Source: Ostreococcus lucimarinus (lineage: Eukaryota). Taken from it: a stretch of DNA of 64,000 nucleotides. The notes below the pieces were generated by a model. It searched no databases. It had not been told where the DNA came from and saw nothing but the letters and a program-made list of their open reading frames with translations. The translations under genes were made by a program, and so were the position numbers. This document shows positions 1 through 64,000 of the stretch, one piece after another. The stretch lies in NCBI GenBank assembly GCA_000092065.1, contig CP000582.1. One strand, written 5' to 3'. Every line of letters begins with the position of its first letter. Position 1 is the stretch's first letter.

Positions 1-2
1 AC

Positions 3-3000
3 TGCAGATGTGAAAGCGTTACTACTTCGTCTAAGTCGTTCACAAAGCGTGCCAAGACGACAAAGATATCGCTCGCCAAGATCCATTCGCTCACAACGGA
101 GCGCCACGTCGAATACTTCGTGCACCCGACGTGCTTGGATAGTACGCTACAACTCGGTGCAGTGATGAACGCGGGGTCCTCCGAGACAAAAGTTCCCGTG
201 GGTGTGCACGCGTACGCTGCGCAGCAAATTTCTGTCAAACGGCGCAGTTTACACGCAAGCGCGAGCAATTCGAGTGGAAATTATGTACTCGAGCGCGCAA
301 ATGTCGTCGGACTCGAGCTCAAGCCCATGCGCCGTGGAAAAGCACTCGTGACAAAACAAACGCGCATGCTATACGCGCTTCGTTGGTTTGCTCTACAACC
401 GTGCGTTCCTGGTCAAAAGCGCACGGTGAGCGATTTAGAATCGTGTGCCACGTGTGGCGTCTTGACAGCCGCGTGCGCCGTCCAGTGTAATACGGCGACG
501 GGTATCGAAATTGAAACCATTCGCACAACAAGCAACGATGCCCTGCACGGCTTTGCTCGGACGGTTGGACAAGAAATAAAGCAGCTTCGTACGGAGAGTG
601 TTAGGTTCGACGGCGCGCGCACGCGGTACGTTGCGTCCGCAGATGCTTCGTTAAAGTTTGTCGGCGAATCGTATGATGTCCTCGTGCAGGCGAATATGAC
701 GTACGGCTCACGTGTACGCAAGGCGCAAAATGTGATCAAACCGCCTTCCCGAAAGTCTCTCACTCTCGAAGTGCGTATCCCCCGTCAAGCTCCAAAGACG
801 CTGCGCGTGATGATCACTGGTGGCTTGGGCGCCATCGGTGTCGAGTACGCGACACATGTGAACTCATCCACGATTGACGCTCGCGTGCGTCTTTTGGGTC
901 GTTCTGGGCGCGGAGCGGAATTCGATGGACGTACATTCTCTTCGGTGCACGCGTGCAAATGTGACGCGGGATTTAGCGAAGATGTCAAACCTGTGGTATA
1001 TCACCAATGCGATGAGATTCTTCACGCGGCGGGCGTGTTACGTGACGGGTTAATTCGTTTTCAAAGTGCACTGTCAGTAAGAGTTGTCATCGGTGCGAAA
1101 GTTAACTCTTGGCAAACACTCGAATCACATCTCGTGGGTGCGATGGTACGACGCATAGTGCACTGTTCTTCGATCGCAGCTCTCACAGGCTCGAGTGGGC
1201 AGTCGAACTATTCCGCCGCGAACGCGTGTTTGGATTCAATCGCCGACTTTGCGAGATTTCGAGGCGACTCTATCAGCTCAATGCAATTTGGAGCGTGGTC
1301 GAACGCCGGTATGGCAGAGGCGCGGGTTTTAGAAAAGGTTAACTCGATGGGTTTCGGTGTCGTCACCCCTGAACTTGGCATGCGCGCTCTGGAGAGAGTC
1401 ATGTCGAGACAAGGCATCGGTAACGTCATCGCGACACCGTACGATTTCAAAAAGTTTGCAGAAGCTTTACCTGTCATACCGAGGATGTATCGAGACGTCG
1501 CCGTGAAGCAAAAACAGAAAACATCGAAGAAACAGCGCAAACACGTGGGCGGAGGCGCTGCGCGCTTGAGCGTCGCCGTCGTTCGTAGAAAAATTCAGCA
1601 GATTGCGACGCAAGTCATCGGAAGAGAAATAGGCTTGGACGAACCTCTCATGGACGCTGGGCTGGATAGTCTCGGAGGGCAGGAAATGAAGGCGCAGATT
1701 GAAGATGAATTTGCCGTCGAACTTCCCGCGACGGCCGCGTTTGATTACCCCACGGTTTCAGTGTTGGGGGATTTCGTCGCAGGGGAACTGGGCGCCGGCG
1801 ATGTTGATGAAGATGAAGACACAGCGGAAGGCTCTGGAATCTCAATCGCAGACGTTCAATCGCGCGTACTACAAATTGCCTGTCAAGTGATCGGTCGAGA
1901 TGTTGACCCGAACGAGCCGTTGATGGATTCGGGACTCGACAGTCTCGGCGGTCAAGAGATGAAGCAACAAATCGAAGATGAATTTGACATCGAGCTCCCA
2001 CCCACCGTGGTATTCGATTACCCGACCATTAAAGACTTGGCGACGTTCGTCGCTGACGAAATTGGAGCCACGGCTGCGACAAAGAAGTCACCAACCATCG
2101 TCGTCGCGTCGTCGTTGAAACACGTTGCAGTGCGGAACTTTGATCTTACCGCGCCTCACCCTCCCGATGCCGACGCGATTCGTCGCGTTCCATACCACAG
2201 ATGGGATCACGACTTTTATCAAGAAGCCGTGCAAGAGTACCACTCCTCTCGCGTGAGCGGCTACAACTTGCACGTCGCTCCGTTTGGTGGATTCATGACC
2301 AATTATATCTCGTTCGACAACCGGGCATTTGCGATTTCGGCGTTAGAAGCGCTCTACATGGACGTTCAGCAAAGATCTCTTCTAGAAGGCACGTTCCAAG
2401 CGACGACTGCTGGAACTTTCGCCGTCACTAGCGAAGACACGCTCGAAGGCTCGCTATCGTCTGGCGTCTGGGTCGGGATCGCCGCGTGCGATTACGCAGA
2501 TGAGGTATTGCGAAGGTATGAACACGCGCTTCATCCGTATTTGGTGAGCGGTACTTCTCTCAACGTCGCCGCTGGACGCATTTCGTACGTGTTCAACTTT
2601 AAAGGGCCCTCTGTGAGCGTAGATACTGCGTGTAGCTCCTCCATTGTCACGACGCACTCGGCGTTTATCAGTATGAGATCTTCAGAAATCGGTCGAGCAG
2701 TGTCTTGCGGAGTGCAAGCGATTCTCAGTGAGCACATCACTGGTGTTTTCCACTCTTCAGGAATGCTCGCGCCTGATGGCAGATGTAAAACGCTTGATGC
2801 GAGTGCCGACGGTTACGTCAGAGGCGAGGCTCGAGGCGTGCTCGCCCTCGAAGCCGTTGACGCGAGTGAAGCGGTGAATGTCACGAATGTTTTACTAGCC
2901 GGAGCGGCAGTAAATCAAGACGGGCGGAGTTCTTCGTTGACTGCTCCAAATGGACCGACTCAGAAGACTGTCATTCGCGCCGCCATTAGTACAGCTTCCG

Positions 3001-4616
3001 CGATGACGCGAGACGTGGACGTTCTGCAACTACACGGAACTGGCACCGCGCTGGGCGATCCAATTGAGATTGGAGCAGCGCTGAGCGCTCTCGAAAGATT
3101 ACCTGCAGATCGCGCTTTTACGTTGGAAGCAGTAAAAACGCACGTCGGACACACTGAAACAGCGGCAGGGGCGGTATCGTTGGTGCAAGAGACGAAAAAG
3201 TTGGCCGGCTGTGCTACGTCGCTCGTCGCGCACTTGCGCTTGGTAAGCCCACATTTGCTGGGTTTGTTTGCCAGTGCCCAAACGAATGGCACACACATCG
3301 CCCGACAGTTTTCAGCTCGTTTGGCATCACTCGTTAGCGTTTCGGGCTTCGCCTTTCAAGGCACGAACGCAAACGCTGTCCTACGATTGAACTCTTCAAA
3401 ATTGCCCGCGCCGCGTCATTGTCCCAAAGCCATCTTTCATCGATCGCGCTTCTGGCCACTTCCAGAGCTCCACGTCCACTTGAAGACGTTTGATGGCAGC
3501 AACGATGCCGTTACTTTTCGGTTTACCGCGTGTGTTGACGCGAGATTACATTCGCATTTGCTCGGTTGCAAAACTTCCGCGCGAGAAGCCATCTTTCCGA
3601 GTGCCGGTTTCCTTGAACTCGCGTGCGCGGCTTCACGAATATTCGATCGCGAACCCATGGCGTGCGACGCGGCCGTCTTCGCACCTCTAGCCTTACGTAC
3701 GAATGGCGTGTACTTCTTCACAGTGGCCGTGAACGCGAAATCGGGGGAAGTCGAGGCGAAGGAGTCTTTGGACCAAGGCGAGGCGTGTATGCAATGCCGA
3801 GTTCGTCGCACAGATTTGGCGTCGAGGCGAACAGCCCCCGGTCCCGTTTCATCATTGCTCGTCGGGCGTTCGGATTCATCGAATAGAACTGTTCGAGCAC
3901 GCGTCAAGGCGAGGAGCGAGCAATCGCACTTCGAATATCGCATAGATCCTTGTGCGCTCGAGAGCTCGTTCGCCGCGAGATCGGCGATGCGCGATCCGGG
4001 CGTGCTCCGGGCGTGCGCTAGGCACTACACCACGCCTCGGACGGCAGCGATGTCTATGATCGCGACCATATGTGATCATGCACACACAATGAACGAAGTT
4101 TACACGATCGGTGTCGTATTCAAGAGGCCGTTTGATCGAGTTTACCGACTCATCAGACAAACGTTCGCGGCGACACCCGAAGCGACGACTTCACTTCGCC
4201 GTGAAGTTGTGGCGCCGTTACCGCCGCTCGAATCGCTCGAATCAATCCAGCGTAAAATCTATGCGCATTGTTCGCGAATTACAGGCGCCTCGTCGATCGC
4301 GGGCGGCGACGCGCTCGTCGATCTTGGCATGGATTCCTTGGCGGCGGCGGAGTTGCGTGCGGCAATTCAAAACGAGTTCGGAATGTTGCTCCCCATTCAC
4401 GCCGCGTTCGAGTGTCCCACCGCCGATGCACTCGCGAGTTACATCGTTCGCGAACATACAAAAAAGCGAAAAGCGGAGACCGCGGGCGCAACGCGACCGG
4501 CGTCGACTGTTGAAGGCGAGACGGTTCGTTGGCTTGTCGTTATCGCGGTTATCGTCGTCGTGATGGTTTTACACATCGTAAAGTTGACGAGAGCAGTCTC
4601 GCTCGAAGATGCTTGA
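3..4616 (+). CDS. Type I polyketide synthase, 5'-partial (the reading frame is open back to the window start). Domain order KR - ACP - ACP - KS - DH - ACP - C-terminal TM helix, with no AT domain.
   Basis: Two tandem ACP motifs GLDSLGGQEMK(A/Q)QIEDEF lie at about nt 1650-2000. The KS motifs DTACSSS, HGTGT and KTHVGHTETAAG are present. The DH motif is LHSHLLGCKTSAREAIFPSAGFLELA. A terminal ACP (LGMDSLAAAELR) is followed by the hydrophobic tail WLVVIAVIVVVMVLHIV. The ORF-track start at 120 is a GTG, and the frame is open upstream of it. Confidence 0.85.
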   Translation, partial: CRCESVTTSSKSFTKRAKTTKISLAKIHSLTTERHVEYFVHPTCLDSTLQLGAVMNAGSSETKVPVGVHAYAAQQISVKRRSLHASASNSSGNYVLERANVVGLELKPMRRGKALVTKQTRMLYALRWFALQPCVPGQKRTVSDLESCATCGVLTAACAVQCNTATGIEIETIRTTSNDALHGFARTVGQEIKQLRTESVRFDGARTRYVASADASLKFVGESYDVLVQANMTYGSRVRKAQNVIKPPSRKSLTLEVRIPRQAPKTLRVMITGGLGAIGVEYATHVNSSTIDARVRLLGRSGRGAEFDGRTFSSVHACKCDAGFSEDVKPVVYHQCDEILHAAGVLRDGLIRFQSALSVRVVIGAKVNSWQTLESHLVGAMVRRIVHCSSIAALTGSSGQSNYSAANACLDSIADFARFRGDSISSMQFGAWSNAGMAEARVLEKVNSMGFGVVTPELGMRALERVMSRQGIGNVIATPYDFKKFAEALPVIPRMYRDVAVKQKQKTSKKQRKHVGGGAARLSVAVVRRKIQQIATQVIGREIGLDEPLMDAGLDSLGGQEMKAQIEDEFAVELPATAAFDYPTVSVLGDFVAGELGAGDVDEDEDTAEGSGISIADVQSRVLQIACQVIGRDVDPNEPLMDSGLDSLGGQEMKQQIEDEFDIELPPTVVFDYPTIKDLATFVADEIGATAATKKSPTIVVASSLKHVAVRNFDLTAPHPPDADAIRRVPYHRWDHDFYQEAVQEYHSSRVSGYNLHVAPFGGFMTNYISFDNRAFAISALEALYMDVQQRSLLEGTFQATTAGTFAVTSEDTLEGSLSSGVWVGIAACDYADEVLRRYEHALHPYLVSGTSLNVAAGRISYVFNFKGPSVSVDTACSSSIVTTHSAFISMRSSEIGRAVSCGVQAILSEHITGVFHSSGMLAPDGRCKTLDASADGYVRGEARGVLALEAVDASEAVNVTNVLLAGAAVNQDGRSSSLTAPNGPTQKTVIRAAISTASAMTRDVDVLQLHGTGTALGDPIEIGAALSALERLPADRAFTLEAVKTHVGHTETAAGAVSLVQETKKLAGCATSLVAHLRLVSPHLLGLFASAQTNGTHIARQFSARLASLVSVSGFAFQGTNANAVLRLNSSKLPAPRHCPKAIFHRSRFWPLPELHVHLKTFDGSNDAVTFRFTACVDARLHSHLLGCKTSAREAIFPSAGFLELACAASRIFDREPMACDAAVFAPLALRTNGVYFFTVAVNAKSGEVEAKESLDQGEACMQCRVRRTDLASRRTAPGPVSSLLVGRSDSSNRTVRARVKARSEQSHFEYRIDPCALESSFAARSAMRDPGVLRACARHYTTPRTAAMSMIATICDHAHTMNEVYTIGVVFKRPFDRVYRLIRQTFAATPEATTSLRREVVAPLPPLESLESIQRKIYAHCSRITGASSIAGGDALVDLGMDSLAAAELRAAIQNEFGMLLPIHAAFECPTADALASYIVREHTKKRKAETAGATRPASTVEGETVRWLVVIAVIVVVMVLHIVKLTRAVSLEDA

Positions 4617-4637
4617 TCGAAATGTACGCGAAAATGC

Positions 4638-5456
4638 TCACAACTCCCATGATCCTCCTGCAAAACGCTGCTTCCGCGCGCGCTTTGAGATTCGAGGCGT
4701 CTGCGGGCTCTCAATTTCATCGCCAGAGGATTCGCGCGCCGTCTTCGTCATCGACGAACTCGTCGTCGTCGGTTTATATCTCTTCGTCGTGACGTTGATC
4801 TTTTCACGAACATCGCGAATGAACGATCTTCCAAACTTGAATTGCTTAGGCGGCTGCGCATGTGGAAACAAAGTTTCCCACTGCCGCTTACCGACCTCTC
4901 GTATCGTCTCATCGCCGACATCGGACGCGTCCACGGCCCGCACCGTCGCCGCGTCCAACTTCGCCCGCATCTCTTCCCACGTCATCTTGCGTTCGGGCTT
5001 TTTCGTTCGTCTCGCGCGCGGTCTCTCCGCGTCCGCATTCGGCGCAAATTCTCGCTTGACCACGAGTCCGAGTCCGAGTCCGCGTCGATCCGACGTCGTC
5101 TCGTCGTCCGACCACCCCGCGGCCAGCGCTTCGGCATCGCGCACCATTCGCTCCAACCGCTCCACCCGTCGTTTCGCGCGAGAGATTTGTTTCGAGAGCA
5201 GCTTCTCGCGCTCGACGAGCGATTCGCGTTCGCGTTCCAGCGAGTGTCTCGCCGTCGTCTGTTCTCGCAGCGCCGCGCGCGGCGCCCTCGCCGCGACCGC
5301 CGCGTTCTCGCCTCCACGCGCACCGCCCTCGTCCACGGGCACCACGAAAAGATCATTCGCGACGTCTTCCTCCGCGATCGCGGGCGCCGTCGCCTCCGCG
5401 TCCGCGCGCCACACGGCGTCCTCGAGCAGCACGGCCAACTCGGTCGCCGCCCCCAT
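4638..5456 (-). CDS. Hypothetical coiled-coil, lysine-rich protein. It is convergent with the PKS; the start codon is uncertain.
   Basis: Only the C-terminal approximately 270 aa of the minus-strand ORF 4638..6449 looks protein-like (heptad-like LERERESLVEREKLL, K/T-rich tail). Its upstream part is antisense to L9 and is rejected. No recognisable domain. Confidence 0.3.
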   Translation of the reverse strand: MGAATELAVLLEDAVWRADAEATAPAIAEEDVANDLFVVPVDEGGARGGENAAVAARAPRAALREQTTARHSLERERESLVEREKLLSKQISRAKRRVERLERMVRDAEALAAGWSDDETTSDRRGLGLGLVVKREFAPNADAERPRARRTKKPERKMTWEEMRAKLDAATVRAVDASDVGDETIREVGKRQWETLFPHAQPPKQFKFGRSFIRDVREKINVTTKRYKPTTTSSSMTKTARESSGDEIESPQTPRISKRARKQRFAGGSWEL

Positions 5457-5893
5457 GTCGGCGATCGGTCCGCGCGTCAGAGTGATTGACCTCGATCGAT
5501 CTTTCCCCGAGATCGATCGATCGACGGTGCGAGGTTCGTTGAATTTCGATGACCCAGGATTCGACCGACAGACCGAGCCCGCGCCTGCCGACGGCGACGT
5601 CCGCACACCCGCGCGACGATGTTCACCGTCTCCGCCCCCACGCACGCGAGCCTTCGGGCGTTCAAGCCGAACACGGTGCGTGCGAATGAATTCGTCGATC
5701 GCGCGCGCGCGATGGCGCGACGACGCGCGACGACGCGACGACGCGACGACGCGTCGCGATGCGTTATCGGGGCGCGACGCGCGGAGGGTTTCGGAAAGAA
5801 TTCGAACGCGACCGGACGCGCGAGACGCGGCGTGGACGTCGAGCGCGGGCGCGGGGACGCGCGTTAAAAAATCATGCGCGCGGTGCCGCCGTC

Positions 5894-6585
5894 GATGGCG
5901 TCGAGCGCAGAGCGCGCGCCGGAGGGGGGCGCGCGGGGCGATTCGAGGGTCTGGGGGTGTAGGGTTTTCGGGAAGCGCGCGTTTCCGCGCGCGTTTCCGC
6001 GCGCGTGCGTGCGATGACTGACGAGTGGTACGACGCGCGTTTTGCGATCGGTAGGTTTCGTCCAAGACCACGGCTGCGGTTCCGCGCTCGAGCGGCCGCG
6101 TCGGTCTCGTCGTCGAGGCGTACAAGAGAGCGGCGAAGAAGACGAAGGCGGTGCTCTTGAAGACGTCCGACGTCGGCCAAGAGGGCGACATGGTCGAGGT
6201 CTCTAACGGTTTCTTCCGCTCGTACCTCGAGCCGCAAGGTTTGGCGACCAAGGTGAGCCAAGAACTGATGGCTGAGTTCGAGGCGAAGGCTGCCGAGGCG
6301 GCGGCGGCCAAGGCGAAGGAAGTGCAAGACGCCAAGGCGCTCGCGACGGCGCTCACGACGATTGGCAAGTTTGTGGTGAAGAAGACTGTGGGTGAAGATG
6401 GCAAGATTTTCGGCTCCGTCTCGGCGGCTGATGTGGTCGAAGCGATCAAGGCTCAAACTGGCAAGGAGTTGGAAAAGAAGGCTTTTGACGTCCCCGACAT
6501 TTCCGCCGTCGGCGTCTACGAAATCAACGCCACGTTCCACAAGCAAGCGCAGTGCAAGTTCCAGCTCGAAGTTGCGAAGGATTAA
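5894..6585 (+). CDS. rpl9: Organellar 50S ribosomal protein L9 (bL9) with an N-terminal transit peptide. Two exons: 5894..6004 and 6055..6585.
   Basis: The mature region VLLKTSDVGQEGDMVEVSNGFFRSYLEPQGLA aligns with the bacterial L9 N-terminus. The frame upstream of 6151 is open but has no ATG back to a stop at 6052. Exon 1 (MRAVPPSMASSAERAPEGGARGDS...) ends in frame at a GTGCGT donor (6005). The branch site GACTGACGAG and a TAG acceptor at 6054 follow. Confidence 0.8.
6005..6054 (+). other. Intron (50 nt) in the L9 gene.
   Basis: Donor GTGCGT, branch ACTGACGA 33 nt upstream of the acceptor TAG. The splice restores a Met start and a transit peptide in frame. Confidence 0.75.
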
Positions 6586-6748
6586 TTCGATCGATCACAC
6601 ACGATCACACATCGAATTCTTTTTCAAAACATTGTTTGAGTGCGAGCGCGCGCGGAGGGGAGGATAGAAAATCGCCGGCGACGACGAGTAGGATAATTCA
6701 ACGATTTCATGTAAAATGTTGGCTTCATTAAAACGTACAACCATTCAT

Positions 6749-7111
6749 CTAAGCGTTAACGTCGGTGAACTCGCTCGCGACCGTCTCGTATTCGTCGTAA
6801 TCATTCTCGGCGTACTCGGCGGCTCTCGCGTTGATCTCGTCCACCCAGCGGAATTGGTGCGGGACCAACGCCAGGTCGACGATGGCTTCACCCAGATTGT
6901 ACAACGCGTCGCGAAAGGGAACCATGGAGTATCGCACTGGTGCGAGAAACTGTTTCAACGAGCGCTTGTGCGCTTGAATCTCGTCGGCGTCCGCCGTGGA
7001 TGTCGCTTCGACCCTTCGACTCGATACAGACGCCAACACGCACAACGAGACACAAGCGATACGAGCAGTACTGCGTCGCGCGTGACGACGCTTACCTGCG
7101 TCAGATCGCAT
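6749..7111 (-). CDS. Hypothetical small protein (about 120 aa) with a hydrophobic N-terminal targeting or signal segment and an acidic C-terminus.
   Basis: ATG at 7111 begins MRSDAGKRRHARRSTARIACVSLCVLASVSS, followed by a non-repetitive region (LAPVRYSMVPFRDALYNLGEAIVDLALVPHQFRWVDEINARAAEYAENDYDEYE). It is convergent with L9. I recognise no family. Confidence 0.35.
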   Translation of the reverse strand: MRSDAGKRRHARRSTARIACVSLCVLASVSSRRVEATSTADADEIQAHKRSLKQFLAPVRYSMVPFRDALYNLGEAIVDLALVPHQFRWVDEINARAAEYAENDYDEYETVASEFTDVNA

Positions 7112-7349
7112 CCGACGATCTCTGGCCCTGAATTGCTGTCCCTCGCGAGGCTGAAAATGCGACGCGCGCCTTGAAACCGCGCGCACGCGAGCTCTCGGAC
7201 CAACAAACTCACGAAAGTCGGTTGATATCCCGAGAACGAAGAACACGCGTCATCTCGCGCCTCGCGGGCGTTCCTGCGCGGTGCGCGACGGCGTGAAACG
7301 AGAGAAAGCGCACACCCTTCACATCTCACGCCGCGCGGTCGTCACGATC

Positions 7350-7880
7350 ATGGTCTCGCGACGCGTCTTCTTCACGCTCGTCTTCTTCGCGCTCGTCGCG
7401 CGTCGCGACGCCGACGCCGCGCGGCCGCTAACTGAAGGCATCGACGCCCGCTCGCTCGCCGAGCTCGAAGATATCGTTCACCCAACGGTTATTTGGTCCG
7501 AGATCGAGCCCTTGTCGCCCGCACCGACTCGGCAGCGCGATCGAGTCGTCGTCTCCGCCGCGAGCGGCGTCGGCGACGTCGTCGTCGCCGCAGCATTCAC
7601 GCCGTTACGCGCTCCTCCACCGCCACCAGCGACGATGTACGCATCATCAACAACGTCATCGTGGTCATCCGATGTCGTGGACGCGGACGTTCGCGCGTCC
7701 ATCGTCCGCGACAGGCTCGCGCGCGCGTTCGACGTCTCGGGCCTCTCCGACGAGCGTCTCGTCGCCGCGCTCACCGGCAACACCGCCCTCACGTCGGTGT
7801 TATTCGACCCATCCGTGGCGGCTTACCTACTTTCCATTTTCAACGGCAACGACGGCGTCGCGACGAGCGTGTTCGGGTGA
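7350..7880 (+). CDS. Hypothetical protein with a predicted signal peptide.
   Basis: ATG followed by VSRRVFFTLVFFALVARRDADAARP (a hydrophobic h-region with an AxA-like site). No recognised domain. Confidence 0.3.
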   Translation: MVSRRVFFTLVFFALVARRDADAARPLTEGIDARSLAELEDIVHPTVIWSEIEPLSPAPTRQRDRVVVSAASGVGDVVVAAAFTPLRAPPPPPATMYASSTTSSWSSDVVDADVRASIVRDRLARAFDVSGLSDERLVAALTGNTALTSVLFDPSVAAYLLSIFNGNDGVATSVFG

Positions 7881-7968
7881 CGTGCGAACGCCCCGCCGAG
7901 CGTCGCTCGCGGCGAGGGGTAACAACCGGCGTTTTGAAACATCACATCGCGCCTCGTCCCTCGCGACG

Positions 7969-9063
7969 ATGGCGAACGTCCCGAGGCGCGCGCCGCTCGG
8001 GACGTTATCATTCAATCGCGATGACGACCATCACACGGTCGCGTCGACGTCGTTCGCATCGCCGGCGTCGAAATTCGCCGGTCGCTCGACGGCGTCGCTC
8101 GACGACGACGGGGACGCGTACGCCGTCGCGAGCGTGAACACGCCGGAGATGTGCGCCATGGCCGACGGACGCGTCGGGTCCAGTCACGAGATCGCGCTGT
8201 CGCTCGTCGTCGAGCGCGATCGAGCGATCGAGCGCGAACTGGAGATGGCGGCGTTCGCTCGCGCGGAGGCGCGGCGATGCGACGAGACGACCAGGGCGTT
8301 GGTCGCGGACGTCGAGGATTTGACGGTCGCGTTGGGGGAGACGGACGCGCACGTCGCGCGCATGCGGTGGTTGTGGGCCATACGCGCGGTGGTGAGCTTG
8401 GTGCGCTGGGATCGTGAGCGGCGGGAGGCGAGGAAGGCCAAGGCGAAGGCGCGCCGATTGGCGACGCAGTTGGCGCGGATAGAAAAGTACATCGCCACGG
8501 CGGCGTGTGATTTCGACGATTTGAACGCCAAGCTCGTGAAAGAGGCGAATGATGCGAAGATGGCGCGCGCGGAGGCGCGGGAGGCGTGGGAGATGCTCGC
8601 GCGTGAACGCGCGGCGCGCGCGGAGTCTCCGGCTGAGTCTTCGGCGGCGCTCGCGCCGCCGGCGAATCCGTCGACACCTCCGGCGCGGCGCGCGGCGAAC
8701 GCGCGAAGACGTGAGGCGAAAGATGCGTGCGCCTCGGTCGCGGCGCACGTCGAAAGTCTTCTCGCGAACTCACCTTCAAAGCAGCTGAATCAGCTCGCGC
8801 TCGCGCAGCGCGAAGCCGCCGACCGCGCTCGCGCGACGCTCGCCGATCACCCACGCACGAGTGACGGTGCGTTAGACCCCAAAGACGTCGTCGCTCTCAT
8901 CGCCGTTCACGCGCTCGAGCGGTGCGCCGAGCGCTCCTCGAGCGACGGGCGGCGCGCCTTCGCCCGAGCCGCCAAGCGCTTCGAAACCGTCGCTCGCGCG
9001 TGCGTCGCCGGCGACGACGCCGCGCCCCTCACCGCTGCCGCATCGTCATCGCGCGAAACTTAG
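7969..9063 (+). CDS. Hypothetical coiled-coil protein.
   Basis: ATG at 7969 (MANVPRRAPLG...). Long alanine/arginine/glutamate heptad-like region. No recognisable domain. Confidence 0.4.
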   Translation: MANVPRRAPLGTLSFNRDDDHHTVASTSFASPASKFAGRSTASLDDDGDAYAVASVNTPEMCAMADGRVGSSHEIALSLVVERDRAIERELEMAAFARAEARRCDETTRALVADVEDLTVALGETDAHVARMRWLWAIRAVVSLVRWDRERREARKAKAKARRLATQLARIEKYIATAACDFDDLNAKLVKEANDAKMARAEAREAWEMLARERAARAESPAESSAALAPPANPSTPPARRAANARRREAKDACASVAAHVESLLANSPSKQLNQLALAQREAADRARATLADHPRTSDGALDPKDVVALIAVHALERCAERSSSDGRRAFARAAKRFETVARACVAGDDAAPLTAAASSSRET

Positions 9064-9775
9064 CTTGTATAACGTCATCGATTAGCCCGCGCCTCGTCGT
9101 CCCGCGCGGAATCCGCGCGTCGCGCCGCGGGAGCTCGAAACTAGATACCTTTTCGATTCACGACTCGTCCCGAGTCCCACCGGAACAAAAATTCAATTTT
9201 TTTCCCGCGCTTTCTCCCCGCGTCCCATCGGACGCCGGTCGACCGACCGACCGCGAAACGTCGCGTCTCGTATACCGCGACGAAAATCGCCATCAATTTA
9301 AAAATGGAACCGTGTGGGTGCCCACCAGCGTGGCGCGTGTGACGCGCGTGGCGCGCGCGCGTCATTCGTCGACGCACCGCGTCGCAACACACGCGTCACT
9401 CGTCGCGTCGCATCGCATCGCGCGATCGTTCACGCGCGCGCGCGCACGTTCGCGCGCGCGTTCGTCCCGCGTCGACGCGCGGACCGTCGTCGACGTCGTT
9501 CGCCCAATCGCGCGCGCGTTCGCGCGGCATCTTGCGCGTCCATCGAGGCGTCGTTCGCGCGCGGTCGACGCGACGCGACGCGCTGGCGATCGTCGACGAC
9601 GCGCGTAGATTTACGCTTCGTGCGTTCACGCGCGTTCGTGGACTCGAGCGCGCTCTCGCGCGTCGTCGGACGGCGACATCCATCGGTCGACCGTTCGACC
9701 GTCAACGACTCGGTCAGTCGCGGCGCGGTCGGTCGCCACGCACCGAAGGGACACTTCTGAAGTTTGATTGATTGA

Positions 9776-11866
9776 TTGATGATGACGGCGCCGTTCGCCG
9801 CGCTGGGATCGTCGCCGGGCGTGCGCCGCGCGTCGCCGATCGCGACGGCGATGCACGGGGAGAGCGCGAACTCGATCTACGGCCACTCCCCAGGGTCGCT
9901 CGGGTCCGTCATGGGGGCGAACGGCGCGCTCGCGAGTTCGCCCGCGGGACGCGGGTCGCCCGCGGGACGACCGCCGACGATGGGGACGGCGTCGGCGTCG
10001 GCGTCGAGAGCGTCGTTGCGATCGTCACCGATGTCGGTGTCGCCTGGGATGCCGCCGTCGCCGGCGAGCGTGTCGAGAGCGAATCCACCGCTGACGCGCA
10101 CGACGAGCGGGGAGCCGGCGACGGTGAAGATTGGGTTCCAAGTCGGCGGAGGCGCGGGGAGCGAACGCGCGTCGGCGAAGCCGCCGATCGGGATGCTTCG
10201 CGCCGAACTCGCGGGTGAGTTTACGTGCGATGTCTTCGATAGCGAGGCGTATCGCCGCGCGTTGACGACGGCGCCGGAAATTTTCGCCGAGCCGACGGTG
10301 CGAGAGGCGTTTGATTTCACCGCCAAGTCGCACGCGGGGCCGGGGCTGGGACCGCACTTTGATCGATGCGTGGACACCGCCATCACGCTCGCTAAGCTCG
10401 GTATGGACGCTAAAACCGTGGCCGTGGGACTGTTGCACGACACCTTGGACGTGACGTCGAGCACGAAGGAGGACTTGCGCAAGAGATTTTCAGACGAAGT
10501 CGTCGCGTTGGTCGAGGACGTCACTCGAGTACACCGCGTTTCCAAGCTTCATCGGGCGTCGGGGCGCGTGTTGGATTTCAACGAACGCGCGCAGTTCCGC
10601 GCAATGTTACTTGCGATGACAGACGCGCGCGTGGTGATCGTCAAGCTCGCGGCGCGTCTGATAAAGATGCGCAACTTGGCGAGCGCGCCTCAGTCGCAGC
10701 AACAAGCCTTCGCGGATGAGACGCTCACCATTTACGCCCCTCTCGCCGCGCGCCTGGGGATTTTCAGCGTGAAGAACGAGCTCGAGGATCTAACATTCAA
10801 ATGGATGAATCCGCAAGCGTACGCAGAGCTGTCTCAGACGCTCGATCAGCGCGAGTCAATCGTCGCCGCGCTGAACAAGCTCGACGAAGAACTCTCGTCC
10901 CGCCGTGCGCAAGTCGTCGACTTGTGCGGACGTCAAAAGTCAGTGTATTCAGTGTACAAGAAGATGCTATCCAAGAACCAAAAGCTCGAAGACATCATGG
11001 ATTTGCGCGCCATTCGAATCATCGTCGCCGACGGCGATAACGACGCCGAGTCTGAGCAAACGTGCCGAGAGACGCTTGAAATCGCGCTGTCGACTTTCCA
11101 GTCTGTCGAAGGCAGGTCGAAGGATTACATCGCGAATCCGAAGGCGAACGGGTACCAATCCTTGCACGCGGTCGTTCGAGACGAAAACGAAACCACGTTT
11201 GAGATTCAAATTCGTTCTGCCTCGATGCACAGAACCGCAGAATTTGGCGTCGCCGCTCACTGGCGTTACAAGGAGCACGAGAAATCGGCTACGAGCGCCA
11301 AGGTGGATCAGCAAATTCAGTGGGCGCGCTTCATGTTGACGTGGCAAAACGAACTCGATGACCAGCAAAAGATTCGTCCCGCGCGCGTGGCGCACGCCGT
11401 GGACTGCGGTGCGGCGCTTCGACCTTGCATGTTCCCGACGCACTCCGCCGACTGTGCGTACAGTCGGGAGGAGGGCTTTTGCCAGTCGTGCGAAGTGGAA
11501 GACGACTCTCCGAACTACATCATCACCGTCGTCGACGGCGCTGTGGCGGTTCGCGAGATTGCGCAAAACTCCACCTTGGCTGATCTTAAGCTCGAAGACG
11601 CGCACGTCCCTGGAGGGGCGCGATCGAGTGAGTTTTACCGCGTCTCGAGCGTGCGCGTCAACAAAAAATCCATCGCGACTGCAAACGCATCCTCGACGAC
11701 CTTGAAAATGGGTGACGTCATCGAGGTAAACCGCACGCGTATTCTGTCGCCAAACAAAAGCTGGGACGAGGCGGATGACGTGTCTGTGTTCGAGGATTTG
11801 AACCTCGAAATTCACGCTTTGCCGAAGACGGACGCCGTCGACAGGACCACGGTTCGGATGATCTAA
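9776..11866 (+). CDS. RSH: RelA/SpoT homolog (RSH): (p)ppGpp hydrolase (HD) plus synthetase domains, with an N-terminal targeting region.
   Basis: The HD-domain region LGMDAKTVAVGLLHDTLDVT is present. The synthetase motif is GRQKSVYSVYKKMLSKNQKLEDIMDLRAIRIIV. A TGS/ACT-like region lies downstream. The gene starts at ATGATGATG, preceded by a (TGAT)4 run that gives stops in all three frames. Confidence 0.9.
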   Translation: MMMTAPFAALGSSPGVRRASPIATAMHGESANSIYGHSPGSLGSVMGANGALASSPAGRGSPAGRPPTMGTASASASRASLRSSPMSVSPGMPPSPASVSRANPPLTRTTSGEPATVKIGFQVGGGAGSERASAKPPIGMLRAELAGEFTCDVFDSEAYRRALTTAPEIFAEPTVREAFDFTAKSHAGPGLGPHFDRCVDTAITLAKLGMDAKTVAVGLLHDTLDVTSSTKEDLRKRFSDEVVALVEDVTRVHRVSKLHRASGRVLDFNERAQFRAMLLAMTDARVVIVKLAARLIKMRNLASAPQSQQQAFADETLTIYAPLAARLGIFSVKNELEDLTFKWMNPQAYAELSQTLDQRESIVAALNKLDEELSSRRAQVVDLCGRQKSVYSVYKKMLSKNQKLEDIMDLRAIRIIVADGDNDAESEQTCRETLEIALSTFQSVEGRSKDYIANPKANGYQSLHAVVRDENETTFEIQIRSASMHRTAEFGVAAHWRYKEHEKSATSAKVDQQIQWARFMLTWQNELDDQQKIRPARVAHAVDCGAALRPCMFPTHSADCAYSREEGFCQSCEVEDDSPNYIITVVDGAVAVREIAQNSTLADLKLEDAHVPGGARSSEFYRVSSVRVNKKSIATANASSTTLKMGDVIEVNRTRILSPNKSWDEADDVSVFEDLNLEIHALPKTDAVDRTTVRMI

Positions 11867-12018
11867 TTCCCCGCGCCGCTGTTACAACAAATTCTTTCAC
11901 CACTGTTGTACTAATTCAAAAAATGAACGACAATCATCATGTCAGCTGTTGTACTTTAGATCTTCAATGTGAATGAAATGTATAATATCACACTAAGCTT
12001 CGCGCAGCTAATGAATTC

Positions 12019-15000
12019 CTATAGACCCCCCGGAAGCTCGGCGAAATCTAAAACGCCTGACGGCAAACTGGCTACGGCAGCGCACAGCGCCATGCGGTTG
12101 CGCTTCAACTCAGCATCATCCGCCATCACAAATACGTTGTCGAAGAATGCTGTCGCGGCGTTGTCCATTTCGCACACGGCGGAGATCATATCGGTCACCG
12201 AGCACCCGTCGACAATTTTGGCTCGAGCGGCGACGTACGCCGCGTGCAAAGCTCGCTCTTCTTCGCACTCAAAGCTCGCTTCGTTGATACGCAAGTCCGC
12301 GTTGGCGCCCATTTTGCCTCGAACCAAGCGGGTTGGTCGGCTGAGGACGCGCACGCAAGTCTCGAGCGCCTTTCCGTCCACGGCGACGAGCTCAGAGATG
12401 GACGCGCTCGCCAGCGCCGGACTGCCGCCGCGTTCCTTCAAAACGGCACGCACGCACTCGACATCGTTACCAGCGTCGATGAATAATTGCTCCAAACGAC
12501 GCGTGATGAACGTCACGCACTCCTCGATGCGCTCATTTGAAACCTCCACTGGTTGCTTCGCCGCAGCGAGTTCGATCAGCGAGCGCAAATCACACGTCGC
12601 TCCTGAATTCACGATGGTTTGAACCAAGCCGTACGCCGCGCGACGAAGACCAAAGGGATCAGCAGAAGCCTTCGGGCCACCGACCACGGCGAACAATCCA
12701 ATAAGAGTGTCGAGACGATCGGCAACGGCGACAGTGATCCCTGCTGGGGTACTCGGGAGGGCATCGCCCGCGCTTCGCGGCAAGCACGCTTCGAAGATGG
12801 CTTCGCTCACATTCGCGGGCAAGCCTTCTTTCTGCGCGTAATGACGGCCCATCGTCCCAGCCAACGCGGTGAGTTCCATCACCATGGCCGTCGCCAAGTC
12901 TGCACGCGCTAAACCCGCCGCCACCGTGGCTGGAGCGACGACATCAGGTCCGTATCCGAGCGCTGCGGCGACGTCCGCGACCAAGCCTTCGACGCGTTGA
13001 GTCTTTTCCAACATGTTCCCGAGTTCTTGTTGGAACGTGATACCACTGAGCTCGGGCTTGAACTCAGCCAACGGTTTGTTCAGGTCGGTCTCGTAGAAAA
13101 ATTTAGCGTCTTCGTACCTCGCTCGAAGCACGGCCTCGTTGCCGTGCTTCACCACGCCTTTGTCGCAAGAACCGTTGGCAAAGGTGATGAAGTGCGGCTT
13201 GAGCGCTCCGTCCGCGCCTTCGACGGGGAAATATCTCTGGTGTTTGCGCATAACCATCACCAACACTTCCTTTGGGAGCGTCAAAAACGCTTCTTCGAAA
13301 TCTCCCATGACTAAATTGGGCGCTTCGACCAAATTGGCGACTTCCTCGAGCAAGCCCTCGCCGGCGCTATCGGGGATTTCGCCGCCGACGGTTTTCGCTG
13401 CAGCTTTCGCCTCGCTCCAGATGCTCGACATACGATCTTCAAAGCTCAGTACGATCGAATCCTTCGCCAGTAAGGCGTGATATTCCGCTGCATTAGCCGC
13501 AGAGTATGTGTCGGTTACATCGCCTCGAGTGCGCAACAAACGCGTCGTCGTTCCGCTGTGCACGCCGAGAGCCTCAAACGTCAGGTGATGGTCGCCGTGG
13601 ACGCCGAAGAGCCAACGGAGCGGCCGCGAGAACGCAGCTTCCGAGTTCGTGGTCCATCTCATGGCACGCGGGAAGTTGATCGCCGCGATAATCTTCGGCA
13701 AAGCTTCTTCGAGGACAGCAACGGCTGAACGTCCCTCCTTCTTCACCACGGCCCACACGTATTCGCCATCTTTTTCCAATGCGCCGGCGTCCACGCCATT
13801 CTTTTTGCAAAATCCTTGGGCAGCCTTAGACGGAGTCGTACCGTCTTCTTCGAACGCGCGCGATAACGGCGGGCCGCGCACGCGTTCCTCCACGTTCGCT
13901 TGGCCTGCGCTCAGGGCTTTGATGCTCAGCGTGAATCTTCGCGGTGTGGCGCCGACGGAAATGCCCGCGTGCGTCAAACCCTCCGCCTTGAGCAAAGCAT
14001 CGACAGCTTCGTGAAACTGACGAGACGTGCTCGTGACGTCCTGAGGTGGTAATTCTTCAGTGCCGAGCTCGATGACGCAATCCGCCGGTGCGGTGGGGAT
14101 CGCACCGGTGTTCTCGACGAGAGACTTGGCCGGCGGCGCCTCCGACAGGCCGAGTGGATACCCGAGCTCCTCGCGACGCGCAACCCAAAGCTGCGCGGTT
14201 TCGCGCGCCAATTTGCGCATCGACGCGAATAGCTTTTGACGCTCAGTTACTCCGACAGCTCCTCGCGCATCGAGTACGTTGAACGCGTGCGAAGCCTTTA
14301 ACAAGTTGTCGAACGCTGGCAACGGAAGGCGCGCCTCAAGCATGCGAAGCGCCTCCTTATCCGCCAATTCGAACCGCGAGCGGTGCGTCTCCACGCTCGC
14401 CTGATCGAGGTTGAACACGGACATTTCATATTCCTCTTGCATGCGCATCTCGCCGTACGTCATCATATCGTTGTATGCGATATCCTTGAAGTGATCGACA
14501 CCCTGCAGCGCCATCAAAATCCGTTCTAAACCGTACGTAATCTCAACCGCTGTCGGCGCCACTTTCAACGAACCACACTGCTGGAAGTACGTGAATTGCG
14601 TCACCTCCATACCGTCCATCCACACCTCCCACCCGAGCCCCCACGCCCCGAGCACCGGGGACTCCCAGTTATCCTCGACGAAGCGCACGTCGTGCGCCCC
14701 GGTGTCGATACCCAACGCCTCGAGCGAGCCCAAATACAGCTCCTGCACGTTCTCCGGCGCCGGCTTCAAGATGACCTGAAACTGCGTATGCTTTTGCACG
14801 CGGTTCGGATTTTCACCGTATCGCGAATCGTCCGGTCTCACCGAGGGTTCGGGATAACACACGTTCCACGGCTCGGGTCCGAGCGCTCGCAAAAACGTCG
14901 CCGGGTTCATCGTTCCCGCCCCAACCTCCGTGTTATGCGGCAGCACGATCGCGCACCCACGCGAGCTCCAGTACTCTTGCAATCTTAAAATCGCATCTTG

Positions 15001-15390
15001 AAACGTGGGCACGTCTTTACGCGCCGTCGTCGTCGCGCTTTCGCCGCTCGTCGCCGGCGCCGCGCTCGTCCCGCTCGTCGTCGCCGCCGAGCGCCTGACG
15101 ACGCGCCCGCGCGCCCGCGTCGTTGATGTCGTCGACACGGGCGACATGAGCGCCCGCACGCCTCGCGCGGGCATCGCGCGCGCCTTATCGGCGCGCGCGT
15201 GCGCGCTAAAGTTTCCAATTGAAATCGCCGACGCCGAGGCGCGTGCGAACGACGACGACGTCTGACGCGGCCTGATGACGACGGCGTGCGCGCCAGACGA
15301 CGCGCGGCTCGCGCGAGGGGCCCAGAGGGCGCGCGCCGCCGCGCCGGGGCGGATCGTTCGCGCGATGACGCCCGACATGGTGTGCGGCAT
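12019..15390 (-). CDS. glyS: Glycyl-tRNA synthetase, fused alpha-beta (bacterial/plastid GlyQS type), with a transit peptide.
   Basis: The alpha-subunit signature FQDAILRLQEYWSSRGCAIVLPHNTEVGAGTMNPATFLRALGPEPW...QFQVILKP is followed by a long beta-subunit region. The N-terminus MSGVIARTIRPGAAARALWAPRASRASSG resembles a transit peptide. Confidence 0.9.
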   Translation of the reverse strand: MPHTMSGVIARTIRPGAAARALWAPRASRASSGAHAVVIRPRQTSSSFARASASAISIGNFSAHARADKARAMPARGVRALMSPVSTTSTTRARGRVVRRSAATTSGTSAAPATSGESATTTARKDVPTFQDAILRLQEYWSSRGCAIVLPHNTEVGAGTMNPATFLRALGPEPWNVCYPEPSVRPDDSRYGENPNRVQKHTQFQVILKPAPENVQELYLGSLEALGIDTGAHDVRFVEDNWESPVLGAWGLGWEVWMDGMEVTQFTYFQQCGSLKVAPTAVEITYGLERILMALQGVDHFKDIAYNDMMTYGEMRMQEEYEMSVFNLDQASVETHRSRFELADKEALRMLEARLPLPAFDNLLKASHAFNVLDARGAVGVTERQKLFASMRKLARETAQLWVARREELGYPLGLSEAPPAKSLVENTGAIPTAPADCVIELGTEELPPQDVTSTSRQFHEAVDALLKAEGLTHAGISVGATPRRFTLSIKALSAGQANVEERVRGPPLSRAFEEDGTTPSKAAQGFCKKNGVDAGALEKDGEYVWAVVKKEGRSAVAVLEEALPKIIAAINFPRAMRWTTNSEAAFSRPLRWLFGVHGDHHLTFEALGVHSGTTTRLLRTRGDVTDTYSAANAAEYHALLAKDSIVLSFEDRMSSIWSEAKAAAKTVGGEIPDSAGEGLLEEVANLVEAPNLVMGDFEEAFLTLPKEVLVMVMRKHQRYFPVEGADGALKPHFITFANGSCDKGVVKHGNEAVLRARYEDAKFFYETDLNKPLAEFKPELSGITFQQELGNMLEKTQRVEGLVADVAAALGYGPDVVAPATVAAGLARADLATAMVMELTALAGTMGRHYAQKEGLPANVSEAIFEACLPRSAGDALPSTPAGITVAVADRLDTLIGLFAVVGGPKASADPFGLRRAAYGLVQTIVNSGATCDLRSLIELAAAKQPVEVSNERIEECVTFITRRLEQLFIDAGNDVECVRAVLKERGGSPALASASISELVAVDGKALETCVRVLSRPTRLVRGKMGANADLRINEASFECEEERALHAAYVAARAKIVDGCSVTDMISAVCEMDNAATAFFDNVFVMADDAELKRNRMALCAAVASLPSGVLDFAELPGGL

Positions 15391-15497
15391 GACCTCACCG
15401 CGGAGAAACCCTCAGCGTCGCGGAACGTAAAGAATAAACAATACAACGCTGGTGCGATGCGACTAAGGCGAACGCGATGGTGAACCAAATGAAAGAC

Positions 15498-16454
15498 TTA
15501 AAAAAATTCCTCCGTCCACGGCTGCATGGCGATGCGGTAGACGTCGACCTCGACGGGGCGACCGCGCGCCTTGACGAAGGTCTCGTCGGCGTCTTCGCCG
15601 CCGCCAACGGCGACCAAATATTCATACACGGTTTGCGAAGCGACGATTTGGGGACCTGATTTCGCTTCCTCGGGCGTGCGCCACTTGTACTTTGTGACGA
15701 TGCGCGTCGATTTCACGCGCGGTTCGGCGCCGACGCGACCACGGTCGACGACGATTTGCGCGAGCTCGGACGTCGTCATCGTTCTCGCGTCGTCGTCTCT
15801 GTCGCTCGACCGCGCAGTGACTTTATAAAACACGCTCGCACCGTCCCCGGTGACGAGTTTCAACACATTCGGGTCGTCGACGTTCCATTCGATCTCACCA
15901 TCGAGCGCGCGCTTCCCTCCGGATCCTCGAGACGCCTCCGCCAACGCTCTGACGTTGAACGCGCGATCGAACACCGTCTCCCCGCGTCCATTCTCCATGA
16001 ATCGCACCGGGTACACGAATGGTTCGCGCGCCGTGGCGTCCACTTCTCCTTTCAATCTTTCAAACGCGTCGACGTCGCGAATGAACTCCATGCCGAGCGG
16101 CGCGTCCACGCTCGCCGTGCGACTCGTCGTCAACCAGTTGCCCTCAAACGCGCGAGGGAAAACCAAATCGCTCGGTGCGCCCGTGATCGCGCCCCACGCG
16201 TCCGAAAGTCCACCGTTGGGCGCAGCGAACGACGACTGAGCGATGCACGCGCTCGATGCCGTCGACACCGCGCACGCGAGCGCGCTGCGGCGTCGTAAAA
16301 CGAATTCGTTCGCGTCATCGGTGTCGTCGACGTCGACGTCGCGCACGGCGTGCGGCGCGCGCGAGAGAGGTCGACGACGACGACGAGCGCGTCGTGCGTC
16401 GCGCTCGAGCCGGAAATCGAGCGCGCGCGGCGTCGGAGCAGATCTCGACGCCAT
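15498..16454 (-). CDS. Hypothetical protein with a Tat-type (twin-arginine) lumenal targeting signal. Function unknown.
   Basis: RRRSALACAVSTASSACIAQS (an RR motif, a hydrophobic core, then an AxA-like cleavage site) follows an S/T/R-rich presequence. The mature part is non-repetitive. The start may be the ATG at 16454 or an upstream alternative at 16514. Confidence 0.5.
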   Translation of the reverse strand: MASRSAPTPRALDFRLERDARRARRRRRPLSRAPHAVRDVDVDDTDDANEFVLRRRSALACAVSTASSACIAQSSFAAPNGGLSDAWGAITGAPSDLVFPRAFEGNWLTTSRTASVDAPLGMEFIRDVDAFERLKGEVDATAREPFVYPVRFMENGRGETVFDRAFNVRALAEASRGSGGKRALDGEIEWNVDDPNVLKLVTGDGASVFYKVTARSSDRDDDARTMTTSELAQIVVDRGRVGAEPRVKSTRIVTKYKWRTPEEAKSGPQIVASQTVYEYLVAVGGGEDADETFVKARGRPVEVDVYRIAMQPWTEEFF

Positions 16455-16510
16455 CGTCGCCCGTCGTCGCGCGAGCGCGGATGTGCGGCGAGTCGACACG
16501 CGCGTCGCGT

Positions 16511-18289
16511 TCATTTTACACGTTCTACTTCGCGAAGACTCGTGGGTAACGTCGTCTCGTCGAAAGTGGGTTTTCGTAAGAATCGCACGGATTCAGGGTC
16601 GCGAGTCCACGGGGCGACGAACCCGCTGGCGAGCAAGTCCTGCTCGTCCTTGCGTTCTTGCTCGGCGTTCTTGCGTTCTTGCTCGGCGTTCTTCTTCGCT
16701 TCGCGTCTCTCGCGCTTCGACTCAGAAGACGCGAAGAGTTTGCCGAATAAACCGCGACGTTTCGGAGGTTTCGATCGCTGCTTTTCGTCGTCTGCGGCGT
16801 TATCGCTACCGCTCGAGGAAGCGTCGAAATCGAGACGATCCGACGCGTGTTCATCGCCGACGCCCGCGGTGGCAACCTTCTTCGGCGCGTTCGCTATGGC
16901 AGTTGACGACGCTTCGCTCGCATTATCGCTTTCGATCGAACTTCCAGCGCCTCCAAAATGCGGCCGATCGCTACCCGTGTCGACGCGCTGGAGTATCGTT
17001 GCGGCTCTGAACATTCCGCCCATCGGCGCGGCGAGACGTCGGTAGAAAAGTGACTTGACGTTCTCCGGCGTGTCTGGGTCAAACTGTAATCGCTTGATGG
17101 AGAGTTTCGCGGACGCATTCGCGCGCGACTTCTCAAATTGGATCTCGTCAGCGATTTCAGGGGCTTTCTCAAGAGACAATCGTCGAACGCCGACGACTCG
17201 ATGCCCTTTGTGAGTAAACTTTTGCACCCCCCGTGTGTTTTCCGTCGCTCGCTTCTCGGCAAACGCAAAGTCCTGCTCCTCTTCCGTCATTTCGAACATG
17301 ATGAGGAGTAGATTGGTAAAATAATCTCTCGCCACGTTCATTGGACGCATGTCTTCCGGTGTCGCCAAATCTACCGCCGATGTGTAGCGCTCGAGCGCGT
17401 CCTCGGCCTCGTACGCCTCTTCGAAAATCTCCATACCGTGCTCTGATCCCTCGTTGTTATCCACCGAGTACGTATCCGCCTCTGGATCCCAAAACCGTTC
17501 GCGTTCGCTGTAGACGCCTTCAAAAACTTCCGGTCGCCCGGGCACGTTTTTAGACGCCGGCTGTTTCTCGAACCACTTCTCTTCTACGAGCAACATCTTG
17601 GCTAATTTCAACTCGACGTGTTCTTCGTGCGTAACGGTTCGTTCGGCGACCGCGTTGAAGGTCGGCGCGACGGCTTGGGCCGCGCTCGTGAACGCGGCTG
17701 GTACGAACCTTTGCATAAATTCCATCGCTTCGCCGTCCGGGTGATCCCACGTCGTTTCATTCGTCTCCTCGTCGACGTAATAATACTCTTCCCGCAGTTT
17801 GTCGTAATACTTCGAGTACCGACGCCCGTTCGTCGAGCTCACGAAAGATTCGCCCTCGTTCCGTCCGTCATCGATTCCCGATTCTGAGTCCGACGTCACG
17901 TCGTGTGCGTTCGGATCTTTGATCGTTTTCCACGACGGCCATTTTGAATCCTCGCGATCCTTCGTGACGGGATTATAGTAGTGCTTCCTCCTGAACTCTT
18001 TATCGACGCGCGCGTACCAAACGTCCCCAGTCGTTTTACAACGAAGCGCGGCGACGACTTCGTACCCATCCATGTCTGTCCCGATCGCGTCCATCGGCGA
18101 AGATGCCTTCGACGGGCTCGATTTACTATCCCCAGCCTCGCCCGCGTCTCGCTCGCCGCTCGGCGACGACGGCGTCGGCGTCGTCTCGGCGCGCTCGGGC
18201 GTCGACCCCGACTCGGCCTCTCTTCGCGCGAGCGTTCGCGACGAGAACGCCACCGCCGGTGCGTCCGTGATCACCGGCGATTCGGGCAT
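16511..18289 (-). CDS. WW-domain-containing protein.
   Basis: Two WW-like modules are present (WYARVDKEFRRKHYYNPVTKDREDSKWP and YYYVDEETNETTWDHP). A C-terminal K/E-rich region is ERKNAEQERKNAEQ. ATG at 18289. Confidence 0.6.
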   Translation of the reverse strand: MPESPVITDAPAVAFSSRTLARREAESGSTPERAETTPTPSSPSGERDAGEAGDSKSSPSKASSPMDAIGTDMDGYEVVAALRCKTTGDVWYARVDKEFRRKHYYNPVTKDREDSKWPSWKTIKDPNAHDVTSDSESGIDDGRNEGESFVSSTNGRRYSKYYDKLREEYYYVDEETNETTWDHPDGEAMEFMQRFVPAAFTSAAQAVAPTFNAVAERTVTHEEHVELKLAKMLLVEEKWFEKQPASKNVPGRPEVFEGVYSERERFWDPEADTYSVDNNEGSEHGMEIFEEAYEAEDALERYTSAVDLATPEDMRPMNVARDYFTNLLLIMFEMTEEEQDFAFAEKRATENTRGVQKFTHKGHRVVGVRRLSLEKAPEIADEIQFEKSRANASAKLSIKRLQFDPDTPENVKSLFYRRLAAPMGGMFRAATILQRVDTGSDRPHFGGAGSSIESDNASEASSTAIANAPKKVATAGVGDEHASDRLDFDASSSGSDNAADDEKQRSKPPKRRGLFGKLFASSESKRERREAKKNAEQERKNAEQERKDEQDLLASGFVAPWTRDPESVRFLRKPTFDETTLPTSLREVERVK

Positions 18290-18536
18290 CGCGAGCGCGT
18301 CGTTCGCGCGCGTGTACGCGTCGCGCGTCGGCGTAACACCACTAGAATCAATTCAGAATTCCAACTCACAACGCCGAGGCTTCGCGACGCGCGCCGTGGA
18401 CGCGTCGCGCGGCGGACGGGGTCGCGCGCGCGCGAACGCCGCGATGCGTGCCGCGCGGTGCGCGCGAGATCGACGCTCGGTGCGTCGAGGCGTGCGGTCA
18501 ATCGGTGTTCTCGTTCGCGAGGCTACAACTTCTACG

Positions 18537-19892
18537 CTAGTCGCTAAAACCGTACTTTTCGAGCGTTTGCCCGAGCGGGGCGATGAGAATTTGCTTTTTG
18601 CGGAGACGGAATTCTACGGCGAGGGCGGTTTCGGGGGACACGTTCGGGTCGGCGAGCGCGGCGACGTCGTCTTTGATTTTGGTGCGAAAGCGGCCGCCGA
18701 CGAGCAACGCGCGGCATCGAGAGGCGACGACGTCTAACCACGGAATACCGAGAACATCATCGCACGCCTCGATCAATTTTTCGTCGACTGAGTCCACCTT
18801 GATCTTCACGCGCGCGTCGTCGCCGAAGACGTCGCGTAGGCGCGCCCGCGTGGTCGCGTCGAGGTCCCGCCTGAACTCGTCGGCGACGTGCGCGACCAAT
18901 TCGTCGACGTTTTCGAAAATAACGAACGTGTCGTTGACGTTGGTACCCCTCGGGATGAAACCGAAATACATCAACCACACGTCGTTAGGGAACGAGCCGT
19001 AGGAAATTAAAATTTCCTCGCCCGCTTCCACGGTTTCGCCATCCGGGTCGACGACGAGCTCGAAAAACTTGTCCATCGTCGACGACGGCGCTATCTCTGC
19101 TATTTCTTCCGTCGCAGCCGCTCCCTGACACGTCTCCGGCGACGTCACCACGCGCACGATGGCGTTAAAGCGCGCGGCGTCGTGATTACACATGTCCACG
19201 CCCGGCACCAACAGTCGCGTCGCTCGCTCCGCCGCGCCGTCTCGCCGCGTGAACACTCTCGAGTGCACCACCGCGGTGGCCCACTTCAAATCCTCGACCG
19301 TCGCCCCGATCGCGGCCAATCGCTCGCCGTACGCCTCGCGCGCGCGCTCGTGCGCTCGCCGCACGGCCAACGCCTCGTCGACGACGCTTTCGTCTTCGAT
19401 TTCCCGCAGCGCTTCGTCGTCGAAATCCAACGCCGGCGTCTTCGGCGCCGGTCTCGGCAATCGCGTCAACCACGCCGCGCGTTCGTTCGACTCTCCCTCG
19501 CTCAGTTCTTCCAAGAGCGTCATCGCCATCGCGGACGACCACCGCGCGTCGTCGTCGCCGTCGTCGTCGCCGCTCGCGCTCGCGCTCTCCACCACCAACC
19601 CCCAGGGCACGCGCAGCAGCGTCTCTCCCGGCGCCAGATCCCGCACCGCCTCGACGCCGCGCGTCCCGAACGCGCGTCCGCGCTCGGTCAGCGCGATGCG
19701 CGTCGCCACGCCGTCGTCTTTCGTCGCGCGCGCCAACCACCGCGCGAAGTCTTCGTCTTCGTCTTCGTCTTCGTTCGCGCTCGCGCGCGCCCTCGCCCGC
19801 GCGCCGCGCGTCGCCGTCGCGCGTCGTCGTCGCGCCGTCGCGCGCGCCGCGCCGGCCGCGCCCTCGGCCGCGCGCGGCGCCGCGCGCGCCAT
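18537..19892 (-). CDS. SET-domain protein lysine methyltransferase, Rubisco-LSMT-like.
   Basis: The SET motifs are GETLLRVPWGLVV, VDMCNHD and GEEILISYGSFPNDVWLMYFGFIP. The real start is probably the internal ATG (MARAAPRAAEG...). The ORF-track start at 20333 is a GTG inside the neighbouring gene. Confidence 0.75.
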   Translation of the reverse strand: MARAAPRAAEGAAGAARATARRRRATATRGARARARASANEDEDEDEDFARWLARATKDDGVATRIALTERGRAFGTRGVEAVRDLAPGETLLRVPWGLVVESASASGDDDGDDDARWSSAMAMTLLEELSEGESNERAAWLTRLPRPAPKTPALDFDDEALREIEDESVVDEALAVRRAHERAREAYGERLAAIGATVEDLKWATAVVHSRVFTRRDGAAERATRLLVPGVDMCNHDAARFNAIVRVVTSPETCQGAAATEEIAEIAPSSTMDKFFELVVDPDGETVEAGEEILISYGSFPNDVWLMYFGFIPRGTNVNDTFVIFENVDELVAHVADEFRRDLDATTRARLRDVFGDDARVKIKVDSVDEKLIEACDDVLGIPWLDVVASRCRALLVGGRFRTKIKDDVAALADPNVSPETALAVEFRLRKKQILIAPLGQTLEKYGFSD

Positions 19893-19935
19893 CGAACGTC
19901 GCGACGCGCCGACCGATGCCGCACTCGGCGCCGCG

Positions 19936-20649
19936 ATGGCGACGCGCCTTCGCGCGCCTTCGCGCCCGCGCGTCGCGCCCGCGCGCGCGTCGCGACGTTC
20001 GCGCGTCGCCGCGCCGCCGCGCGCGATCGGCGTGCGCCAGGTCGCGGGCGAGGGCGCGGCGCTGGTGGACAGACTTCGCGCGTGCGCCGAGGTCACGGCG
20101 GAATCGTTCGGCGCGGACGAATCGAGCGCGGTGAGCGTGCTCGATGGGCTCGTGCGCAAGGTGAGGTACTCGGGCGATGCGTTCGCGCTGCTCGAGGCGT
20201 ACGACGACGGCGCGAGCGACGGCGAGGAGGAAAGATTGTGCGGGTGCGCGGACGTGACGGCGCTGCCGGCGTTCGGGCCGCGAGCGAGCAAGGAAACGCT
20301 CGTCGCGAGGGTGCCCATCGCGCTCGGACTCACGGAACAGAGTAATTACGCGTATCTGAGCGGAATGTGCGTGCGGGAATCGCATCGACGACGAGGGGTG
20401 GGGGTGAAATTGTTGGAGGCGTGCGAGACGTGCGCGAGGAAGATGACGCCGACGCCGGCGGCGATGGCGTTGCACGTCGATAGCGATAACGAAGGGGCGA
20501 TCGCGCTGTATGAGGGGTGCGGATACGCGCGTGTGATCGAACGCGAGGTCGACGACGCGTTCGGGCGGATGTCGCGCGCGCTCGGTGGACTCGTGGGGGG
20601 GAAAAAGAAAAAAATATTAATGTCCAAGTGGTTGAGCTCGCGCGAGTAG
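19936..20649 (+). CDS. GNAT-family N-acetyltransferase with an N-terminal targeting peptide.
   Basis: The acetyl-CoA-binding motif region is AYLSGMCVRESHRRRGVGVKLLEACETCARKM...IALYEGCGYARV. The start MATRLRAPSRPRVAPARA resembles a transit peptide. The gene is divergent from the SET gene, with about 40 bp between the two ATGs. Confidence 0.75.
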   Translation: MATRLRAPSRPRVAPARASRRSRVAAPPRAIGVRQVAGEGAALVDRLRACAEVTAESFGADESSAVSVLDGLVRKVRYSGDAFALLEAYDDGASDGEEERLCGCADVTALPAFGPRASKETLVARVPIALGLTEQSNYAYLSGMCVRESHRRRGVGVKLLEACETCARKMTPTPAAMALHVDSDNEGAIALYEGCGYARVIEREVDDAFGRMSRALGGLVGGKKKKILMSKWLSSRE

Positions 20650-20773
20650 TCTTCGTCGGTCGCGGATGTAATCGAACGAGGACGATCGGTAGTAGCGTTG
20701 GTAGCGTACAATTCGAAGCGATGGTGTTACATGAGTATTGTTACTGTTTTCGTGTCGGTGTGGGGTCAAAAAC

Positions 20774-22468
20774 TCAAAATTGTGTGCGTCGCATGTCTCG
20801 CACGAAGCGCGCGAAGCGGTCGAAATTCTGCGGCTCGAAGAGCTCGTCGCACATCCGCAGGTACGTGAACGATCCGAGAACGCACGCGGTATCGGGTGAC
20901 GACGACGAAGTCATCATCGTATCGTCGCTCGAAAGTGAATTCCGCGACTCAGCGCCGGGTGAGCTGACGTTTTCCGCGCTCATTGAGGACGAAAGTCGCG
21001 CCAACGGCTTTGCCGGCGACGGCGAAACGCCCGCGTATCGTTCGTACGTGCGAACGATTTGCGCGAACGCGTCGACATCGAATCTCGCCAACGCGTTTTC
21101 TCCGTTCACCGTCACTCCGGCTTCGGCCGCTTCTCGCAGAACTTGCGCCAACAAGCCTTCGGGCGAGCACATGTGCTCCGGCGAGTGCTCGACGTCGCGC
21201 ATCTCCACGCACGTAAACGTAAGCTCGACGCCGAATCGAGCGCACAGGTCGATGATTTGCGAGTATCCTCGCGGTTCACATCCTAAAACCATGTCCACAT
21301 CGCCGTTCCCGTCCGCAGGCGGCGAGGGCGTGGCGTTGTAATACCCCGCCGTGCACTCCGCGGCGCGACTGGGGTGACCGTGCCACCAATGCACGCCCGC
21401 GCATTTGATGCCGAGCGAGGCGTCGACGCCGTCAAACTCCCGCACCGCGTGTTCCAAAACGCGCTCACCGTGCGCGACGAGTTCGCGACTGTACCACGAC
21501 AAGAAAAACTTACCGTACGGCGTGTTCCAATCCCCCGTTCCGTCGGCGGCGAAGAAGCTCCTCGACGCGCTCTCCGGGGCGCACGAAAAGCTCGCGCTCG
21601 TCAGGCTCGAATTCGACGTGCTCGCCGTCATCGTGTGACGTCGCTTGGCGTCGGGTTCATCCTCACTCGTTCGTCTGATCGGTGGTTCCAACACGTTTCC
21701 CTCCGGATCGCAGTTGTAGCTCGGCCCGTTCACCGGCGGGTGGCGTCCCCACTCGGGCTTGCCGCACGCCGCGGCTTCGTACGCCAGGGACATGCGCGCG
21801 CGCTCGTCAAAGGCTTGGAACTCACCGACGCCCGGGAAGTGCCATCCATCACCCGCGCGATAAGATGGATACCGAAGTTCACCGCACGGCCCGAGACCTA
21901 TGATGACTTGCGAAATCACCGGCGGCGCGTCTGCGGACCCGGTCAAAAACGTCGCGAACGCCGCGCGAAACGCCGCCATGAAGTCGCGATAACACTCCAA
22001 CGGCGATCGATCGCCTCGTCGCGCGTCCCGCGTTTCGTCCCCCCACAGCGACAAGTATTCCTCAGTGACGTTTCCTCGTCGATCGGCGTACATGTTTTCC
22101 CTCGCCGGCTCCCCCCGCGCCCACTCCGGCAAGCCGATTTCGCACCCCTCGTCCCCGACCGAGTCCCCGCACGCGTGAAACGACAGCACGACGTCCACGC
22201 TCAATCCAGCGTCTCGACACATCTCGCACAGCGCGAGATATCCCCGCCACTCGTACGCTCTCGGTCGCTCGCCCTCGCACGCCCCCCACCAGCAATCCAC
22301 CATGACGCCGTCCGCGCCCGCGTCGGCGACGCTTCGCAGCGCCTTCGCCAGCGTCTCCCGCGTCGTCCTCGTCGTCGTCCTCGCCACGCAATCCAGCGGC
22401 AGCATCACCCGCACGCCGCGTCCCGCGTCTCTTCCCTCGCGTCCGTTCGCGCCGTTTCCTCGCCGCAT
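20774..22468 (-). CDS. BAM: Beta-amylase (glycoside hydrolase family 14). The N-terminus and start codon are uncertain.
   Basis: GVMVDCWWG, LSFHACGDSVGDEGCEIGLPEWA and GLGPCGELRYPSY match the conserved beta-amylase blocks. The ORF-track start at 22603 is a GTG. The first in-frame ATG (MRRGNG...) is at about 22468. An upstream exon cannot be excluded. Confidence 0.85.
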   Translation of the reverse strand: MRRGNGANGREGRDAGRGVRVMLPLDCVARTTTRTTRETLAKALRSVADAGADGVMVDCWWGACEGERPRAYEWRGYLALCEMCRDAGLSVDVVLSFHACGDSVGDEGCEIGLPEWARGEPARENMYADRRGNVTEEYLSLWGDETRDARRGDRSPLECYRDFMAAFRAAFATFLTGSADAPPVISQVIIGLGPCGELRYPSYRAGDGWHFPGVGEFQAFDERARMSLAYEAAACGKPEWGRHPPVNGPSYNCDPEGNVLEPPIRRTSEDEPDAKRRHTMTASTSNSSLTSASFSCAPESASRSFFAADGTGDWNTPYGKFFLSWYSRELVAHGERVLEHAVREFDGVDASLGIKCAGVHWWHGHPSRAAECTAGYYNATPSPPADGNGDVDMVLGCEPRGYSQIIDLCARFGVELTFTCVEMRDVEHSPEHMCSPEGLLAQVLREAAEAGVTVNGENALARFDVDAFAQIVRTYERYAGVSPSPAKPLARLSSSMSAENVSSPGAESRNSLSSDDTMMTSSSSPDTACVLGSFTYLRMCDELFEPQNFDRFARFVRDMRRTQF

Positions 22469-23062
22469 CGCGTCCCGCGCCCTCTCGCTCGCGTCTTCTC
22501 TTCTCGCCGCGCGCGCGTTCGCCGTCGCCGCCGTCCCGTCCCGTCGCGCGCGTCCCTCTTCACCGTCTTCCCTCGTCCCGTCGCTCGCTCGCGCGTTCGC
22601 CACCGCGTCACCGCGTTCGCGTCGTCTTCTTCGCGTCGTCGCGTCGTCGTCGCGCGTCCCTCGTGCGCGTCGCGTCCCTCGTGCGTGCGTTCGTTCGTTC
22701 GTTCGACAGTCTGGCGACGGCGCGCGTTCGACGCGTCCGCGTTCGCGCCGCGCGTCCTCGCGCGCGGTCCGTTCGAACGAAAACCGCGGTCACGATTACG
22801 GATTCCCGACCTCGTCGCGCGTCGGGCGTCGCGTCGCGTCGCGTCGTCGACTCCCGCGTCGTCGACGCGCGCGCGCGCGCGCGATCGGCGCTTTCGCGAA
22901 AGATTTTTTCAGCCTCGGCGTGTACCCCTCGTGCGGGGGGTACACGCGAATCATCACTCGTCGATGTATCGATCGGTCGTCGTGACGTATTCAAGCGGCG
23001 TTCGGCGCTATGAGAGCGCGCGCGCGAGGCGGCGCGCGCGTCGAACGTAAACCGACCGACGC

Positions 23063-24314
23063 GTGCGCGCGACGCCGAGGCGCGGCGGCGACGGCGCGCC
23101 ACTCGACGCCGCGATGCGCGCCATGACGTCGTCGCGATCGACGTTCGCCGCGCCGATGCGCGCGATGCAAAACGCGAAAACGCCCGCGCGTCGACGCGGG
23201 GGGGCGTGCGCGACGCGCGCGCGCCTGGACGCGGGCGTGGGGGCGTTCGGGAGCAAGGCTGGGATGACGCAGGTGTTCACCGACGACGGGCTGTGCGTGC
23301 CGGTGACCGTGATCGCGGTGCGCGACGGGAACGTCGTGACGCAGGTACGGGAAAAATATCGAGCGAACGCGGGATGGCCGTCGGGGGGTCGGCGCGCGAG
23401 GGCGCGCGAGACGCGGCGAACGATTCGACCGACGCGCGGGCGCGTGAGGGTTGGACGACGGGGTCGATGGATGGGCGCGGCGCGCGCGATGCGTCGACGC
23501 GCGCGGCGCGTTCACGATGGGCGAACGATCGGGTGGTGTTATCGTCGATCGCGCGCGCGCGCGAAGGGCTCGGATGGGGCGGGCGAGGCGCGAGGAGGAC
23601 CGACGCTTCGCGCGCGCGGGGAGAAGCCCTAGGGCGAGGTTACCGTCGCGACGCGCGGGCGCGGGCGCGACGGACGGATGCGTTCGGGCGCGGCGTAGAG
23701 CGACGAAACGCGAAGGAGAGAATCAGAGACTGACGATATCGCGATTCGCGCGCGTTCGTGAAACACAGGTGAAGACTGAGGCGACGGATGGGTACAACGC
23801 GGTGCAAGTCGGCTACGACGCCGTGCGCGACGACAAGCTCACGAAGCCCGAACTCGGGCACTGCAAGAAGGCGGGCGCGCCGGCGCTTCGACACCTCGAA
23901 GAGTTCCGTTTGCGCGACGCTCCGACGTACGAAGTCGGGGCGCAAATCAAGCCGACGGAGTTGTTCAAGGAGGGTGATAAGGTTGACGTGCGAGGCCGCA
24001 CGATCGGTAAGGGGTTCCAAGGCGCCGTGAAGCGTTACGGTTTCTCGCGCGGTTTGATGACGCACGGTTCTAAATCGCACCGTCAACACGGTTCCATCGG
24101 CAGCGGTACCAACCCGGGTCGCATTTACCCGGGTAAGCGCATGCACGGTCACATGGGCAACGAGATGGTGACGACGAAGGGCTTAACCGTCGTCTCCGTC
24201 GAGGACGACTGCATCATCGTCAAGGGCAACGTGCCGGGCAAGAAGGGCGCTCTGTGCAAGGTGACGCCCAACAAGAAGGTCGGGGACGCGCGCTGGAGTC
24301 CCACGTCCGCGTGA
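23063..24314 (+). CDS. rpl3: Organellar 50S ribosomal protein L3 (uL3) with a transit peptide. Two exons: 23063..23344 and 23769..24314.
   Basis: Exon 1 ends ...[28 protein letters not shown] and exon 2 begins [16 protein letters not shown]... Joined, they reproduce the bacterial L3 block RVTQVKDLANDGYRAIQV. The downstream region has [29 protein letters not shown]. Confidence 0.85.
23345..23768 (+). other. Intron (424 nt) in the L3 gene.
   Basis: Donor CAG|GTACGG. Branch GACTGACGAT about 40 nt upstream of the acceptor ACACAG. Both exons are in phase 0 and the splice joins two conserved L3 blocks. Confidence 0.8.
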
Positions 24315-24596
24315 GGTCACTTTCGCGTCACTTTCGCGTCGCCGCCGCGCGTCTTGTAGCCAATTTATAATTCGACACTCCGATTCAATCGCACGAACGG
24401 ACGACCGGTGGTGCGCGTCTCGACCGTACAATCTCGACCGATTCCACCATGTTTCGACGATTTAGTTGGACCGCACACCCGACCGCGCGTCAACGGCACC
24501 GCGCGTCGCGACTCGGCGCGTCGCGCGCGACGTCTCGAGGACGCGGGCGCGCGCGCACCGAACGCGCGCGCGCGCGCGCGCTCGCGCGCGACGCGC

Positions 24597-26381
24597 ATGG
24601 AGGGCATCGCGCGCCGATCGAGCGCGCCGCGACCGCGCTCGATCGCGACCGCGCCGACGCGTCGCGCGACGACGACGACGCGCGGCGCGCCGAACGACGA
24701 CGCGGGCGACGCGCGGTACGCGATCGCGCGATCGGTGGTGCTGAACGCGCGATCGCTGACGGAAACGAAGGCGACGACGAGCGAGCCGAGGACGAGGCCG
24801 AGGACGAGCGGGACGAGCGGGCGCGGAGACGCGAGCGGGCGCGAGAGAGGGCGAGGGTTGGCGTGCGATCGAAGCGTGGGCGATCGCGTGCGAGCGAACG
24901 GAGGGGCGAATGTGAAGCACGTGCATCCGCTGCCGCTGTCGGTGACGCACGACGATGCGTTCGCGGAGAGGTTGGGGAAGTTGAGAGCGCGCGCGAGCGA
25001 CGCGGAGGACGTGTACGACGCGCTGCGGAGACGGAAAGAGGAAGGATCGCGACCGGGGGCGAGGACGGATGAGTTGAAGATTGGACTCGTGGTCGAGGGG
25101 GGGGGGATGCGAGGGGTGATCAGCGCCGGCGCGGCCGGGGCGTTGTTAGAGGCGGGGTATTACGACTGCTTCGACGCCGCGTACGGGTCGAGCGCGGGGG
25201 CGATGAATTTGACGTATTACCTCTCAAAGCAGCCGGAAGGGATTTTTGCGTACGAGGAAGATTTATGCGACGGTTCGTTCTTAGATTTAAAGCGCCACGT
25301 CTCGAGGCGGATGACGGTGATTAAGGAGGCGCACATCGATTTGGTGCGCCCCTTCGTGCGCTTTGGGCGTCGCTCTCGAAACGCCCTCGCGGCGAGAAAT
25401 GGCGCGAGCACAATCGAGACGGCGACCATGGCGGACGTCGGCACTTTAGCAGAAACGCTGAGCGACGACGATGGGGATTCAAAGTTTGCCGTGGATCCGG
25501 CGATGAATGTGAATTACTTGCTCGAAACCGTCATGGGCGGCGAAACCGGACGTCCGTTGCGATGGAAGGACGTCATCACCTCCTCCGTACCGCTCAAAGT
25601 CGTCGCCACGTCGCTCGACACACTGACAACCGTTATTTTGGATGACTTCAAGGATGAAGCCGATCTAAAAAAGTCGTTGCTCGCGAGCGCGCGCGTGCCG
25701 GCCCTCGCGGGTAGCTCCCCGGTGACTCACAGAGGTCATCGACTGGTAGACGCCGCCGTGCTCGAGCCCGTGCCCGTGCACGCGGCGGCGCACGACGGAT
25801 GCACGCACATCCTGGTTTTACTCACCGCCCCGCACAAAGTGGACACCGAAGCGGACGTGACGAACACGGAGAAGCGCGAGAACAGACGATTTCTCGGGCA
25901 GATTCGCGAACGCCTGTCTCGCGTGCGGCAATCCAAGGCGCGAGACGTCGTCGCGGCGGCGGCGAGCGACACCAACGACAGCGATCTGAACAAATCCATC
26001 GACGACCTCGAGGCGAAACCAAAACCGGCGCAATCGGCGCTGTATCGGGCCATACGCAACTTGCTCTTTGCGCCGTCGTACATGGGCGCGGTGTGGGACC
26101 TCCACGATTCCTACGCCGCCACCCTCGACGCCCGCCACGGCTGGCGCGCGCGCGACGTCTTCATCCCCTCCACAGCTCCGAGCGCATTTCATCCCATCAA
26201 GATCGCCACCATCGCTCCATCCGGTCCGGCATCCAAAGCCATGTCCAGTCTGTGCGTCGACGCCGACCTCATCGCCGCCGCGCGTCGCGAGGGCGCCGCC
26301 GCGTGTTTCCGCGCCCTCGGCGTCGCCTTCGACGACACCGCTTCGCAGCCCAACGTCCCGAGCGCCGAGCGTTCGCGTTAA
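24597..26381 (+). CDS. Patatin-like phospholipase.
   Basis: Oxyanion and nucleophile motifs GLVVEGGGMRGVISAGAAGALLEAG ... GSSAGAMNL are present. ATG at 24597 (MEGIARR...). The ORF-track region upstream of it is R-rich junk. Confidence 0.8.
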   Translation: MEGIARRSSAPRPRSIATAPTRRATTTTRGAPNDDAGDARYAIARSVVLNARSLTETKATTSEPRTRPRTSGTSGRGDASGRERGRGLACDRSVGDRVRANGGANVKHVHPLPLSVTHDDAFAERLGKLRARASDAEDVYDALRRRKEEGSRPGARTDELKIGLVVEGGGMRGVISAGAAGALLEAGYYDCFDAAYGSSAGAMNLTYYLSKQPEGIFAYEEDLCDGSFLDLKRHVSRRMTVIKEAHIDLVRPFVRFGRRSRNALAARNGASTIETATMADVGTLAETLSDDDGDSKFAVDPAMNVNYLLETVMGGETGRPLRWKDVITSSVPLKVVATSLDTLTTVILDDFKDEADLKKSLLASARVPALAGSSPVTHRGHRLVDAAVLEPVPVHAAAHDGCTHILVLLTAPHKVDTEADVTNTEKRENRRFLGQIRERLSRVRQSKARDVVAAAASDTNDSDLNKSIDDLEAKPKPAQSALYRAIRNLLFAPSYMGAVWDLHDSYAATLDARHGWRARDVFIPSTAPSAFHPIKIATIAPSGPASKAMSSLCVDADLIAAARREGAAACFRALGVAFDDTASQPNVPSAERSR

Positions 26382-26407
26382 CTCTCGAAGATCGATCTCC
26401 AAGCATT

Positions 26408-26416
26408 TATTTATGT
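26408..26416 (+). promoter_or_regulatory. TGTAA poly(A) signal, green-algal type, downstream of the patatin gene. One example of several.
   Basis: TATTTATGTAACG lies 27 nt after the stop. The same pentamer occurs 20-140 nt after the stops of L9, RSH, GlyRS (minus strand), the SDR at 40398, the carrier gene at 33527, RPL15 and PPDK. Confidence 0.5.
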
Positions 26417-26527
26417 AACGAAAGCGTCGTCTCGCGCGTCCCGTCGGTCGCGGGCATAAAGTGCTCAAGTGCGGTACCCGGTACCGCGCCGCACTTCGCG
26501 CCTTCCCCGCTCTCTCTCTCGCGCGCG

Positions 26528-27808
26528 ATGCGCGAGCTCCGCGTGAAACACCAAAACTACGCGTGGGGCGCGCGCGGGTCGAGCGCCGTGCGCGCGCTCG
26601 CCCTCGCGAACGCGCAGCGTCACGACGACGCGCGTCCCGAAGACTTCGACGACTCGACGCCGTTCGCCGAGCTCTGGTGCGGCACGCACGCGTCTGGAAT
26701 GTCCGACGTCGTCGGGGAAGACGGCGCGCGAACGCCTTTGATCGAGCACGTGAAAAGCGCGGCGAACGCGACGCTCGGAGAGCGCGCGGTGGCGCGATTC
26801 GGGGACGACGTGCCGTTTTTGATGAAAATGCTCAGCGTCGCGCGGGCGCTGAGCGTGCAGGCGCATCCGGACAAGGCGCTGGCGGTGAAATTGCACGAGA
26901 GTAATCCGGAGGCGTATAAAGACGATAATCATAAGCCCGAGATGGCGCTGTGCGTGAGCGAGACGTTTGAGGCGATGAGCGGGTTCGCGAACGCCGACGC
27001 GGTTTTAACGGCGACGAGGAGACACGAGGAGTTCGGAAGAGTGATAGGGGATGATGATGCGATCGAAGCGTTGCGAAAAGCGGTAGAGAGTGGGCAGAGT
27101 AATGAGAGTGCTGCGTTGCGCGACGCGTTCAAGCGCGTGTTCACGGCGTTGATGACGGCGGAGAAGGGAAAAGTGGAGACGGAGCTGCGCGCGATGGAGG
27201 CGCGCGTGCGCGACGAAGGGACGACGGCGACGTCGTCGTCGAGCGTGGAATCGTTGTTTCTGCGGTTATGCGAACAGTATCCAGGTGACGTCGGCGCGTT
27301 TTGCGCGTTCGTGTTGAATTACGTCACCCTGCGCCCCGGGGAGGCGATTTACATGGCGGCGAACGAGCCGCACGCCTACCTCTCGGGCGATTGCGTCGAA
27401 GTCATGGCGACGAGCGATAACGTCGTGCGCGCCGGGTTGACCCCTAAATTTCGCGACGTCCAAGTGCTGTGCGACATGCTGACGTACAAGCTCGGCGCTC
27501 CCGAGATATTGACGGGCGACGTCGTCGACGCGTGCACGCGACGATACGTCCCGCCGTTCGACGAGTTCCTCCTCGACGTCGTCACCGTCTCTCGAGGCAC
27601 CGCGTACGGCGTCGTCGCCAAATCCGGTCCGAGCGTTTGGATCGTCCATCGCGGTTCGTGCGCGTTCGCGTCCGCGAAGGATTCCAAAACATTCGCCGCC
27701 GAGCCCGGCGCCGTGTTCTTCGTCGACGCCGACGAGGAGTGCGGCGTCGTCGTCCCCGACGCCGCCACCGACGATTTCGTCGCCTTCGTCGCGACGACCA
27801 ACATTTGA
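26528..27808 (+). CDS. PMI: Mannose-6-phosphate isomerase, type I (PMI).
   Basis: MRELRVKHQNYAWG, FLMKMLSVARALSVQAHPDK and YKDDNHKPEMALCVSETFEAMSGF match the PMI type I signature blocks. A TGTAA poly(A) signal for the upstream gene lies at about 26412. Confidence 0.85.
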   Translation: MRELRVKHQNYAWGARGSSAVRALALANAQRHDDARPEDFDDSTPFAELWCGTHASGMSDVVGEDGARTPLIEHVKSAANATLGERAVARFGDDVPFLMKMLSVARALSVQAHPDKALAVKLHESNPEAYKDDNHKPEMALCVSETFEAMSGFANADAVLTATRRHEEFGRVIGDDDAIEALRKAVESGQSNESAALRDAFKRVFTALMTAEKGKVETELRAMEARVRDEGTTATSSSSVESLFLRLCEQYPGDVGAFCAFVLNYVTLRPGEAIYMAANEPHAYLSGDCVEVMATSDNVVRAGLTPKFRDVQVLCDMLTYKLGAPEILTGDVVDACTRRYVPPFDEFLLDVVTVSRGTAYGVVAKSGPSVWIVHRGSCAFASAKDSKTFAAEPGAVFFVDADEECGVVVPDAATDDFVAFVATTNI

Positions 27809-27975
27809 CCGACGTGATGATACTATTTCCTTTCGTCTCGCGCGTCGTTCTCTCGCCGGTCGATCCTCGTTCGGTTCGCGTTCGCGTTCGCGTTCCGCCT
27901 CCTTCTCCCGCGTCTCCCCTCGTCTTCGCCGCACTCTCCGTCGCGCCGCGCGCGCTCGCCCGCGCGAAGGATTCC

Positions 27976-28653
27976 ATGTCCTCTCGCGCGTCTTCCTCGC
28001 GCGCGCGCGCGCTCGGCAGAGACGCCTTGGCGCTGACGCTCGACATGTTTCGCGGCGCGCGACGCCGGACCAACAAGAGCGCGCTCGATCGCGCCCGCGA
28101 GCTCGTCGCGCGCGGCGTCATCGACGAGCCGGCGTGGATGGACGCCGCGCGCGCGTCGGCACCGAGCCCGCGGCCGTTCAGGGCGCGCAAGCCGCCCGCG
28201 ATCGCGCTCGAGACGGATCATCTGATTCGAGGGTATTACAAGCGCGAGCCCGCGGCGGCGTTCGACGCGATCGATTGCGGCACGACGCCGGAGCGCGGCG
28301 ACGCGCGCGCGCATCACGCGCAAAAATTCGCGCTGCGACAGCTGGAGGTGATGCGGACGAAAAAGATGAACGAGCGAGAGGCGCTGCGAATCGTCGAGGC
28401 GGAGCGAGACGCCGAGCGAGACGCGTACGCGCGCGCGGCGAGAGAGGGACGGCCGCTCGACGAGGGCGAGCGCGCGCTCACGGCGCCGGGCGAGGGATCG
28501 GACGTGGAATTCGGAAGCGAGATCGAGCGAATTCAAGCGACGGAGGAGGCGGAGTGGAGCGCGCGCGTCGAGGCGGCGAGACGCGCGGCGGGCGAACGCG
28601 CCGACGGCGCCGCGCCGACGGCGCAGATTCCCAGGCGTCGTCGCGGCGCGTGA
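27976..28653 (+). CDS. Probable mitochondrial ribosomal protein mS23/MRP-S23-like. Tentative.
   Basis: RARELVARGVIDEPAWMDAARA, IALETDHLIRGYYKREP and FALRQLEVMRTKKMNEREAL resemble the conserved mS23 N-terminal blocks. This rests on pattern similarity alone. Confidence 0.45.
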   Translation: MSSRASSSRARALGRDALALTLDMFRGARRRTNKSALDRARELVARGVIDEPAWMDAARASAPSPRPFRARKPPAIALETDHLIRGYYKREPAAAFDAIDCGTTPERGDARAHHAQKFALRQLEVMRTKKMNEREALRIVEAERDAERDAYARAAREGRPLDEGERALTAPGEGSDVEFGSEIERIQATEEAEWSARVEAARRAAGERADGAAPTAQIPRRRRGA

Positions 28654-28871
28654 ACTTAGCTCGCGATTTTATTTCTTTGTCATAGCTATTCGGTTAGTCG
28701 TTCGCTCGCGCGTCGATTCGCGCGCGTCGGCGCGTTCGGGCGTCGTCGCGCGCTCGCTCGCGGCTCGGGCGGAAGCGCGGCGACGCCGACGGCGCGATCC
28801 GCACACGCGCGCGCGCCGCTCGGGTCGACGCCGCGTCGCTCGGCGAGATCGACGCGAACGCGCGCATCGCG

Positions 28872-30155
28872 ATGCTCGACGACGGCGACGTCGATGCGCA
28901 GCGCGCGTCCGCGCGCGAAGCCGCGCCTTTATTGCGGACGGATGAAGACGCAACCAGGGTGTTGGCGCATCCCGCGACGCGTTCGTCGCGCGCGGTGACG
29001 CTCTGGACGCTCGCGAGCGCGCTCGTCGGCGCTGGACTCTTCGCGTGCGTCGACGGGACGCGCCGCGAGGTGAAACACCGCGCCGCGCTGGGTGAAGCGT
29101 GGGAAACAGAGTGGGGCGCGCTGGACTTGGGCGAACGCGCGACGCGCGCGACGGCGGCGTTGCAAGGGAAAACCGAAGGGCACGGGCTGCCGGTGTTCTT
29201 GCACATCCCGAAGGCCGGTGGAACGACGATCGAAACCGCGCTGGGGGTGTTGGGAATCGATGTCGGGTATTGTCACCTCCCCGAAGCGCGCGGCACGCCG
29301 ACGCCGTACGAGACGAGTCCGACGTTTGAGAACGAGGCGTGGCACAGGCCGCCGGCGGCGTTCGTTCCGGATTCGTGGGCGATCGTGCGGAATCCGTACA
29401 GACGGTTCGCGAGCGATTTCTTGTGGGCGAAATATTTAGGGTCGGAGCCCGGGCAGTTTTGGGGGTTGAACCCAGGGTATAGCGAGCGGAACTGCGAGGC
29501 GTTTCAGAGCTACGTGAAGGATATGATCTCACCCGCCGCGTCGCCGGATGGATGGATGGATGATAAGTTCAAATGCTACAACGACGCCAAGTTCACCCTA
29601 CAGGGCATTGCTGACTGCGAGACGAAGTATCCGGGCTTTAAGATTCACCTCGGCTCGCACGTGCTACCGCAACGCATCACGACGGCGTACGCCGAACGCG
29701 TCTTCAAATTCGAGGAATGCTTCGACTCCGCGCCGGGGAAGTGCAAGGACCCGAGAAACATGATCGAGCAAGACAACATCATCGCTTTCATGCGTAATCG
29801 CTACACTCCAGCGGTGACGATCGAAGAGAAAATTAACGAATGGAACGCCGCCGTGGAGAAGCCCGATGTCATGTCGTGTTGGGCTGAATTCGACCCGGCG
29901 ATTTTACGCGTCTACGACGCCGTCTACACGCACGACTTTGCGGGATTCGGATACAACAAGATATCTCCCAAGGGCACCACCGACGGCACGTCCGTGTTCG
30001 ATAACTCGGCACACACCAATCACCACGCCGACGGCAAAACGCTCGAACAGCTCAGGTCAGAGCTTCCCGAAAACACACCCATCATGGACGTCCAGGGACC
30101 GAAGTGCGACGCGGGGGCGCCGGCCCTCGGCCGCTCGAACGATCGCGCGCGTTGA
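28872..30155 (+). CDS. Golgi-type (type II membrane) sulfotransferase-like protein, copy 1 of a tandem pair.
   Basis: An N-terminal signal-anchor AVTLWTLASALVGAGLFACV is present. The PAPS 5'-PSB-like motif is GLPVFLHIPKAGGTTIETALGVLGIDVGYCH. A second conserved block is PDSWAIVRNPYRRFASDFLW. Confidence 0.7.
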   Translation: MLDDGDVDAQRASAREAAPLLRTDEDATRVLAHPATRSSRAVTLWTLASALVGAGLFACVDGTRREVKHRAALGEAWETEWGALDLGERATRATAALQGKTEGHGLPVFLHIPKAGGTTIETALGVLGIDVGYCHLPEARGTPTPYETSPTFENEAWHRPPAAFVPDSWAIVRNPYRRFASDFLWAKYLGSEPGQFWGLNPGYSERNCEAFQSYVKDMISPAASPDGWMDDKFKCYNDAKFTLQGIADCETKYPGFKIHLGSHVLPQRITTAYAERVFKFEECFDSAPGKCKDPRNMIEQDNIIAFMRNRYTPAVTIEEKINEWNAAVEKPDVMSCWAEFDPAILRVYDAVYTHDFAGFGYNKISPKGTTDGTSVFDNSAHTNHHADGKTLEQLRSELPENTPIMDVQGPKCDAGAPALGRSNDRAR

Positions 30156-30295
30156 GCCGTGCGTTTAAACGGACCGCGGCACTGATATCTAGTAGAATTG
30201 AAATAATCTCATTTTGTATTGCAATCGCACTCCGCGAACCCGCGAGCCTTCGTCCGCGCGCGAGCCGCCCGCACACTCGCGCGCGCGGCGCGACG

Positions 30296-31609
30296 ATGCG
30301 CGTCGGCCAAGATGAGCGCGTGAGTCTCATCCCCGAGCGCACCGCGGGCGACGACGGCGCCCCCGACGCGTCGTTCTCGTCGTCGACGCGCGCGCGCGCG
30401 TGCCTCAACACCCATCGCAGCAAGTTGACGTGGGCGTGCGTCGCCGTCGTTGTCGCGCTCGGCGCGGTGTGCGGCGTCGAGTTTAAGCTAGAGCGCGATC
30501 GCGAAATCGCGTGTCACACGCGCACGGATCGGGGGATGGGCGGACCGGGCGTGGTGCGACTGGGAGAGGGGCTGACGCCGCGCCGAGTCGGCGACTTTGG
30601 GGACGCGGCGGCGGCGGCGAAGGCGTTCCCCCTCCGTGCCGGTCACGATGATTATTCAAAGTACGACAGCGTCGCGCTGAAAGAATTAGTGATGGAACAC
30701 TTGCGCGGAAAGTGCGAAGGGAGCGGGTTACCGGTGTTCTTGCACATTCCGAAGACGGGCGGGACGACGATCGAGACGGTGCTGGGGACGTTGGGAATCG
30801 ACGTCGGGTATTGTCACAAGCGACCGTTTGAGTTCCGGAAGAAGTACATCGGGTACGAGCAGTGGCACACGCCGCCGGCGGCGGAGGTGCCGGATTCGTT
30901 CGCCATCGTGAGAAATCCTTACTCGCGAGCGCAGAGCGAATTTTTGTGGCGCATGAATTGGTTGGACAAGGCGCTCTTCCACAGCTTGAGGCCTGGATAC
31001 GACCCCGAGAATTGCAAGAAGTTTGAGAATCACATCAAGCAGCAGGTTCACGACGCCCACAAGTCCGAGTTGTCGCAGTGCTACCAAGAGGTCGAGTACA
31101 CCATCCAAGGCATGAACGAGTGCGACGGAAAGATTGCGGCGAGGTTGAACGTCGAATCGCACTGGCTCCCGCAATCCGTCACGGCGGCCAGCGCCTCGCG
31201 CTTGTTCCGCTTCGAAGAGTGCATGGGTCCAGAGGAAGGCACGTGCCCTCGTGTAAGAGGCGAAGGCGAGCAGCCCAACGTCGTGTCCTTTTTACGTTCC
31301 CGATTTCACCCCGCGGTGTCCATGGCTTCGCACGAAAACGATTGGAACGCCGCCGTGGTAAAACCCAACCTTCACGCGTGCTGGGAAAACATGAACCCCA
31401 GCGTGTTGAACGCATTCAACGCCTTCTTCAAGCACGACGTTTCAGCCTTCGGATACGAGATGGTGACCCCAGCCCACGCCCTGGACGCCCCCGACGGCGG
31501 ATTCCACTACGCTCCGGCGCTCGCGCTCGCGCCGAAAACTTTGGGCGAGATCCAAGCCGAGCTCCCGAGCGGTGACGTCGTCCAGGCCAACGTCGGTCCG
31601 CAGTGTTAA
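30296..31609 (+). CDS. Golgi-type sulfotransferase-like protein, copy 2 (a paralogue of 28872..30155).
   Basis: Signal-anchor KLTWACVAVVVALGAVCGV. GLPVFLHIPKTGGTTIETVLGTLGIDVGYCH and PDSFAIVRNPYSRAQSEFLW are near-identical to the blocks in copy 1. The gene begins about 140 bp after copy 1 ends. Confidence 0.7.
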   Translation: MRVGQDERVSLIPERTAGDDGAPDASFSSSTRARACLNTHRSKLTWACVAVVVALGAVCGVEFKLERDREIACHTRTDRGMGGPGVVRLGEGLTPRRVGDFGDAAAAAKAFPLRAGHDDYSKYDSVALKELVMEHLRGKCEGSGLPVFLHIPKTGGTTIETVLGTLGIDVGYCHKRPFEFRKKYIGYEQWHTPPAAEVPDSFAIVRNPYSRAQSEFLWRMNWLDKALFHSLRPGYDPENCKKFENHIKQQVHDAHKSELSQCYQEVEYTIQGMNECDGKIAARLNVESHWLPQSVTAASASRLFRFEECMGPEEGTCPRVRGEGEQPNVVSFLRSRFHPAVSMASHENDWNAAVVKPNLHACWENMNPSVLNAFNAFFKHDVSAFGYEMVTPAHALDAPDGGFHYAPALALAPKTLGEIQAELPSGDVVQANVGPQC

Positions 31610-31973
31610 CCCCGCGCGATGTCGATCGATCGCGCGCGACGTGCGGTCGGTAATCAACCCCAAGACATCGCAGACGTTTCCCCGTCGCCGCGCGCGCGCG
31701 CTCGAGCTCGCCGTCGTCGTCCCGACCGTCGCGCTCGACATCGCGTCGCGCGCGCCTCGCCCGAACTCGAGCTCGCGCGCGTCGCGCGCGATGCCCGTCG
31801 CCCGCGTCCTCCCCCGCGCCGCGCTCGCGTCGCTCTGGCCGCGCGGCGCGCGCGAACCGTCGCGCGCGCGTAACGACCGCGCCGCCGCCGACGATGACGC
31901 CGACGACGACGCCGCGGGACCGCCGTCGCGCGCGCGCGGCGCGCGACGACGGCGACGACCGCTTCGAGCGTCG

Positions 31974-33527
31974 ATGAGCGCCGTCGCGGCGCCCGCGCCG
32001 ACGCGCGCGACGACGGAGGTGACGATGGACGATCTGTCGCCGAACGATTACGCGTACAAGGCGCTCAAGCGACGATTCGACCACCTGGACGAGGGCGCGA
32101 AGGGATACGTCACGAGCGATGACATGCGACGCGCGCTGGAGAAATTGAAGGTGCCGTGCACGGCGCAGAGCGCGGACGATTTCGTGCGACGAACGATCGA
32201 CGAGGGGCGCGCGCGAGGCGCGCGCGAACGCGAACGCGACGACGGCGAAGGACGACCGCGGATGACGTTTAAGGAATTCGGGAATTTCGCGCTGCGGCGC
32301 GAGCGCGAGCTGCTGAGGACGTTTCAGAAATTCGATGGGGATCGGTCGGGGTATCTCACGGCGAAACAGTTGAAGAGGGTGCTGATGCGAGAGGGATACG
32401 CGACGGACGACGACGACGTGGAGGCGATGATGTATCGCATCAAGGCGGGGGAGGGCGCGTTTAGCAAGGGTAAGGGCTTGTTCAACGCGGCGAACGAAAA
32501 ATTCGTGACGCTGGCCAAGGCGATCGACTTTACCGAGTTTCGTGACTTTTTGATGCTCTCGGACGCCATGGACGCCACGGAAGCGTTGAGCGTGTGGTCG
32601 AGGTCCACCGTCGACGTCGGCGACGTGTCGTTAGCGTTTGCGAGCAAACGTAAAGCGAACGGAGGCGCTGGCGAGGTGATAAAGCACTTACTCGTGGGTG
32701 CCATCTCTGGAGGCGTCTCTAGAACCGTCGTCGCGCCGCTCGAGCGGGCGAAGATTGAATACATGCTCGATTCAACGACCATCGCGCGCGACGGTGGTCT
32801 CGTAGGAACTTTGAACAGAATCGTGCGAGATGAAGGCGCTGGAGGTCTGTTTCGCGGGAACACGCTCAACGTGTTGCGAATCGCCCCCACCAAAGCCGTC
32901 GAGTTCTTCGTGTACGACAAGTTCAAGGATTACATCATACGAAACGGCGATCAAACCGAGCTCGACGGTGCGCAACGCATGCTCGGTGGTTCCGTGGCGA
33001 GCATGTGCGGCACAGCGTTGACGCATCCCGTGGACACGTTACGGTCGCGCGTCTCTGGCACCGGCATGCTGTTGGGCGACTGCTGGAAACAGCTCGTCGC
33101 CAACGAAGGCTACGGTGCGCTGTGGAAAGGTTTGGGTGCGAATATGGTGCGCGTAGCACCCTACGGCGCGATCAATTTCTACGTATACGACGCCTGCAAG
33201 GGTTTGTACCGGCGACAATTCGGTGAAAAGGCAAAGATGTCTGCGCTACCGACGATGTGTTTCGGCGCGCTCGCCGGCGCCGCGGCGCAAACGGGCGTGT
33301 ATCCACTCGAAATGATTCAACGTCGAATCCAAGTCGCCGGAATGAAGAAAGGTGCAGGATACGCCTATAAAAACATGTTCCATGGGATTTACGTCGTCGG
33401 AAAGAATGAAGGCATCGGTGCGCTTTACGCTGGCTTGATTCCGAATTACGCCAAGATTTTACCCTCGGCGGCAATTTCGTTTTACGTTTACGAGCTCATG
33501 AAGCAAGTGTTCGAAATCGACAAGTGA
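31974..33527 (+). CDS. Calcium-binding mitochondrial carrier (EF-hand plus SLC25 carrier, SCaMC/APC-like).
   Basis: The EF-hand loops are DEGAKGYVTSDDM and DGDRSGYLTAKQL. There are three carrier repeats (LLVGAISGGVSRTVVAPLERAKI, PTKAVEFFVYDKFK, RVAPYGAINFYVYD). The start is uncertain (MSAVAAP at 31974 or an upstream Met). Confidence 0.8.
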   Translation: MSAVAAPAPTRATTEVTMDDLSPNDYAYKALKRRFDHLDEGAKGYVTSDDMRRALEKLKVPCTAQSADDFVRRTIDEGRARGARERERDDGEGRPRMTFKEFGNFALRRERELLRTFQKFDGDRSGYLTAKQLKRVLMREGYATDDDDVEAMMYRIKAGEGAFSKGKGLFNAANEKFVTLAKAIDFTEFRDFLMLSDAMDATEALSVWSRSTVDVGDVSLAFASKRKANGGAGEVIKHLLVGAISGGVSRTVVAPLERAKIEYMLDSTTIARDGGLVGTLNRIVRDEGAGGLFRGNTLNVLRIAPTKAVEFFVYDKFKDYIIRNGDQTELDGAQRMLGGSVASMCGTALTHPVDTLRSRVSGTGMLLGDCWKQLVANEGYGALWKGLGANMVRVAPYGAINFYVYDACKGLYRRQFGEKAKMSALPTMCFGALAGAAAQTGVYPLEMIQRRIQVAGMKKGAGYAYKNMFHGIYVVGKNEGIGALYAGLIPNYAKILPSAAISFYVYELMKQVFEIDK

Positions 33528-33608
33528 ATGAGCATCTCAACGCACGCCAAATTAGGCTGTTATATACTAAAATCATGTTGTTACTACGTACTACTGTTGT
33601 AATCAGAC

Positions 33609-34544
33609 TCACTTCTTTGAGCGTACTTCCGGAATTCGTTTTGGATCGTCCACCGGCGCGGGCATCGGATCCTTGGGCACTGCGGGTTCATCTTCAGGAG
33701 CGGCTTCAAACTTAAACCTCTCCTTGCTGTTTCGTAAGAACGCTCGTCCCAACCCACCCGCGATCTCGTGGTGAATGGCGTTCTCCACGAGCTCGTTTGC
33801 CTCCTCTTCGATGGCGCCAGCGTGCATTGGTAGCGCCAAGTCAGCGGAGTATGGATCGTATGGATCGTCTGACGGTTCCGTTGTCGGCTCCGGTGGTGTC
33901 GGTACAGGCTGCGGTGCCGGCTCTGGCTGTGGCTGCGACGCCGGCTCTGGCTGTGGCTGCGGCGCCGGCTCTGGCTGTGGCTGCGGCGCCGGCTCTGGCT
34001 GTGGCTGCGGCGCCGGCTCTGGCTGTGGCTGCGGCGCCGGCTCTGGCTGCGGCGCCGGCTGCGATGACGGCTCAGGCTGTGGCGTCGGCTGTGGCATCGG
34101 CGGCGGCGGATAAGTCGTGGACACATCCGGTGTCGTCGCTCTCGGTGCCGCACTCGGCCCTAAATCGCTATTCCTGGAGCTCGACGCCGAGTCCGAATCC
34201 ACCGTCACCTTTGCCGGCGAATCGTCGCCGTTAAAGTGTTGAAAGCCGAACGCCGCGACCGCTGCGAACGCCGCGAGCACGAACACCAGCGCGCACATCC
34301 GTCCACACCCGCGCTTAAACGACTCATTCCGCGCCCTTTGACGCTCTAAATACTCGGGCGCGTCTAACAACGACTCCCGTTCGCCTCCGCTTCGCGACGT
34401 CGCCCCGCCGCCGTCCCGCGCGATCTCTTCCGCGTTCCTCTCCCGCTCGATCGCCTTGGAATACCGCGCCGCGGTGGCGGCATATCGTTCGGAGTGTCTG
34501 AATGACCCACTCGCGCGATCAAGCGCCGGTCCGCGACCGCTCAT
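33609..34544 (-). CDS. Single-pass membrane protein with a proline/glutamine-rich (EPAPQPQP)n tandem repeat.
   Basis: A TM helix MCALVFVLAAFAAVAAFGF is followed by about 10 repeats of PQPEPAPQ. These are encoded by perfect 24-nt tandem units. The unique C-terminal region is acidic. Confidence 0.6.
   Translation of the reverse strand: MSGRGPALDRASGSFRHSERYAATAARYSKAIERERNAEEIARDGGGATSRSGGERESLLDAPEYLERQRARNESFKRGCGRMCALVFVLAAFAAVAAFGFQHFNGDDSPAKVTVDSDSASSSRNSDLGPSAAPRATTPDVSTTYPPPPMPQPTPQPEPSSQPAPQPEPAPQPQPEPAPQPQPEPAPQPQPEPAPQPQPEPASQPQPEPAPQPVPTPPEPTTEPSDDPYDPYSADLALPMHAGAIEEEANELVENAIHHEIAGGLGRAFLRNSKERFKFEAAPEDEPAVPKDPMPAPVDDPKRIPEVRSKK
33905..34100. repeat. Tandem repeat of 24-nt units (gccggctctggctgtggctgcggc), about 7-8 copies, inside the PQ-repeat gene.
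   Basis: Direct inspection: consecutive near-identical 24-mers occupy lines 33901-34081. Confidence 0.9.
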
Positions 34545-34896
34545 CGCGTCGGCGTCGCCGTTCGACCGCGCTCAACACCCTACGCCGTTGCGTCCGTCTC
34601 GTTCGCGTCGAGCGACGTCGCACGGACGCGCGCGCGCGATCGTCGACGCGAACGAAAGTTCGCGACGTTCGTCGAGCTGTTACGGTCGATCAGACGATGT
34701 CGGCGCCGGCGAGCGCGTTGTGGCGCGGCTGCCATCGTGATGATGATTTCCATCCATGGGCGGGGTGTTGGTTTGAACAGAAGCCGCCGCGATAGGTGTA
34801 CACTTGCCGATGGTTACAAAGAGAATGGGGGAGACGAGATGCGCGAGCGATGTAGACTACTGCGATGGAACGTCGCGACCGAGCGGTCAGCCGTTT

Positions 34897-37425
34897 CTAT
34901 CCGCGAATTTTGAGCTCGCGGCCCTTCTGGCGCGCCTGAACGACGCCTCGACGCACGAGCTCTTTTTCGCATTCGAGAACGTCTTCGCGAAAATGTGCGC
35001 GAAGATCTGGGACGTTGGTCTTTTGAATGTCGTTTCCTCGTGTGCCATTGAGCCAATACTGATCACTCACCCAGTGCTTTTTCGACGCTCGCGGGAATCC
35101 GCTGTTTAAAACGCTGGTTTTGGCGATTTCACACAAGTCGGCGGCGCTGAGTTTCCAAACTTGCGCGGCGACGGAGTACTCCTCGACCAAAGGCTCTTTG
35201 GTCATGTGAATCATGAGTGGATCATCCGTACTGAGTGATACTCGCAAACCTCGAGCAAAGAACACCGGGAACGGGTTCTTATGATAATCGATGAATAACG
35301 AGTTGTTGCTCAAGGGCGACATGTCGAGCGGAATTTGCGTGAGATAGTACAGGTATTGCAGACACGGCGACTTGCGCAGGTTCAAGCCGTGCGCAATATT
35401 CTTCGCGAGCATAAATGTGGTGCACAGGTGATCGATGTCTCCCGCCTCACCGGCGTGAGGCCTGAAGGCGATGGTATTCAACCCTTTACTGACGCGCAAT
35501 GCGTTCAGCGTGTACAGGTTGGCGTACACGTAGTAGGCGTAGTAGGCGTACGCGGGGTTGTGAGACACGTCCCAGTCCACTGGTACACGCATGTGCTTAC
35601 TTGGTCTGCGCTCAGGTTTCGATTCGTCGTCTACCATGTCCACCCCGATCACCATTTGGAGAAACGTATGCAACTTTGGATGCGACGAAGGGTCTACCGT
35701 GACTTCAAACAGAGGCTTGAAAATGTTATCGAGCATCTGCTGGAAGTTTTTCATCGTCCCATTACTGTGGTAGATGTTGTACAATCGCGGTATCTGAATC
35801 ATCCATACGATATTTTCGCTGAAGACGTTGTTATTCAGCACCCAAGCCGCGAGATTGTCCCATTCGCCGGGTTTACGCCCATAGATGGAGATGCGATACT
35901 CCGCCATGGTGTATTTGTTCGCCTCCAAGTCCGAGCATACTTGCTTCGTGAGCTCGGCGAGGAACCGACCACGAATCAAGTTGTCTTGCTTGATGAAAAT
36001 TTCTCGCAAGCGAGACTGTCCCATGGGGTTGTACTTGAGATTGAACCTATCGAAGCGATGAAACGTATTCTTGTCCGCGTGCATGTCCAATGTATCGACG
36101 TTGAGTTCGTATGCCGTCATTCCGATCGATTCGAACACCTCTCGAAGGTTCAAAAACTTGCCGTCCCGATAAACCACAAGTTCGTGAGGCTCTCGTTTAA
36201 GCTTGGACTTGATGAAGCGCAACAAGTGCTTTTGGTTCATGCACGCGCTGTGATGCACGTGCGTATCAACCTTTCTGACGTTGTAAAAGTCGCGATGTGG
36301 CGCCTTCTTTTGCTCTAAAAACTCTCGATCAGCGTTCAACATGACGTGTAGATTGAACTTTTGCTCCGTCAACAACAGCCTTTTGTGACAAAACGTCTTC
36401 GATGGACCGTACGATTGCACCTTTAGTAATGCGTGCAAGTCGTAGAAGAAATCTGTCGCCGTGCCGGGCGGTTTATGCGCCAACTCGACCTCGCCTTGCG
36501 CGTTCGGGTGGTACACGTGCATGACTCCATCGATCATTTCGAACGTGTGCTGCGATTTAGGTGGTAGCGGCGGCATTTTATCCACCTTACCGACGATAGG
36601 ACATGCCCCTTCACTGTCGTCGAATAACCACTTGTCGCGTAAACCGAGCGCGTACTCTAGCATGAGGCACACTTCCTCGCATTCGTCACCCAAGGTTTCC
36701 ATCATTTCAGTCGCGACTTTTTCGTACTGCATATCTGATTCTCCGGCGTGCGTCACGCGCGGCGACGAAAATAGACCGTTCGCCGCGGCACCACCACTGC
36801 CCGATCGTTGGAACAATTCTCGTCCGATGGCGCGGTCCGCCGGTTTCAAACCGATGGGCATGTTACCGTCGGGGGTCGCCGTCCACGGCGTCTTGACGGT
36901 CCTAGGCGACGTGACCCCACTCTCATTCGACGCCGAGGGCGTCGGAGTCAGCGTCGCTTTGTCGTGCATTTTCTCCTGAAGCTTTTCCATCGTGCGTTCG
37001 AGCTCGACGCTGGCGCTCAACGCTCGCGGCAACGGCGACTCGATCAACCGCTCTATGCTCGAGTCCGGCGCACCGTACGCTCGCCCACGTCGCGCCATGG
37101 GCGATTCCACGACGTCTATGTGCGTGCGTTCTTCCTCACCTTCGGTCTCTGTTTCTGTTTCCGGTTCGACTTCCGTCTCCGTTAAACCGTCGTTCGCCGC
37201 CCACGCGAGTTGACTCAGCGGCCCGCGTTTCTTCGGCGTGCCGAGACTGACGTCTCGAGATAATCGTCCGTTGTGATGACTGCCATCTTCACCGCCGTCC
37301 GAAACCGTCTGTCCGAACGCGTTCGCCTTCGTCGGCGTCCCCGGCGTCGACCGGTTCGCCGACGCGTACGCCGGATACTCCTCCACGTCCGCCAAGCTCC
37401 CCGAGATCGATCTCGACTGCGACAA
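34897..37425 (-). CDS. AMPD: AMP deaminase.
   Basis: SHPKLHTFLQMVIGVDMVDDESKPE, HAGEAGDIDHLCTTFMLAKNIAHGLNLRK and SLSTDDPLMIHMTKEPLVEEYS match the conserved catalytic blocks. The ORF-track start at 37425 is a TTG. The first in-frame ATG is at about 37098, and the N-terminal 109 aa look coding, so an upstream exon is possible. Confidence 0.85.
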   Translation of the reverse strand: MSQSRSISGSLADVEEYPAYASANRSTPGTPTKANAFGQTVSDGGEDGSHHNGRLSRDVSLGTPKKRGPLSQLAWAANDGLTETEVEPETETETEGEEERTHIDVVESPMARRGRAYGAPDSSIERLIESPLPRALSASVELERTMEKLQEKMHDKATLTPTPSASNESGVTSPRTVKTPWTATPDGNMPIGLKPADRAIGRELFQRSGSGGAAANGLFSSPRVTHAGESDMQYEKVATEMMETLGDECEEVCLMLEYALGLRDKWLFDDSEGACPIVGKVDKMPPLPPKSQHTFEMIDGVMHVYHPNAQGEVELAHKPPGTATDFFYDLHALLKVQSYGPSKTFCHKRLLLTEQKFNLHVMLNADREFLEQKKAPHRDFYNVRKVDTHVHHSACMNQKHLLRFIKSKLKREPHELVVYRDGKFLNLREVFESIGMTAYELNVDTLDMHADKNTFHRFDRFNLKYNPMGQSRLREIFIKQDNLIRGRFLAELTKQVCSDLEANKYTMAEYRISIYGRKPGEWDNLAAWVLNNNVFSENIVWMIQIPRLYNIYHSNGTMKNFQQMLDNIFKPLFEVTVDPSSHPKLHTFLQMVIGVDMVDDESKPERRPSKHMRVPVDWDVSHNPAYAYYAYYVYANLYTLNALRVSKGLNTIAFRPHAGEAGDIDHLCTTFMLAKNIAHGLNLRKSPCLQYLYYLTQIPLDMSPLSNNSLFIDYHKNPFPVFFARGLRVSLSTDDPLMIHMTKEPLVEEYSVAAQVWKLSAADLCEIAKTSVLNSGFPRASKKHWVSDQYWLNGTRGNDIQKTNVPDLRAHFREDVLECEKELVRRGVVQARQKGRELKIRG

Positions 37426-37998
37426 CCGACTGACACTCGTCGCGTCGCTCTTCTCTCGTCCCGACGGCGACGCCGCGCCGCTGCTTCCGGTTCGTCGCCG
37501 TCCCGAGCGCGCGCCTCGTCCCGAGCTCTTGCCAGAGTTTTGTTGCTCGGCCAGCTGCTTCTCGCGTTCTATCGCCTCCAGCGCGGTGAGCAGGCCGATT
37601 TGCTGTTCACTAAAGTCTTTCGCCGCGCTCTTCAGCGCGTACGCCGACGCGATGGCGAGCTGCGCGTCGCGTGAGCGTCAACCGTCAGTCCGAGGCGTTG
37701 GATTTCAAACAAACTTCAACTCTGCGCGCGGGCGAAGCGATGCGCACCGTCGACGCGAGGGCGGCGACGAGCGTGAACCCCACGAAGAACGCGCGCCCGT
37801 CGTCGTCGGACATGACGATCACCGCGCGCGCGTCGTGGACTGAGGACGGCGACGCGTCGGAGTCTCGGGACGTCTGGCGGCGCCGGCGCCGCCGCCGCCG
37901 AACGAACATCCGTGGATGCGACGATGACACGGCGATCGCTCGCCCGCTAAATATGTCGCTACAAACGCTAAACTAACGTCGCTAGGGGATCCGCGCGT

Positions 37999-39450
37999 CT
38001 ACGGCGCGGCGTCGAGCGGTGGCGCTCGAGCGAAGACGAGGCTGGCGTTGGTGCCGCCGAAACCAAACGAGTTGCTCATCGCCGCTCGAGCGTCGTCGCG
38101 CAGTCGAGCCGCGACGCCACCAGCGCCGACGATTGGGATTCGTAAGTTTGGGTCGACCGTGTCGTATCCGAACGTCGGAGGCACGTCTCCGGTGTGAAGA
38201 GCCATGACGGTGTACGCGGCTTCGATGGCGCCCGCGGCGCCGAGCAAATGCCCGGTGGCGCCCTTCGTGGACGTCGTGAGCACGCGCCCAGACTCGATCG
38301 CGTCCGCACCGAAGACTGTTTTGAGCGCCATGGCTTCTGCGGCGTCGCCCAAAGGCGTCCCCGTGGCGTGCGCGTTGACGTATCCAACGTCGAGCGGATC
38401 GTCGACGCCGGCGTCTCGCATGGCGGCTCGCATCGCGCGCGCCGCGCCTTCGCCATCCGGGCTCGCGCGCGTGACGTGGTGCGCGTCTCCCGACGCGCCG
38501 TAGCCGCGTATCTCGGCGTACACCTTATCGACGCCTCGCGCGCGCGCGTGTTCGAGAGTTTCGAGCACTAAAACCCCCGCGCCTTCGCCCATGACGAAGC
38601 CGTCGCGCGCGACGTCAAACGGTTTCGCTCTCCCCGTCGCGCTCAGCGCCCTCGCCTTGGCGAACGCCGCCAATGAAACGGCATCTATGCATCCCTCAGC
38701 ACCACCGGCGATCATCACGTTCGCATCGCCGCGCTGTAGCGCCCTAAACGCGTCCCCTATGCAGTGCGCCGACGTCGCGCACGCCGTCGCCGCCGCCAAA
38801 TTCGGCCCTCGAAACCCGTGATCCATCGATATCCTCCCCGCCCCCGCGTTGGCCAAAATCCGCGGCACAAAGTACGGCGATATCCTCCGCAGTTCACCCT
38901 TCGCCATCCAACCTCCCGCGCGCGTTAAATCGCTCGCGCCTCCCATCCCCGCGCCGAACGACACCCCCACGTCGTCCCTCGGCGCGTCCCTCGCGCTCGT
39001 CATCCCCGCGTCCTCGATCGCCTCCTTCGCCGCGCACCGTCCGTACGCCACGAACGACGCCAAACTTCCTCCATCGCTCCACGCGTTCGCGTCGTACCCT
39101 TCCCTTCGGTTCACGACGCCCGCGTGCCGCGTTCGCGCCCGCGCGCCGTCGCTCGCCGCGAGCGCGTTCCAGCACTCGCGCGCGAGATCGTCCTCGCGCA
39201 GCGCCCGCGTCGCGCCCGCGTTCGCCAGCAGCGCGCGCCAGTTCTCCGCCGTCGTCCGCGCGAGCGGGGTGACGAGTCCGACGCCCGTGACGACGACGCG
39301 GCGCGGATAAAGCGCGTCGAGCGGGACACCGCGCGCGTAATGGGACATCGACCGTCGCGCGTCGCCGAGGCGTCGCGAGCCATCGCGCGACGCGCGAAGC
39401 GCTTCGAGGACTCGCGTCGACGCGTCGCGACGCGCCGACGCGAGCGCCAT
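37999..39450 (-). CDS. KAS: 3-oxoacyl-[acyl-carrier-protein] synthase (KAS I/II family), organelle-targeted.
   Basis: RRVVVTGVGLVTPLA, the active-site Cys block AATACATSAHCIGDAFRALQRGD, NAHATGTPLGD, STKGATGHLLGAAG and GFGGTNASLVF are all present. ATG at 39450 (MALASARRDASTR..., presequence-like). Confidence 0.85.
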   Translation of the reverse strand: MALASARRDASTRVLEALRASRDGSRRLGDARRSMSHYARGVPLDALYPRRVVVTGVGLVTPLARTTAENWRALLANAGATRALREDDLARECWNALAASDGARARTRHAGVVNRREGYDANAWSDGGSLASFVAYGRCAAKEAIEDAGMTSARDAPRDDVGVSFGAGMGGASDLTRAGGWMAKGELRRISPYFVPRILANAGAGRISMDHGFRGPNLAAATACATSAHCIGDAFRALQRGDANVMIAGGAEGCIDAVSLAAFAKARALSATGRAKPFDVARDGFVMGEGAGVLVLETLEHARARGVDKVYAEIRGYGASGDAHHVTRASPDGEGAARAMRAAMRDAGVDDPLDVGYVNAHATGTPLGDAAEAMALKTVFGADAIESGRVLTTSTKGATGHLLGAAGAIEAAYTVMALHTGDVPPTFGYDTVDPNLRIPIVGAGGVAARLRDDARAAMSNSFGFGGTNASLVFARAPPLDAAP

Positions 39451-39537
39451 CGCGGTGTGCGGCGTCGACGACGCGATGACGTCGACGATGGATGCGACGG
39501 CGACGGCGACACAGAGCGACGCGCGGTGCCGACGGCG

Positions 39538-40398
39538 ATGACGCGCGCGCTCGGCGCGACGCGCGCGAGCCGCGGGCGCGTCGCGCGCGTCTCGCGCGTC
39601 TCGCGCGACCGGACGACGCGCCGAGCGCGCGGCGCGACGCGCGTCGAAGCCGCGGCGGATAAAGCGCCGTCGGTCGTCGTGCTCGGAGGGTCGGGATTCG
39701 TCGGCGCGCGCGTCGTCGAGGCGCTCGCGCGCGCGGGCGCGCGCGTGACGACCATCTCTCGCTCGGGACGCGACGCGACGGGCGCGCGCGAGGCGCGGGC
39801 GGTGGATCTGGCGGAGGCGAGCGCGGCGCGCGAGGCGCTGGCGGAGGCGCTGCGAGACGTCGACTGCGTCGTGTCGTGCGTCGGCGTCATCGGCGGCGAT
39901 GACGAGGCGATGCGGAGAGGGAACGGGGATCATAACGTGCTCGCGATCGAGGCGGCGAAGAAAGCGGGCGTCGGGCGGTTCGTGTACGTGAGCGTGGCGA
40001 GCGTCGTGCCGGACGTCGTGGGCAAGACGCCGTTGATGAGGGGGTACTTTGAGGGTAAGCGCGACGCGGAGGCGTGCTTGCGCGAGAATTACGCGGAAGG
40101 TGATTACTTCATCGTGAAACCGAGCTTCATTTACGGCGGGGATGCGTTTTCGTTGACGCCGCCGCGAGTGACGAAGACGTACGGCGACGTCTTGGCCAAG
40201 GTGCTCGGCAGCGGACCCGTCAAGGCTTTGGCGGCGAAAGCGCCGGGACCGATCGCGTTGACGCTCGCGGAACCGGTGAGCGTGGAAGACGTCGCGGGTG
40301 CGTGCGTGGCGGGCGCGATGGGGACGTACAGCGCGTCCAACGTCGTCGACGGGACGGACGACATCAAAAAAGCCGCCGCCGCCGTCGCCGCCGCGTGA
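39538..40398 (+). CDS. NAD(P)-binding Rossmann-fold protein (NmrA/atypical SDR, epimerase-like) with an N-terminal targeting region.
   Basis: VVVLGGSGFVGARVVEALARAGARVTTISRSG is a GxxGxxG Rossmann motif. The gene is divergent from KAS, with the ATGs about 87 bp apart. TGTAA lies about 20 nt after the stop. Confidence 0.7.
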   Translation: MTRALGATRASRGRVARVSRVSRDRTTRRARGATRVEAAADKAPSVVVLGGSGFVGARVVEALARAGARVTTISRSGRDATGAREARAVDLAEASAAREALAEALRDVDCVVSCVGVIGGDDEAMRRGNGDHNVLAIEAAKKAGVGRFVYVSVASVVPDVVGKTPLMRGYFEGKRDAEACLRENYAEGDYFIVKPSFIYGGDAFSLTPPRVTKTYGDVLAKVLGSGPVKALAAKAPGPIALTLAEPVSVEDVAGACVAGAMGTYSASNVVDGTDDIKKAAAAVAAA

Positions 40399-40487
40399 GT
40401 CGATACGAATGGTTTTGTAACGAAGCGCGCGCGCAATATCATTTCACCGACTGTCGTCCTAAACACAAAAAATACTGTACTCGTTCA

Positions 40488-41738
40488 CTACTTTTTCGTC
40501 CCCTTGATCATGCCGTACGTCATCAAACCTGACTCGAACGCGCGAGCCATGCGTTCGAGGGTGACGATTTCGCGCACAACCTTGTACCACTGGCGAGGCC
40601 CGGCGAACACCACGGGCCACGGATCCCAAACCCCGACCCAGATCGAGTGACGCCACGACACGAGCGTGTTCTTCACCCAGTTCTCCGATCCCGTGCGCGC
40701 CATGGCGCCGGTGCCTCGTAAAAGACGTTCGTATTCCTCGTACGAGATAAAGTACGGGTGCGCCCACTCTTCGTAGAGAAATTGCAAGTTGCTCTTCTCC
40801 TTCTCCGTGAACTCCGGCGGCGTCTCGCGCTGACACCACGTCGCGATGACGATTTTACCACCAGGTTTTAACACTCGCACCATCTCCTCGACGTACTTTT
40901 TCTTATCCGGCATGTGCTCGCCGCTCTCGCACGCCCACACTAAATCAAACGTGTCGTCCTCGAATTCCATCGCCAGCGCATTCATCACCTGGAACTTCGC
41001 GTTCGGCACTCCTTGCTCCGCCGCCAGTTCTGTCGCGCGTTTCACCTGATTCGGCGAGAGCGTAATCCCAGTCACCGACGTGCCTTGACCGAAGCGCTTC
41101 GCCAAGTGTCGAGACGTCCCGCCGATGCCGCACCCGACGTCCAGCACCTTTGCCGGCTTATCAGCCTCGCTCCAATCCGCCATCTCGTCCACGAAATCAA
41201 ATTTGGCTTGAATGAAATCCTTCACCTTGCACCCGAGCAGCGTCCCCGCCCCTTTCGCCAGCTCCTCGTCGCTGTACCATCCCAAGTGTATGTGTTCGCC
41301 CCAGTAATATTCCAATATCCCCTCCTCCGTCCACGCGTCGTACTCCGTCCCGACCGTGTTCGCCCCGTCCACGTACGTTCGACTCGGCGTATCGAACACG
41401 TACTTTATCCCGCGTCCGACCGCGAGCGCCCCGAGCGCGATCGCCGCGTTCTCCGTCGTCGCCCAGCTCGGCGTTCGCGGCGTCGCGTTCGCGCTCGCGC
41501 CCTCGCTCGCGCGTCGCGCGCTCGTCCGCGTCTTCGCCGACGCGACGTCGCCGACCACCGCACCGCGCGCGTTTGAGCGCGGTCGCGCGCTGAGCTCTTC
41601 GATGGACAGCGCGCGCGGCGCGGGCGGCGTCTCGGCGACGGCGCGCGGATGACGTCCTCGATGACGTCGCGGCGTCGCGCGCGCGCGCGCCAGGGGCGCG
41701 CGCGCGCGCTCGGGGGCGAGGCGCGCGCTGGCGAACAT
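40488..41738 (-). CDS. SAM-dependent methyltransferase, gamma-tocopherol methyltransferase (VTE4)-like, with a transit peptide.
   Basis: VLDVGCGIGGTSRHLAKRFG...GITLSPNQVKRATELAAEQGVPNAKFQVMNALAMEFEDDTFDLVWACESGEHMPDKKKYVEEMVRVLKPGGKIVIATWCQRE closely matches the plant gamma-TMT core. The start MFASARLAPERARAPLARA resembles a presequence. Confidence 0.8.
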   Translation of the reverse strand: MFASARLAPERARAPLARARATPRRHRGRHPRAVAETPPAPRALSIEELSARPRSNARGAVVGDVASAKTRTSARRASEGASANATPRTPSWATTENAAIALGALAVGRGIKYVFDTPSRTYVDGANTVGTEYDAWTEEGILEYYWGEHIHLGWYSDEELAKGAGTLLGCKVKDFIQAKFDFVDEMADWSEADKPAKVLDVGCGIGGTSRHLAKRFGQGTSVTGITLSPNQVKRATELAAEQGVPNAKFQVMNALAMEFEDDTFDLVWACESGEHMPDKKKYVEEMVRVLKPGGKIVIATWCQRETPPEFTEKEKSNLQFLYEEWAHPYFISYEEYERLLRGTGAMARTGSENWVKNTLVSWRHSIWVGVWDPWPVVFAGPRQWYKVVREIVTLERMARAFESGLMTYGMIKGTKK

Positions 41739-41872
41739 CGTCGCGATTCGCGAGCGCGCGCGCGAGGCGCGGTGCGACGCGTGCGAGGCGCGGTGTGACG
41801 CGGACGCGAGTGGATAGAGTGCGTCCAAATGCGTTGCAAGGGACGCGACGAGACGCGACGGCGAAGAAACGC

Positions 41873-42837
41873 TCACTTTTGGCCGAACAAAGACTTGAAC
41901 GCCTTGATGGCGTTGGTGTTGATGAGCGGCTCGTCGAACTTGTCCATGAGCTCGGTGAATTCGGGCTGCTTTTGCACGAATTCCAAGCTCGGGTCGGTGC
42001 GAATCTTGCGGTAGTCGATCCAACCCGCGGACATGCATCGCTTGAGCGCGAGCAAGGATTCATCCGCCTTGCCGAGCTTGGAGAAGCAGCACGCGATGTT
42101 GTACTGAGCGACCTTGTAGATCTCCGTCGTCTTGGAAAAATCGTCACCCATGTAGTTCTTCGGTTCCAACGCCGCGACTTCCTCAAAGACGATTAACGCG
42201 TTGTCGAAATCCTTGCCGTTGTAAAGCTCGATGGCTTCGTCGAACATGTCTAATCTCTGGTTCTCCAACTCGCGCTTTTTGGAGTAGTTGTTCATTTGTT
42301 GTTCCTTCGTCCCGGCGCCGTAGTTACCACCCGCGCGTTCGCTCTTGAACGCCGAGCTCTTTTCGGTTTGTTGAAGCGCCGACAAGTCGCCGTCCATGTC
42401 CGTCATCTTCAAGTAGATGTCGCCGTTTCTATTCTTAATCGCGTACATCACCTGTCCGTACGACTCAGCGCCCCAGATCTCATCCCCGAACGACGCGCTC
42501 ACGGCTTCAATCTTATCGCCGACCTGGAATCGGTCGTAGATCGGGTCCGTGGGGACGAAGACGACGTACGCGCCGCCGTCGTTGCCTCGGTTAAACTTCA
42601 GCTCGATCGGCTTCGGGAGCGTCGCTGTGTGGAAAGGAAACGCGCGTTTCATCGTCAGTCATCGCGCGCGAACGAACACACGAAAGTGGCTCTGGGCGTA
42701 CCTTCGTACGTGTCCCCCTTGGCCGCGCGCACGACGGAGAACCGGCGCGCGATGTGCGAGTGACGTCGATCCTTGGTGAAAGTGGATAACGACGCCGTGT
42801 TGAGCGCCGCGGCGCGCTGGGCGTGCAGAGCGGACAT
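41873..42837 (-). CDS. PDZ plus TPR domain protein (MET1/TEF30-like photosystem II assembly factor) with a plastid transit peptide. Two exons: 42692..42837 and 41873..42624.
   Basis: Exon 2 has a PDZ-like region (GAYVVFVPTDPIYDRFQVGDKIEAVSASFGD) and TPR repeats (YNIACCFSKLGKADESLLALKRC). Exon 1 (MSALHAQRAAALNTASLSTFTKDRRHSHIARRFSVVRAAKGDTYE) is a classic S/T/A/R-rich transit peptide. It ends at a G|GTACGC donor. The intron has the branch site GACTGACGAT and the acceptor CACACAG, and the frame is preserved. Confidence 0.65.
42625..42691 (-). other. Intron (67 nt) in the MET1-like gene.
   Basis: Minus-strand donor GTACGC, branch ATGACTGACGATG 28 nt upstream of the acceptor CACAG. Phase 1 is preserved. 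Confidence 0.6.
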
Positions 42838-44980
42838 AAATGCGTGCGTGTGCGTACGCGCGGGGCTCGTTCGCGCGGAATAGGCGCGCGCGGTGACGAC
42901 GGAGCGTCGAGAACTGTGGAACGAGGCGCTACGGCGACGAGATAAAGCGCGAGCGGCGGCTGAGAAGCGAGGGATGACTTTCGCGCGTTGTGTGCGTTAC
43001 AACGAACGACGAGCGATGGTGGCCTAGGTGTGAGGAAAAAGTAACGTCGTGTGGTCAGCGTCTCGAATGCGAGCAAACGCGAGATTGGATTTAGTCCGTA
43101 ATTTAGTGACGTTCGCGCCGTAAGGATGCGCGCTCGTCGTGGAGTCATTGGACCACAAACCGGTTGTCTGGCCGGCGTCCCGCGAGCGGGACAAGATTGA
43201 TGTGCGCGACGGAAGTAAAAAGATCATCTCCACCGTTAAGTAAGGAGCGCCTTAGGCAAAGTCGCGGGAGGTTTTGTCGAAAAAGCGTCCTCGGTTGGAC
43301 TCGGACGTTTGGCCGTCGGAACGATTCGGCGGCGGCGGTGCGGTGTACAAAGCCTCGGGAAGTTTGAAGCAATGTAATTAGTGTTCATTCACGACGTCTT
43401 AAGAAACGAGTTGTTCGTCATCGACTTCGTACGCCACACCTCGCACACCCGGTATCGTTCGTTCAATCAAACATTCGTCCGCAGGAAGAAAATCTCGCGA
43501 CGAACCAAAGCTCATTACTTCTTAGAGGTTGATTAAGCCTCACGGTGAAATCAGCATCGGTTTTTGGAATCACGGCAAAGCGTTCATCGCGAGCGAGAAA
43601 ACGTAAGCAATCGTCGAGAGATGTCGCGCTGACGATTGAGCAGGCGACTGTGGATAGCAGCCACCTACTCACCCATGTCAACGCTGTCGGCTGTACCTTA
43701 GAACGACGGGAGAGCAGCACATGCGGCCGAAGCCTGATCAGCCCTCTGCTTTGTCAAGGAAACGAGGACGAGCAAACCGAATCGATAGAACGCGCCGTGA
43801 CACGTACCTGGCGTTCACGACCCTCAATGGTAGTTTTTGCCATGCCTGCGAATGAAAGAAAAGAGGCGTAAAGGTGAGTCTTGCGCGCGTCGTCGAACGA
43901 ATGTGGTGGAACTACGGAGGAATTTCGACGACTTGTAAACGCCAAAGCTCCACGGAGAGCCCATCCCCTTTTAATCTCGCCTTCGCTCAAAACTGACACG
44001 CGGAATTGAATCGCGGGGGTTCTAATTCCTCGATTCTCTGCGGGCAGCTCTGCAGCGAAGGCTTTCGCCGACGAAAAATACGTCGCGTCGTTCGTCGTCC
44101 CGTCCCCGAGCGAGCACCCGTTCACGACTCCCACGGCGCGATCGCCTCAGTCGAAAGATGGTGAATTATGTTTTGATTCTTCACGGTGTTCAGCCAGTAT
44201 GGACACGTTTACATCCCAGACGTCGGCCGCTTCGATCCCGGGCGTTGCTCTCGCGCGAAGGCCGCCGACGACGCCGACGACGACGCGCCGAATGTGAAAT
44301 CGAATAAGGGCGCGCGTCGAGTCGATTCCCCCGACGCGCGCGTGACAATGATCGACCTCTCTATTCACTCTCGGGCGCGTTAGGTTTCCCTTCGGACGCG
44401 CGGCATGGCGGTTATCAGCCGCCCCGCGACCCGTACACACAAACGCCCGCGCGCGCGAGAAAAACAACCGAAACAACCAACACCAACAATCCCTCTCCAC
44501 CGCGTCTCGGCCGATATGCTCAATTGACGTCACGACGACGCGCGCGGTTTTATTCCGGGTAACTAATCCGGCCGCGCGCGCGTCTCAGTAGCCAAGCGTA
44601 AAAGTTTTCGTCATCGACGTTCGGGCGATTGATGTTCGCGTGGCGTGATTCTTCGCGTCGAGGTCTCGCGCGTCGTCGTCGACGCGCGTCGCGTCGCCGT
44701 CGCGCGCGTCGCGTTCGCGCGCGTCGTCGCGCGCATCGCGTCGTCGTCGCGCGCACCTCGCGTCGCGTCTCGCGCGTCGTCGCGCGCGCGAAGTGCGGCG
44801 CGCGCGCGCGCCGGCGGCGGCCCAATAAACCACGCACAATACGACACCACGGGCGATTTTCGCTCGAAAATGCCGCGCGCGATAAATCGAGGGTTTTGCG
44901 CGAGGTGTCGCGCCCCGGCGAGGCGGCGATCGCGCGTCGTCGATCCGCCTTTTAGCGACGCGCGACCGTCCGTCGACACC

Positions 44981-45854
44981 ATGGGGGTGCGTCTCGCGAC
45001 GCTCGACGCTCGACGCGATGCGCTCGACGCGCGCTCGACGCGCGCCGCGGATCTCGCGTCGCGCGCGCGACGCGCGACGACGACGACGACGCGACGCGAA
45101 CGCGACGCTAGGGCTTTGAGCCCTCGCGCGCGCCGTCGCGGAAGACGACGATGCGCGAGCGCGCGTCGACGACCGCCGACGCGCGAGACGAGTGAAAACG
45201 TAGAAGAAATACTGACGAATCGCGCGCGAGTCGTTCGCTCGATAGGCTTACAAGTATGTGGAAGAACTTTGGAAGAAGAAGCAATCCGATGTGATGCGCT
45301 TCTTGCAGCGGATTCGCGTGTGGGAGTACCGGCAGTTGCCGTCCATCTGCCGCGTGACGCGACCGACGCGACCGGATAAGGCTCGACGACTTGGATACAA
45401 GGCCAAGCAAGGTTTCTGCATCTACCGCGCGCGCGTGCGCCGCGGTGGACGCAAACGACCGGTGGCGAAGGGTCAGGTGTACGGGAAGCCGGTGCACTGC
45501 GGTATCACGAAGTTGAAGTTTGCGCGCAACTTGCGATCGGTCGCGGAGGAACGCGCGGCGCGACGATGCGGCGCTTTGCGAGTGTTGAACTCGTACTGGT
45601 TGAACCAAGACTCGGTGTACAAGTACTATGAGGTGATCATGGTGGACCCGATGCACAAGTGCGTGCGCAACGACCCGCGCATCAACTGGATCTGCAACCC
45701 GACGCACAAGCACCGCGAAATGCGCGGTCTCACGTCCGCGGGGCGCAAGTACCGTGGCTTGCACGGCAAGGGTCACAACTTCACCAAGTCTCGTCCGTCC
45801 AAGCGGGCCACCTGGAGAAACAACAACCGCTTGTCCTACCGTCGCTACCGTTAG
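44981..45854 (+). CDS. RPL15: 60S ribosomal protein L15 (eL15). Two exons: 44981..44986 and 45246..45854.
   Basis: Exon 2 begins [20 protein letters not shown], which matches human RPL15 residues 3 onward (AYKYIQELWRKKQSDV). An in-frame stop lies immediately upstream of it. Exon 1 is ATGGGG (M-G), followed by the donor GTGCGT. Confidence 0.9.
44987..45245 (+). other. Intron (259 nt) in RPL15, placed after the second codon.
   Basis: Donor GTGCGT, branch ATACTGACGAAT about 33 nt upstream of the acceptor GATAG. The splice recreates the conserved MGAYKY N-terminus. Confidence 0.85.
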
Positions 45855-46036
45855 AACAGGGTTTCGAAGAAAAGTTAGTCGAGCACCACTTTTTAGCATA
45901 TTTGCTTGCTTGCGAATTTGTAATTACATCTTGGCGAGTGAACTTCCTTTAAGTAGTCTTGAACTCTCGCGAATCGTACAGAGGGATTATAGTGGCGGCG
46001 ATAAAGCTCGCTCGCGACGGCGCGACGTCGGAGGGC

Positions 46037-48880
46037 TTACACTTTCTTGGCTCGAATCGCGGCTTGCGCCGCGGCGAGACGTGCGATGGGCACGCGGAAC
46101 GGCGAACACGAGACGTAGTCGAGACCGCTCTTCGCGAAGAACTCGACAGAGATCGGTTCGCCACCGTGCTCACCGCAAATCCCAACCTTCAAGTCGGGGC
46201 GCGTGGAGCGACCGCGCTCAACGGACATTTGGACGAGTTGCCCGACGCCGTCGACGTCGATGACTTGGAAAGGATCGTGCTTCAGCACACCTTTTTCGAG
46301 GTACGTGGGCAGGAACTTACCCACGTCATCGCGAGAGTAACCGAACGTCATTTGCGTCAAGTCATTCGTACCGAACGAGAAGAACTCGGCGTGTTTGGCG
46401 ATTTCATTCGACAACAGCGCCGCGCGAGGAATCTCGATCATGGTACCCACGCGGTATTCCACAGAGTCCCCACGCTCGCCGAAGACGACGTCCGCGGTTT
46501 GACGAATCAACGCCACTTGATCTTCGAGTTCGGCGACGGTGCCGACGAGCGGGACCATGATGTCGGGAATCGGCGACGCGCCCTCGGCTTTGGCTTCGCA
46601 CGCGGCTTCGAGAATGGCGCGAACTTGCATTCGCGCGATTTCTGGATACGTGATGGCCAATCGGCAGCCGCGGAAACCCAACATCGGGTTCACTTCGACG
46701 AGCTTTTCGATGCGCTCGACGATGTCTTCTTCAGTCTCGCCAGTGTCCTCGCTGAGAAGTTGAACGACGTCGTCCAACTCGCCGTCGGGCAAGAACTCGT
46801 GAAGCGGAGGATCGAGAAGGCGAATGGTCACCGGCAAACCGCTCATGGCGTGGAAGATGCCCTTGAAATCATCTCGCTGGAACGGCAACAGCGCATCGAG
46901 CGCGGCTTCGCGGGAGGGCGTGTCCTTGGCCATGATCATCCGACGCACGGTTCGAATGCGCTCGCCGCTGCCAAAGAACATGTGCTCCGTGCGCACGAGA
47001 CCGATGCCTTCGGCACCGTTGGCGCGCGCCGCGGCGGCATCTTCGGGCGTATCGGCGTTTGTCAGCACCTTCATGTCACGGAATTCGTCGACCCAAGACA
47101 TGAACGTGCCCAAATCTTCGCTCACAGTCGGTGGCATGAGATCGGCGCGACCGCGAATGATTTCGCCCGTGGTACCGTTCAAGCTCAACCAGTCGTTTTC
47201 ATGAAGCGTGACGCCACCCAAAGTGAACGTGCGCGCGTGCTCGTCGATGGACAACTCGCCGCAGCCAGAGACGCACGTCTTACCCCAGCCGCGAGCGACG
47301 ACGGCGGCGTGCGACGTCATGCCGCCGCGCGCGGTCAAGATGCCCTCGGCGGCGTCCATGCCGCCGACGTCCTCGGGCGAGGTTTCGACGCGAACCAAGA
47401 TGACCTTGCGACCTTCGGCTTTCGCGGCTTCGGCGTCTTCGGTGCTGAAGACGATTTGTCCGACGGCGGCGCCCGGTGACGCGGGCAAGCCGGCGCCGAT
47501 GACGTCGGCCTTGTACGCGCCCTCGTCTTTAAACTGCGGATGAAGCAGTTGATCGACGTGCGTGGGTTCGACCATTTGCACGGCTTCTTCCTTGGTCACC
47601 AAGCCTTCCTTCACGAAGTCGACCGCCATTTTCACCGCGCCCGCGCCCGTGCGCTTGCCCGAGCGACATTGAAGCATGAAGAGTTGGCCGTCCTCGACGG
47701 TGAATTCGATGTCTTGCATGTCTTTGAAGTGCAATTCCAAGAGTTCCGTGTTCTTCACCAACTGCTCGTACGCCGCGGGCAACGCGTCCTTCATGGTTGA
47801 GATATCGCTCGGCGTGCGAATGCCCGCGACGACGTCCTCGCCTTGAGCGTTGACCAAGTACTCGCCGTAGAGCTTATTCTCGCCCGTGCTCGGATTTCTC
47901 GTGAACAACACCCCCGTTCCGGAAGTCTCGCCCATGTTCCCGAACACCATGGCTTGAATGTTCACAGCCGTGCCTCGCAAACCGGTGATCTTGTTGATGG
48001 CCATGTACTTCTTCGCCCGGTCGCTGTTCCACGAGTCGAAGACGGCGTACGTGGCGAGACGCAACTGCTCGAGCGGATCTTGCGGAAACGACACGTTTTC
48101 CGAGGCGTACACCCCCTTGTAGATCTCAACCAAGTCGCGCAAGTTTTGCTCGCTCAGTCCTTCGTCCGAATCCACCCCGACGTCGCGCTTCAGCGTCTCC
48201 AGCGCGTGTTCAAACTTGCCGTGATCGATCCCCATGACGACGTTGCCGTACATGTCGAGAAATCGGCGATACGAGTCAAACGCGAAGCGTCCACCGGCGC
48301 GTCGAGCCAACCCCTCGACCACGGAATCGTTCAACCCAAGATTCAGCACCGTGTCCATCATCCCCGGCATCGACACCGCCGCGCCGCTCCTCACGGACAC
48401 CAACAGCGGATTTTCCGCGTCCCCCAGCGTCTTCCCCAGCGCCGCCTCCACGTGCGCCAGCCCCGCGACCATCTCCTCCCACGCCCCCTCCGGCAGCGCC
48501 CCACCGTTCGCGTGAAAGTCCGCGCACGTCTCCGTGTCCACGGTGAATCCCGGCGGCACGCTCAGCCCGACGCGCGACATCTCCGCCAGATTCGCCCCCT
48601 TCCCTCCCAGGCGCGCCTTCGCGTCGCGCGCGCCCTCCGCCCGTCCCCCTCCGAATCGAAACACCCGTCCGAGCCCCCCCGAGGCCGCGTTCGCGATCGC
48701 GCGTTCGCTCGCGTCCGTCGCCTCGTTCCCGTTCGCGTCCGTCACCGACGCGCGCGCGCCGCGTCGCGCGCGCGCCCCGTTCGCGCGCTTCCGCGTCGTC
48801 GACGTCGGCGCCATCGTTTTCGCGCCGGTTGGCCTTCTCGCCGTCGGCTGCGTCATCGTTCGCGTCATCGATCGCGCCAT
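46037..48880 (-). CDS. PPDK: Pyruvate, phosphate dikinase (PPDK) with an N-terminal transit peptide.
   Basis: [23 protein letters not shown], the catalytic His block [22 protein letters not shown] and the C-terminal PEP-utilising domain are present. ATG at 48880 ([17 protein letters not shown]...). Confidence 0.9.
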
Positions 48881-49231
48881 CGTCGGTTGTCGCGACGGTC
48901 GGCGCGCGCGTGAACGTCGTTCGGACGTACCCCGAACGATCGGTCGCGCGCGCGGCGCGTGCGCGTGTCGCGGCGTCGCGCTTTGACGCGCGCGCGACGA
49001 CGATGCGTCGATCGAGCGGCACCCTCCCTCGCGAGGGGCCTCGGGGCCTCGATCGATCGCGCGGCGCGCGAAAATAGCGCTCGAGGCCCCCTGAGTACGG
49101 GTTTTCGGCGTTTTCCGGGTGTCGGGGCGTGCGTGGCCCGGGGGTCGGACACACGGGTGTGTGTAAACAGTCATTACGTGTATTTATTTATTTATGCATG
49201 TACGCATCGCGACGCGCGCGATCGCTCGCCC

Positions 49232-50272
49232 ATGCCGCCGTCGACGATTCGCGCGCGCCGCATTGATTCGAACGCGTCGTCGCAAAACATGGGCGTGCTG
49301 TGGGCGCTTCCGGTGCCGTACGCCCGCGCGATGCTGCGCGACACCTTCGTCGACGCGATCGCGACGCGCGTCTTGGCGCTGTACGGCCTCGTCGCGCTCG
49401 GGACGTACGCGATGCCGAAACTGTGGGTGCAGATGATGCCGGCGCAAAATTTAAGGAAAAAGTACGGCGCGACGTGGGCGCTCGTCACGGGCGGGTCGAC
49501 GGGGATCGGACGATCGCTCGCGGAGGCGCTGTTGGATCAAGGGCTGAACGTCGCGATCGCGGCGCTGGACGACGAGGCGCTGGTGGAGACGACGAAGGCG
49601 CTGCGGGAGCGACACGGGGCGAAGCGCGAGGTGCGGGCGATCGCGGTGAACCTCGGGGATCGCTCGGGAGGGTACGTGGACGTCATCGCGCGCGCGATGG
49701 AGGACGTGGACGTGCAGTGCGTGTTCAACAACGCGGGGTTCATGCTGACGGGGTTTTTCGATAAGCAACCGTTGGAAAAGTTGAACGCGAATCACGAGTG
49801 CAACGCGACGAGCGCGATGCGAATCACGCACGTCTTCGTGACGAGAATGCTGGAGAAGAAACTGCGAGGGTGCGTGGTGTTCACGTCGAGCGCGGCGGCG
49901 TGTCAACCGACGCCGTTTTCGGCGCTCTACGGCGCGACGAAGGCGTACGTATCCTCCTTCGCGGCGAACATCGGCGTCGAGTTGAAATCTCGCGGCGTCG
50001 ACGTCTGCGCGGTGCATCCGTCGCCGGTGGCGTCCCGTTTCTACGACAACGCCCACAAGTTGGATTCGTTGAACTTTTTCATGAAGTTCGCGGTGAAGCC
50101 CGAAGAGCTGCCGACGGAGATGTTCCGCCCGATCGGTCGCGTGTTGTGGCACGACGTCGGCGCCGTCGCCGTCGGCTTTCGCATGCTCCTCAAGCTCCTC
50201 GACTACGGTTTCTTCGCCACCCTCATCTCTCGCTTCGCCCACTTCATGGGCGATTACAAAAAGAACGTGTAG
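49232..50272 (+). CDS. Short-chain dehydrogenase/reductase (ketoreductase/17beta-HSD-like) with an N-terminal membrane anchor.
   Basis: WALVTGGSTGIGRSLAEAL (TGxxxGxG), NNAG, and the catalytic S...YxxxK block SALYGATKAYVSSFAANIGVELK are present. An N-terminal hydrophobic segment is VLALYGLVALGTYAM. An alternative ATG is at 49289. Confidence 0.8.
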   Translation: MPPSTIRARRIDSNASSQNMGVLWALPVPYARAMLRDTFVDAIATRVLALYGLVALGTYAMPKLWVQMMPAQNLRKKYGATWALVTGGSTGIGRSLAEALLDQGLNVAIAALDDEALVETTKALRERHGAKREVRAIAVNLGDRSGGYVDVIARAMEDVDVQCVFNNAGFMLTGFFDKQPLEKLNANHECNATSAMRITHVFVTRMLEKKLRGCVVFTSSAAACQPTPFSALYGATKAYVSSFAANIGVELKSRGVDVCAVHPSPVASRFYDNAHKLDSLNFFMKFAVKPEELPTEMFRPIGRVLWHDVGAVAVGFRMLLKLLDYGFFATLISRFAHFMGDYKKNV

Positions 50273-50406
50273 ATTGTCATCGCATCGTCGTTTCACCGCG
50301 AATCGCGCGCCGCGCGACGAACGAGCAACACCGAACCGCCGCGCGCCGACGAGCAACACCAAACCGTCGCGCGACGATCCAGCCCCACAACCCGTCGCCG
50401 CGCGCG

Positions 50407-51732
50407 ATGCCGCGCGAACGGCGCGCGACGCGCGCGCGCGCGTCGATCGCGACCGCACCGCGCGCGCTGTGCGCGCTGTGCGCGCTCACCGCGTGCGCGT
50501 TCGGACGCGTCGGCGTCGCGCGCGCGTCGCCAATCGTCGACACGAACGCGACGAACGCGACGACGACGCGCGACGCGACGACGGAGATGACGATCGAGCG
50601 CGCGCAAGAGTTGATGCGATCGGTGCGCGCGCTGGTGAACGCCACGGTGGGGGGAATCGCGAGCGCGCGGGCGGAGGAGGGGTTCGCGGCGGCGCTCGCG
50701 GCGTTGGAAACCGAGGCGGCGAACGCGAACGCGACGGCGGCGGAGGCGGCGATGCGGGCGAGCGCGAGAGGGGAGTACGGACAGGCGCTGGACATACTGG
50801 ATGATATCCTCGAGGATTTCGTGAACGCGACGGCGTCGGCGAGGGGCGTGGGGGAGTTGGGGGAGGCGTTGCGGGCGCTCGGCGAAGCCGCGGAGGCGGC
50901 GAGCGAGGCGAAGGACGACGAGAGCGAAGGCGCGTCGGTGGGAGACGGTGAGGACGCGTCGGAATCCGATGGGAGGGAAAGTTCGAGTTCGAACGATGCG
51001 TCGACGCCGAAGGCGAAGTCTGAGACGAAGGAGGAGGACGACGCGGCGAAGCAGGCGGCGCTGATTAAAAAATTAGAGGAGGAAAACGCGGCGCTTCGCG
51101 CGGAACAGTTGAAGGCGGAGAACGCGGCGTTGCGGAAGAAAAACGCAGAACTAGCGGCGGCGGAGGAAAACGAGACGGCGAAGACGCGCGTCGACGCCGA
51201 TGACGATGAAAATCAGGCGAAGGAGGACGGCGACGACGACGACCACGGAGACAAAGAGGACGAGGCCCCGGAGGCGGCGCCGTTTCAAGGCTTGAGCGAA
51301 GACGCAAACGACGAATCAGCTCCCGCGCCGAAAAAGTCTGTCGCGGGCGCTACGTTTAACGCCGCCGTGAGCGTTCACAGCCAATCGCCCTGGCTGTGGT
51401 ACTCGATCTCGTTCATCCTTCTCGCCGTCGTGGTGACGTCGTACGCGCACTCCCACCTCGAAGCCGCGGCGAACGAGCGACCGGCGTCCTCGCTCGAACT
51501 CGGCGCCTCGATCGTCCGCGCCGAAAAAAACGTCAGCGCGAAAGAAATCGGCCGCGAGATGAGCGTGAACGATGAGTTTTGGAAGAGCTCGCGCCCGTCG
51601 TCGCCCACTCGCGACGTCGGTCGCGGCACCGGTCGCGACTCCGGCTCCGCCGGTCGCCGCGTCGGTCGTCGCGTCGTCCAGCAGCGCGGTCCGATGACAG
51701 CCGAAGAGCGCGCCTTTTACGACGAACTTTGA
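50407..51732 (+). CDS. Hypothetical coiled-coil protein with an N-terminal signal peptide, a C-proximal TM helix and a YDEL C-terminus.
   Basis: MPRERRATRARASIATAPRALCALCALTACAFG (signal-like). A long A/E-rich coiled coil follows (EENAALRAEQLKAENAALRKKNAELAAAEE). The TM helix is WLWYSISFILLAVVVTSYAH. Confidence 0.45.
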   Translation: MPRERRATRARASIATAPRALCALCALTACAFGRVGVARASPIVDTNATNATTTRDATTEMTIERAQELMRSVRALVNATVGGIASARAEEGFAAALAALETEAANANATAAEAAMRASARGEYGQALDILDDILEDFVNATASARGVGELGEALRALGEAAEAASEAKDDESEGASVGDGEDASESDGRESSSSNDASTPKAKSETKEEDDAAKQAALIKKLEEENAALRAEQLKAENAALRKKNAELAAAEENETAKTRVDADDDENQAKEDGDDDDHGDKEDEAPEAAPFQGLSEDANDESAPAPKKSVAGATFNAAVSVHSQSPWLWYSISFILLAVVVTSYAHSHLEAAANERPASSLELGASIVRAEKNVSAKEIGREMSVNDEFWKSSRPSSPTRDVGRGTGRDSGSAGRRVGRRVVQQRGPMTAEERAFYDEL

Positions 51733-51812
51733 CGGCCCTGTACCAGTATTTAAGTGTAAATGATTCGCGCCGCGAGAGCAACCGTCCCCAGAGCGCGCCG
51801 CGGCGCGCCGCG

Positions 51813-52559
51813 ATGTCCCGCGCGACGCCGCGGATCCGCGCCGTCGTCCTCGCCCCGACCCGCGTTCGTTCGCGCGCGCGAGCGATGCCCACCGCCGTCG
51901 CCCCGCGCGCGTCGCCGCATCCCGAGCTCACCGTCTTCGACTTGGACGCCTGCACGTGGGACAAAGAGATGTTCGAGCTGCGAGAAATCGTCGACCCGAC
52001 GCGCTCGCGCCGCGGCTCGCTCGGTCCCGACTGCGGCGAAGGCGTCGTGGCCGCGATGAGCGGAAACACGCCGATCGCGCTGCATCCCGGCGCGCTGCGG
52101 GCGTTTCAACAGATTTGGCTCGGGACGCTCGAGACGCGCGCGGCGGCGGCGTCGAGCGCGGACACGCCGCTCGCCGTGCGAATCGGACGCAGCGCGTTGG
52201 ACGTCTTGGAGGTGTTTCCAGGCGTGACCGTCCGGCAGGTCTTCGCCAAAGGTTGGCCCGAGGGATTCGAGGGAAATTTGCAAATCGGTCGAACGCCGCC
52301 GCTGTCGCCGGACAAGGCGCGGACGCACTTTCCGATTTTACGACGCGAGACGGGCGTCGCGTACTCGCGCATGCTGTTCTTCGACGACTGTAACTGGGGC
52401 GACCACTGCGCCGCCGTCGAGCGCGGGTGCGTGTGCGAGGACACCGGTCTCGGTCCGGTGGTCGTGCGAACGCCCAGAGGTTTGCGCGTCGACGACTGGG
52501 AGCGCGGCTTGAGCCTCTACGCCGCCCGCGTCGCTTCCTGGAACGACGCCGCGTCCTGA
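51813..52559 (+). CDS. HAD-family phosphatase, magnesium-dependent phosphatase-1 (MDP-1)-like.
   Basis: The DxDx(T/C) motif is in VFDLDACTWDKEMF, and a C-terminal LFFDDCNWGDHC block is present. These give the MDP-1 arrangement. Confidence 0.65.
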   Translation: MSRATPRIRAVVLAPTRVRSRARAMPTAVAPRASPHPELTVFDLDACTWDKEMFELREIVDPTRSRRGSLGPDCGEGVVAAMSGNTPIALHPGALRAFQQIWLGTLETRAAAASSADTPLAVRIGRSALDVLEVFPGVTVRQVFAKGWPEGFEGNLQIGRTPPLSPDKARTHFPILRRETGVAYSRMLFFDDCNWGDHCAAVERGCVCEDTGLGPVVVRTPRGLRVDDWERGLSLYAARVASWNDAAS

Positions 52560-52776
52560 CCGCGCGACGCCGCGTCTCCCTCGCGAGCCGCGATTTCGTG
52601 ATTATTCGTTCGTATTGTTTGTCGTGAGACTTAGCCGAATCCGTAGCCACGCCGTTCGCTCGCTCGCTCGTTTCGCGCCGTCGCCGTCGCCTCGAGCCGA
52701 GAAGATCTCGCCTCGTCCGTCCCTCATCTTCCTCACGTCGCGCCTCGCGTCGCGCCTCGCGTCGCGTCATCGCGAC

Positions 52777-53397
52777 ATGAAAGTCACCGCGTTAACGCTA
52801 TGGAAATCTAACGGCGCCGACGACGATCCTAGCTTCCTCGGCGGCGCCACGGACGTCGCTGAATTTGGATTCTTCCAGCGCGCCTCGGTGCGCGAAATGT
52901 TGATCTTTATCTCTCGAACCGTCGCGAAACGCACGCCTCTGGGCGCGCGACAGAGCGTGCAGCAGGACGCGTACATGGTGCACGTGTCGAATAAGTCGGG
53001 CCTGGTCGCCGTGGCGGTGATGGATGAGGAATATCCGAGCAGAAGCGCGTTTTGCGTGCTGGGCAAGATGATGGACGAGTACGAGAGCGCGAACGGCGAA
53101 GGCGCGAACGAGGCGTGGCGCGCGGTGCGCGAGGATAAACCCGAGGGAGGACGCGCGAGTGAGATGCTGGAGGAAATGCTGGTGAAGTATCAAGACCCGA
53201 GCGCGGCGGATAAGATTTTGAAGATTCAGAGAGAGTTGGACGACACCAAGGTGGTGTTGCACAAAACCATCGATAGCGTGTTGGCGAGAGGGGAAAAGTT
53301 GGATAATTTGGTGGATAAGAGCACTGATCTATCGCTGGCGAGTCAGATGTTTTACAAACAGGCGAAGAAGCAGAATCAGTGCTGCACGATGATGTGA
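52777..53397 (+). CDS. YKT6: R-SNARE YKT6 (longin domain plus SNARE motif plus C-terminal CCxxM lipidation box).
   Basis: N-terminal longin region (MKVTALTLWK...). SNARE motif KIQRELDDTKVVLHKTIDSVLARGEKLDNLVDKSTDLSLASQMFYKQAKK. The C-terminus is CCTMM, a CCAIM-type prenylation/palmitoylation box. Confidence 0.85.
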   Translation: MKVTALTLWKSNGADDDPSFLGGATDVAEFGFFQRASVREMLIFISRTVAKRTPLGARQSVQQDAYMVHVSNKSGLVAVAVMDEEYPSRSAFCVLGKMMDEYESANGEGANEAWRAVREDKPEGGRASEMLEEMLVKYQDPSAADKILKIQRELDDTKVVLHKTIDSVLARGEKLDNLVDKSTDLSLASQMFYKQAKKQNQCCTMM

Positions 53398-53471
53398 TTT
53401 TTCGTCGGTTGTCATGAAAGACGCGAGCGTTTCTAGAAGGCTACGTTTCCTACTGCGCTAATAATTCTCTT

Positions 53472-54266
53472 CTACTCCGACGATCGCGCGCCCGCGCGCT
53501 CGGCTAAATACTCGTACGCATCGTACACGCGCTTAAACCTCGCTTCCGCGATCGGTTTCTTTTCGTCGTCGTGTCTATCCGGATGCCATTTCAAAGCCTG
53601 CTCGCGAAGCGCCGTCTTCAACGCCTCGGGCGTGACGAACTCGCTCGACTTCAACCCGAGCGCCTCGCAGTGCTCGCACCCGGCGCGCGCGTAGAACCCA
53701 TTCGCATCCACCCGCGCGCGGTCTCCACCACCCTCCCGCGAGCCGAAATACGCGCGAAAGAACGCCTCGTCGCCGTCGTCGCGAAGCCTCGAGTCCGCGA
53801 AACCGCCGCCGCCGCCTCGCTCTCGCGCGAACCTTCGAAACAACCGCGCCCCTTCCCGCGCCGTCTCCCGTCGCGCGTCGCGTCCATCATCAAACGCGCT
53901 CTCCTTCTTCCGTCCACGAATCTCGAACCCATCGAAATACCCCCCCACGTGCGTCCGCGCGTTTCCGTTTCGCCTCGCGCGCGCGCCCTCGCTCGCCTCC
54001 GCCTCGGCGAATCTGTACGTCCGCAGCCGCCGCTTCGCCTCGCTCCGCCTCGACCGCGCGCGCGCGCGTTCCTCGAACGTCGTCGTCGCGTTCGTCGTCG
54101 TCGCGCTCGCCGTCGCGTCCTCCCTCGTCGTCGTCGTCGTCGTCGTCGTCGTCCTCGTCGTCGTCCCGCGCGCGCCGCCGCCTCGCGCGCCGCGCGCGCC
54201 GTCGTCCGCGACCGCGCGCGCGAGTCCGCGCGCGAACCCCTCCGCGCGCGTCGCGCACCGCCGCAT
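53472..54266 (-). CDS. DnaJ (J-domain) protein with a C-terminal J-domain. The N-terminal extent is uncertain.
   Basis: ALKWHPDRHDDEKKPIAEARFKRVYDAYEYL is the HPD tripeptide in J-domain context. A (GTC)n microsatellite encodes poly-Thr. The candidate ATG is at 54266. Confidence 0.5.
   Translation of the reverse strand: MRRCATRAEGFARGLARAVADDGARGARGGGARGTTTRTTTTTTTTTREDATASATTTNATTTFEERARARSRRSEAKRRLRTYRFAEAEASEGARARRNGNARTHVGGYFDGFEIRGRKKESAFDDGRDARRETAREGARLFRRFARERGGGGGFADSRLRDDGDEAFFRAYFGSREGGGDRARVDANGFYARAGCEHCEALGLKSSEFVTPEALKTALREQALKWHPDRHDDEKKPIAEARFKRVYDAYEYLAERAGARSSE
54124..54166. repeat. (GTC)n trinucleotide microsatellite.
   Basis: About 14 tandem GTC units, lying in the J-protein coding frame as poly-T/D. 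Confidence 0.9.
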
Positions 54267-55082
54267 CGCGCGCCGCGCGCGCGCGCCGTTCCGCGCGCCG
54301 CGATGCGCCGCCGCGCGCGCGCGTACTTTGCGATCCACCGCCGCCGCGCGCGCTCGAACCTCGCGCCCGGTTTCGCCGCGCGCGCGTCGACCTCGCGCCG
54401 AGGTTCGTCGCGCGATCGCGCGCGCGATCGGAACCGAACCGACAAAAAATGGAGCGCCGACCCCCCACTCGCGACGAGTCCGGAACCAATAAATCGAAGG
54501 ATGCGATCGCGTCCCGCTCGCGCGTACTTTGCGCGCGCTGAACGCCAAGAGCGACGCCCGGGGTGCCGCGCGCGCGGCGCGACGATCCGGCGCCGATAGA
54601 CGCGTCGCGCGCGCGCGTCGACGCACACCGCGACGGTCGACGCGCGCGCTCGCGCTCGCGATCTTCGCGCGCACTTTTGTGCGTTCGTTTTCGCGCGTCG
54701 GAAGCGCGAGCACGCGGTCGCGCGGGCGCGACGCGCGCCGCGAACGCGCCGCGCGCCGCACCGCGCGCGCGGACCCTGGACGAGAATCGTCGTCGCGATC
54801 GCGGTCGCGCGTCGACGCGCGACGGACGCGGGCGTCGCGAGCGCGCGAGAGGCGCGCGTCGCGTATTCTCGCGTCGATCGCGCGCGCGGGCGCGCGCGAA
54901 CGGGCGCGCGTCGGCGATCGTCGGGGCGGAAGAGGCGATCGCGCGGATCGCGGCGGTTCGTCTTGGTGACGTTTTGGTGACCCGGCGCGCGGGACGCGGC
55001 GGCGGCGAGCGACGCGGTCGTCGAAGGCGACGATCGCGAAGGCGCGCGGACGGAGGAGGCGTGGAGACGCGGGCGGGCGACG

Positions 55083-57017
55083 ATGGAGACGATCGAGCGG
55101 GCGAGAGGGCGCGGAGACGCGAACGACGGGACGACGAGTAGGCGCGAGGCGCGCGGGGACGCGAACGAGCGAAGCGAGACGACGGCGAGCGAGGACGCGA
55201 TGGAGACGGGAGGGCGAGATGAGGACGCGAACGCGATGGGAAAGGATGACGGGAACGGTAAGGGGGTCGTGCATGGGATGTCGATATCGGCCGCGATCGC
55301 GGCGAGACCGACGATGGACGCGGAGTTGACGACGAAGGCTGTCGTGTCGCACGCGTTGGCGAAGAACGCGCACCTGCGAAAGGTTGCGGGCGAAAGCGCG
55401 GGCAAGGATCCGAAAAAAGGGAAACCAAAGAAAGAGAAACCGCCGAATCAGTCGCGAGAGAACCGGCGCGTGCGACAGTTTCGGAGCGCGTCGGAGATTT
55501 CGCAAGAGGAGCTTTCGAGTTGCTTTCATCTTCCATCCGAGGCTGCGTGCCGAAAGCTCGGCGTCGGTTTGACGGTTTTGAAGCGCCAGTGTCGCAAATA
55601 CGGCATCGCGCGTTGGCCGTTCCGCAAGATGAAATCGCTCGATCGCCTCATCACGAACGTGCAAGCTGGAATTTCGCCAGGCGATCAGAATAAACTTCTC
55701 GTCAAATCGGTGGAGGAGCTCGAAGATCAAAAACGCAGGATGGAGGAATGCGCGGTGTTGGATTTGGACGACACCACAAAGAAATTGCAGCAGGCGTATT
55801 CGAAGGCTAACCACAAGGCGCGAAGAAATCGAAGCGATGCGTCGCGGATTCGAGCCGTCGCCGCGGCGCAAGCCGTTCGCGAGCTTCAGGCGCGCGCTCG
55901 AGGCGGGTACGGAGAAGAACCGAACGGTGCGAGCGGCATGCTGTTGGACCTCGCGCACGAGCTCGCTATGGGATCAGAAAATGGAGATGACGACGACGAA
56001 GGCTCGTCGGACGATGGGTTCGACAACGAAGACGAAGATGTGACTACCGATGCGGACGCCGGCGCTTCGACGCCGGCGTCGCGAGGGGCGAAATCGGCGA
56101 GCGGCGCGACGACTCCGGATAGAATCACACCGACGAACAACAGCGATGGAACTCCGTTGCAAAGTGCACCGCAACTGCTGAGCAACACGCCGAGCGACGC
56201 CGGTGCGGCGATACCGAACATTGTGAAGGACGAAGGCGGCGACGGCGGCGCGCCGTCGTCCAACGTCATGGTGCAGAAAGGTTCGGCAAACGCCAATGAA
56301 TTCGTCAAGGTGGACAAGGTGCTAACCGCGGTGCGAGGCACGTGGTCTCCGGCGCGACCAGCGAGAAAAACTGATGACTTAGACGGTGCGGAGGCGTTTC
56401 TCAGTCCAGCGAGCAGGCGCAAAGGTGGTAAGTTGGGAGAGGCGTTGAGCGACGACGAATACGAAAAGATCACCATGTCGGTGCAAAAACGACGAGGTCG
56501 TCCTCCTGGACCATCCAAGCGCGGACGTAAGCGTAAGGGTGCCGAAGTTGAAGACGACCCACTCGCCTCGCTCGCCGCCGCCGCTTTGGATTCCATGGGC
56601 ACGACGAAGAAGACAGCCGTCGCCGCGACGCGCGGACGTCCGAAATCCGTGCCTGCTGCGGATAAAACGAGCAGACTCACCGCGTCTGGAAAGATTACCG
56701 CGGCGTCAAAGTACAGGATGGACGTCCCCGCGGTGACGGAAGATCACCCGGCGTACGGCTTGACGGCGGGCTTCACCGCCAAAGGCGCGAGAAGCGGCGT
56801 CGCGTCACGACTCAGTCAAGTCGAGCGCAGCGACCTCGAGCACTTGCTCCGCGAACGCCTGAAAAAAGGTAAGATGGCGCTGTGCGACGCGTTCGGTATC
56901 GCTCCCGCGGAATACGACCAACACTTCGACCCAAAGCTTCAAGCCACGTCGCTCACGAACGCCGTCGAGAAGCTCGCGGTGAAGAGCGCAGCCAAAATGC
57001 GCCGCCTCGAGGCGTGA
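55083..57017 (+). CDS. RWP-RK domain transcription factor with AT-hook motifs.
   Basis: The RWP-RK domain is EELSSCFHLPSEAACRKLGVGLTVLKRQCRKYGIARWPFRKMKSL. The AT-hooks are KRRGRPPGPSKRGRKRKG and TRGRPKSVP. Confidence 0.8.
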   Translation: METIERARGRGDANDGTTSRREARGDANERSETTASEDAMETGGRDEDANAMGKDDGNGKGVVHGMSISAAIAARPTMDAELTTKAVVSHALAKNAHLRKVAGESAGKDPKKGKPKKEKPPNQSRENRRVRQFRSASEISQEELSSCFHLPSEAACRKLGVGLTVLKRQCRKYGIARWPFRKMKSLDRLITNVQAGISPGDQNKLLVKSVEELEDQKRRMEECAVLDLDDTTKKLQQAYSKANHKARRNRSDASRIRAVAAAQAVRELQARARGGYGEEPNGASGMLLDLAHELAMGSENGDDDDEGSSDDGFDNEDEDVTTDADAGASTPASRGAKSASGATTPDRITPTNNSDGTPLQSAPQLLSNTPSDAGAAIPNIVKDEGGDGGAPSSNVMVQKGSANANEFVKVDKVLTAVRGTWSPARPARKTDDLDGAEAFLSPASRRKGGKLGEALSDDEYEKITMSVQKRRGRPPGPSKRGRKRKGAEVEDDPLASLAAAALDSMGTTKKTAVAATRGRPKSVPAADKTSRLTASGKITAASKYRMDVPAVTEDHPAYGLTAGFTAKGARSGVASRLSQVERSDLEHLLRERLKKGKMALCDAFGIAPAEYDQHFDPKLQATSLTNAVEKLAVKSAAKMRRLEA

Positions 57018-57186
57018 TCTAGCTCCCCGTATTTCGACAATAATTGTAAGATATGCTCACGACCGAATCGTGCCCGTCTCGCGTCGCTCGCGTCTCGATT
57101 TCGTCGCGCCCGCCGAGTCGCGCTCGCGTTCTGGACCCTAAGCGTCGTCGCGCCCGCCACTCTCGAGCGCGCGCCGTCTTCGCACG

Positions 57187-58240
57187 ATGCCCTCCCTCAG
57201 CGCCCCAGGCACGATCTCAAAGATCAGCGTCACCCCGTCCGTGGTGTTGAACGTGTGCGACAGGTACGCGCGCGCGCGAACGCGCGGCGACGAAACGTCA
57301 CGACGTGACGAACCTAAAAATTGCGGCGAACGTGAAAACGACGCGAAAGCGACGTCGCGCGACGCGCGCGGACGCGATGACGCGCGCGAGAGCGATGTGA
57401 CTGACGGTCGTCGACGCTGCGCGAACGAACAGCTACGTGCGACGCGGTGAGGCGGTGGACAAGGTGATCGGCGCGGTGCTCGGGACGGCGACGACGACGG
57501 CGGACGGTCGCGTCGTCGTCGTCGCGCGCACGTCGTACGCGATTCCGTGCCACGATCGCGATGGGGAAATGTTCGTGGACGTTGAATTTCATAAGACCAT
57601 GCTCGGATTGCACGCGAGGGTGAACCCGGAGGAACGCGTGGTCGGGTGGTTTAGCGCGGGGAGCGTGACGCCGGAGGCGCGAGCGCTCGTGCACGAATTC
57701 TTCGCCAAGGAAGCGCTGAATGGGACGCCCGTGCACGTGATGTTAGATGCGGACTTCACCGGTGCTGGAAACGGCGGGGAGATGCTCAGCGCGAGCGTCG
57801 GGGACACGGTGCTGGCGACGACGGATCGGGAGAGCGGCGAGAGCCGATCGGCGGGCGTGTGGTTTAGCGAAATCGAGTGCGAGGTGGATCTTCAGCAAGC
57901 CACAAAGTTGGGCGTCGAATCGCTTCGATCCGCGAGCTCGGCGAAAGACGACGACGACGTCGCTGGGCTGGCGCAGACTATGGGTAAATTGGGTAAGCTG
58001 TTGACGGACGCGCAGGCGTACGTCGACGCGGTGGTGCGCGGCGAACGTCAGGGCGACGCCGAAGTCGGTCGCGCGCTCTCCGCCGCGCTCGCCGGTGTCC
58101 CGCAGCTCACGAAGGCGCAGTTCGACAAGGTGTTCGGAGACAGCGCCGAGGATGTGATGATGGTGCGGTACTTGACGAATTTGACGAGGACGCAGCTCAC
58201 GCTCGCGGAAAAATTGCACACCGCCGCGCTCATCGTCTAA
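57187..58240 (+). CDS. EIF3F: Eukaryotic translation initiation factor 3 subunit F (eIF3f, MPN domain). Two exons: 57187..57263 and 57433..58240.
   Basis: The exon 2 blocks VDVEFHKTMLGLHARVNPEERVVGWFSAG and VMMVRYLTNLTRTQLTLAEKL match eIF3f ([29 protein letters not shown] ... [21 protein letters not shown]). Exon 1 (MPSLSAPGTISKISVTPSVVLNVCDR) supplies the missing start of the MPN domain. The spliced junction reads ...CDS|YVRRGEAVDKVIG, matching the human DSYERRNEGAARVIG. Confidence 0.9.
57264..57432 (+). other. Intron (169 nt) in eIF3f.
   Basis: Donor AG|GTACGC, branch GTGACTGACGGT 22 nt upstream of the acceptor AACAG. The spliced frame reproduces a conserved eIF3f block. Confidence 0.85.
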
Positions 58241-58446
58241 GCGTCGTACCAGTACACTAGTTTGTTAATACTCGAGCCAAGGAGAAAATCATTCGATTCG
58301 TTCCCGTCGCGCCCGCCGCGACGTCGTCTCGCGCGTTCCTTAACGTGTTTTCGCCGCGACGTCGTCTCGCGCGTCGCTCGTTATTTTACACTTCATTCTA
58401 CACGCGTCGCGCGTCGCCTCCCCGCTCCCCGCATCGCTCGGCCCCA

Positions 58447-59076
58447 TCACCTCCCCGGCGTGAACGTCTCTCGCAGCGCCTCCCCTCCCGAGATCGACCA
58501 CGTCTGTCTCTGCTCCACGATGAGCCCCGCGTCCGCGCTCCCGTCGTTCGGTCTCAACTTCCACGTGATGTGTCCCTCGTACGGCGGCACGCGCGGATTC
58601 CAAGGCAGTTTCAGGTATCCCTCCGCCCTGTAATCCCCCTCGATCGTCGTCGCGTCCACCAACCGCAAGTCTCCGATCAACCGCACGCTCGACCGTCGCT
58701 CGTCGAACAGCGCGCGCACCGCGCGCAGGTACCGCTCGAGCCCTCGCACGTCCGTCGTCGGATCGACGAACCGACAGTCGCGCGCGAAGATGGCCTCCGT
58801 GAGCTCGCCCGTGACGAAGTACTGCCGCGTCGCGACGTCCTCGCGCAGCGTCGCCATGGTTTCTTCCGCGCGTCTTCGCGCGTCGTCCGTCGTCGTCGCC
58901 GCGCGCGCGCGCGCGTCGTCGGCGTCGTCTCGCGCGCGCGTCGCGACGAGCGCGACGCCCGCGACCATGGCGCGGCGCGTCGGCGCGCGCGAGGGTCCGC
59001 GCGCGACGCGCGGCGTCGCCGCCGCGCGCGTCGGCGTCGCCATCGGCGCCATCTGACGACGCGCGCGTCGCGGCAT
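58447..59076 (-). CDS. DUF2358-like (NTF2-fold) conserved protein of cyanobacteria and plastids, with a transit peptide.
   Basis: The mature region YFVTGELTEAIFARDCRFVDPTTDVRGLERYLRAVRALFD...LKLPWNPRVPPYEGHITWKL resembles the DUF2358 family. The N-terminus is presequence-like. The start is one of several ATGs between 59052 and 59118. Confidence 0.55.
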   Translation of the reverse strand: MPRRARRQMAPMATPTRAAATPRVARGPSRAPTRRAMVAGVALVATRARDDADDARARAATTTDDARRRAEETMATLREDVATRQYFVTGELTEAIFARDCRFVDPTTDVRGLERYLRAVRALFDERRSSVRLIGDLRLVDATTIEGDYRAEGYLKLPWNPRVPPYEGHITWKLRPNDGSADAGLIVEQRQTWSISGGEALRETFTPGR

Positions 59077-59431
59077 GGCGACGCGCGACGGCGACGGCGA
59101 CGCGGCGACGACGTTCACGCCCGCGACGCTCCGCGCGCTCGTCGAGCGCTCGAACGGCGCGCTGTGCGCGTTCGCGTGCGACGGCGTCGTGTTCGACGCG
59201 ACGCTCGGGAAAGATTTCTACGGCGTCGGTGGACCGTACGCCGCGCTGAACGGACGCGACGCGACGCGGGCGCTGGCGACGATGAAGATCAACGTGTCGG
59301 ACGCGGACGAGGCGCTCGGCGCGCGCGGGCTGACGGAGGAGGAGTTGAAGACGCTGGGGGAGTGGCGCGCGAAGTTTGAGAGCAAGTATCCGCGGTTGGG
59401 GACGTTTGAGCGGCGAGGCGAAGGAAACTGA
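59075..59431 (+). CDS. Cytochrome b5-like heme/steroid-binding domain protein (MAPR family).
   Basis: FTPATLRALVERSNGALCAFACDGVVFDATLGKDFYGVGGPYAALNGRDATRALATM matches the MAPR/cyt-b5-like fold signature (...GKVFDVT.G..FYGP.GPY..FAGRDASR). Confidence 0.7.
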   Translation: MATRDGDGDAATTFTPATLRALVERSNGALCAFACDGVVFDATLGKDFYGVGGPYAALNGRDATRALATMKINVSDADEALGARGLTEEELKTLGEWRAKFESKYPRLGTFERRGEGN

Positions 59432-59541
59432 GAGAGAAGCGCGCGGAGCGCGGCGTTTTAGCGAGCGGAGGTGTGTTGTAATTGAAAAAACAAATCAACC
59501 GTCGAAGGCGTCGAACGAGCGCGCGAGACGAGGCGACCGGG

Positions 59542-61128
59542 TCATTTGAGCAAGTCGCCGACGAAATCGAAGGCTTTGGTTTGCGAGAGGCGCGTCGCGT
59601 CCGTCGTCGGGGGGACGTCGCGGAGCGCCTCGAGCCCGGGACCGCGCATCGGTGCGGTCGGTGGGACGTACGAGGACGGCGGCGCGGACGCGAAGTCGGT
59701 CGTGAGACCGGCGAGCGGGTCGACGAACGCGGTCGGCGGCGCCGTCGGCGGCGACGCGACGGAGAGGTCGCCGAGCTGGGCGAGTAAATCCGTCGTCGCC
59801 GCGGGCGCCGCGCCGGGCGCCGCGCCGGGCGTCGCGCCGGACGTCGCGCCGCGTCGAAGTGCCTCCGCGCACGCTTTGGCCTTGTGCTTCAACTGCGCGT
59901 GCGTCGACGCGTCGTTCGCGACGGCGTCGAGCAAATCCATCGCCGACGAGTTCGCGAAGACATCGGCGAGCCAACGATGCGAACTCGTCGACGCGGCGCG
60001 TTCGAGGACGTTCACCGCGCGATAAGCGCCGCGCCAGCCTTCTTCGCCGCTAGCGTACGTCAGCAAACGCTCCGAAAGCGCGACGACGACGCCTTGAGCG
60101 TTCAATCTCGATCCCGTTCGCAAGAAATCTTCGACGTCGGCTTCCGCGGGCACCAATCTTACGCCGCTCGGCGTGCAAAGCTTATCTATCGCGCGCTTCT
60201 CCTCGGAGCCGTCTAAAACGAACGCCTCGCTCGTTCTCGACGTCATCGCGCTCGTCTGCGCCGTTGTCTCGGCTCGCGCCGGCGTCGCCGACGCGAAGTC
60301 CGAAAGCAAATCCCCCACGCCGCTCGTCGATGCCGCCGCCACTTTCTTCACCGGCGACGGCGGTCGAAGTGGTTTCCATTTCGCCTCACTCGCCTCGACG
60401 CGCAGCTTCGGCGTGGACTTGAGCGCGTCCCCCAACGGGGCGTCCAACGTTCCCGGCTTCGTCGTCCTCGGCGGCGTCGTTCGATACGCGTCCGCCGCGC
60501 CGCTCTCCACCGCCCGCGCGTCGCGTCCATCCCCGAACCCTTCCATCGCGCGCCCTCCCACCGTCCTCGTCCCCGCGTCGCTCCCCGCGTCGCGTTCGCT
60601 CCCGAAAATCGCCGCCATGCACTCCTTCGCCGCGTCTCGCACCGCCGCGCGCGGCGCGTCTCCCTTCGTCGGATGCGGCGCCCCCGTCGCCGTCTGCAGC
60701 GCCCGCACGCGGCTCGACAATTTCGCCATCTCCCTCGCGAACGTCGTCGAGCGCCGCTCGCCTCCCTCGCAGCACTTCGCGATCAGTCGCAGCGCCTTTC
60801 GCTGCACGTACGGCGACGCGTGCTCGGCGCGTCGCGTCAGGTGTTCGCACGCGTCCCGCGCGTCGTCTCCGGTCAGCGCCGACGCCATCTCCGCGAGCTG
60901 CGCCGTCGCGTACGCTGGGGTGTTCGCGAGCGCGTCTCGCGTCGCGTCAGTCGTCGAGATTCTTTGTCGTCGTCGGATGATTCGAGATTCGCGTCGTCGA
61001 GATTCGCGTCGATTTCGCGCGCGTCGCGTCGCGCGCGCACCCGGCGTCGGGTGCTCGTCGTCGATCAGCGCCTGGTCGAACCGCGCGCGGCGCACGCGGC
61101 GCTCGATGAACGCGCTCGCGCCGAACAT
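59542..61128 (-). CDS. ENTH/VHS-domain protein (tepsin-like). Tentative.
   Basis: An N-terminal ENTH-like helical region (SPYVQRKALRLIAKCCEGG) and a second VHS-like region (VVVALSERLLTYASGEEGWRGAYRAVNVLERAA) are present. The C-terminus is proline-rich. The ORF-track part upstream of 61128 overlaps the bestrophin gene and is rejected. Confidence 0.45.
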   Translation of the reverse strand: MFGASAFIERRVRRARFDQALIDDEHPTPGARATRRARNRRESRRRESRIIRRRQRISTTDATRDALANTPAYATAQLAEMASALTGDDARDACEHLTRRAEHASPYVQRKALRLIAKCCEGGERRSTTFAREMAKLSSRVRALQTATGAPHPTKGDAPRAAVRDAAKECMAAIFGSERDAGSDAGTRTVGGRAMEGFGDGRDARAVESGAADAYRTTPPRTTKPGTLDAPLGDALKSTPKLRVEASEAKWKPLRPPSPVKKVAAASTSGVGDLLSDFASATPARAETTAQTSAMTSRTSEAFVLDGSEEKRAIDKLCTPSGVRLVPAEADVEDFLRTGSRLNAQGVVVALSERLLTYASGEEGWRGAYRAVNVLERAASTSSHRWLADVFANSSAMDLLDAVANDASTHAQLKHKAKACAEALRRGATSGATPGAAPGAAPAATTDLLAQLGDLSVASPPTAPPTAFVDPLAGLTTDFASAPPSSYVPPTAPMRGPGLEALRDVPPTTDATRLSQTKAFDFVGDLLK

Positions 61129-61197
61129 CGCGTCTAAAAGTGACGCGCGCGCGAGTTCGTTACTCCGCGACGTCGACTGCGCGTCGATTCGCGCGCG

Positions 61198-62292
61198 ATG
61201 GCGGCGTCGACGCGGCTCGGCGCGACGATGCGCGACGCGGACAACACCGCGGCGCGTCGCGCGGCGCTCCAAGCGGGCGCGCGCGCGCAACCGGAGTACG
61301 ATTCGTCGAATTTCTTCGCATCCGTGTTCGCGACATCCATCGACCGGCGCGGTGTGCGCGCGTTCGCCGCGCCGTTCGCCGTCGTCAACGCCGTGTCGAT
61401 CGCGTGGACGGTGATACACGAGCGCGCGGCGACGTCCGCGGCGCGCGCGGACCAAGGCGCGTTCGACGGGGCGTACGCGCTGACGTTTTCGGCGATGGGA
61501 TTTTTGTTGGTGTTTCGGCTGGCGCGCGCGGCGGTGCGATGGTACGACGGCAGAGCCGCGTTCGGGGGGATCGTCGCGGGCGTAAGAGCGTTCGTGGACG
61601 TGCCGCTGATGTACGGCGGCGATGACGACCGCGGGAGGGCCGCGGTGGACGACGGCGCGGCGTGGGCGTGCGCGTTCGCGAGCGCGAGCAAATGTCACCT
61701 GCGAGGCGCTCGCGAAATCGAACGCGACGAAGTGGCGGGAATTTTGTCCGACGAAGATCGCGTGGCGGTGTCGCGATCGAAGCACCCGCCGTTGTTTTGC
61801 TTGTCCATGTGTCGACGCGCGGTGAAACGGTGTTTTGAGGGTCGAGGACGCGACGCGGACGCGGCGGCGTTGCGATACGAGTTGAATAAGAGAGTGGATT
61901 TTTTGGCGTCGCAAGTGGGCGCGCTGGAGCGGTTGCGAGCGACGAAGATTCCGGAAATTTACGTCATTCATTTGCGCACGTTTTTATTCGCGTATTTGAT
62001 ATCTATGCCGTTCGTGTTCGTAGGTCGGTGGGGGTGGGGAACGATCGCCGCCGTCGCGTGCGTGTCGTTCGCGTTGCTCGGAATCGAAGGCGCGGCGACG
62101 GAGTGCGAGATTCCGTTTTCGGCGACGCACGCCAATCACTTGCGCATGGACCAGTACGTCATGGGGTGTTTCGATAACGTAGCGGCGATGTTGGAATGGC
62201 AGGACGAGCGCGTCAACGGCGAGCGCCGCGGCGAAGTCATTCGCGCGTCCGTAGACGTCGGCGTGGCCATCAAAGCAGATTCGCCGCGATGA
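61198..62292 (+). CDS. Bestrophin-like (UPF0187) anion channel family protein.
   Basis: GFLLVFRLARAAVRWYDGRAAFGGIV resembles the RWWE(A/G)R block of this family. Several TM segments are present (IYVIHLRTFLFAYLISMPFVFV, TIAAVACVSFALLGI). Confidence 0.6.
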   Translation: MAASTRLGATMRDADNTAARRAALQAGARAQPEYDSSNFFASVFATSIDRRGVRAFAAPFAVVNAVSIAWTVIHERAATSAARADQGAFDGAYALTFSAMGFLLVFRLARAAVRWYDGRAAFGGIVAGVRAFVDVPLMYGGDDDRGRAAVDDGAAWACAFASASKCHLRGAREIERDEVAGILSDEDRVAVSRSKHPPLFCLSMCRRAVKRCFEGRGRDADAAALRYELNKRVDFLASQVGALERLRATKIPEIYVIHLRTFLFAYLISMPFVFVGRWGWGTIAAVACVSFALLGIEGAATECEIPFSATHANHLRMDQYVMGCFDNVAAMLEWQDERVNGERRGEVIRASVDVGVAIKADSPR

Positions 62293-62326
62293 GAAATTAG
62301 CGCATAGACGGCGCGACGCGCTGTAA

Positions 62327-63010
62327 TCATAACGTCGGTGCTAGCTCTCGAGCAACTCTCAAGTGCGCCTCGCGATAAAGCTCTCCGTGCTCTTTCCATA
62401 CCGGCAGGAATTCTCGCATGGAGATGTCGCCACCGTTCGCTCGATGAAACATGAGCGCGACTTCGACGCCGAGTCGCTTGTCGGCGTCTGGTATACAGAC
62501 TTCGTTCAGCGCCGTGGCGTAAGGATCTGAACCCGGAAATCCGTGAGCGCACGCGTACTTCAAACACTCCAAATGTCCATAATAGGCGGCACTCCAGCAC
62601 GTCAACTCGTCCCAAGGACACCCGTGCTCGTGCGCGTACTTCAAACACTCCAACTGTCCATACTTGGCGGCTCCCTCGCACGTCTTCTCGTCCCAAGGAC
62701 ACCCGTTCTTGCGCGCGTACTTCAAACATTCCAAATGTCCATTCACGGCGGCAGCGATGCACGTCGCCCAGTTCCAAGGACACCCGTTCTCGTGCGCGTA
62801 CTTCAAACACTCCAAATGTCCATAATAGGCGGCACCACGGCACGTCCACACGTCCCAATCGCACCCGTGCTCGCGCGCGTACTTCAAACACTCCAAATGT
62901 CCATTCTCGGCGGCATAAAAGCACGTATCGCAACCATTCTCGCAGTCATTCGTTCTTTTCTCGTCGTTCTTTTCGCGCCGTTCGCGTCGTTTTCTCGTCG
63001 TTCTTTGCAT
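62327..63010 (-). CDS. Ankyrin-like repeat protein with five tandem approximately 33-aa repeats of the form HLECLKYAHENGCPWD.
   Basis: The repeats are GHLECLKYAREHGCDWDVWTC, GHLECLKYAHENGCPWNWATC, GHLECLKYARKNGCPWDEKTC, GQLECLKYAHEHGCPWDELTC and GHLECLKYACAHGFPG. A basic, NLS-like N-terminus is RKRRERREKNDEKR. Confidence 0.7.
   Translation of the reverse strand: MQRTTRKRRERREKNDEKRTNDCENGCDTCFYAAENGHLECLKYAREHGCDWDVWTCRGAAYYGHLECLKYAHENGCPWNWATCIAAAVNGHLECLKYARKNGCPWDEKTCEGAAKYGQLECLKYAHEHGCPWDELTCWSAAYYGHLECLKYACAHGFPGSDPYATALNEVCIPDADKRLGVEVALMFHRANGGDISMREFLPVWKEHGELYREAHLRVARELAPTL
62470..62940. repeat. Degenerate tandem repeat of approximately 99-nt units underlying the ankyrin-like repeats.
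   Basis: Recurring nucleotide blocks (gtacttcaaacactccaaatgtccat...ggcggc...cacgtc...cc(a/c)aggacacccgt) give long periodic ORFs on both strands. Confidence 0.8.
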
Positions 63011-63401
63011 CTCGTCGTTCTCGGAGGTGCCCAGATTTTTTCGACGCGGCGTCGCGCCGTCGTCCTCGTCCTTCGCCCGCGCCGACCGCGCGTCGCGGCG
63101 CGGCGCGCGCTCTCGCGTCGTCCTTTTCCCGTCGCGCGCGGTCGCTCGGAATCGTCGAGTCGCGCGTCGCGGAGTGACGCGCGCGTCTCGTCTCGGTCCG
63201 ACGCGACGCCGCGGCGATCGCGGCGGCGTCGAAGCGCGACGCTCTCAAACGCGCGCCCGCGTCGCGCGGGAGGTTTTCGGCGGGACGGCGTCGTTCAGAT
63301 CGTTCGCGAGATCGTCTGAAGGGCGCGCCCGCGCGGGACCGTGGATGACTAGATTACAACTCGCGACGCTCGGCACTCGGCGCTCGGCGCTCGGCGCGGC
63401 G

Positions 63402-63998
63402 CTACCGTCCCAGTCTCGTCCACGAATTCATACCCTTGACGATTTTGAGGTTCTCGTCCATCTTCTTCTTCGCCCCGCGCGCGGCGGCGCCGCTGCGAAT
63501 CAACGACTCGCGCTGCGCGGCGAGCGTCTCGAGCACGGACGCGCCGACGTCTTGCGTCTCCGCGAGGACGTCGGCGCACTCGGACAAGACGTCCGACGAC
63601 GCGTCGAGCCGGTCGGCGCCGCGCATCGCGTCGACGCGCCTCGCGCGCTCGCCCGCCGCCGCCGTGGGCGCCGAGCGCGCCTCCGACGAAGCGCGACGCT
63701 CGAAAAGTTCGTCGCGCGCGACGTCTTCGCTCGCGCTCGCGCTCGGCGCCGCGTTCGCGTTCGTCTCCGTCGCCGTCGACCCCACGCGCGCCAAACTCTC
63801 CGCCGCGCCCGCGAACCACGTCCCTCGCGCCGCGCCGTCGCTCTCCGCCTCACCATCGTCCCATCGCGTCGCGCCGACGCGCGTCGTCGTCACCCCGCTC
63901 ATTTTCTCTCGCTCGCGCTGTTCCCGCGTGAACCGCCTCGCGCCTCGCGTCCCGCTCGCGTCGTCCGCGACGCCCGCGTCGCCCGCGCCGCGCACCAA
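63402..63998 (-). CDS. SNARE-motif protein (Q-SNARE-like), 5'-partial at the window end, with no C-terminal TM.
   Basis: The heptad SNARE motif is SDVLSECADVLAETQDVGASVLETLAAQRESLIRSG, with a zero-layer Q. The ORF runs to the end of the window. Confidence 0.5.
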   Translation of the reverse strand: MVRGAGDAGVADDASGTRGARRFTREQREREKMSGVTTTRVGATRWDDGEAESDGAARGTWFAGAAESLARVGSTATETNANAAPSASASEDVARDELFERRASSEARSAPTAAAGERARRVDAMRGADRLDASSDVLSECADVLAETQDVGASVLETLAAQRESLIRSGAAARGAKKKMDENLKIVKGMNSWTRLGR

Positions 63999-64000
63999 TC

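Follow-up and report, generated by a model that had tools for sequence, protein, structure and literature searches.

The window, a 64,000-nucleotide stretch of Ostreococcus lucimarinus DNA, opens inside a polyketide synthase (PKS) gene whose features all lie on the + strand. Reading frame +3 stays open from base 3 as far as a TGA codon at 4614..4616 (3..4616), giving 1,537 codons, and the protein encoded reads, in order, DH (C-terminal half), KR, ACP, ACP, KS, DH-like domain, ACP and a hydrophobic helix. Pfam recovers the KR (aa 269-433), three PP-binding domains and the KS (aa 724-1062) with E-values of about 1e-24 to 1e-46. With its KS triad, G(L/M)DSL ACPs and KR, combined in modular order on one polypeptide, the protein has the features of a type I modular PKS. 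Two modules are represented here, module 3 by its closing domains (DH-KR-ACP-ACP) and module 4 in full (KS, pseudo-DH, ACP); the condensing triad of the KS, the motifs of the KR and the serine of each of the three ACPs are all preserved.

Module 3 enters the window as the C-terminal half of a DH domain cut by the window edge (3..338; Pfam PS-DH at aa 27-74, E=1.3e-4), which aligns with the internal DHs of the orthologues and carries the canonical HPxxLDxxLQ motif as HPTCLDSTLQ (aa 41-50). This half-domain, about the first 112 aa, was absent from the domain list of the original prediction. The catalytic subdomain of the KR follows at 807..1301 (PF08659, E=1.4e-23, aa 269-433) with the NADPH motif ITGGLGAIG (aa 271-279), HAAGVLRDG (aa 341-349) and YSAANA (aa 403-408); from the LxD motif in HAAGVLRDG we infer a B-type KR. 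Two ACPs, both Pfam PP-binding domains, stand in tandem behind it, ACP1 at 1560..1808 and ACP2 at 1833..2081, with the phosphopantetheine serine in GLDSL at aa 553-557 and 644-648, respectively. The KS of the last module (2172..3386; PF00109, E=9e-46; PF02801, E=1.5e-24) has a whole condensing triad, namely the cysteine in DTACSSS (aa 874-880), HGTGT (aa 1011-1015) and VGHTE (aa 1048-1052). The terminal ACP3 (4236..4478) matches PP-binding and ACP_SdgA_C (aa 1430-1492), with its serine in GMDSL (aa 1442-1446).

The ACP doublet had been described as 70-80% identical in nucleotides and as the result of a recent internal duplication. We measured 68% identity over 198 nt of DNA and 64% over 77 aa of protein, and a repeat search of the window did not report the doublet as a repeat. 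The doublet is present in every orthologue checked (P0001, P0168-P0171), and the duplication is therefore old, not recent. ACP2 is 70% alike between orthologues, as against 58-62% between both copies within one protein, so that the duplication predates the split of lineages that are 46-57% identical overall.

The TGA at 4614..4616 is the true end of the PKS, as the orthologues likewise stop 2-10 codons past the helix. An open reading frame at 4609-6021 that overlaps the stop codon was considered as a frameshift extension of the PKS and rejected: it has no Pfam match, its translation is of low complexity and the orthologues share the end point of the window protein. Neither the ORF nor the orthologue P0169 contains a TE or hydrolase domain detectable by Pfam, and an Rfam search of the window gave no matches. 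In the other direction the gene continues beyond the window and is very large, as predicted, since the orthologues measure 4,701-5,465 aa.

These orthologues share 46-57% identity with the window protein along a colinear stretch of about 1,500 aa. P0169 combines an AMP-binding domain with four KS and six ACP domains and has no AT, and the same layout is found in the orthologous locus L001; the N-terminal loading didomain, an AMP-dependent ligase with an ACP, is seen in the orthologues only. Conserved synteny extends over the PKS, L9, RelA/SpoT, GlyRS and DUF6816, with ribosomal protein L9 (6190-6582) as the next conserved gene after the PKS. Apart from these four genes, the neighbourhood in the window encodes an LSMT-like protein, beta-amylase, L3, patatin, two sulfotransferases, a mitochondrial carrier, a methyltransferase, PPDK, an SDR and an RWP-RK protein. 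At the protein level, the neighbours share 97-100% identity with O. lucimarinus CCE9901 (XP_001416296.1: 97.4-100% against the window), the match to a GlyRS labelled Ostreococcus 'lucimarinus' reaches 99.8%, and window ORFs share 90% clusters with O. lucimarinus proteins. For this organism Shelest, Heimerl, Fichtner and Sasso (2015, BMC Genomics 16:1015; PMC4661987) described OluPKS2 (JGI Ost9901_3 protein 29828) as Lig-ACP-KS-KR-ACP-KS-KR-ACP-KS-KR-ACP2-KS-ACP and called it trans-AT (Table S2). From organism, architecture and orthologue length, we take 3..4616 to be part of OluPKS2 or of a near-identical allele.

The last module ends in a domain of uncommon character (3435..4190, aa 1145-1396), which we delimited by hhalign, an AF2 model, a fold search and residue columns. 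No DH was detected here at Pfam thresholds (PKS_DH_N: E=0.039, 14 bits against a cut-off of 27), and a PDB sequence search with the region returned no matches at E<=10. Against a DH profile, hhalign gave 90% probability (E=1.6e-6). An AF2 model of the domain reached pLDDT 74.8 and pTM 0.74 and showed the beta-alpha-beta hot-dog pattern twice; the internal DHs of the family were part of its input alignment and may bias the model towards that fold. An earlier model of DH-like domain, ACP and tail from a 13-row alignment (mean pLDDT 55, second hot-dog half below 50) was left out of the fold search. The top 50 PDB matches in Foldseek were all PKS or FAS DH domains, including GphF, CurF, CurK, AmbDH3 and the FAS DH, except for one DH-fold product-template domain (E=3e-10 to 2e-7, TMq 0.52-0.69 for the matches named). 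The domain is thus predicted to adopt the DH double hot-dog fold.

Its catalytic residues tell a different story from those of the internal DHs. The histidine of HxxxGxxxxP, present in all eight internal DHs of the family, is absent from seven of seven terminal domains, where the column reads C (Cys1189 in the window), Y, V, C, gap, gap and M. The aspartate of DxxxQ is replaced by glutamate in all eight terminal domains (Glu1320 in the window), and the glutamine position reads A, S, S, S, M, T, S and S, whereas internal DHs have D...Q/H. Two candidate substitutes were rejected. The H-x-H of RLHSHLL might have been a displaced catalytic histidine; internal DHs share RLHSHLL in addition to the true histidine of 'LLDH', and its second histidine is R or C in two orthologues. 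An invariant M-x-C cysteine might have served as a new nucleophile; it is shared with the internal, active DHs and is thus not specific to the terminal domain. The terminal domain therefore appears to be a catalytically dead, conserved pseudo-DH that is apparently unreported, and the loss of its histidine fits a last module that has no KR. Of the predicted series KR-ACP-ACP-KS-DH-ACP-helix, the order is borne out, and a functional terminal DH is not: the fold is there and the catalytic histidine is missing.

Such a domain could also have been repurposed as the missing off-loading device, as a product-template-like (PT-like) cyclase, a lactonising release domain or an isomerase, in which the invariant glutamate and another base would act on the 3-oxoacyl-ACP. 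The retention of the full-length domain in all eight orthologues, with glutamate invariant at the aspartate position and several further invariant residues, would agree with this, as would the absence of a TE and the placement between KS and ACP, which is that of the PT domains of fungal non-reducing PKSs. Among the fold matches are a PT domain (7vwk, AviM) and, from ambruticin, a DH-cyclase (5o15), and a His/Glu pair is used by hot-dog dehydratases of the FabZ type. However, no alternative base is conserved in the histidine column, and the RLHSHLL histidines and the M-x-C motif, both common to internal DHs, offer no replacement. Inactive PKS and FAS domains are, moreover, commonly kept as structural scaffold. 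We therefore consider a catalytic second life of this domain doubtful and retain the reading as a pseudo-DH.

Behind the terminal ACP the protein closes with a predicted transmembrane tail anchor, WLVVIAVIVVVMVLHIV (4530..4580, aa 1510-1526), after which KLTRAVSLEDA (11 residues) leads to the stop. The hydrophobic C-terminal helix without a TE, as originally predicted, was recovered with a Kyte-Doolittle (KD) mean of 2.86 at aa 1511-1529, 8 aa from the end, where the next best segment of the visible protein reaches 1.34; no TE or hydrolase domain is found by Pfam. An equivalent helix is present in eight of eight orthologues, lies 2-10 residues from the end and is the hydropathy maximum of the whole protein in seven of them; in the orthologue P0171 it is shorter and weaker (KD 1.88). 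It consists of 17-19 consecutive residues that are nearly all V, I, L, A or F (KD 2.7-3.4) and, in proteins as long as 5,228 aa, exceeds every other stretch in hydrophobicity; no other 19-mer in the full-length orthologues lies above about KD 2.2. Its sequence is not conserved among orthologues; only its hydrophobicity is. None of 119 other PKS homologues has such a C-terminal helix. In the AF2 model of DH-like domain, ACP and tail (mean pLDDT 55), the tail helix has a pLDDT of 82-94.

The tail anchor, with its membrane insertion, topology and target membrane, is a prediction from hydropathy. As the N-terminus lies outside the window, it was read in the orthologues. Four full-length orthologues have no N-terminal hydrophobic core, the best 12-mer of the first 80 aa scoring KD 0.8-1.4. 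A single helix of such hydrophobicity that stops 2-11 residues short of the C-terminus is, together with no apparent N-terminal signal, the signature of tail-anchored proteins, and the C-terminal helix thus looks like a conserved tail anchor. It is apparently unreported, and our search for tail-anchored or C-terminally membrane-anchored PKSs found nothing relevant within the limited literature collection searched.

In multi-subunit PKSs, terminal ACPs are usually followed by C-terminal docking helices. The tail could accordingly be a docking or oligomerisation element, not an anchor, which hands the chain to a second PKS subunit. Such a role would also explain the missing TE, and the protein ends as ACP, linker and helix. 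OluPKS1 could be the recipient, as its architecture, KS-KR-ACP-KS-KR-ACP-KS2-ACP, starts with a KS and has no loading module (PMC4661987, Table S2). Docking helices are, however, amphipathic, whereas this one is hydrophobic almost throughout. The conservation of hydrophobicity without conservation of sequence would be expected for a lipid-facing helix and not for a specific protein interface, and the 119 PKSs that lack such a tail include many multi-subunit systems. Hand-over to another PKS and a membrane anchor could also coexist. We thus regard docking in place of anchoring as quite unlikely and favour the tail anchor.

Both the modules and their surroundings appear to be free of an acyltransferase. 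The original prediction had seen no AT between KS and DH and had named beforehand an AT domain found by domain search as the result that would count against it; neither Pfam (PF00698) nor an AT profile matched the ORF, and Pfam found none in P0169 or L001 either. This custom profile, built from 65 PKS AT domains and run with all HMMER heuristic filters off, found nothing in any reading frame of the 64-kb window on either strand (its best score stayed below 0, while the positive control gave 472 bits), in the complete orthologous locus L001 (25.5 kb), in P0001 or in the four full-length orthologues P0168-P0171. The suggestion that the AT may sit in the upstream portion is thereby not supported. 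A discrete AT gene, which the prediction had proposed to search for, was found neither in the 64-kb window nor in the 25.5-kb L001, and no AT, TE or PPTase was found among the neighbouring genes of the window, which are housekeeping genes. We infer 'trans-AT' status from the absence of an AT, since no trans-acting AT was identified in the window or L001.

About 20 aa past the KS end, at 3435..3464, lies the motif FHRSRFWPLP, which is kept in all orthologues. A similar motif, YPFQRxRYW, occurs in the post-AT linker of cis-AT PKSs; in the cis-AT homologues P0054 and P0120, '...LPTYPFQRERFW / YPWQRSRYW' follows their ATs. The resemblance suggests that the KS-AT linker and the AT were cleanly lost. 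Pfam finds no KAsynt_C_assoc match after the KS in the window and a partial, sub-threshold one in the orthologues (L001, P0169; profile positions 2-52 of 111). Multimodular PKSs of chlorophytes generally have no AT (PMC4661987, PMC7073580), and an independent AT loss has been proposed (PMC4661987). This proposal fits our homologue search, where the closest bacterial relatives mostly carry cis-AT domains, among matches that include no protein over about 2,700 aa. That a cis-AT exists upstream or is too diverged to be seen, or that the locus is a bacterial trans-AT PKS acquired by contamination or recent transfer, is scarcely credible: the window covers only the last 1,537 aa, the best non-algal matches are bacterial PKSs and the gene is poorer in GC than its neighbours (GC 54.8%, GC3 57%, against GC3 of 71-76%), but unfiltered HMMER and Pfam reveal no AT in four complete orthologues or in the whole orthologous locus, the short distance from the KS to RFWPLP leaves no space for one, synteny with L9, RelA/SpoT, a fused GlyRS and DUF6816, which are nuclear genes, holds in two lineages, the orthologue is equally low in GC, and bacterial matches span only 24-56% of the query at 27-42% identity. 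The AT-less layout is thus correct, yet, as the tail of OluPKS2 matches the architecture of 3..4616, it is already published.

We therefore read 3..4616 as the 3' ~30% of the nuclear OluPKS2 gene, which would encode a four-KS, AT-less PKS of ~4,700-5,000 aa that makes a lipid-like product at a membrane surface, and we give this explanation as a whole a probability of about 80%. A carboxylic, probably fatty, acid would be adenylated and loaded, and this starter would be extended four times with malonyl units from an AT encoded elsewhere. Modules 1-3 would reduce the chain, and module 4, with no KR and just a DH fold that lacks the histidine, would leave the last ACP carrying a beta-keto (3-oxo) thioester. 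The megasynthase may hang on the cytosolic face of an endomembrane, either the ER or an organelle outer envelope, where the lipid-like product would be made. The chain could be released by a hydrolase or acyltransferase acting in trans, by transfer to another PKS subunit or by spontaneous lactonisation. Much further reaching, and in our view unlikely, is the proposal that an assembly-line PKS of ~0.5 MDa is truly tail-anchored across the Mamiellales picoalgae, builds a 3-oxo lipid at the organelle or ER surface although it has neither AT nor TE, and off-loads it by a non-canonical route, either with the His-less DH fold as release or cyclisation domain or by passing it straight into the membrane or on to a membrane-bound partner.

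An AT-less PKS with tandem ACPs in a protist is the gene and the architecture of 2015 and adds nothing by itself. The gain at the level of annotation is twofold: the published architecture omits every DH-like domain of this PKS, among them the terminal one, an apparent conserved pseudo-DH, and a tail-anchor signature for which we found no description is conserved in the enzyme family. If the anchor is real, it would place an orphan pathway of a highly abundant marine picoeukaryote at a membrane surface, and could provide a handle for localisation and for finding the product, the AT and the release factor.

Among known systems, OluPKS2 as published has the same tail, ...KS-KR-ACP2-KS-ACP, with no AT and no TE, and its Lig-ACP start and four KS domains agree with the orthologues of the window PKS. 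It differs in that no DH is listed, whereas modules 2 and 3 here have diverged, motif-complete DHs and the last module a putative pseudo-DH, and in that neither 'transmembrane' nor 'membrane' appears as a word in the main text of the paper (PMC4661987), whereas we describe a C-terminal helix. PKS1 of Chlamydomonas reinhardtii (11 modules; PMC7073580) is also nuclear, multimodular, AT-less and loaded by an adenylating domain, and the last module or modules of CrePKS1-type megasynthases likewise have no reducing domains, their product being proposed as structural (PMC7073580). CrePKS1 is, however, much larger, is drawn with a TE (PMC7073580, Fig. 2) and has no reported tail anchor. Bacterial trans-AT PKSs (bacillaene PksJ/L, macrolactin MlnB) share the AT-less modules and commonly have tandem ACPs and DH-like domains that are non-canonical or inactive; bacterial trans-AT DH structures (8qk4, 5hst) are among the fold matches of the pseudo-DH. 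In those systems, however, a dedicated AT gene lies in the cluster, unlike in the window or L001, and a flanking subdomain of ~100 aa follows the KS, which here runs almost directly into RFWPLP. The eukaryotic tail-anchored proteins (GET/TRC40 clients and tail-anchored proteins of organelle outer membranes) resemble this PKS in their single C-terminal transmembrane segment of ~17-19 residues, followed by 2-11 residues, in the apparent lack of an N-terminal signal, as judged for the PKS from the full-length orthologues, and in a short C-terminal flank that is mostly net positive. Tail-anchored proteins are typically small, and an enzyme of ~0.5 MDa would be an unusual cargo.

The assembly line visible in the window lacks both an acyltransferase (AT) and a TE domain, carries a degenerate terminal dehydratase (DH) and ends in a conserved hydrophobic tail. 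Frame +3 is open for 1,537 codons, from base 3 to a TGA at 4614-4616 (+), and begins within the DH of the preceding module (Pfam, aa 27-74, counted from base 3), where the canonical HPTCLDSTLQ motif is found. Pfam further assigns a KR (aa 269-433, E=1.4e-23), a KS (aa 724-1062, E=9e-46 and 1.5e-24) and three phosphopantetheine-binding domains with the serine motifs GLDSL at aa 553 and 644 and GMDSL at aa 1442, but no AT, KS-AT linker domain or TE in this ORF, and the best NCBIfam matches are type I PKS models. The KS motifs (DTACSSS, HGTGT, VGHTE) and KR motifs (ITGGLGAIG, HAAGVLRDG, YSAANA) are intact, and the visible KS, KR and ACPs appear catalytically competent as judged from their sequences; the LxD motif of the KR (LRD) presumably makes it B-type by the Caffrey rule. 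The layout of the original prediction, KR-ACP-ACP-KS-DH-ACP-hydrophobic helix, is thus borne out by Pfam, motifs and hydropathy, with qualifications on the ORF start, the ACP identity and the detectability of the DH. What it observed was largely right, what it made of the observations only in part.

The top match of the full query is P0001, the C-terminal PKS ORF of an orthologous locus (L001) on an 849-kb metagenomic contig (57% identity, 96% coverage). A 3,241-aa ORF adjoins it, separated solely by a one-base frame change within a KS: at ~9990-10010 of L001, in KS3, gene calling divides the PKS into two ORFs, the first ending in ...DGYVRGEARGVF before its stop and the second reading VHRMDDSS... 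The PKS is a single ORF in the other orthologues, and the frame change in L001 stems from faulty assembly or polishing, or else marks a very short intron. Joined, the order is AMP-ligase, ACP, KS, KR, ACP, KS, DH, KR, ACP, KS, DH, KR, ACP, ACP, KS, DH-like, ACP. A profile of the terminal DH-like domain, run against 1.84 billion representative proteins, gave only 11 matches, four of them complete proteins (4,701, 4,793, 5,228 and 5,465 aa) with the domain near the C-terminus in each. The four full-length orthologues (P0168-P0171) are colinear with the window over ~1,500 aa at 46-54% identity.

These sequences dispose of the idea that an AT might lie in the upstream part of the gene. With a profile built from 65 PKS AT domains and all HMMER heuristic filters off (a cis-AT control scored 472 bits), no AT was matched in the four full-length orthologues, in P0001 or in the six frames of L001; Pfam finds AMP-binding, 4 KS, 6 ACP, KR and DH in P0169, and no AT. 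The discrete AT gene that was to be sought is not nearby either, as the same profile, run on all six frames across the full 64 kb of the window, matched nothing. It is this absence that suggests a trans-AT status. The KS end (FAFQGTNAN) is followed after only ~20 residues by FHRSRFWPLP, a motif similar to 'YPFQRxRYW', the post-AT linker in the retrieved cis-AT PKSs, and from this short gap and the motif likeness we infer that the KS-AT linker and the AT may have been cleanly excised.

The terminal domain, which the original prediction lists as a DH, is probably no functional dehydratase but a pseudo-DH. It falls below the Pfam threshold (E=0.039, 14 bits) and a sequence search of the PDB gave no match, but profile-profile comparison of its family with canonical PKS DHs gave 90% probability (E=1.6e-6) in the N-terminal hot-dog helix region, and the terminal domains are colinear over their full length with eight internal DHs of the same proteins at 21-27% identity. 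An AlphaFold2 model, built on an alignment that includes these true DHs and may therefore be biased to the DH fold, is a double hot-dog (pLDDT 74.8, pTM 0.74). Its best 50 PDB fold matches are PKS/FAS DH domains, among them GphF, CurF/J/K, the ambruticin DH-cyclase, human FAS and PksJ DH1 (E=3e-10 to 2e-7, TMq 0.52-0.69), save for one DH-fold product-template domain, AviM PT (7vwk). All eight internal DHs hold ...RLH.HLLDH.V....YPG.GF.EL... and ...[HN]P..LD..LQ... In the terminal domains the RLHSHLL context survives, but the column of the catalytic His ('LLDH') holds Cys (Cys1189 in the window), Tyr, Val, again Cys, or Met, or is deleted (twice), Asp has become Glu in 8/8 (window Glu1320), and the Gln position is Ala, Ser, Met or Thr. 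Since the last module has no KR, a dehydratase there would have no substrate. Repurposing of the domain, for instance as a cyclase or for release, is the rival reading; the simplest is a retained, inactive DH scaffold. With an inactive DH and no KR, the last ACP should carry a 3-oxoacyl chain.

The tandem ACP doublet, claimed to be 70-80% identical in nucleotides and of recent origin, is less similar and older. The pair shares 68% over 198 nt and 64% over 77 aa, and it is present in every orthologue. Between the window and P0001, ACP2 copies are 70% and ACP1 copies 62% identical, cross-pairs 53-58%, whereas ACP1 and ACP2 of one protein share 62% (window) or 58% (P0001). The duplication is thus older than the divergence of these lineages, whose overall identity is only ~57%.

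Elsewhere in the window the genes are nuclear and of green-algal type, and include those for plastid-type ribosomal protein L9, RelA/SpoT, a fused alpha/beta GlyRS, DUF6816, beta-amylase, PPDK, a Rubisco-LSMT-like protein and an RWP-RK factor. For three ORFs, exact copies exist in public collections, with O. lucimarinus proteins in their 90% clusters; a GlyRS labelled Ostreococcus 'lucimarinus' is 99.8% identical to the window, and XP_001416296.1 of O. lucimarinus CCE9901 97.4-100%. The DNA thus comes from O. lucimarinus or from a strain very near to it. The XP_001416296.1 gene model (1,280 aa) joins three separate stretches of 15501-19892 (-), namely an LSMT-like part, a WW-domain ORF (16514-18289) and a DUF6816 ORF (15501-16514), which stop codons in the window and public metagenome gene calls treat as separate ORFs; the model could be a fusion of two or three genes, unless the joins correspond to introns. 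A 66-nt tRNA-Gly (anticodon ACC) called by ARAGORN at 19651-19716 (-) falls within its SET/LSMT-like coding region (match 18510-19892); Rfam reports no tRNA anywhere in the window, and the call is probably spurious. The PKS gene (3-4616) has a GC content of 54.8%, against 63.7% in the rest of the window (4617-64000), and a GC3 of 57%, against 71-76% in its neighbours; the L001 PKS (276-15529) shows the same contrast (51.6-53.2% against 60.5% in the flanks). Possible reasons are a position in the low-GC part of Ostreococcus chromosome 2, weak expression or a foreign origin. A patatin-like phospholipase (24597-26378, +) and two tandem Sulfotransfer_2-family ORFs (28872-30152 and 30296-31606, +), lipid- or tailoring-type enzymes, lie 20-27 kb downstream, and no link between them and the PKS was seen. 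Gene order downstream of the PKS is identical in L001 and the window. The spacer between the PKS stop and L9 (6190-6582) measures 1.57 kb (4617-6189), against 0.64 kb in L001, and holds long overlapping ORFs at 4609-6021 (+) and 4638-6449 (-). These could be a lineage-specific gene, but have no Pfam match and low-complexity, Arg/Ser/Ala-rich translations, and are probably spurious and GC-driven.

The TGA at 4614-4616 is the genuine stop of the PKS, since the orthologues terminate at the corresponding position and L9, the next conserved gene, comes after it. Eight residues before this end lies the predicted hydrophobic anchor, the only strongly apolar stretch, at aa 1511-1529 (mean Kyte-Doolittle hydropathy, KD, 2.86, against 1.34 for the next-best segment), modelled by AlphaFold2 as helical with good confidence (pLDDT 82-94). 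Each of the eight orthologues that include a C-terminus closes with an unbroken run of 15-19 hydrophobic residues and a further 2-10 after it, and the post-helix flank is net positive in most; the helix sequences are unrelated, hydrophobicity alone being conserved. In seven of the eight, no other 19-mer in the protein is as hydrophobic as this helix (KD 1.96-3.38), while in P0171 it ranks second (KD 1.88). Among 119 other PKS homologues matched by the full query and used as a control, none has a C-terminal 19-mer above KD 1.58 or a 19-mer of at least 2.6 anywhere, and the first 80 residues of the four full-length orthologues contain no hydrophobic core. An amphipathic docking helix is the weaker alternative, as the segment is uniformly apolar. 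The tail has the textbook signature of a tail-anchored protein, with membrane insertion predicted from hydropathy. Such a PKS would enter the ER membrane, or the outer membrane of an organelle, after translation, with its bulk facing the cytosol.

In the mechanism we propose, the N-terminal ligase, seen in the orthologues only, would load an acid, and four malonyl extensions would follow, with malonyl supplied by an AT encoded elsewhere. Modules 1-3 would reduce, modules 2 and 3 would also dehydrate, and the end product on ACP3, the last ACP, would be an unreduced 3-oxo thioester. Release could occur by an external factor, by lactonisation or by hand-over to another PKS, possibly OluPKS1, which is annotated with a KS as first domain (PMC4661987). 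The whole process would be located at the membrane surface.

The catalogue of Shelest et al. 2015 (PMC4661987) includes three type I PKSs from O. lucimarinus, and the window PKS is probably one of these, a gene of known kind: the tail '...KR-ACP2-KS-ACP' of OluPKS2 (JGI Ost9901_3 protein 29828) is the architecture seen here. An AT-less modular PKS with tandem ACPs, as predicted, is therefore correct and previously published. The same paper reports that integrated ATs are missing from almost all multimodular algal PKSs and discusses domain duplications, ACPs among them; a later review again applies the trans-AT label to chlorophyte megasynthases (PMC7073580). The main text of Shelest et al. contains neither 'transmembrane' nor 'membrane', and no description of a tail anchor on such a PKS was found in the limited literature collection searched. 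As annotations, the conserved anchor and the pseudo-DH seem to be new, if modest, and they offer experimenters a concrete way into an orphan pathway of picoalgae that abound in the sea. OluPKS2 as published also lists no DH at all, probably because the internal DHs (those of P0168-P0171 and P0001) are compact, diverged and weakly detected by Pfam, without the long insert around the YGP motif of canonical DHs. Bacterial trans-AT KSs keep a flanking subdomain, which the KS of the window PKS, if the linker and AT were indeed excised, would not.

Follow-up and report, generated by a model that had tools for sequence, protein, structure and literature searches.

Six introns were assigned in the window, which is the whole 64-kb stretch of Ostreococcus lucimarinus CCE9901 DNA that was analyzed. 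GenBank proteins of this strain are identical to the spliced models of RPL15, L9, and, from residue 18, L3. The introns are listed below with a slash at the splice site, and the last value of each line gives the distance from the branch A to the 3′ splice site.

5676..6054, plus strand: gene for chloroplast ribosomal protein L9; phase 0 intron of 379 nt preceded by 57 coding nt (ATG 5619); donor ACG/GTGCGTG, branch ATGACTGACGAG (6017), acceptor GGTAG/, 33 nt.
23345..23768, plus strand: gene for chloroplast ribosomal protein L3; phase 0 intron of 424 nt preceded by 231 coding nt; donor CAG/GTACGGG, branch GAGACTGACGAT, acceptor ACACAG/, 35 nt.
37660..37747, minus strand: gene for AMP deaminase (AMPD); predicted phase 0 intron of 88 nt preceded by 66 coding nt (ATG 37813); donor ACG/GTGCGCA, branch CGGACTGACGGT, acceptor GCGCAG/, 25 nt.
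42625..42701, minus strand: gene for a MET1-like TPR protein; phase 1 intron of 77 nt preceded by 136 coding nt (ATG 42837); donor AAG/GTACGCC, branch ATGACTGACGAT, acceptor CACACAG/, 30 nt.
44987..45245, plus strand: gene for RPL15 (cytosolic ribosomal protein L15, eL15); predicted phase 0 intron of 259 nt preceded by ATGGGG alone; donor GGG/GTGCGTC, branch AATACTGACGAA, acceptor GATAG/, 30 nt.
57264..57432, plus strand: gene for eIF3f (eIF3 subunit f); predicted phase 2 intron of 169 nt preceded by 77 coding nt (ATG 57187); donor CAG/GTACGCG, branch GTGACTGACGGT, acceptor GAACAG/, 28 nt.

All donors read GT[AG]CG, with GTGCGT and GTACGC occurring twice and GTGCGC and GTACGG once each. ACTGACG was present in 6/6 introns and GACTGACG in 5/6, while the YAG acceptor followed 25-35 nt after the branch A. 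In this compact genome with few introns, the splice signals keep closely to a strict consensus, (A/C)(A/C)G/GT[G/A]CG for the donor, (G)ACTGACG for the branch, and YAG for the acceptor. The original prediction of a rigid, atypical donor (+4C and +5G) together with a near-invariant ACTGAC box was therefore supported in all six introns, although in eIF3f the branch is ACTGACGG and not the proposed ACTGACGA, the core common to the introns being ACTGACG. The six introns claimed at that stage overlapped only in part with those listed here: L3, RPL15, and eIF3f were retained, MET1-like was retained with a corrected donor, and the boundaries of L9 and a further candidate at 43816 were not.

Intron lengths ranged from 77 to 424 nt, not from 50 to 424 nt as given previously, and summed to 1396 nt of sense-strand intron. 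Their GC content was 0.57-0.71 in a window that is mostly at 0.58-0.71. The coding length of exon 1 ranged from 6 to 231 nt, which exceeds the first ~100 nt of the CDS to which the introns had been confined. The data support a location of the introns near the 5′ ends of genes, where splicing restores N-termini missed by the ORF track. Three of the six introns occurred in ribosomal-protein genes (L9, L3, and RPL15); since AMP deaminase has such an intron too, they are not restricted to translation or organelle genes, contrary to what had been stated.

The introns of L3, L9, and MET1-like are excised from mRNA, as their exact spliced junctions were found in public RNA contigs. The L3 junction 60-mer occurred exactly in three transcript contigs (L013-L015), confirming the predicted intron at 23345-23768 with its donor CAG/GTACGG and GACTGACGA. 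The spliced protein was identical to P0140 and, from residue 18, to XP_001416053.1. The orthologous intron of a related species (L004) kept GTACG, ACTGACGA, and CAG in a diverged intron body, and the signals were likewise conserved despite a diverged body in L007. For L9, the 60-mer of the 5676-6054 junction was found in two RNA contigs (L020 and L021), and the spliced model was identical to XP_001416049.1. Branch site and acceptor of L9 had been placed correctly in the original prediction. No upstream ATG is in frame with the donor of the intron proposed at 6005-6054, and the corresponding junction was missing from the transcript contigs. An alternative L9 donor at 6009 (GTGCGA, 46 nt) is in frame but had no match among the transcripts or in the protein collection.

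The MET1-like intron is real and transcript-confirmed, with its donor GT at 42701 and not at 42691, a displacement of 10 nt. Each of four RNA contigs (L009-L012) codes for the spliced protein of 295 aa, which equals P0207, and matches both flanks with the intron missing. Read directly at the junction, L009 gave ...ACGTACGAAG/CGACGCTCCCG. GenBank entry XP_001416302.1 represents the unspliced 259-aa model, in which a transcript-supported presequence of 45 residues is missing. The candidate donor at 43816 (minus strand, 43811..43816, CAG/GTACGT) was not followed downstream by ACTGAC, and the RNA contigs L009-L011, which are spliced at the MET1-like intron, were colinear with the genome across the site. 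On present evidence it is not an intron boundary. The site lies within a 2-kb transcribed stretch upstream of the MET1-like gene that is without a convincing ORF.

The exon junctions of RPL15, eIF3f, and AMPD are supported by annotation, homology, and orthologous introns only. The RPL15 intron as proposed (44987-45245, GGG/GTGCGT with TACTGACGA) agrees with the GenBank model, the spliced 204-aa model being identical to XP_001416062.1, and ATGGGGGCTTACAAG continued unbroken across the junction in contigs of a related species. A GAG located 15 nt past the branch A would be passed over, and the use of the AG at 45230 as acceptor would lead to an in-frame TAG. The proposed eIF3f intron (57264-57432, CAG/GTACGC) is backed by homology and by an intron located at this codon in O. 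tauri. The protein sequence ...CDS/YVRR... aligned without gaps with the O. tauri protein P0237 and with land-plant eIF3f, and the O. tauri intron (L022) carries CAG/GTGCGCG, TATACTGACGAC, and ACGCAG/ in a diverged body. The GenBank entry of eIF3f (XP_001416068.1) is marked ‘partial’ and comprises exon 2 only, and an exact look-up of the spliced model in the protein collection returned no match.

The AMPD intron was absent from the original list and is the additional sixth real intron. The unspliced reading frame terminates within the branch box, and splicing would place exon 1 in frame with the 920-codon AMP_deaminase ORF. In the AMPD gene of a related species (L143), a 103-nt intron occurs at the same codon (GCG/GTACGGG, CCGACTGACGAC, CGCAG/), with conserved exons and a diverged intron body. 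No AMPD transcript of the CCE9901 strain was found, and the exact look-up of the spliced model in the protein collection was negative. A protein search for transcript-derived, junction-spanning homologues with the N-terminal 259 residues gave one match, which begins downstream of the junction and whose contig is the source of the orthologous intron. The spliced model has a hydrophobic segment at its N-terminus. Three CCE9901 GenBank gene models in the window, those of MET1-like, eIF3f, and AMPD, appear 5′-incomplete.

The co-occurrence of these motifs could be thought to reflect CG-rich composition, with the segments retained in the mRNA and the gaps in the ORF track due to alternative start codons. 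GT[AG]CG is indeed abundant (562 sites in the window), ACTGACGA by itself is weakly enriched (5 sites versus 2.3 expected in the window), and the GenBank models of MET1-like and eIF3f are without the intron. However, only 7.2% of GT dinucleotides in the window are followed by [AG]CG, versus 6/6 donors, and 6 of the 16 ACTGAC sites on both strands fall within the 1396 nt of sense-strand intron, or 1.1% of strand-specific sequence (binomial P ~1e-8), each 25-35 nt before a YAG. Homology continues without a gap across the junctions of RPL15, L3, and eIF3f, and the spliced transcripts refute a compositional origin for L3, L9, and MET1-like, leaving it with a practically negligible probability overall.

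A permissive intron scan including GC donors returned ~3000 candidates and was unusable in this CG-rich sequence. The stricter scan yielded one new true intron (AMP deaminase) and several false ones. Candidate 49405-49765 was false as it lies within an uninterrupted short-chain dehydrogenase ORF, and an extra ACTGACGA at 14016(+) was a chance match antisense in the glycyl-tRNA synthetase gene. The strict pattern GT[AG]CG ... ACTGACG ... YAG detects introns well here but does not fix the donor, as the L9 donor had been misplaced by 329 nt.

Other intron classes were compared as well. Neither donors nor branch sites resemble those of U12-type (minor spliceosome) introns (/RTATCCTT and TCCTTRAC). 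The BOC introns of the low-GC half of chromosome 2 are 40-65 nt long and AT-rich, with a GTRNGT donor and without a discernible branch motif, whereas the window introns measure 77-424 nt, have a GC content of 0.57 or more, and carry a strong branch box. The six introns could also be copies of a mobile ‘introner element’ family, in which case the motifs would result from common descent and not from spliceosome constraint. The short IE-C/ABC-IE family of Micromonas commoda bears the same GACTGACG branch motif (PMC3879977), and CGCGACG-rich stretches are common to the longer introns of the window. However, all-against-all BLAST of the six introns from this one 64-kb window recovered only low-complexity CG-rich similarity, and these stretches match dozens of exonic or intergenic sites in the window equally well. 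Lengths vary from 77 to 424 nt, and the introns of L3, eIF3f, and AMPD keep their codon position in other Ostreococcus-like genomes but have diverged bodies there, identifying these three as old, position-conserved singletons. An introner origin is thus extremely unlikely.

With a probability of roughly 0.93, the six window introns belong, as ordinary U2-type spliceosomal introns, to the ‘canonical’ class that occupies the high-GC bulk of Mamiellophyceae genomes. Donor, branch, removal from mRNA (seen in transcripts of L3, L9, and MET1-like), and the high-GC host locus are all those of the Mamiellophyceae strong-signal class. The donor and branch signal is real, lineage-typical, and already published, and there is nothing new in the signal itself. 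Contrary to its presumed novelty, it was reported for O. lucimarinus by Irimia & Roy 2008 (PLoS Genet 4:e1000148, PMC2483917) and for Micromonas by Verhelst 2013 (PMC3879977), and the consensus for Ostreococcus and Micromonas has been known in print since 2008. In EST-confirmed O. lucimarinus introns outside chromosome 2, ACTGAC and GACTGACG accounted for 87 and 66.5%, respectively, with an ‘atypical consensus GTGCGTG’ and 4.8 bits at the 5′ splice site (PMC2483917). The window introns do not differ from these in kind, sharing the species, the +4C donor, the ACTGAC/GACTGACG box, the idea of yeast-like rigidity, and the intron-poor genome. Half of the donors here are GTACG and not GTGCG, and this A at +3 in 3/6 introns, a small departure from the published G, may be only sampling at n=6. 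The O. tauri orthologue of the window is located on chromosome 2, which Irimia & Roy took as one weak-signal set. Unlike that set, the introns of the window are of the strong-signal class and are located in high-GC sequence.

In Micromonas, the donor AG/GTGCGT was described together with an NCTGAC branch (Verhelst 2013, PMC3879977). The canonical introns of M. pusilla and M. commoda (PMC3879977; van Baren et al. 2016, PMC4815162) are alike in both motifs, in the few introns per gene, and in the presence of a separate atypical intron class in low-GC regions. Details vary by genus, as the Micromonas branch is 43-52 nt from the acceptor (Verhelst 2013) compared to 25-35 nt in the present introns. 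M. pusilla differs further by its many GC donors and by introner elements numbering in the thousands, neither of which was seen in this window.

The C at +4 had been taken to imply a compensatory change in U1, i.e., a co-evolved U1 with the 5′ end ACGUACCUG (or AUACGUACCUG), as reported for Mastigamoeba and Entamoeba. The pairing logic is correct in that a G at U1 position 5 would match +4C, and ACGUAC was reported in Mastigamoeba balamuthi, whose donors (GUGCGC) resemble those of the window (bioRxiv 10.1101/2022.06.08.495308). In contrast to this changed 5′ end of Entamoeba and Mastigamoeba, the U1 snRNA of O. tauri begins AUACUUACCUG, given as ATACTTACCTG (PMC7671301, supplementary file 2), and yet O. 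tauri has the same donors (CAG/GTGCGCG in eIF3f), so that a co-evolved U1 is already contradicted in the sister species. Roy & Bowser 2022 (bioRxiv 10.1101/2022.06.08.495308) searched five Mamiellales genomes including O. lucimarinus and reported that donors prefer GYGCGY and that the pairing region is standard in every species with an identified U1 candidate. The U1 question for Mamiellales had already been raised in the literature and answered negatively, and a co-evolved U1 is very unlikely here.

The U1, U2 (GTAGTA), and U6 (ACAGAGA) sequences considered are those of O. tauri (PMC7671301, supplementary file 2), while the U1 status of O. lucimarinus follows the preprint statement. No snRNA, hence no U1, was detected when the full window was scanned with Rfam at gathering and at E-value thresholds. 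A metagenome U1 scan with the pattern TACCTGG...ATCANGAAG...ATTGCAC gave 128 matches, mostly animal or plant. Genuine U1 with ACGTACCTG made up 0 of these 128, by a pattern that is blind to Ostreococcus U1, as the O. tauri U1 reads TACCTGT and CCTTGCAC.

Judging from standard spliceosome chemistry and the O. tauri snRNA sequences, the window introns would be processed by unmodified snRNAs. U1 (AUACUUACCUG) would pair at +1, +2, +5, and frequently +6 and would form either a wobble or a pair at +3, while its mismatch at +4 would be tolerated, as budding yeast does with +4U. U2 GUAGUA would pair with ACUGAC via one G-U wobble, leaving the branch A bulged, and the first YAG at a suitable distance from the branch would then serve as acceptor. 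ACUGAC conforms to the general consensus CURAY, and standard U2 is able to pair with it, which does not agree with its description as a non-canonical branch site; only the rigidity of the box is unusual. Introns of Saccharomyces cerevisiae have a GUAUGU donor and a UACUAAC box. Yeast resembles the present case in its intron-poor genome, the near-invariant branch box, 5′-biased introns, the enrichment in ribosomal-protein genes, and a +4 pyrimidine mismatching an unchanged U1. It differs in +3/+4 (AU versus GC or AC here), in CUAAC versus CUGAC, and in its independent evolutionary origin.

Introns of O. lucimarinus are enriched in highly expressed genes (PMC2367439). The 5′ location of the window introns and the occurrence of 3/6 in ribosomal-protein genes match this published excess. 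The telo-box-like motif ARCCCTA (cf. AAACCCTA) had three sites on both strands of the 64-kb window, all of them within first introns of ribosomal-protein genes, with one each in L9, L3, and RPL15. The L3 copy (AGCCCTAG) was conserved in two other Ostreococcus-like genomes, while the remaining intron had diverged. The confinement of the motif and the conservation of the L3 copy point to a possible regulatory reason for intron persistence. We tentatively suggest, as a rather unlikely explanation, that 5′ introns are kept in this streamlined genome as hosts of a plant-type telo-box element coordinating translation-gene expression. The eIF3f intron contains the near-variant AACCTAAA.

Six introns were delineated in the window, sharing the donor GT[AG]CG, the branch box ACTGAC(G), and a YAG acceptor:

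5676-6054, plus strand: intron of the chloroplast ribosomal protein gene L9
23345-23768, plus strand: intron of the chloroplast ribosomal protein gene L3
37660-37747, minus strand: intron of the AMP deaminase gene (AMPD)
42625-42701, minus strand: intron of the MET1-like TPR protein gene, 77 nt, phase 1
44987-45245, plus strand: intron of the cytosolic ribosomal protein gene RPL15
57264-57432, plus strand: intron of the eIF3f gene

The donors were GTGCGT and GTACGC (two introns each) and GTGCGC and GTACGG (one each), while CAG served as acceptor in four introns and TAG in two. ACTGACG was present in 6/6 introns and GACTGACG in 5/6, with the branch A 25-35 nt from the 3′ splice site. Intron lengths ranged from 77 to 424 nt, and 6-231 nt of coding sequence preceded the intron. 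ACTGAC occurs 16 times on both strands of this high-GC window; the sense-strand intron sequence, 1396 nt in total, accounts for 6 of these (binomial P ~1e-8). The extension of GT to GT[AG]CG is seen at just 7.2% of GT dinucleotides. The octamer ACTGACGA, originally predicted for every intron, is missing from eIF3f and AMPD, which both carry ACTGACGG, and was weakly enriched on its own (5 observed, 2.3 expected). An introner family was rejected because the six introns have nothing in common with each other past CG-rich low complexity.

Four of the six introns in the original prediction were right, one had a wrong 5′ boundary, one was unsupported, and one intron had been overlooked. For L3, the 60-nt spliced junction was found exactly in three transcript contigs. 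All 258 residues of the spliced protein are identical to the protein of short intron-less contigs, and XP_001416053.1 of O. lucimarinus CCE9901 matches it exactly from residue 18 on. A protein search placed Ostreococcus proteins within the closest clusters, and ...GNVVTQVKTE... across the junction is gapless in Micromonas, Mantoniella, and other Ostreococcus proteins. The spliced RPL15 model equals GenBank XP_001416062.1 exactly, and ATGGGGGCTTACAAG is unbroken in contigs of a relative with 88% nucleotide identity. Here a GAG 15 nt past the branch A is skipped, the use of which would lead to an in-frame TAG. The eIF3f intron was supported by gapless alignment of O. tauri and land-plant eIF3f over CDS|YVRR. 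The O. tauri orthologue, located on CAID01000002.2 (presumably chromosome 2, judged by its numbering), also contains an intron at this codon, marked by CAG|GTGCGCG, TATACTGACGAC, and ACGCAG|.

The MET1-like intron exists as predicted, whereas its donor GT lies at 42701 and not at 42691. The spliced protein of 295 aa is encoded by four RNA contigs, whose alignments lack the intron; in one of them, L009, the junction reads ...ACGTACGAAG|CGACGCTCCCG.... In L9, the predicted branch site and acceptor held, whereas the 5′ boundary at 6005 had been set on an intronic GTGCGT. Neither upstream ATG is in frame with this donor, and the only reading path in frame with it lacks an ATG and is broken by a stop. 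The true donor, ACG|GTGCGTG, is located at 5676, 329 nt upstream, after a first exon of 19 codons (MFTVSAPTHASLRAFKPNT). Splicing from it yields XP_001416049.1 exactly, and junction 5675/6055 was present in two RNA contigs, while a search for junctions 6004/6055 and 6008/6055 found neither anywhere. The sixth candidate, a donor at 43816 on the minus strand, has no ACTGAC downstream and is crossed unspliced by three RNA contigs in which the MET1-like intron is spliced out.

The overlooked AMPD intron was identified by a stricter motif scan (ACG|GTGCGCA ... GGACTGACGG ... GCGCAG|). It sits 66 nt into the gene, ahead of a 920-codon AMP deaminase ORF forming exon 2 (Pfam E = 1.5e-267). Without splicing, translation ends at a stop within the branch box, while splicing joins both halves of a hydrophobic N-terminal segment. 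In a related species, a syntenic contig shows an intron of 103 nt at this codon position (GCG|GTACGGG, CCGACTGACGAC, CGCAG|), with flanking codons kept (IASAYALK.AAKDF.EQQ) and an unrelated, AT-rich intron body. No AMPD transcript from CCE9901 was found, and the model including the first exon had no protein match in the collection. AMP deaminase falls outside both translation and organelle genes, so the proposed restriction of introns to these classes does not hold.

Three CCE9901 GenBank models are seemingly 5′-incomplete, at 42625-42837 (minus), 57187-57432 (plus), and 37660-37813 (minus). The MET1-like XP_001416302.1 corresponds to the unspliced ORF of 259 aa, starting at an ATG within the branch box of the intron and lacking the presequence seen in transcripts. 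The eIF3f entry XP_001416068.1 is annotated "partial" and comprises exon 2 only. Exact-sequence look-ups placed XP_001416062.1, XP_001416049.1, and XP_001416302.1 on one GenBank record, and the protein identities assign the window to O. lucimarinus CCE9901.

The reading of a rigid, atypical splice signal is right, yet it was published before, and the signal in the window is a rediscovery in the species of the original description. In a section entitled "The peculiar case of Ostreococcus", Irimia & Roy 2008 (PMC2483917) reported ACTGAC in 87.2% and GACTGACG in 66.5% of 319 EST-confirmed O. lucimarinus introns, chromosome 2 excluded, and 5′ splice sites of 4.8 bits with "the atypical consensus GTGCGTG". 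Canonical Micromonas introns were described as AG|GTGCGT with NCTGAC, and GACTGACG was noted for the IE-C family of M. commoda (Verhelst et al. 2013, PMC3879977). Introns are in excess among highly expressed O. lucimarinus genes (Lanier et al. 2008, PMC2367439).

A compensatory change in U1 snRNA had been predicted from the donor. The pairing logic is sound, as C at +4 calls for G at U1 position 5, but the corollary is contradicted by published U1 data. In O. tauri, whose donor type is that of the window introns, the U1 5′ end is ATACTTACCTG, with GTAGTA in U2 and ACAGAGA in U6, as given in work on the medium-size RNAs of this alga (PMC7671301). Among five Mamiellales genomes including O. lucimarinus, U1 was standard wherever a candidate was identified with a model relaxed at the +3/+4-pairing positions, unlike in Entamoeba and Mastigamoeba, where true compensation occurs (Roy & Bowser 2022, bioRxiv 10.1101/2022.06.08.495308). 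From general spliceosome knowledge and the O. tauri snRNA sequences, we infer that an unmodified spliceosome would be the simplest reader of the window introns. U1 could pair at +1, +2, +5, and often +6, with a pair or wobble possible at +3 and a mismatch that would have to be tolerated at +4. U2 GUAGUA could pair with ACUGAC with one G-U wobble, and the YAG ~30 nt 3′ of the branch would be used as acceptor.

A metagenome scan for U1 genes used a pattern that mismatched Ostreococcus U1 and therefore says nothing on Ostreococcus. The GC-rich metagenome contigs L124 (4999-5164) and L076 (2236-2401) carry a U1 (Rfam 72.6 bits) with the 5′ end ACATACCTGG, possibly a compensated U1 of some eukaryote, because a GUAUGU donor would be matched by the A at position 5. 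Another metagenome contig, L085, contains a U3-U1-U2 gene cluster at 138-1616 with a standard U1.

The telo-box-like heptamer ARCCCTA occurs in exactly three copies on both strands of the window, and each of its three ribosomal-protein genes holds one copy within the first intron: L9 (5960-5966, minus), L3 (23625-23631, plus), and RPL15 (45109-45115, minus). The nominal chance of ~5e-6 is inflated because the motif was defined after being seen. AGCCCTAG is kept in the otherwise diverged orthologous L3 introns of two other Ostreococcus-like genomes (L004 ~9866, L007 ~245), while the eIF3f intron carries AACCTAAA and its O. tauri orthologue GGTTTAGG.

At 44139-44225 (minus), a C/D-box snoRNA-like element of the Rfam snoZ196/R39/R59 family scored 42.7 bits (E = 0.0023 for the whole window), under the gathering score. 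Its guide TCACCATCTTTCG...CTGA is similar to that of O. tauri Ot-CDsno46. The surrounding 2-kb stretch (generally 42900-44340) has lower GC and no convincing ORF, and is transcribed continuously with the MET1-like mRNA (RNA contig L009 spans 44337 to 41811). The stretch may represent a cluster of snoRNAs or a host transcript. In L016, an ENA ERZ4842444 contig of a relative with 88% nucleotide identity, a short-chain dehydrogenase gene follows RPL15 after ~300 nt, compared to 3.4 kb in the window (45854-49290), where a pyruvate phosphate dikinase gene absent there in L016 lies between them (46037-49174, minus). A distinct 644-residue ketoacyl-synthase gene (37999-39933, minus) adjoins AMP deaminase. 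At the window start, where GC is lowest (0.54-0.55), a 1498-residue ORF (120-4616, plus) encodes KR, ACP, and ketosynthase domains as a portion of a polyketide synthase.

Follow-up and report, generated by a model that had tools for sequence, protein, structure and literature searches.

Vertebrate snoRNA host genes of the UHG (SNHG1) and GAS5 type have 5'TOP promoters and give rise to spliced, polyadenylated RNAs, in which the snoRNA introns are conserved, with one snoRNA per intron, while the exons are short and poorly conserved and lack a conserved ORF. In plants, Chlamydomonas and Ostreococcus tauri, intronic clusters carry several snoRNAs of both classes within one intron, and these are released by nucleases after splicing. 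Closest to the locus analysed here is snoRNA cluster 2 of O. tauri, composed of Ot-CDsno19, HAsno20, CDsno21, HAsno22, HAsno23, CDsno24 and HAsno25 (Bousquet et al. 2020, PMC7671301). All seven RNAs were detected in O. tauri by RNA-seq as uncapped RNAs, and Ot-CDsno19 and Ot-CDsno24 were probed by northern blot (PMC7671301). The cluster was recorded as intergenic ('cl 2 - IG'), a polycistronic precursor was invoked and no splicing was reported; BLASTN orthologs were already recorded in O. lucimarinus and O. mediterraneus (PMC7671301). A T2T O. tauri preprint of 2026 brings no further information about the mode of expression of the cluster. As the cluster was published for O. tauri and its BLASTN orthologs were on record, the main result presented below is confirmatory.

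The gap between the MET1-like and RPL15 genes

The window analysed comprises 64,000 nt of the O. lucimarinus contig CP000582.1. Between the ATG of a MET1-like gene (42837, minus strand) and that of RPL15 (44981, plus strand) lie 2143 nt, in agreement with the ORF-free, lower-GC gap of ~2.1 kb pointed out by a preceding sequence-only reading. The GC content across ~43100-44000 is 0.50-0.56, compared with 0.60-0.78 in the flanks. No tRNA was found in a scan of this island. By eye, TGGGCC (site II-like) and AAACCCT motifs are seen in the promoter region shared with RPL15, with no obvious conservation in other lineages.

Alignment of the island with O. tauri and four other Ostreococcus lineages revealed discrete blocks of 75-91% nucleotide identity separated by divergent spacers. 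The island very probably constitutes a snoRNA gene cluster on the minus strand, that of the MET1-like gene, with expression probably taking place through the putative spliced host discussed below. Eight snoRNAs are found there, four of box C/D (A, C, E2, F) and four of box H/ACA (B, D, E1, G), which bears out the earlier view of a functional minus strand in a non-coding region; what that reading had missed was the snoRNAs in the putative introns, which are the conserved functional content. The snoRNA order is kept in the five other Ostreococcus lineages, and two Micromonas and two more distant Mamiellales lineages contain subsets of the blocks in unchanged order. Across lineages, guide sequences are invariant, changes in stems are compensatory, and the rRNA targets match. 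The low GC content and the absence of ORFs are explained by selection acting on RNA structure and guide sequences rather than on codons. Thus, what looks like a gene desert in this very compact genome is dense non-coding cargo, made of eight rRNA-modification guides.

A covariance-model search for non-coding RNA, suggested along with the sequence-only reading, supplied the first lead. At gathering thresholds Rfam gave no match in the whole window, while a permissive E-value scan returned the snoZ196 match of snoRNA C; beyond it, no island snoRNA appeared in that scan at E<0.1. Four other permissive matches (mir-639, mir-m107-1, P31 and MIR3454) were discarded as compositional, since they fall in GC-rich, CGCGTCG low-complexity DNA around the RPL15 start.

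Judged by position and sequence, the island is the ortholog of O. tauri cluster 2. The nhmmer and blastn matches are colinear with the published O. tauri coordinates after subtracting a locus offset of 871035, and these coordinates agree with our blocks within a few nucleotides. On the flanks, synteny extends to the genes for TPR/MET1-like, methyltransferase, ketoacyl-synthase and AMP-deaminase proteins. The two clusters agree in snoRNA order, in orientation with respect to the MET1-like/TPR gene, in box architecture and in rRNA targets, with sequences 75-88% identical, the neighbouring O. tauri proteins being 81-85% identical in amino acids to those of this species. Moreover, five target predictions made independently here coincide with the published ones. 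There are also differences. RPL15 abuts the cluster head-to-head here, whereas O. tauri has a GT47 gene in between, and Ot-CDsno24, published as one RNA, is split here into two units, E2 and F, so that eight snoRNAs correspond to the seven annotated O. tauri RNAs. The cluster is therefore real and functional but mostly ordinary, matching one experimentally described in O. tauri. New to this analysis are the finding that its order is maintained as far as Micromonas, the 'orphan' HAsno22 included, and its partial conservation in a Bathycoccus-like lineage; the BLASTN table of PMC7671301 reports absence there.

A hidden conventional multi-exon protein-coding gene was also considered, as O. tauri annotations put CDSs of 162, 186, 52 and 81 aa in the orthologous region and the window itself has ORFs of up to 128 aa there. 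Such a gene is extremely improbable. The longest ORFs of the island measure 126-128 aa, and a Pfam search with five island ORFs yielded zero matches; gaps and indels in the alignment do not follow codons; the conserved positions are those of RNA stems and guides, with compensatory substitutions in the stems. The O. tauri authors themselves consider CDSs overlapping some intergenic clusters 'probably wrongly annotated' (PMC7671301). The O. tauri gene models illustrate how annotation built on ORFs overlooks such loci and also populates them with spurious small CDSs.

Features of the snoRNA cluster and its putative host RNA, in 5' to 3' order of the minus strand (positions in the window)
Feature	Positions	Strand	Remarks
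Putative host exon 1	44757..44860	-	3' end at 44757; 5' limit approximate; deduced from sequence
snoRNA A, box C/D	44503..44620	-	Ortholog of Ot-CDsno19, coordinates match
snoRNA B, box H/ACA	44290..44450	-	Ortholog of Ot-HAsno20, SNORA70-like
snoRNA C, box C/D	44142..44223	-	Ortholog of Ot-CDsno21; snoZ196/SNORD32A/snR39/At-U51 family
snoRNA D, box H/ACA	43899..44066	-	Ortholog of Ot-HAsno22 ('orphan')
Putative intron 1, 3' end	43846..43878	-	Branch-like CTCAC 43878-43874, pyrimidine tract, acceptor CAG/ 43848-43846
Putative mini-exon 2, 38 nt	43808..43845	-	ATG at 43843; encodes MAKTTIEGRERQ
Putative intron 2, 5' splice site GTACGT	43802..43807	-	CGCCAG/GTACGT, exon end 43808
snoRNA E1, box H/ACA	43619..43762	-	Ortholog of Ot-HAsno23; SNORA21/snR10-like; ACA 43624-43622
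snoRNA E2, box C/D	43505..43578	-	5' part of Ot-CDsno24; SNORD61/snoU61-like
snoRNA F, box C/D	43349..43427	-	3' part of Ot-CDsno24
snoRNA G, long H/ACA-type RNA	43087..43268	-	Ortholog of Ot-HAsno25
Putative intron 2, 3' end	43024..43059	-	GCTGACC branch region 43059-43053, pyrimidine tract, TAG/ 43026-43024
Putative terminal exon 3	42980..43023	-	TGTAA 43001-42997; 3' end approximate

Guide sequences and predicted rRNA targets

Targets were searched and numbered on the Ostreococcus rDNA unit recovered in this work (locus L039). The box C/D snoRNAs would guide rRNA 2'-O-methylation, at Cm2680 and Am704 of the LSU and Um1348 and Um1383 of the SSU. For such a guide, which abuts D or D' and spans at least 10 nt, the rRNA nucleotide expected to be methylated pairs with the fifth position upstream of the box. 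In snoRNA A, with boxes C (AUGACGA), D' (CUGA), C' (GUGACGU) and D (CCGA, CUGA in its relatives) and an internal GC stem, the sequence immediately 5' of D', ACGCUUGGCU, is invariant in the alignment of lineages and forms 10/10 Watson-Crick pairs with LSU 2677-2686, predicting Cm2680; 25S C2668 is the published target of Ot-CDsno19 (Bousquet et al. 2020, PMC7671301). SnoRNA C has a C box GGGAUGU (GUGAUGY in Micromonas) and a D box CUGA, and its UCACCAUCUUUCGA-CUGA is invariant across 9 lineages. Its guide makes 18 Watson-Crick pairs with LSU 701-719, from which Am704 is predicted, and the published target of Ot-CDsno21 is 25S A694, the authors assigning that RNA to snoZ196/SNORD32A/snR39 (PMC7671301). 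As its match to Rfam RF00134 (42.7 bits, E 9.7e-5) does not reach the gathering score of 55, snoRNA C is filed as RF00134-like by function, that is, by guide and target, and not by Rfam score.

SnoRNA E2 carries boxes C (GUGAUUC), D' (CUGA) and a non-canonical D (AUGA), and matches Rfam snoU61 (RF01170) weakly, with 20.4 bits against a gathering score of 55 and an E-value of 0.39. Its invariant CCUCUAAGAAGU forms 12 Watson-Crick pairs with SSU 1345-1356; the predicted Um1348 is the same site as the published target of Ot-CDsno24, 18S U1348 (PMC7671301). Both C and E2 share guide elements and homologous target sites with their families, RF00134 (SNORD32A/SNORD51, yeast snR39/snR59) and RF01170, respectively, and differ from them by degenerate C and D boxes and sub-threshold Rfam scores. 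SnoRNA F has boxes C (AUGACGA), D' (CUUA), C' (UGAAUGA) and D (CCGA), D' and D both reading CUGA in Micromonas. Across 7 lineages its AUUGCUUCAAACUUCC does not vary, and the guide forms 14 Watson-Crick pairs and one G-U pair with SSU 1379-1393. The Um1383 predicted from it would be an additional, newly proposed methylation site on the 18S rRNA. The published northern probe for Ot-CDsno24 falls in the F part and detected a band of ~75-80 nt (PMC7671301).

Terminal stems are present in the C/D snoRNAs, with compensatory changes in E2 and A, and several boxes depart from consensus (RUGAUGA for C, CUGA for D) at 1-2 positions, the GA dinucleotides being kept. The guide scores of C and F lie above every shuffle (for F, 28.5 against a shuffle maximum of 24.5). 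Those of A and E2 do not exceed the shuffles on score alone, but both guides coincide with published targets. For the secondary guides (upstream of D in A, and upstream of D' in C, E2 and F), which are mostly unconserved, no target above background was detected.

The box H/ACA snoRNAs would guide pseudouridylation, with SSU U1597/1598 and LSU U2698 and U2767 as candidate sites. A home-made pocket scanner with widened boundaries was used for these RNAs, and it recovered the published sites of B and E1. As the scores of the invariant pocket strands do not exceed those of shuffled controls, the H/ACA targets are given only as candidates. SnoRNA B folds into two hairpins with a hinge AGAGUG and an ACA at 44295-44293, and RNAalifold on 8 sequences revealed compensatory changes at 8 pairs. 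Its invariant pocket strands UGUGUGUAC and AAGGG fit SSU U1597/U1598, the same sites published for Ot-HAsno20 (PMC7671301). Counted by eye, the pocket-to-box spacing of hairpin 1 is 16 nt in O. tauri and ~20 nt in the window, the usual range for H/ACA guides being 14-16 nt. SnoRNA D shows a hairpin-hinge-hairpin fold with H box AGAUUA and ACA at 43904-43902; ANANNA is present in 6/6 Ostreococcus lineages, the ACA is invariant, and the Micromonas orthologs have compensatory stems, with double changes at 22 pairs. The pocket scan of rRNA gave no convincing target for it.

SnoRNAs E1 and G were each compared in 10 lineages. In E1, 97% of the cells are paired and 13 pairs show double changes; in G, these values are 93% and 19. 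Observed values were reached by 0/500 shuffles in both cases, and slid-partner controls made the covariation collapse. The candidate targets of E1, LSU U2698 and U2767, are the same as the published 25S U2686 and U2755 once a numbering offset of +12 is applied. SnoRNA G has an H box ACAUCA, a branched 3' domain and a 3' box AAA, for which O. tauri has ACA. Its hinge was read in eight lineages, all of which have ANANNA. The hinges of D and G are perfect ANANNA in each lineage read, whereas B and E1 read ANANNG or ANANCC. In B, D and E1, the ACA is followed by 3 nt up to the end of conservation.

Splice and poly(A) signals around the snoRNAs

The minus-strand donor and acceptor proposed by the sequence-only reading at ~43816 and ~43024-43060 are both present, the former at 43808/43807 and the latter with its last nucleotide 186 nt upstream of the MET1-like ATG. 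Both look genuine and would bound one intron. Their positions are kept in six Ostreococcus lineages, and finding the signals at the same relative positions in these lineages places them beyond chance. Among the spacers, that between D and E1 alone has a donor-like hexamer in 6/6 Ostreococcus lineages, the others having one in at most 2/6. A branch-like motif followed by a pyrimidine tract and YAG is found after snoRNA G in the 10/10 lineages examined. Upstream of this intron, CT[CG]AC, a pyrimidine tract and CAG occupy the position of the intron 1 3' end in 6/6 Ostreococcus lineages. A further donor, GAG/GTGCGC, is located at 44757/44756, and in each of the nine lineages in which snoRNA A was found, a GTGCG[CTA] motif precedes it by ~10-180 nt.

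On the plus strand, the 12-mer ACGTACCTGGCG (43802-43813) had alternatively been read as the 5' end of a U1 snRNA gene, and the palindrome TGACGTCA (44525-44532, first placed at ~44528) as a CRE in the RPL15 promoter. The resemblance and the palindrome are both there, but we attach next to no probability to this reading. ACGTACCTGGCG is the reverse complement of the 5' splice site, and likeness to the U1 5' end is inherent in such a site; it lies in a spacer that is unconserved between lineages, and Rfam gave neither U1 (RF00003) nor any other snRNA at E<=10 on both strands of 42600-45300. As for TGACGTCA, it is inside snoRNA A, at the C' box; the RPL15 ATG is ~450 nt away, and conservation is limited to RUGA (GTGATTAG in O. 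tauri, ATGACGCC in Micromonas).

The leader exon with a uORF that had been proposed at this donor stood in part. In every Ostreococcus lineage an acceptor precedes, and a GT[AG]NGT donor follows, the position of the putative 38-nt exon, but the sequence in between is unalignable, varying from 23 to 49 nt, and the uORF, of 20 codons after splicing, is not conserved.

Downstream of the last acceptor there is a TGTAA, which corresponds to UGUAA, the poly(A) signal of Ostreococcus (PMC6413133). It lies +22 nt past the acceptor here; the distances in four other lineages are +38, +51, +42 and +24 (5/6 Ostreococcus lineages in total), for a background of ~0.0005 per nt. In the window, TGTAA occurs within 150 nt downstream of 18/80 long ORFs, where ~4.6 would be expected. 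The positional conservation of donors and acceptors, the unconserved 38-nt exon and the UGUAA therefore suggest a short, three-exon, non-coding host RNA, each of whose two introns would hold four snoRNAs. In such a model, RNA polymerase II would start in the ~200-bp region shared head-to-head with RPL15 and produce a non-coding, polyadenylated RNA with exon 1 ending at 44757, exon 2 at 43845-43808 and a terminal exon of ~40 nt from 43023, with its UGUAA at 43001. Intron 1 would carry A-B-C-D and intron 2 E1-E2-F-G. After excision, the introns would be cut between snoRNAs and trimmed to the ends protected by the snoRNPs, and the spliced exons would lack a conserved function.

The layout of several snoRNAs per intron is the same as in the intronic clusters of plants, Chlamydomonas and O. 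tauri. However, for the intronic clusters known to date from O. tauri the hosts are protein-coding, whereas the Ostreococcus host of this cluster seems to be a tiny non-coding RNA. With the UHG/GAS5 type it shares conserved introns, unconserved exons and the lack of a conserved ORF (blocks of 75-91% identity against an unalignable exon 2), but four snoRNAs per putative intron replace the single one of those hosts.

The published model for O. tauri cluster 2 differs from this one. It supposes an independent intergenic polycistronic gene processed by nucleases only, in which the splice-like signals would be incidental. Plant snoRNA clusters do operate in such a manner. Moreover, the spacers between snoRNAs within each putative intron lack splice signals, so that nuclease processing between snoRNAs is needed under any model. 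We nonetheless consider this explanation unlikely, because three sets of splice signals hold their position in six Ostreococcus lineages despite unalignable spacers and exon, and because the acceptor after G recurs in 10/10 lineages, two of which have an Nsp1-like ATG shortly past it. The modest new point made by the splice and poly(A) signals is that their conservation would imply expression from an intronic, non-coding host over a simple intergenic polycistron.

Last exon of the putative host in the Mamiellales

The sequence-only reading had the leader exon spliced onto the MET1 transcript. The snoRNAs would then reside in 5'-UTR introns of the MET1-like mRNA, a possibility that we find rather improbable. 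The MET1-like gene is on the same strand, and the last acceptor lies upstream of its ATG at a short distance in the window and at ~260 nt in M. pusilla. In addition, the cluster is apparently in the 5' leader of an Nsp1-like gene at L013 and L016, so an arrangement with a protein-gene leader exists in the group. Against splicing onto MET1 stand the UGUAA found 22-51 nt past the acceptor in 5/6 Ostreococcus lineages and the unconserved sequence of uORF and mini-exon. In other genera, different genes intervene between the cluster and the MET1-like gene, an opposite-strand one at L016 and L018 and the same-strand Nsp1-like gene at L013, so that the cluster was not linked to MET1-like ancestrally.

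For these reasons a non-coding host is preferred in Ostreococcus. On the sequence comparison, it is rather likely that two intron-borne sub-clusters of four snoRNAs are carried by a tiny spliced, polyadenylated, non-coding host, with swapping of the host gene across the Mamiellales. In two distant lineages, the acceptor after G lies 24-29 nt upstream of the Nsp1-like ATG, a distance that leaves no room for a terminator and a promoter, and splicing is therefore implied in both. The introns of the cluster are apparently kept across the Mamiellales while the last exon differs, an apparent change of host gene between genera that is also new; if true, host genes would have been swapped around a set of snoRNAs that stays the same. 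The last exon seems to be free-standing in Ostreococcus and to end at UGUAA, in the Bathycoccus-like lineage it seems to be the 5' leader of the Nsp1-like nucleoporin gene, and in one Micromonas lineage it appears to run into another ORF.

Conservation and identity of the island

The start codons of the MET1-like/TPR gene (42837, minus strand) and of RPL15 (44981, plus strand) are separated by 2143 nt, within which GC content falls to 0.50–0.56 (~43100–44000) versus 0.60–0.78 in both flanks. All the sequence features listed for this island by the sequence-only reading were found in the window. Its ORFs reach 126–128 aa at the longest, and none of them matched Pfam.

Orthologous loci were compared from O. 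tauri (L001, L002), four more lineages of Ostreococcus (L003–L012), two lineages of TARA and marine metagenome assemblies that are more distant and richer in AT (L013/L014 and L016/L017, putatively Bathycoccus-like), Micromonas pusilla CCMP1545 (L015) and a second lineage with the same gene order as the latter (L018/L019, putatively Micromonas). Because the proteins flanking the island are 81% (TPR protein) and 85% (PPDK) identical to those of O. tauri, with closest matches of 98–99% in marine metagenome contigs, the window belongs to a species of Ostreococcus distinct from O. tauri. Comparisons with blastn and MAFFT placed the island among the best-conserved DNA of the region, in discrete blocks of ~70–260 nt with 75–91% identity separated by divergent or unalignable spacers. 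The order of these blocks is kept in Micromonas and in the distant lineages, as detected by nhmmer, not every block being found in each lineage; block D, missed there by nhmmer, was picked out by eye and then verified in an alignment.

Four of the blocks (A, C, E2 and F) each combine D' and C' boxes and a terminal stem with a C-box variant close to the 5' end and a D box close to the 3' end; in each, an element of 10–18 nt, the same in all lineages, lies immediately 5' of a D or D' box. The other four (B, D, E1 and G) each adopt a hairpin-hinge-hairpin arrangement with an ANANNA-type hinge and an ACA three nt before conservation ends. RNAalifold pairs with compensatory double changes numbered 8 in B, 7 in D (22 when Micromonas was added), 13 in E1 and 19 in G. 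By formal pair counts, 97% of cells were paired in E1 and 93% in G, falling to ~40–50% when the partners were slid, and the covariation of E1 and G was reached by none of 500 shuffles. A permissive Rfam scan matched the box C/D family snoZ196/R39/R59 at 44139–44225 (minus strand; 42.7 bits against a gathering score of 55; E 9.7e-5) and, weakly, snoU61 at 43508–43578. The island is a real, functional and well-supported snoRNA cluster.

Coordinates of the snoRNA blocks and putative introns, with the corresponding O. tauri cluster 2 members (PMC7671301)
Feature	Position	Strand	Class or content	O. tauri member
A	44503-44620	minus	box C/D	Ot-CDsno19
B	44290-44450	minus	box H/ACA	Ot-HAsno20
C	44142-44223	minus	box C/D	Ot-CDsno21
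D	43899-44066	minus	box H/ACA	Ot-HAsno22
E1	43619-43762	minus	box H/ACA	Ot-HAsno23
E2	43505-43578	minus	box C/D	Ot-CDsno24 (with F)
F	43349-43427	minus	box C/D	Ot-CDsno24 (with E2)
G	43087-43268	minus	box H/ACA	Ot-HAsno25
Intron 1	44756-43846	minus	contains A, B, C, D	
Intron 2	43807-43024	minus	contains E1, E2, F, G	

Other readings of the island were rejected. For a protein-coding gene, there is no Pfam match and conservation tracks RNA structure. The same permissive scan found no U1 or other snRNA, and the plus-strand 12-mer that had suggested a U1 gene is the reverse complement of a minus-strand donor, that is, an inverted 5' splice site lying in a non-conserved spacer. Likewise, the TGACGTCA palindrome at 44525–44532, previously read as a CRE, is the C' box region of A, in which only RUGA is conserved.

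The O. tauri annotation places small hypothetical CDSs over the cluster (L001:4776–5298, plus; L001:5542–5700, minus; L002:4417–5093, plus; L002:5371–5708, minus), of 162, 52, 186 and 81 aa and devoid of Pfam matches. As gene models they are almost certainly spurious; CDSs overlapping some intergenic clusters of this species were considered probably mis-annotated by Bousquet et al. 2020 (PMC7671301).

Comparison with O. tauri cluster 2 and rRNA targets

Our central finding is confirmatory, since this cluster has already been described in O. tauri. Among the 131 snoRNAs catalogued in that species by RNA-seq and northern blots (Bousquet et al. 2020; PMC7671301), cluster 2 spans positions 875245–876770 of chromosome 2, and its coordinates, after the locus offset, coincide with our blocks. 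All seven of its RNAs are uncapped and expressed in O. tauri, and BLASTN orthologs were reported for 7/7 in O. lucimarinus and 6/7 in O. mediterraneus (PMC7671301). What remains new is the inferred intronic expression from a non-coding host, conservation over a wider phylogenetic range, the prediction of one more methylation site and an apparent swapping of hosts between genera.

As target reference we used the complete SSU, 5.8S and LSU unit of contig L039, delimited by Rfam. This was one of five rDNA-bearing contigs obtained by scanning metagenome contigs with an 18-mer that we take to be the Ostreococcus-specific 18S probe OSTREO01. The guide of C forms 18 Watson-Crick pairs with one mismatch at LSU 701–719 (predicted Am704), and that of F 14 Watson-Crick pairs plus one G-U at SSU 1379–1393 (predicted Um1383); both scored above all shuffled guides. 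The guide of E2 (12 Watson-Crick pairs at SSU 1345–1356; predicted Um1348) and the invariant 10-mer of A (exact pairing at LSU 2677–2686; predicted Cm2680) did not exceed shuffles on score alone. Pocket searches for H/ACA RNAs are intrinsically weak and their scores were not above shuffles, including those of the top candidates, which use invariant pocket strands (SSU U1597/1598 for B; LSU U2698 and U2767 for E1). Given an LSU numbering offset of +10 to +12, each of the published targets, namely 25S C2668, A694, U2686 and U2755 and 18S U1597/U1598 and U1348 (PMC7671301), has its counterpart among these independent predictions.

The extra site, 18S U1383, is missing from the published target table. 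As published, Ot-CDsno24 is 208 nt long, and F forms its 3' part. F carries C, D', C' and D boxes and a terminal stem of its own, together with a 16-nt guide that is invariant and directed at this position. The northern band of Ot-CDsno24, of ~75–80 nt (PMC7671301), was obtained with a probe that falls within F, and its size fits F being a separate snoRNA.

The published work classes Ot-HAsno22 as an orphan, and its BLASTN table shows none in Micromonas (PMC7671301). We found clear Micromonas orthologs of this RNA, our D, at L018:6749–6910 and L015:8377–8535, with compensatory changes in both hairpin-1 stems. Its conservation with invariant elements (CUGCAGA, GACGUAGAACAC and UUUUGA) argues for a conserved target, for which the best candidate, LSU U1965, is weak.

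An additional C/D-like element of ~110 nt (GAUGAGC...CUGA...GAUGAA...CUGAC) was observed in the Micromonas C–E1 spacer (L018:6950–7400, L015:8560–8800), in two copies in L018 and one in L015. It has no Ostreococcus counterpart, and is possibly a lineage-specific, duplicated snoRNA.

Putative host RNA

The published study labelled cluster 2 intergenic and polycistronic (PMC7671301). On the minus strand of the window, a donor (CGCCAG/GTACGT) ends an exon at 43808, preceded by an ATG at 43843, and an acceptor region (GCTGACC, pyrimidine tract, TAG) lies at 43059–43024, 186 nt upstream of the MET1-like ATG. The sequence-only reading had proposed these signals for a leader spliced onto MET1; they are not noise, and their positions are kept among Ostreococcus lineages. 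In all six of these, the D–E1 spacer holds a CT[CG]AC branch motif, a pyrimidine tract, CAG, an unalignable stretch of 23–49 nt and a GT[AG]NGT donor, while donor-like hexamers occur in at most two lineages for every other spacer. Moreover, a GTGCG[CTA] motif is present ~10–180 nt upstream of A in 9/9 lineages where A was found, and G is followed by a branch motif, a pyrimidine tract and YAG in the ten lineages examined. These positionally kept signals define two putative introns, separated by a 38-nt exon in which neither the sequence nor the uORF is conserved.

In the window, TGTAA occurs 22 nt after the last acceptor; in four other Ostreococcus lineages this distance is 24 to 51 nt, against a background of ~0.0005 per nt. 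UGUAA is the documented poly(A) signal of Ostreococcus (PMC6413133). Of 80 long ORFs in the window, 18 have it in the 150 nt that follow them (~4.6 expected). The most economical reading of these signals is that the host would be a short three-exon polyadenylated non-coding RNA with its snoRNA cargo in the introns. Such a host would be analogous to vertebrate UHG/GAS5, differing in its plant-style multi-snoRNA introns.

Neighbouring genes and promoter region

The cluster occurs independently of the MET1-like gene. In L013 and L016, the ATG of an Nsp1-like FG-nucleoporin (MSGFSFG...; L013:6298–6330, L016:6429–6455) comes 24–29 nt after the last acceptor, and in these putatively Bathycoccus-like lineages the cluster seems to be located in the 5'-leader introns of a protein-coding gene. 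In L016, an opposite-strand 350-aa ORF, called by a prokaryote-style gene caller, lies between the cluster and the MET1-like gene. In L018, a 168-aa ORF has its ATG 52 nt after the last acceptor, and an opposite-strand amidotransferase gene comes next.

Both distant lineages and five of six Ostreococcus lineages have RPL15 head-to-head with the cluster; in O. tauri a GT47 gene intervenes, and Micromonas lacks the arrangement. A promoter common to RPL15 and rRNA-modification guides, if true, would make sense. Site II-like and telo-box-like motifs are characteristic of ribosomal-protein and snoRNA promoters in plants. The region that RPL15 has in common with the putative first exon of the host (44810–44900, minus strand) contains TTATTGGGCC (TGGGCC site II-like) and AAAACCCTCGA (telo-box-like), whose conservation in other lineages is not obvious.

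By eye, a tRNA-like sequence (GGGGGCAGTAGCTCAGATGGTAGAGCGCTCGCTTAGCATGCGAG...CCA) was seen at L018 ~5800–5880, ~350 nt upstream of A. The sole ARAGORN call in the whole window, an unusually short 66-nt tRNA-Gly (anticodon ACC; 19651–19716, minus strand), is unrelated to the cluster. Finally, degenerate CGCGTCG/CGACGCG repeats with a GC content of 0.72–0.74 lie on either side of the RPL15 start (44640–44800 and 44990–45160). Their only Rfam hits, miRNA-like, were rejected as spurious; the repeats fill the first intron of RPL15, which starts directly after ATGGGG at 44987.
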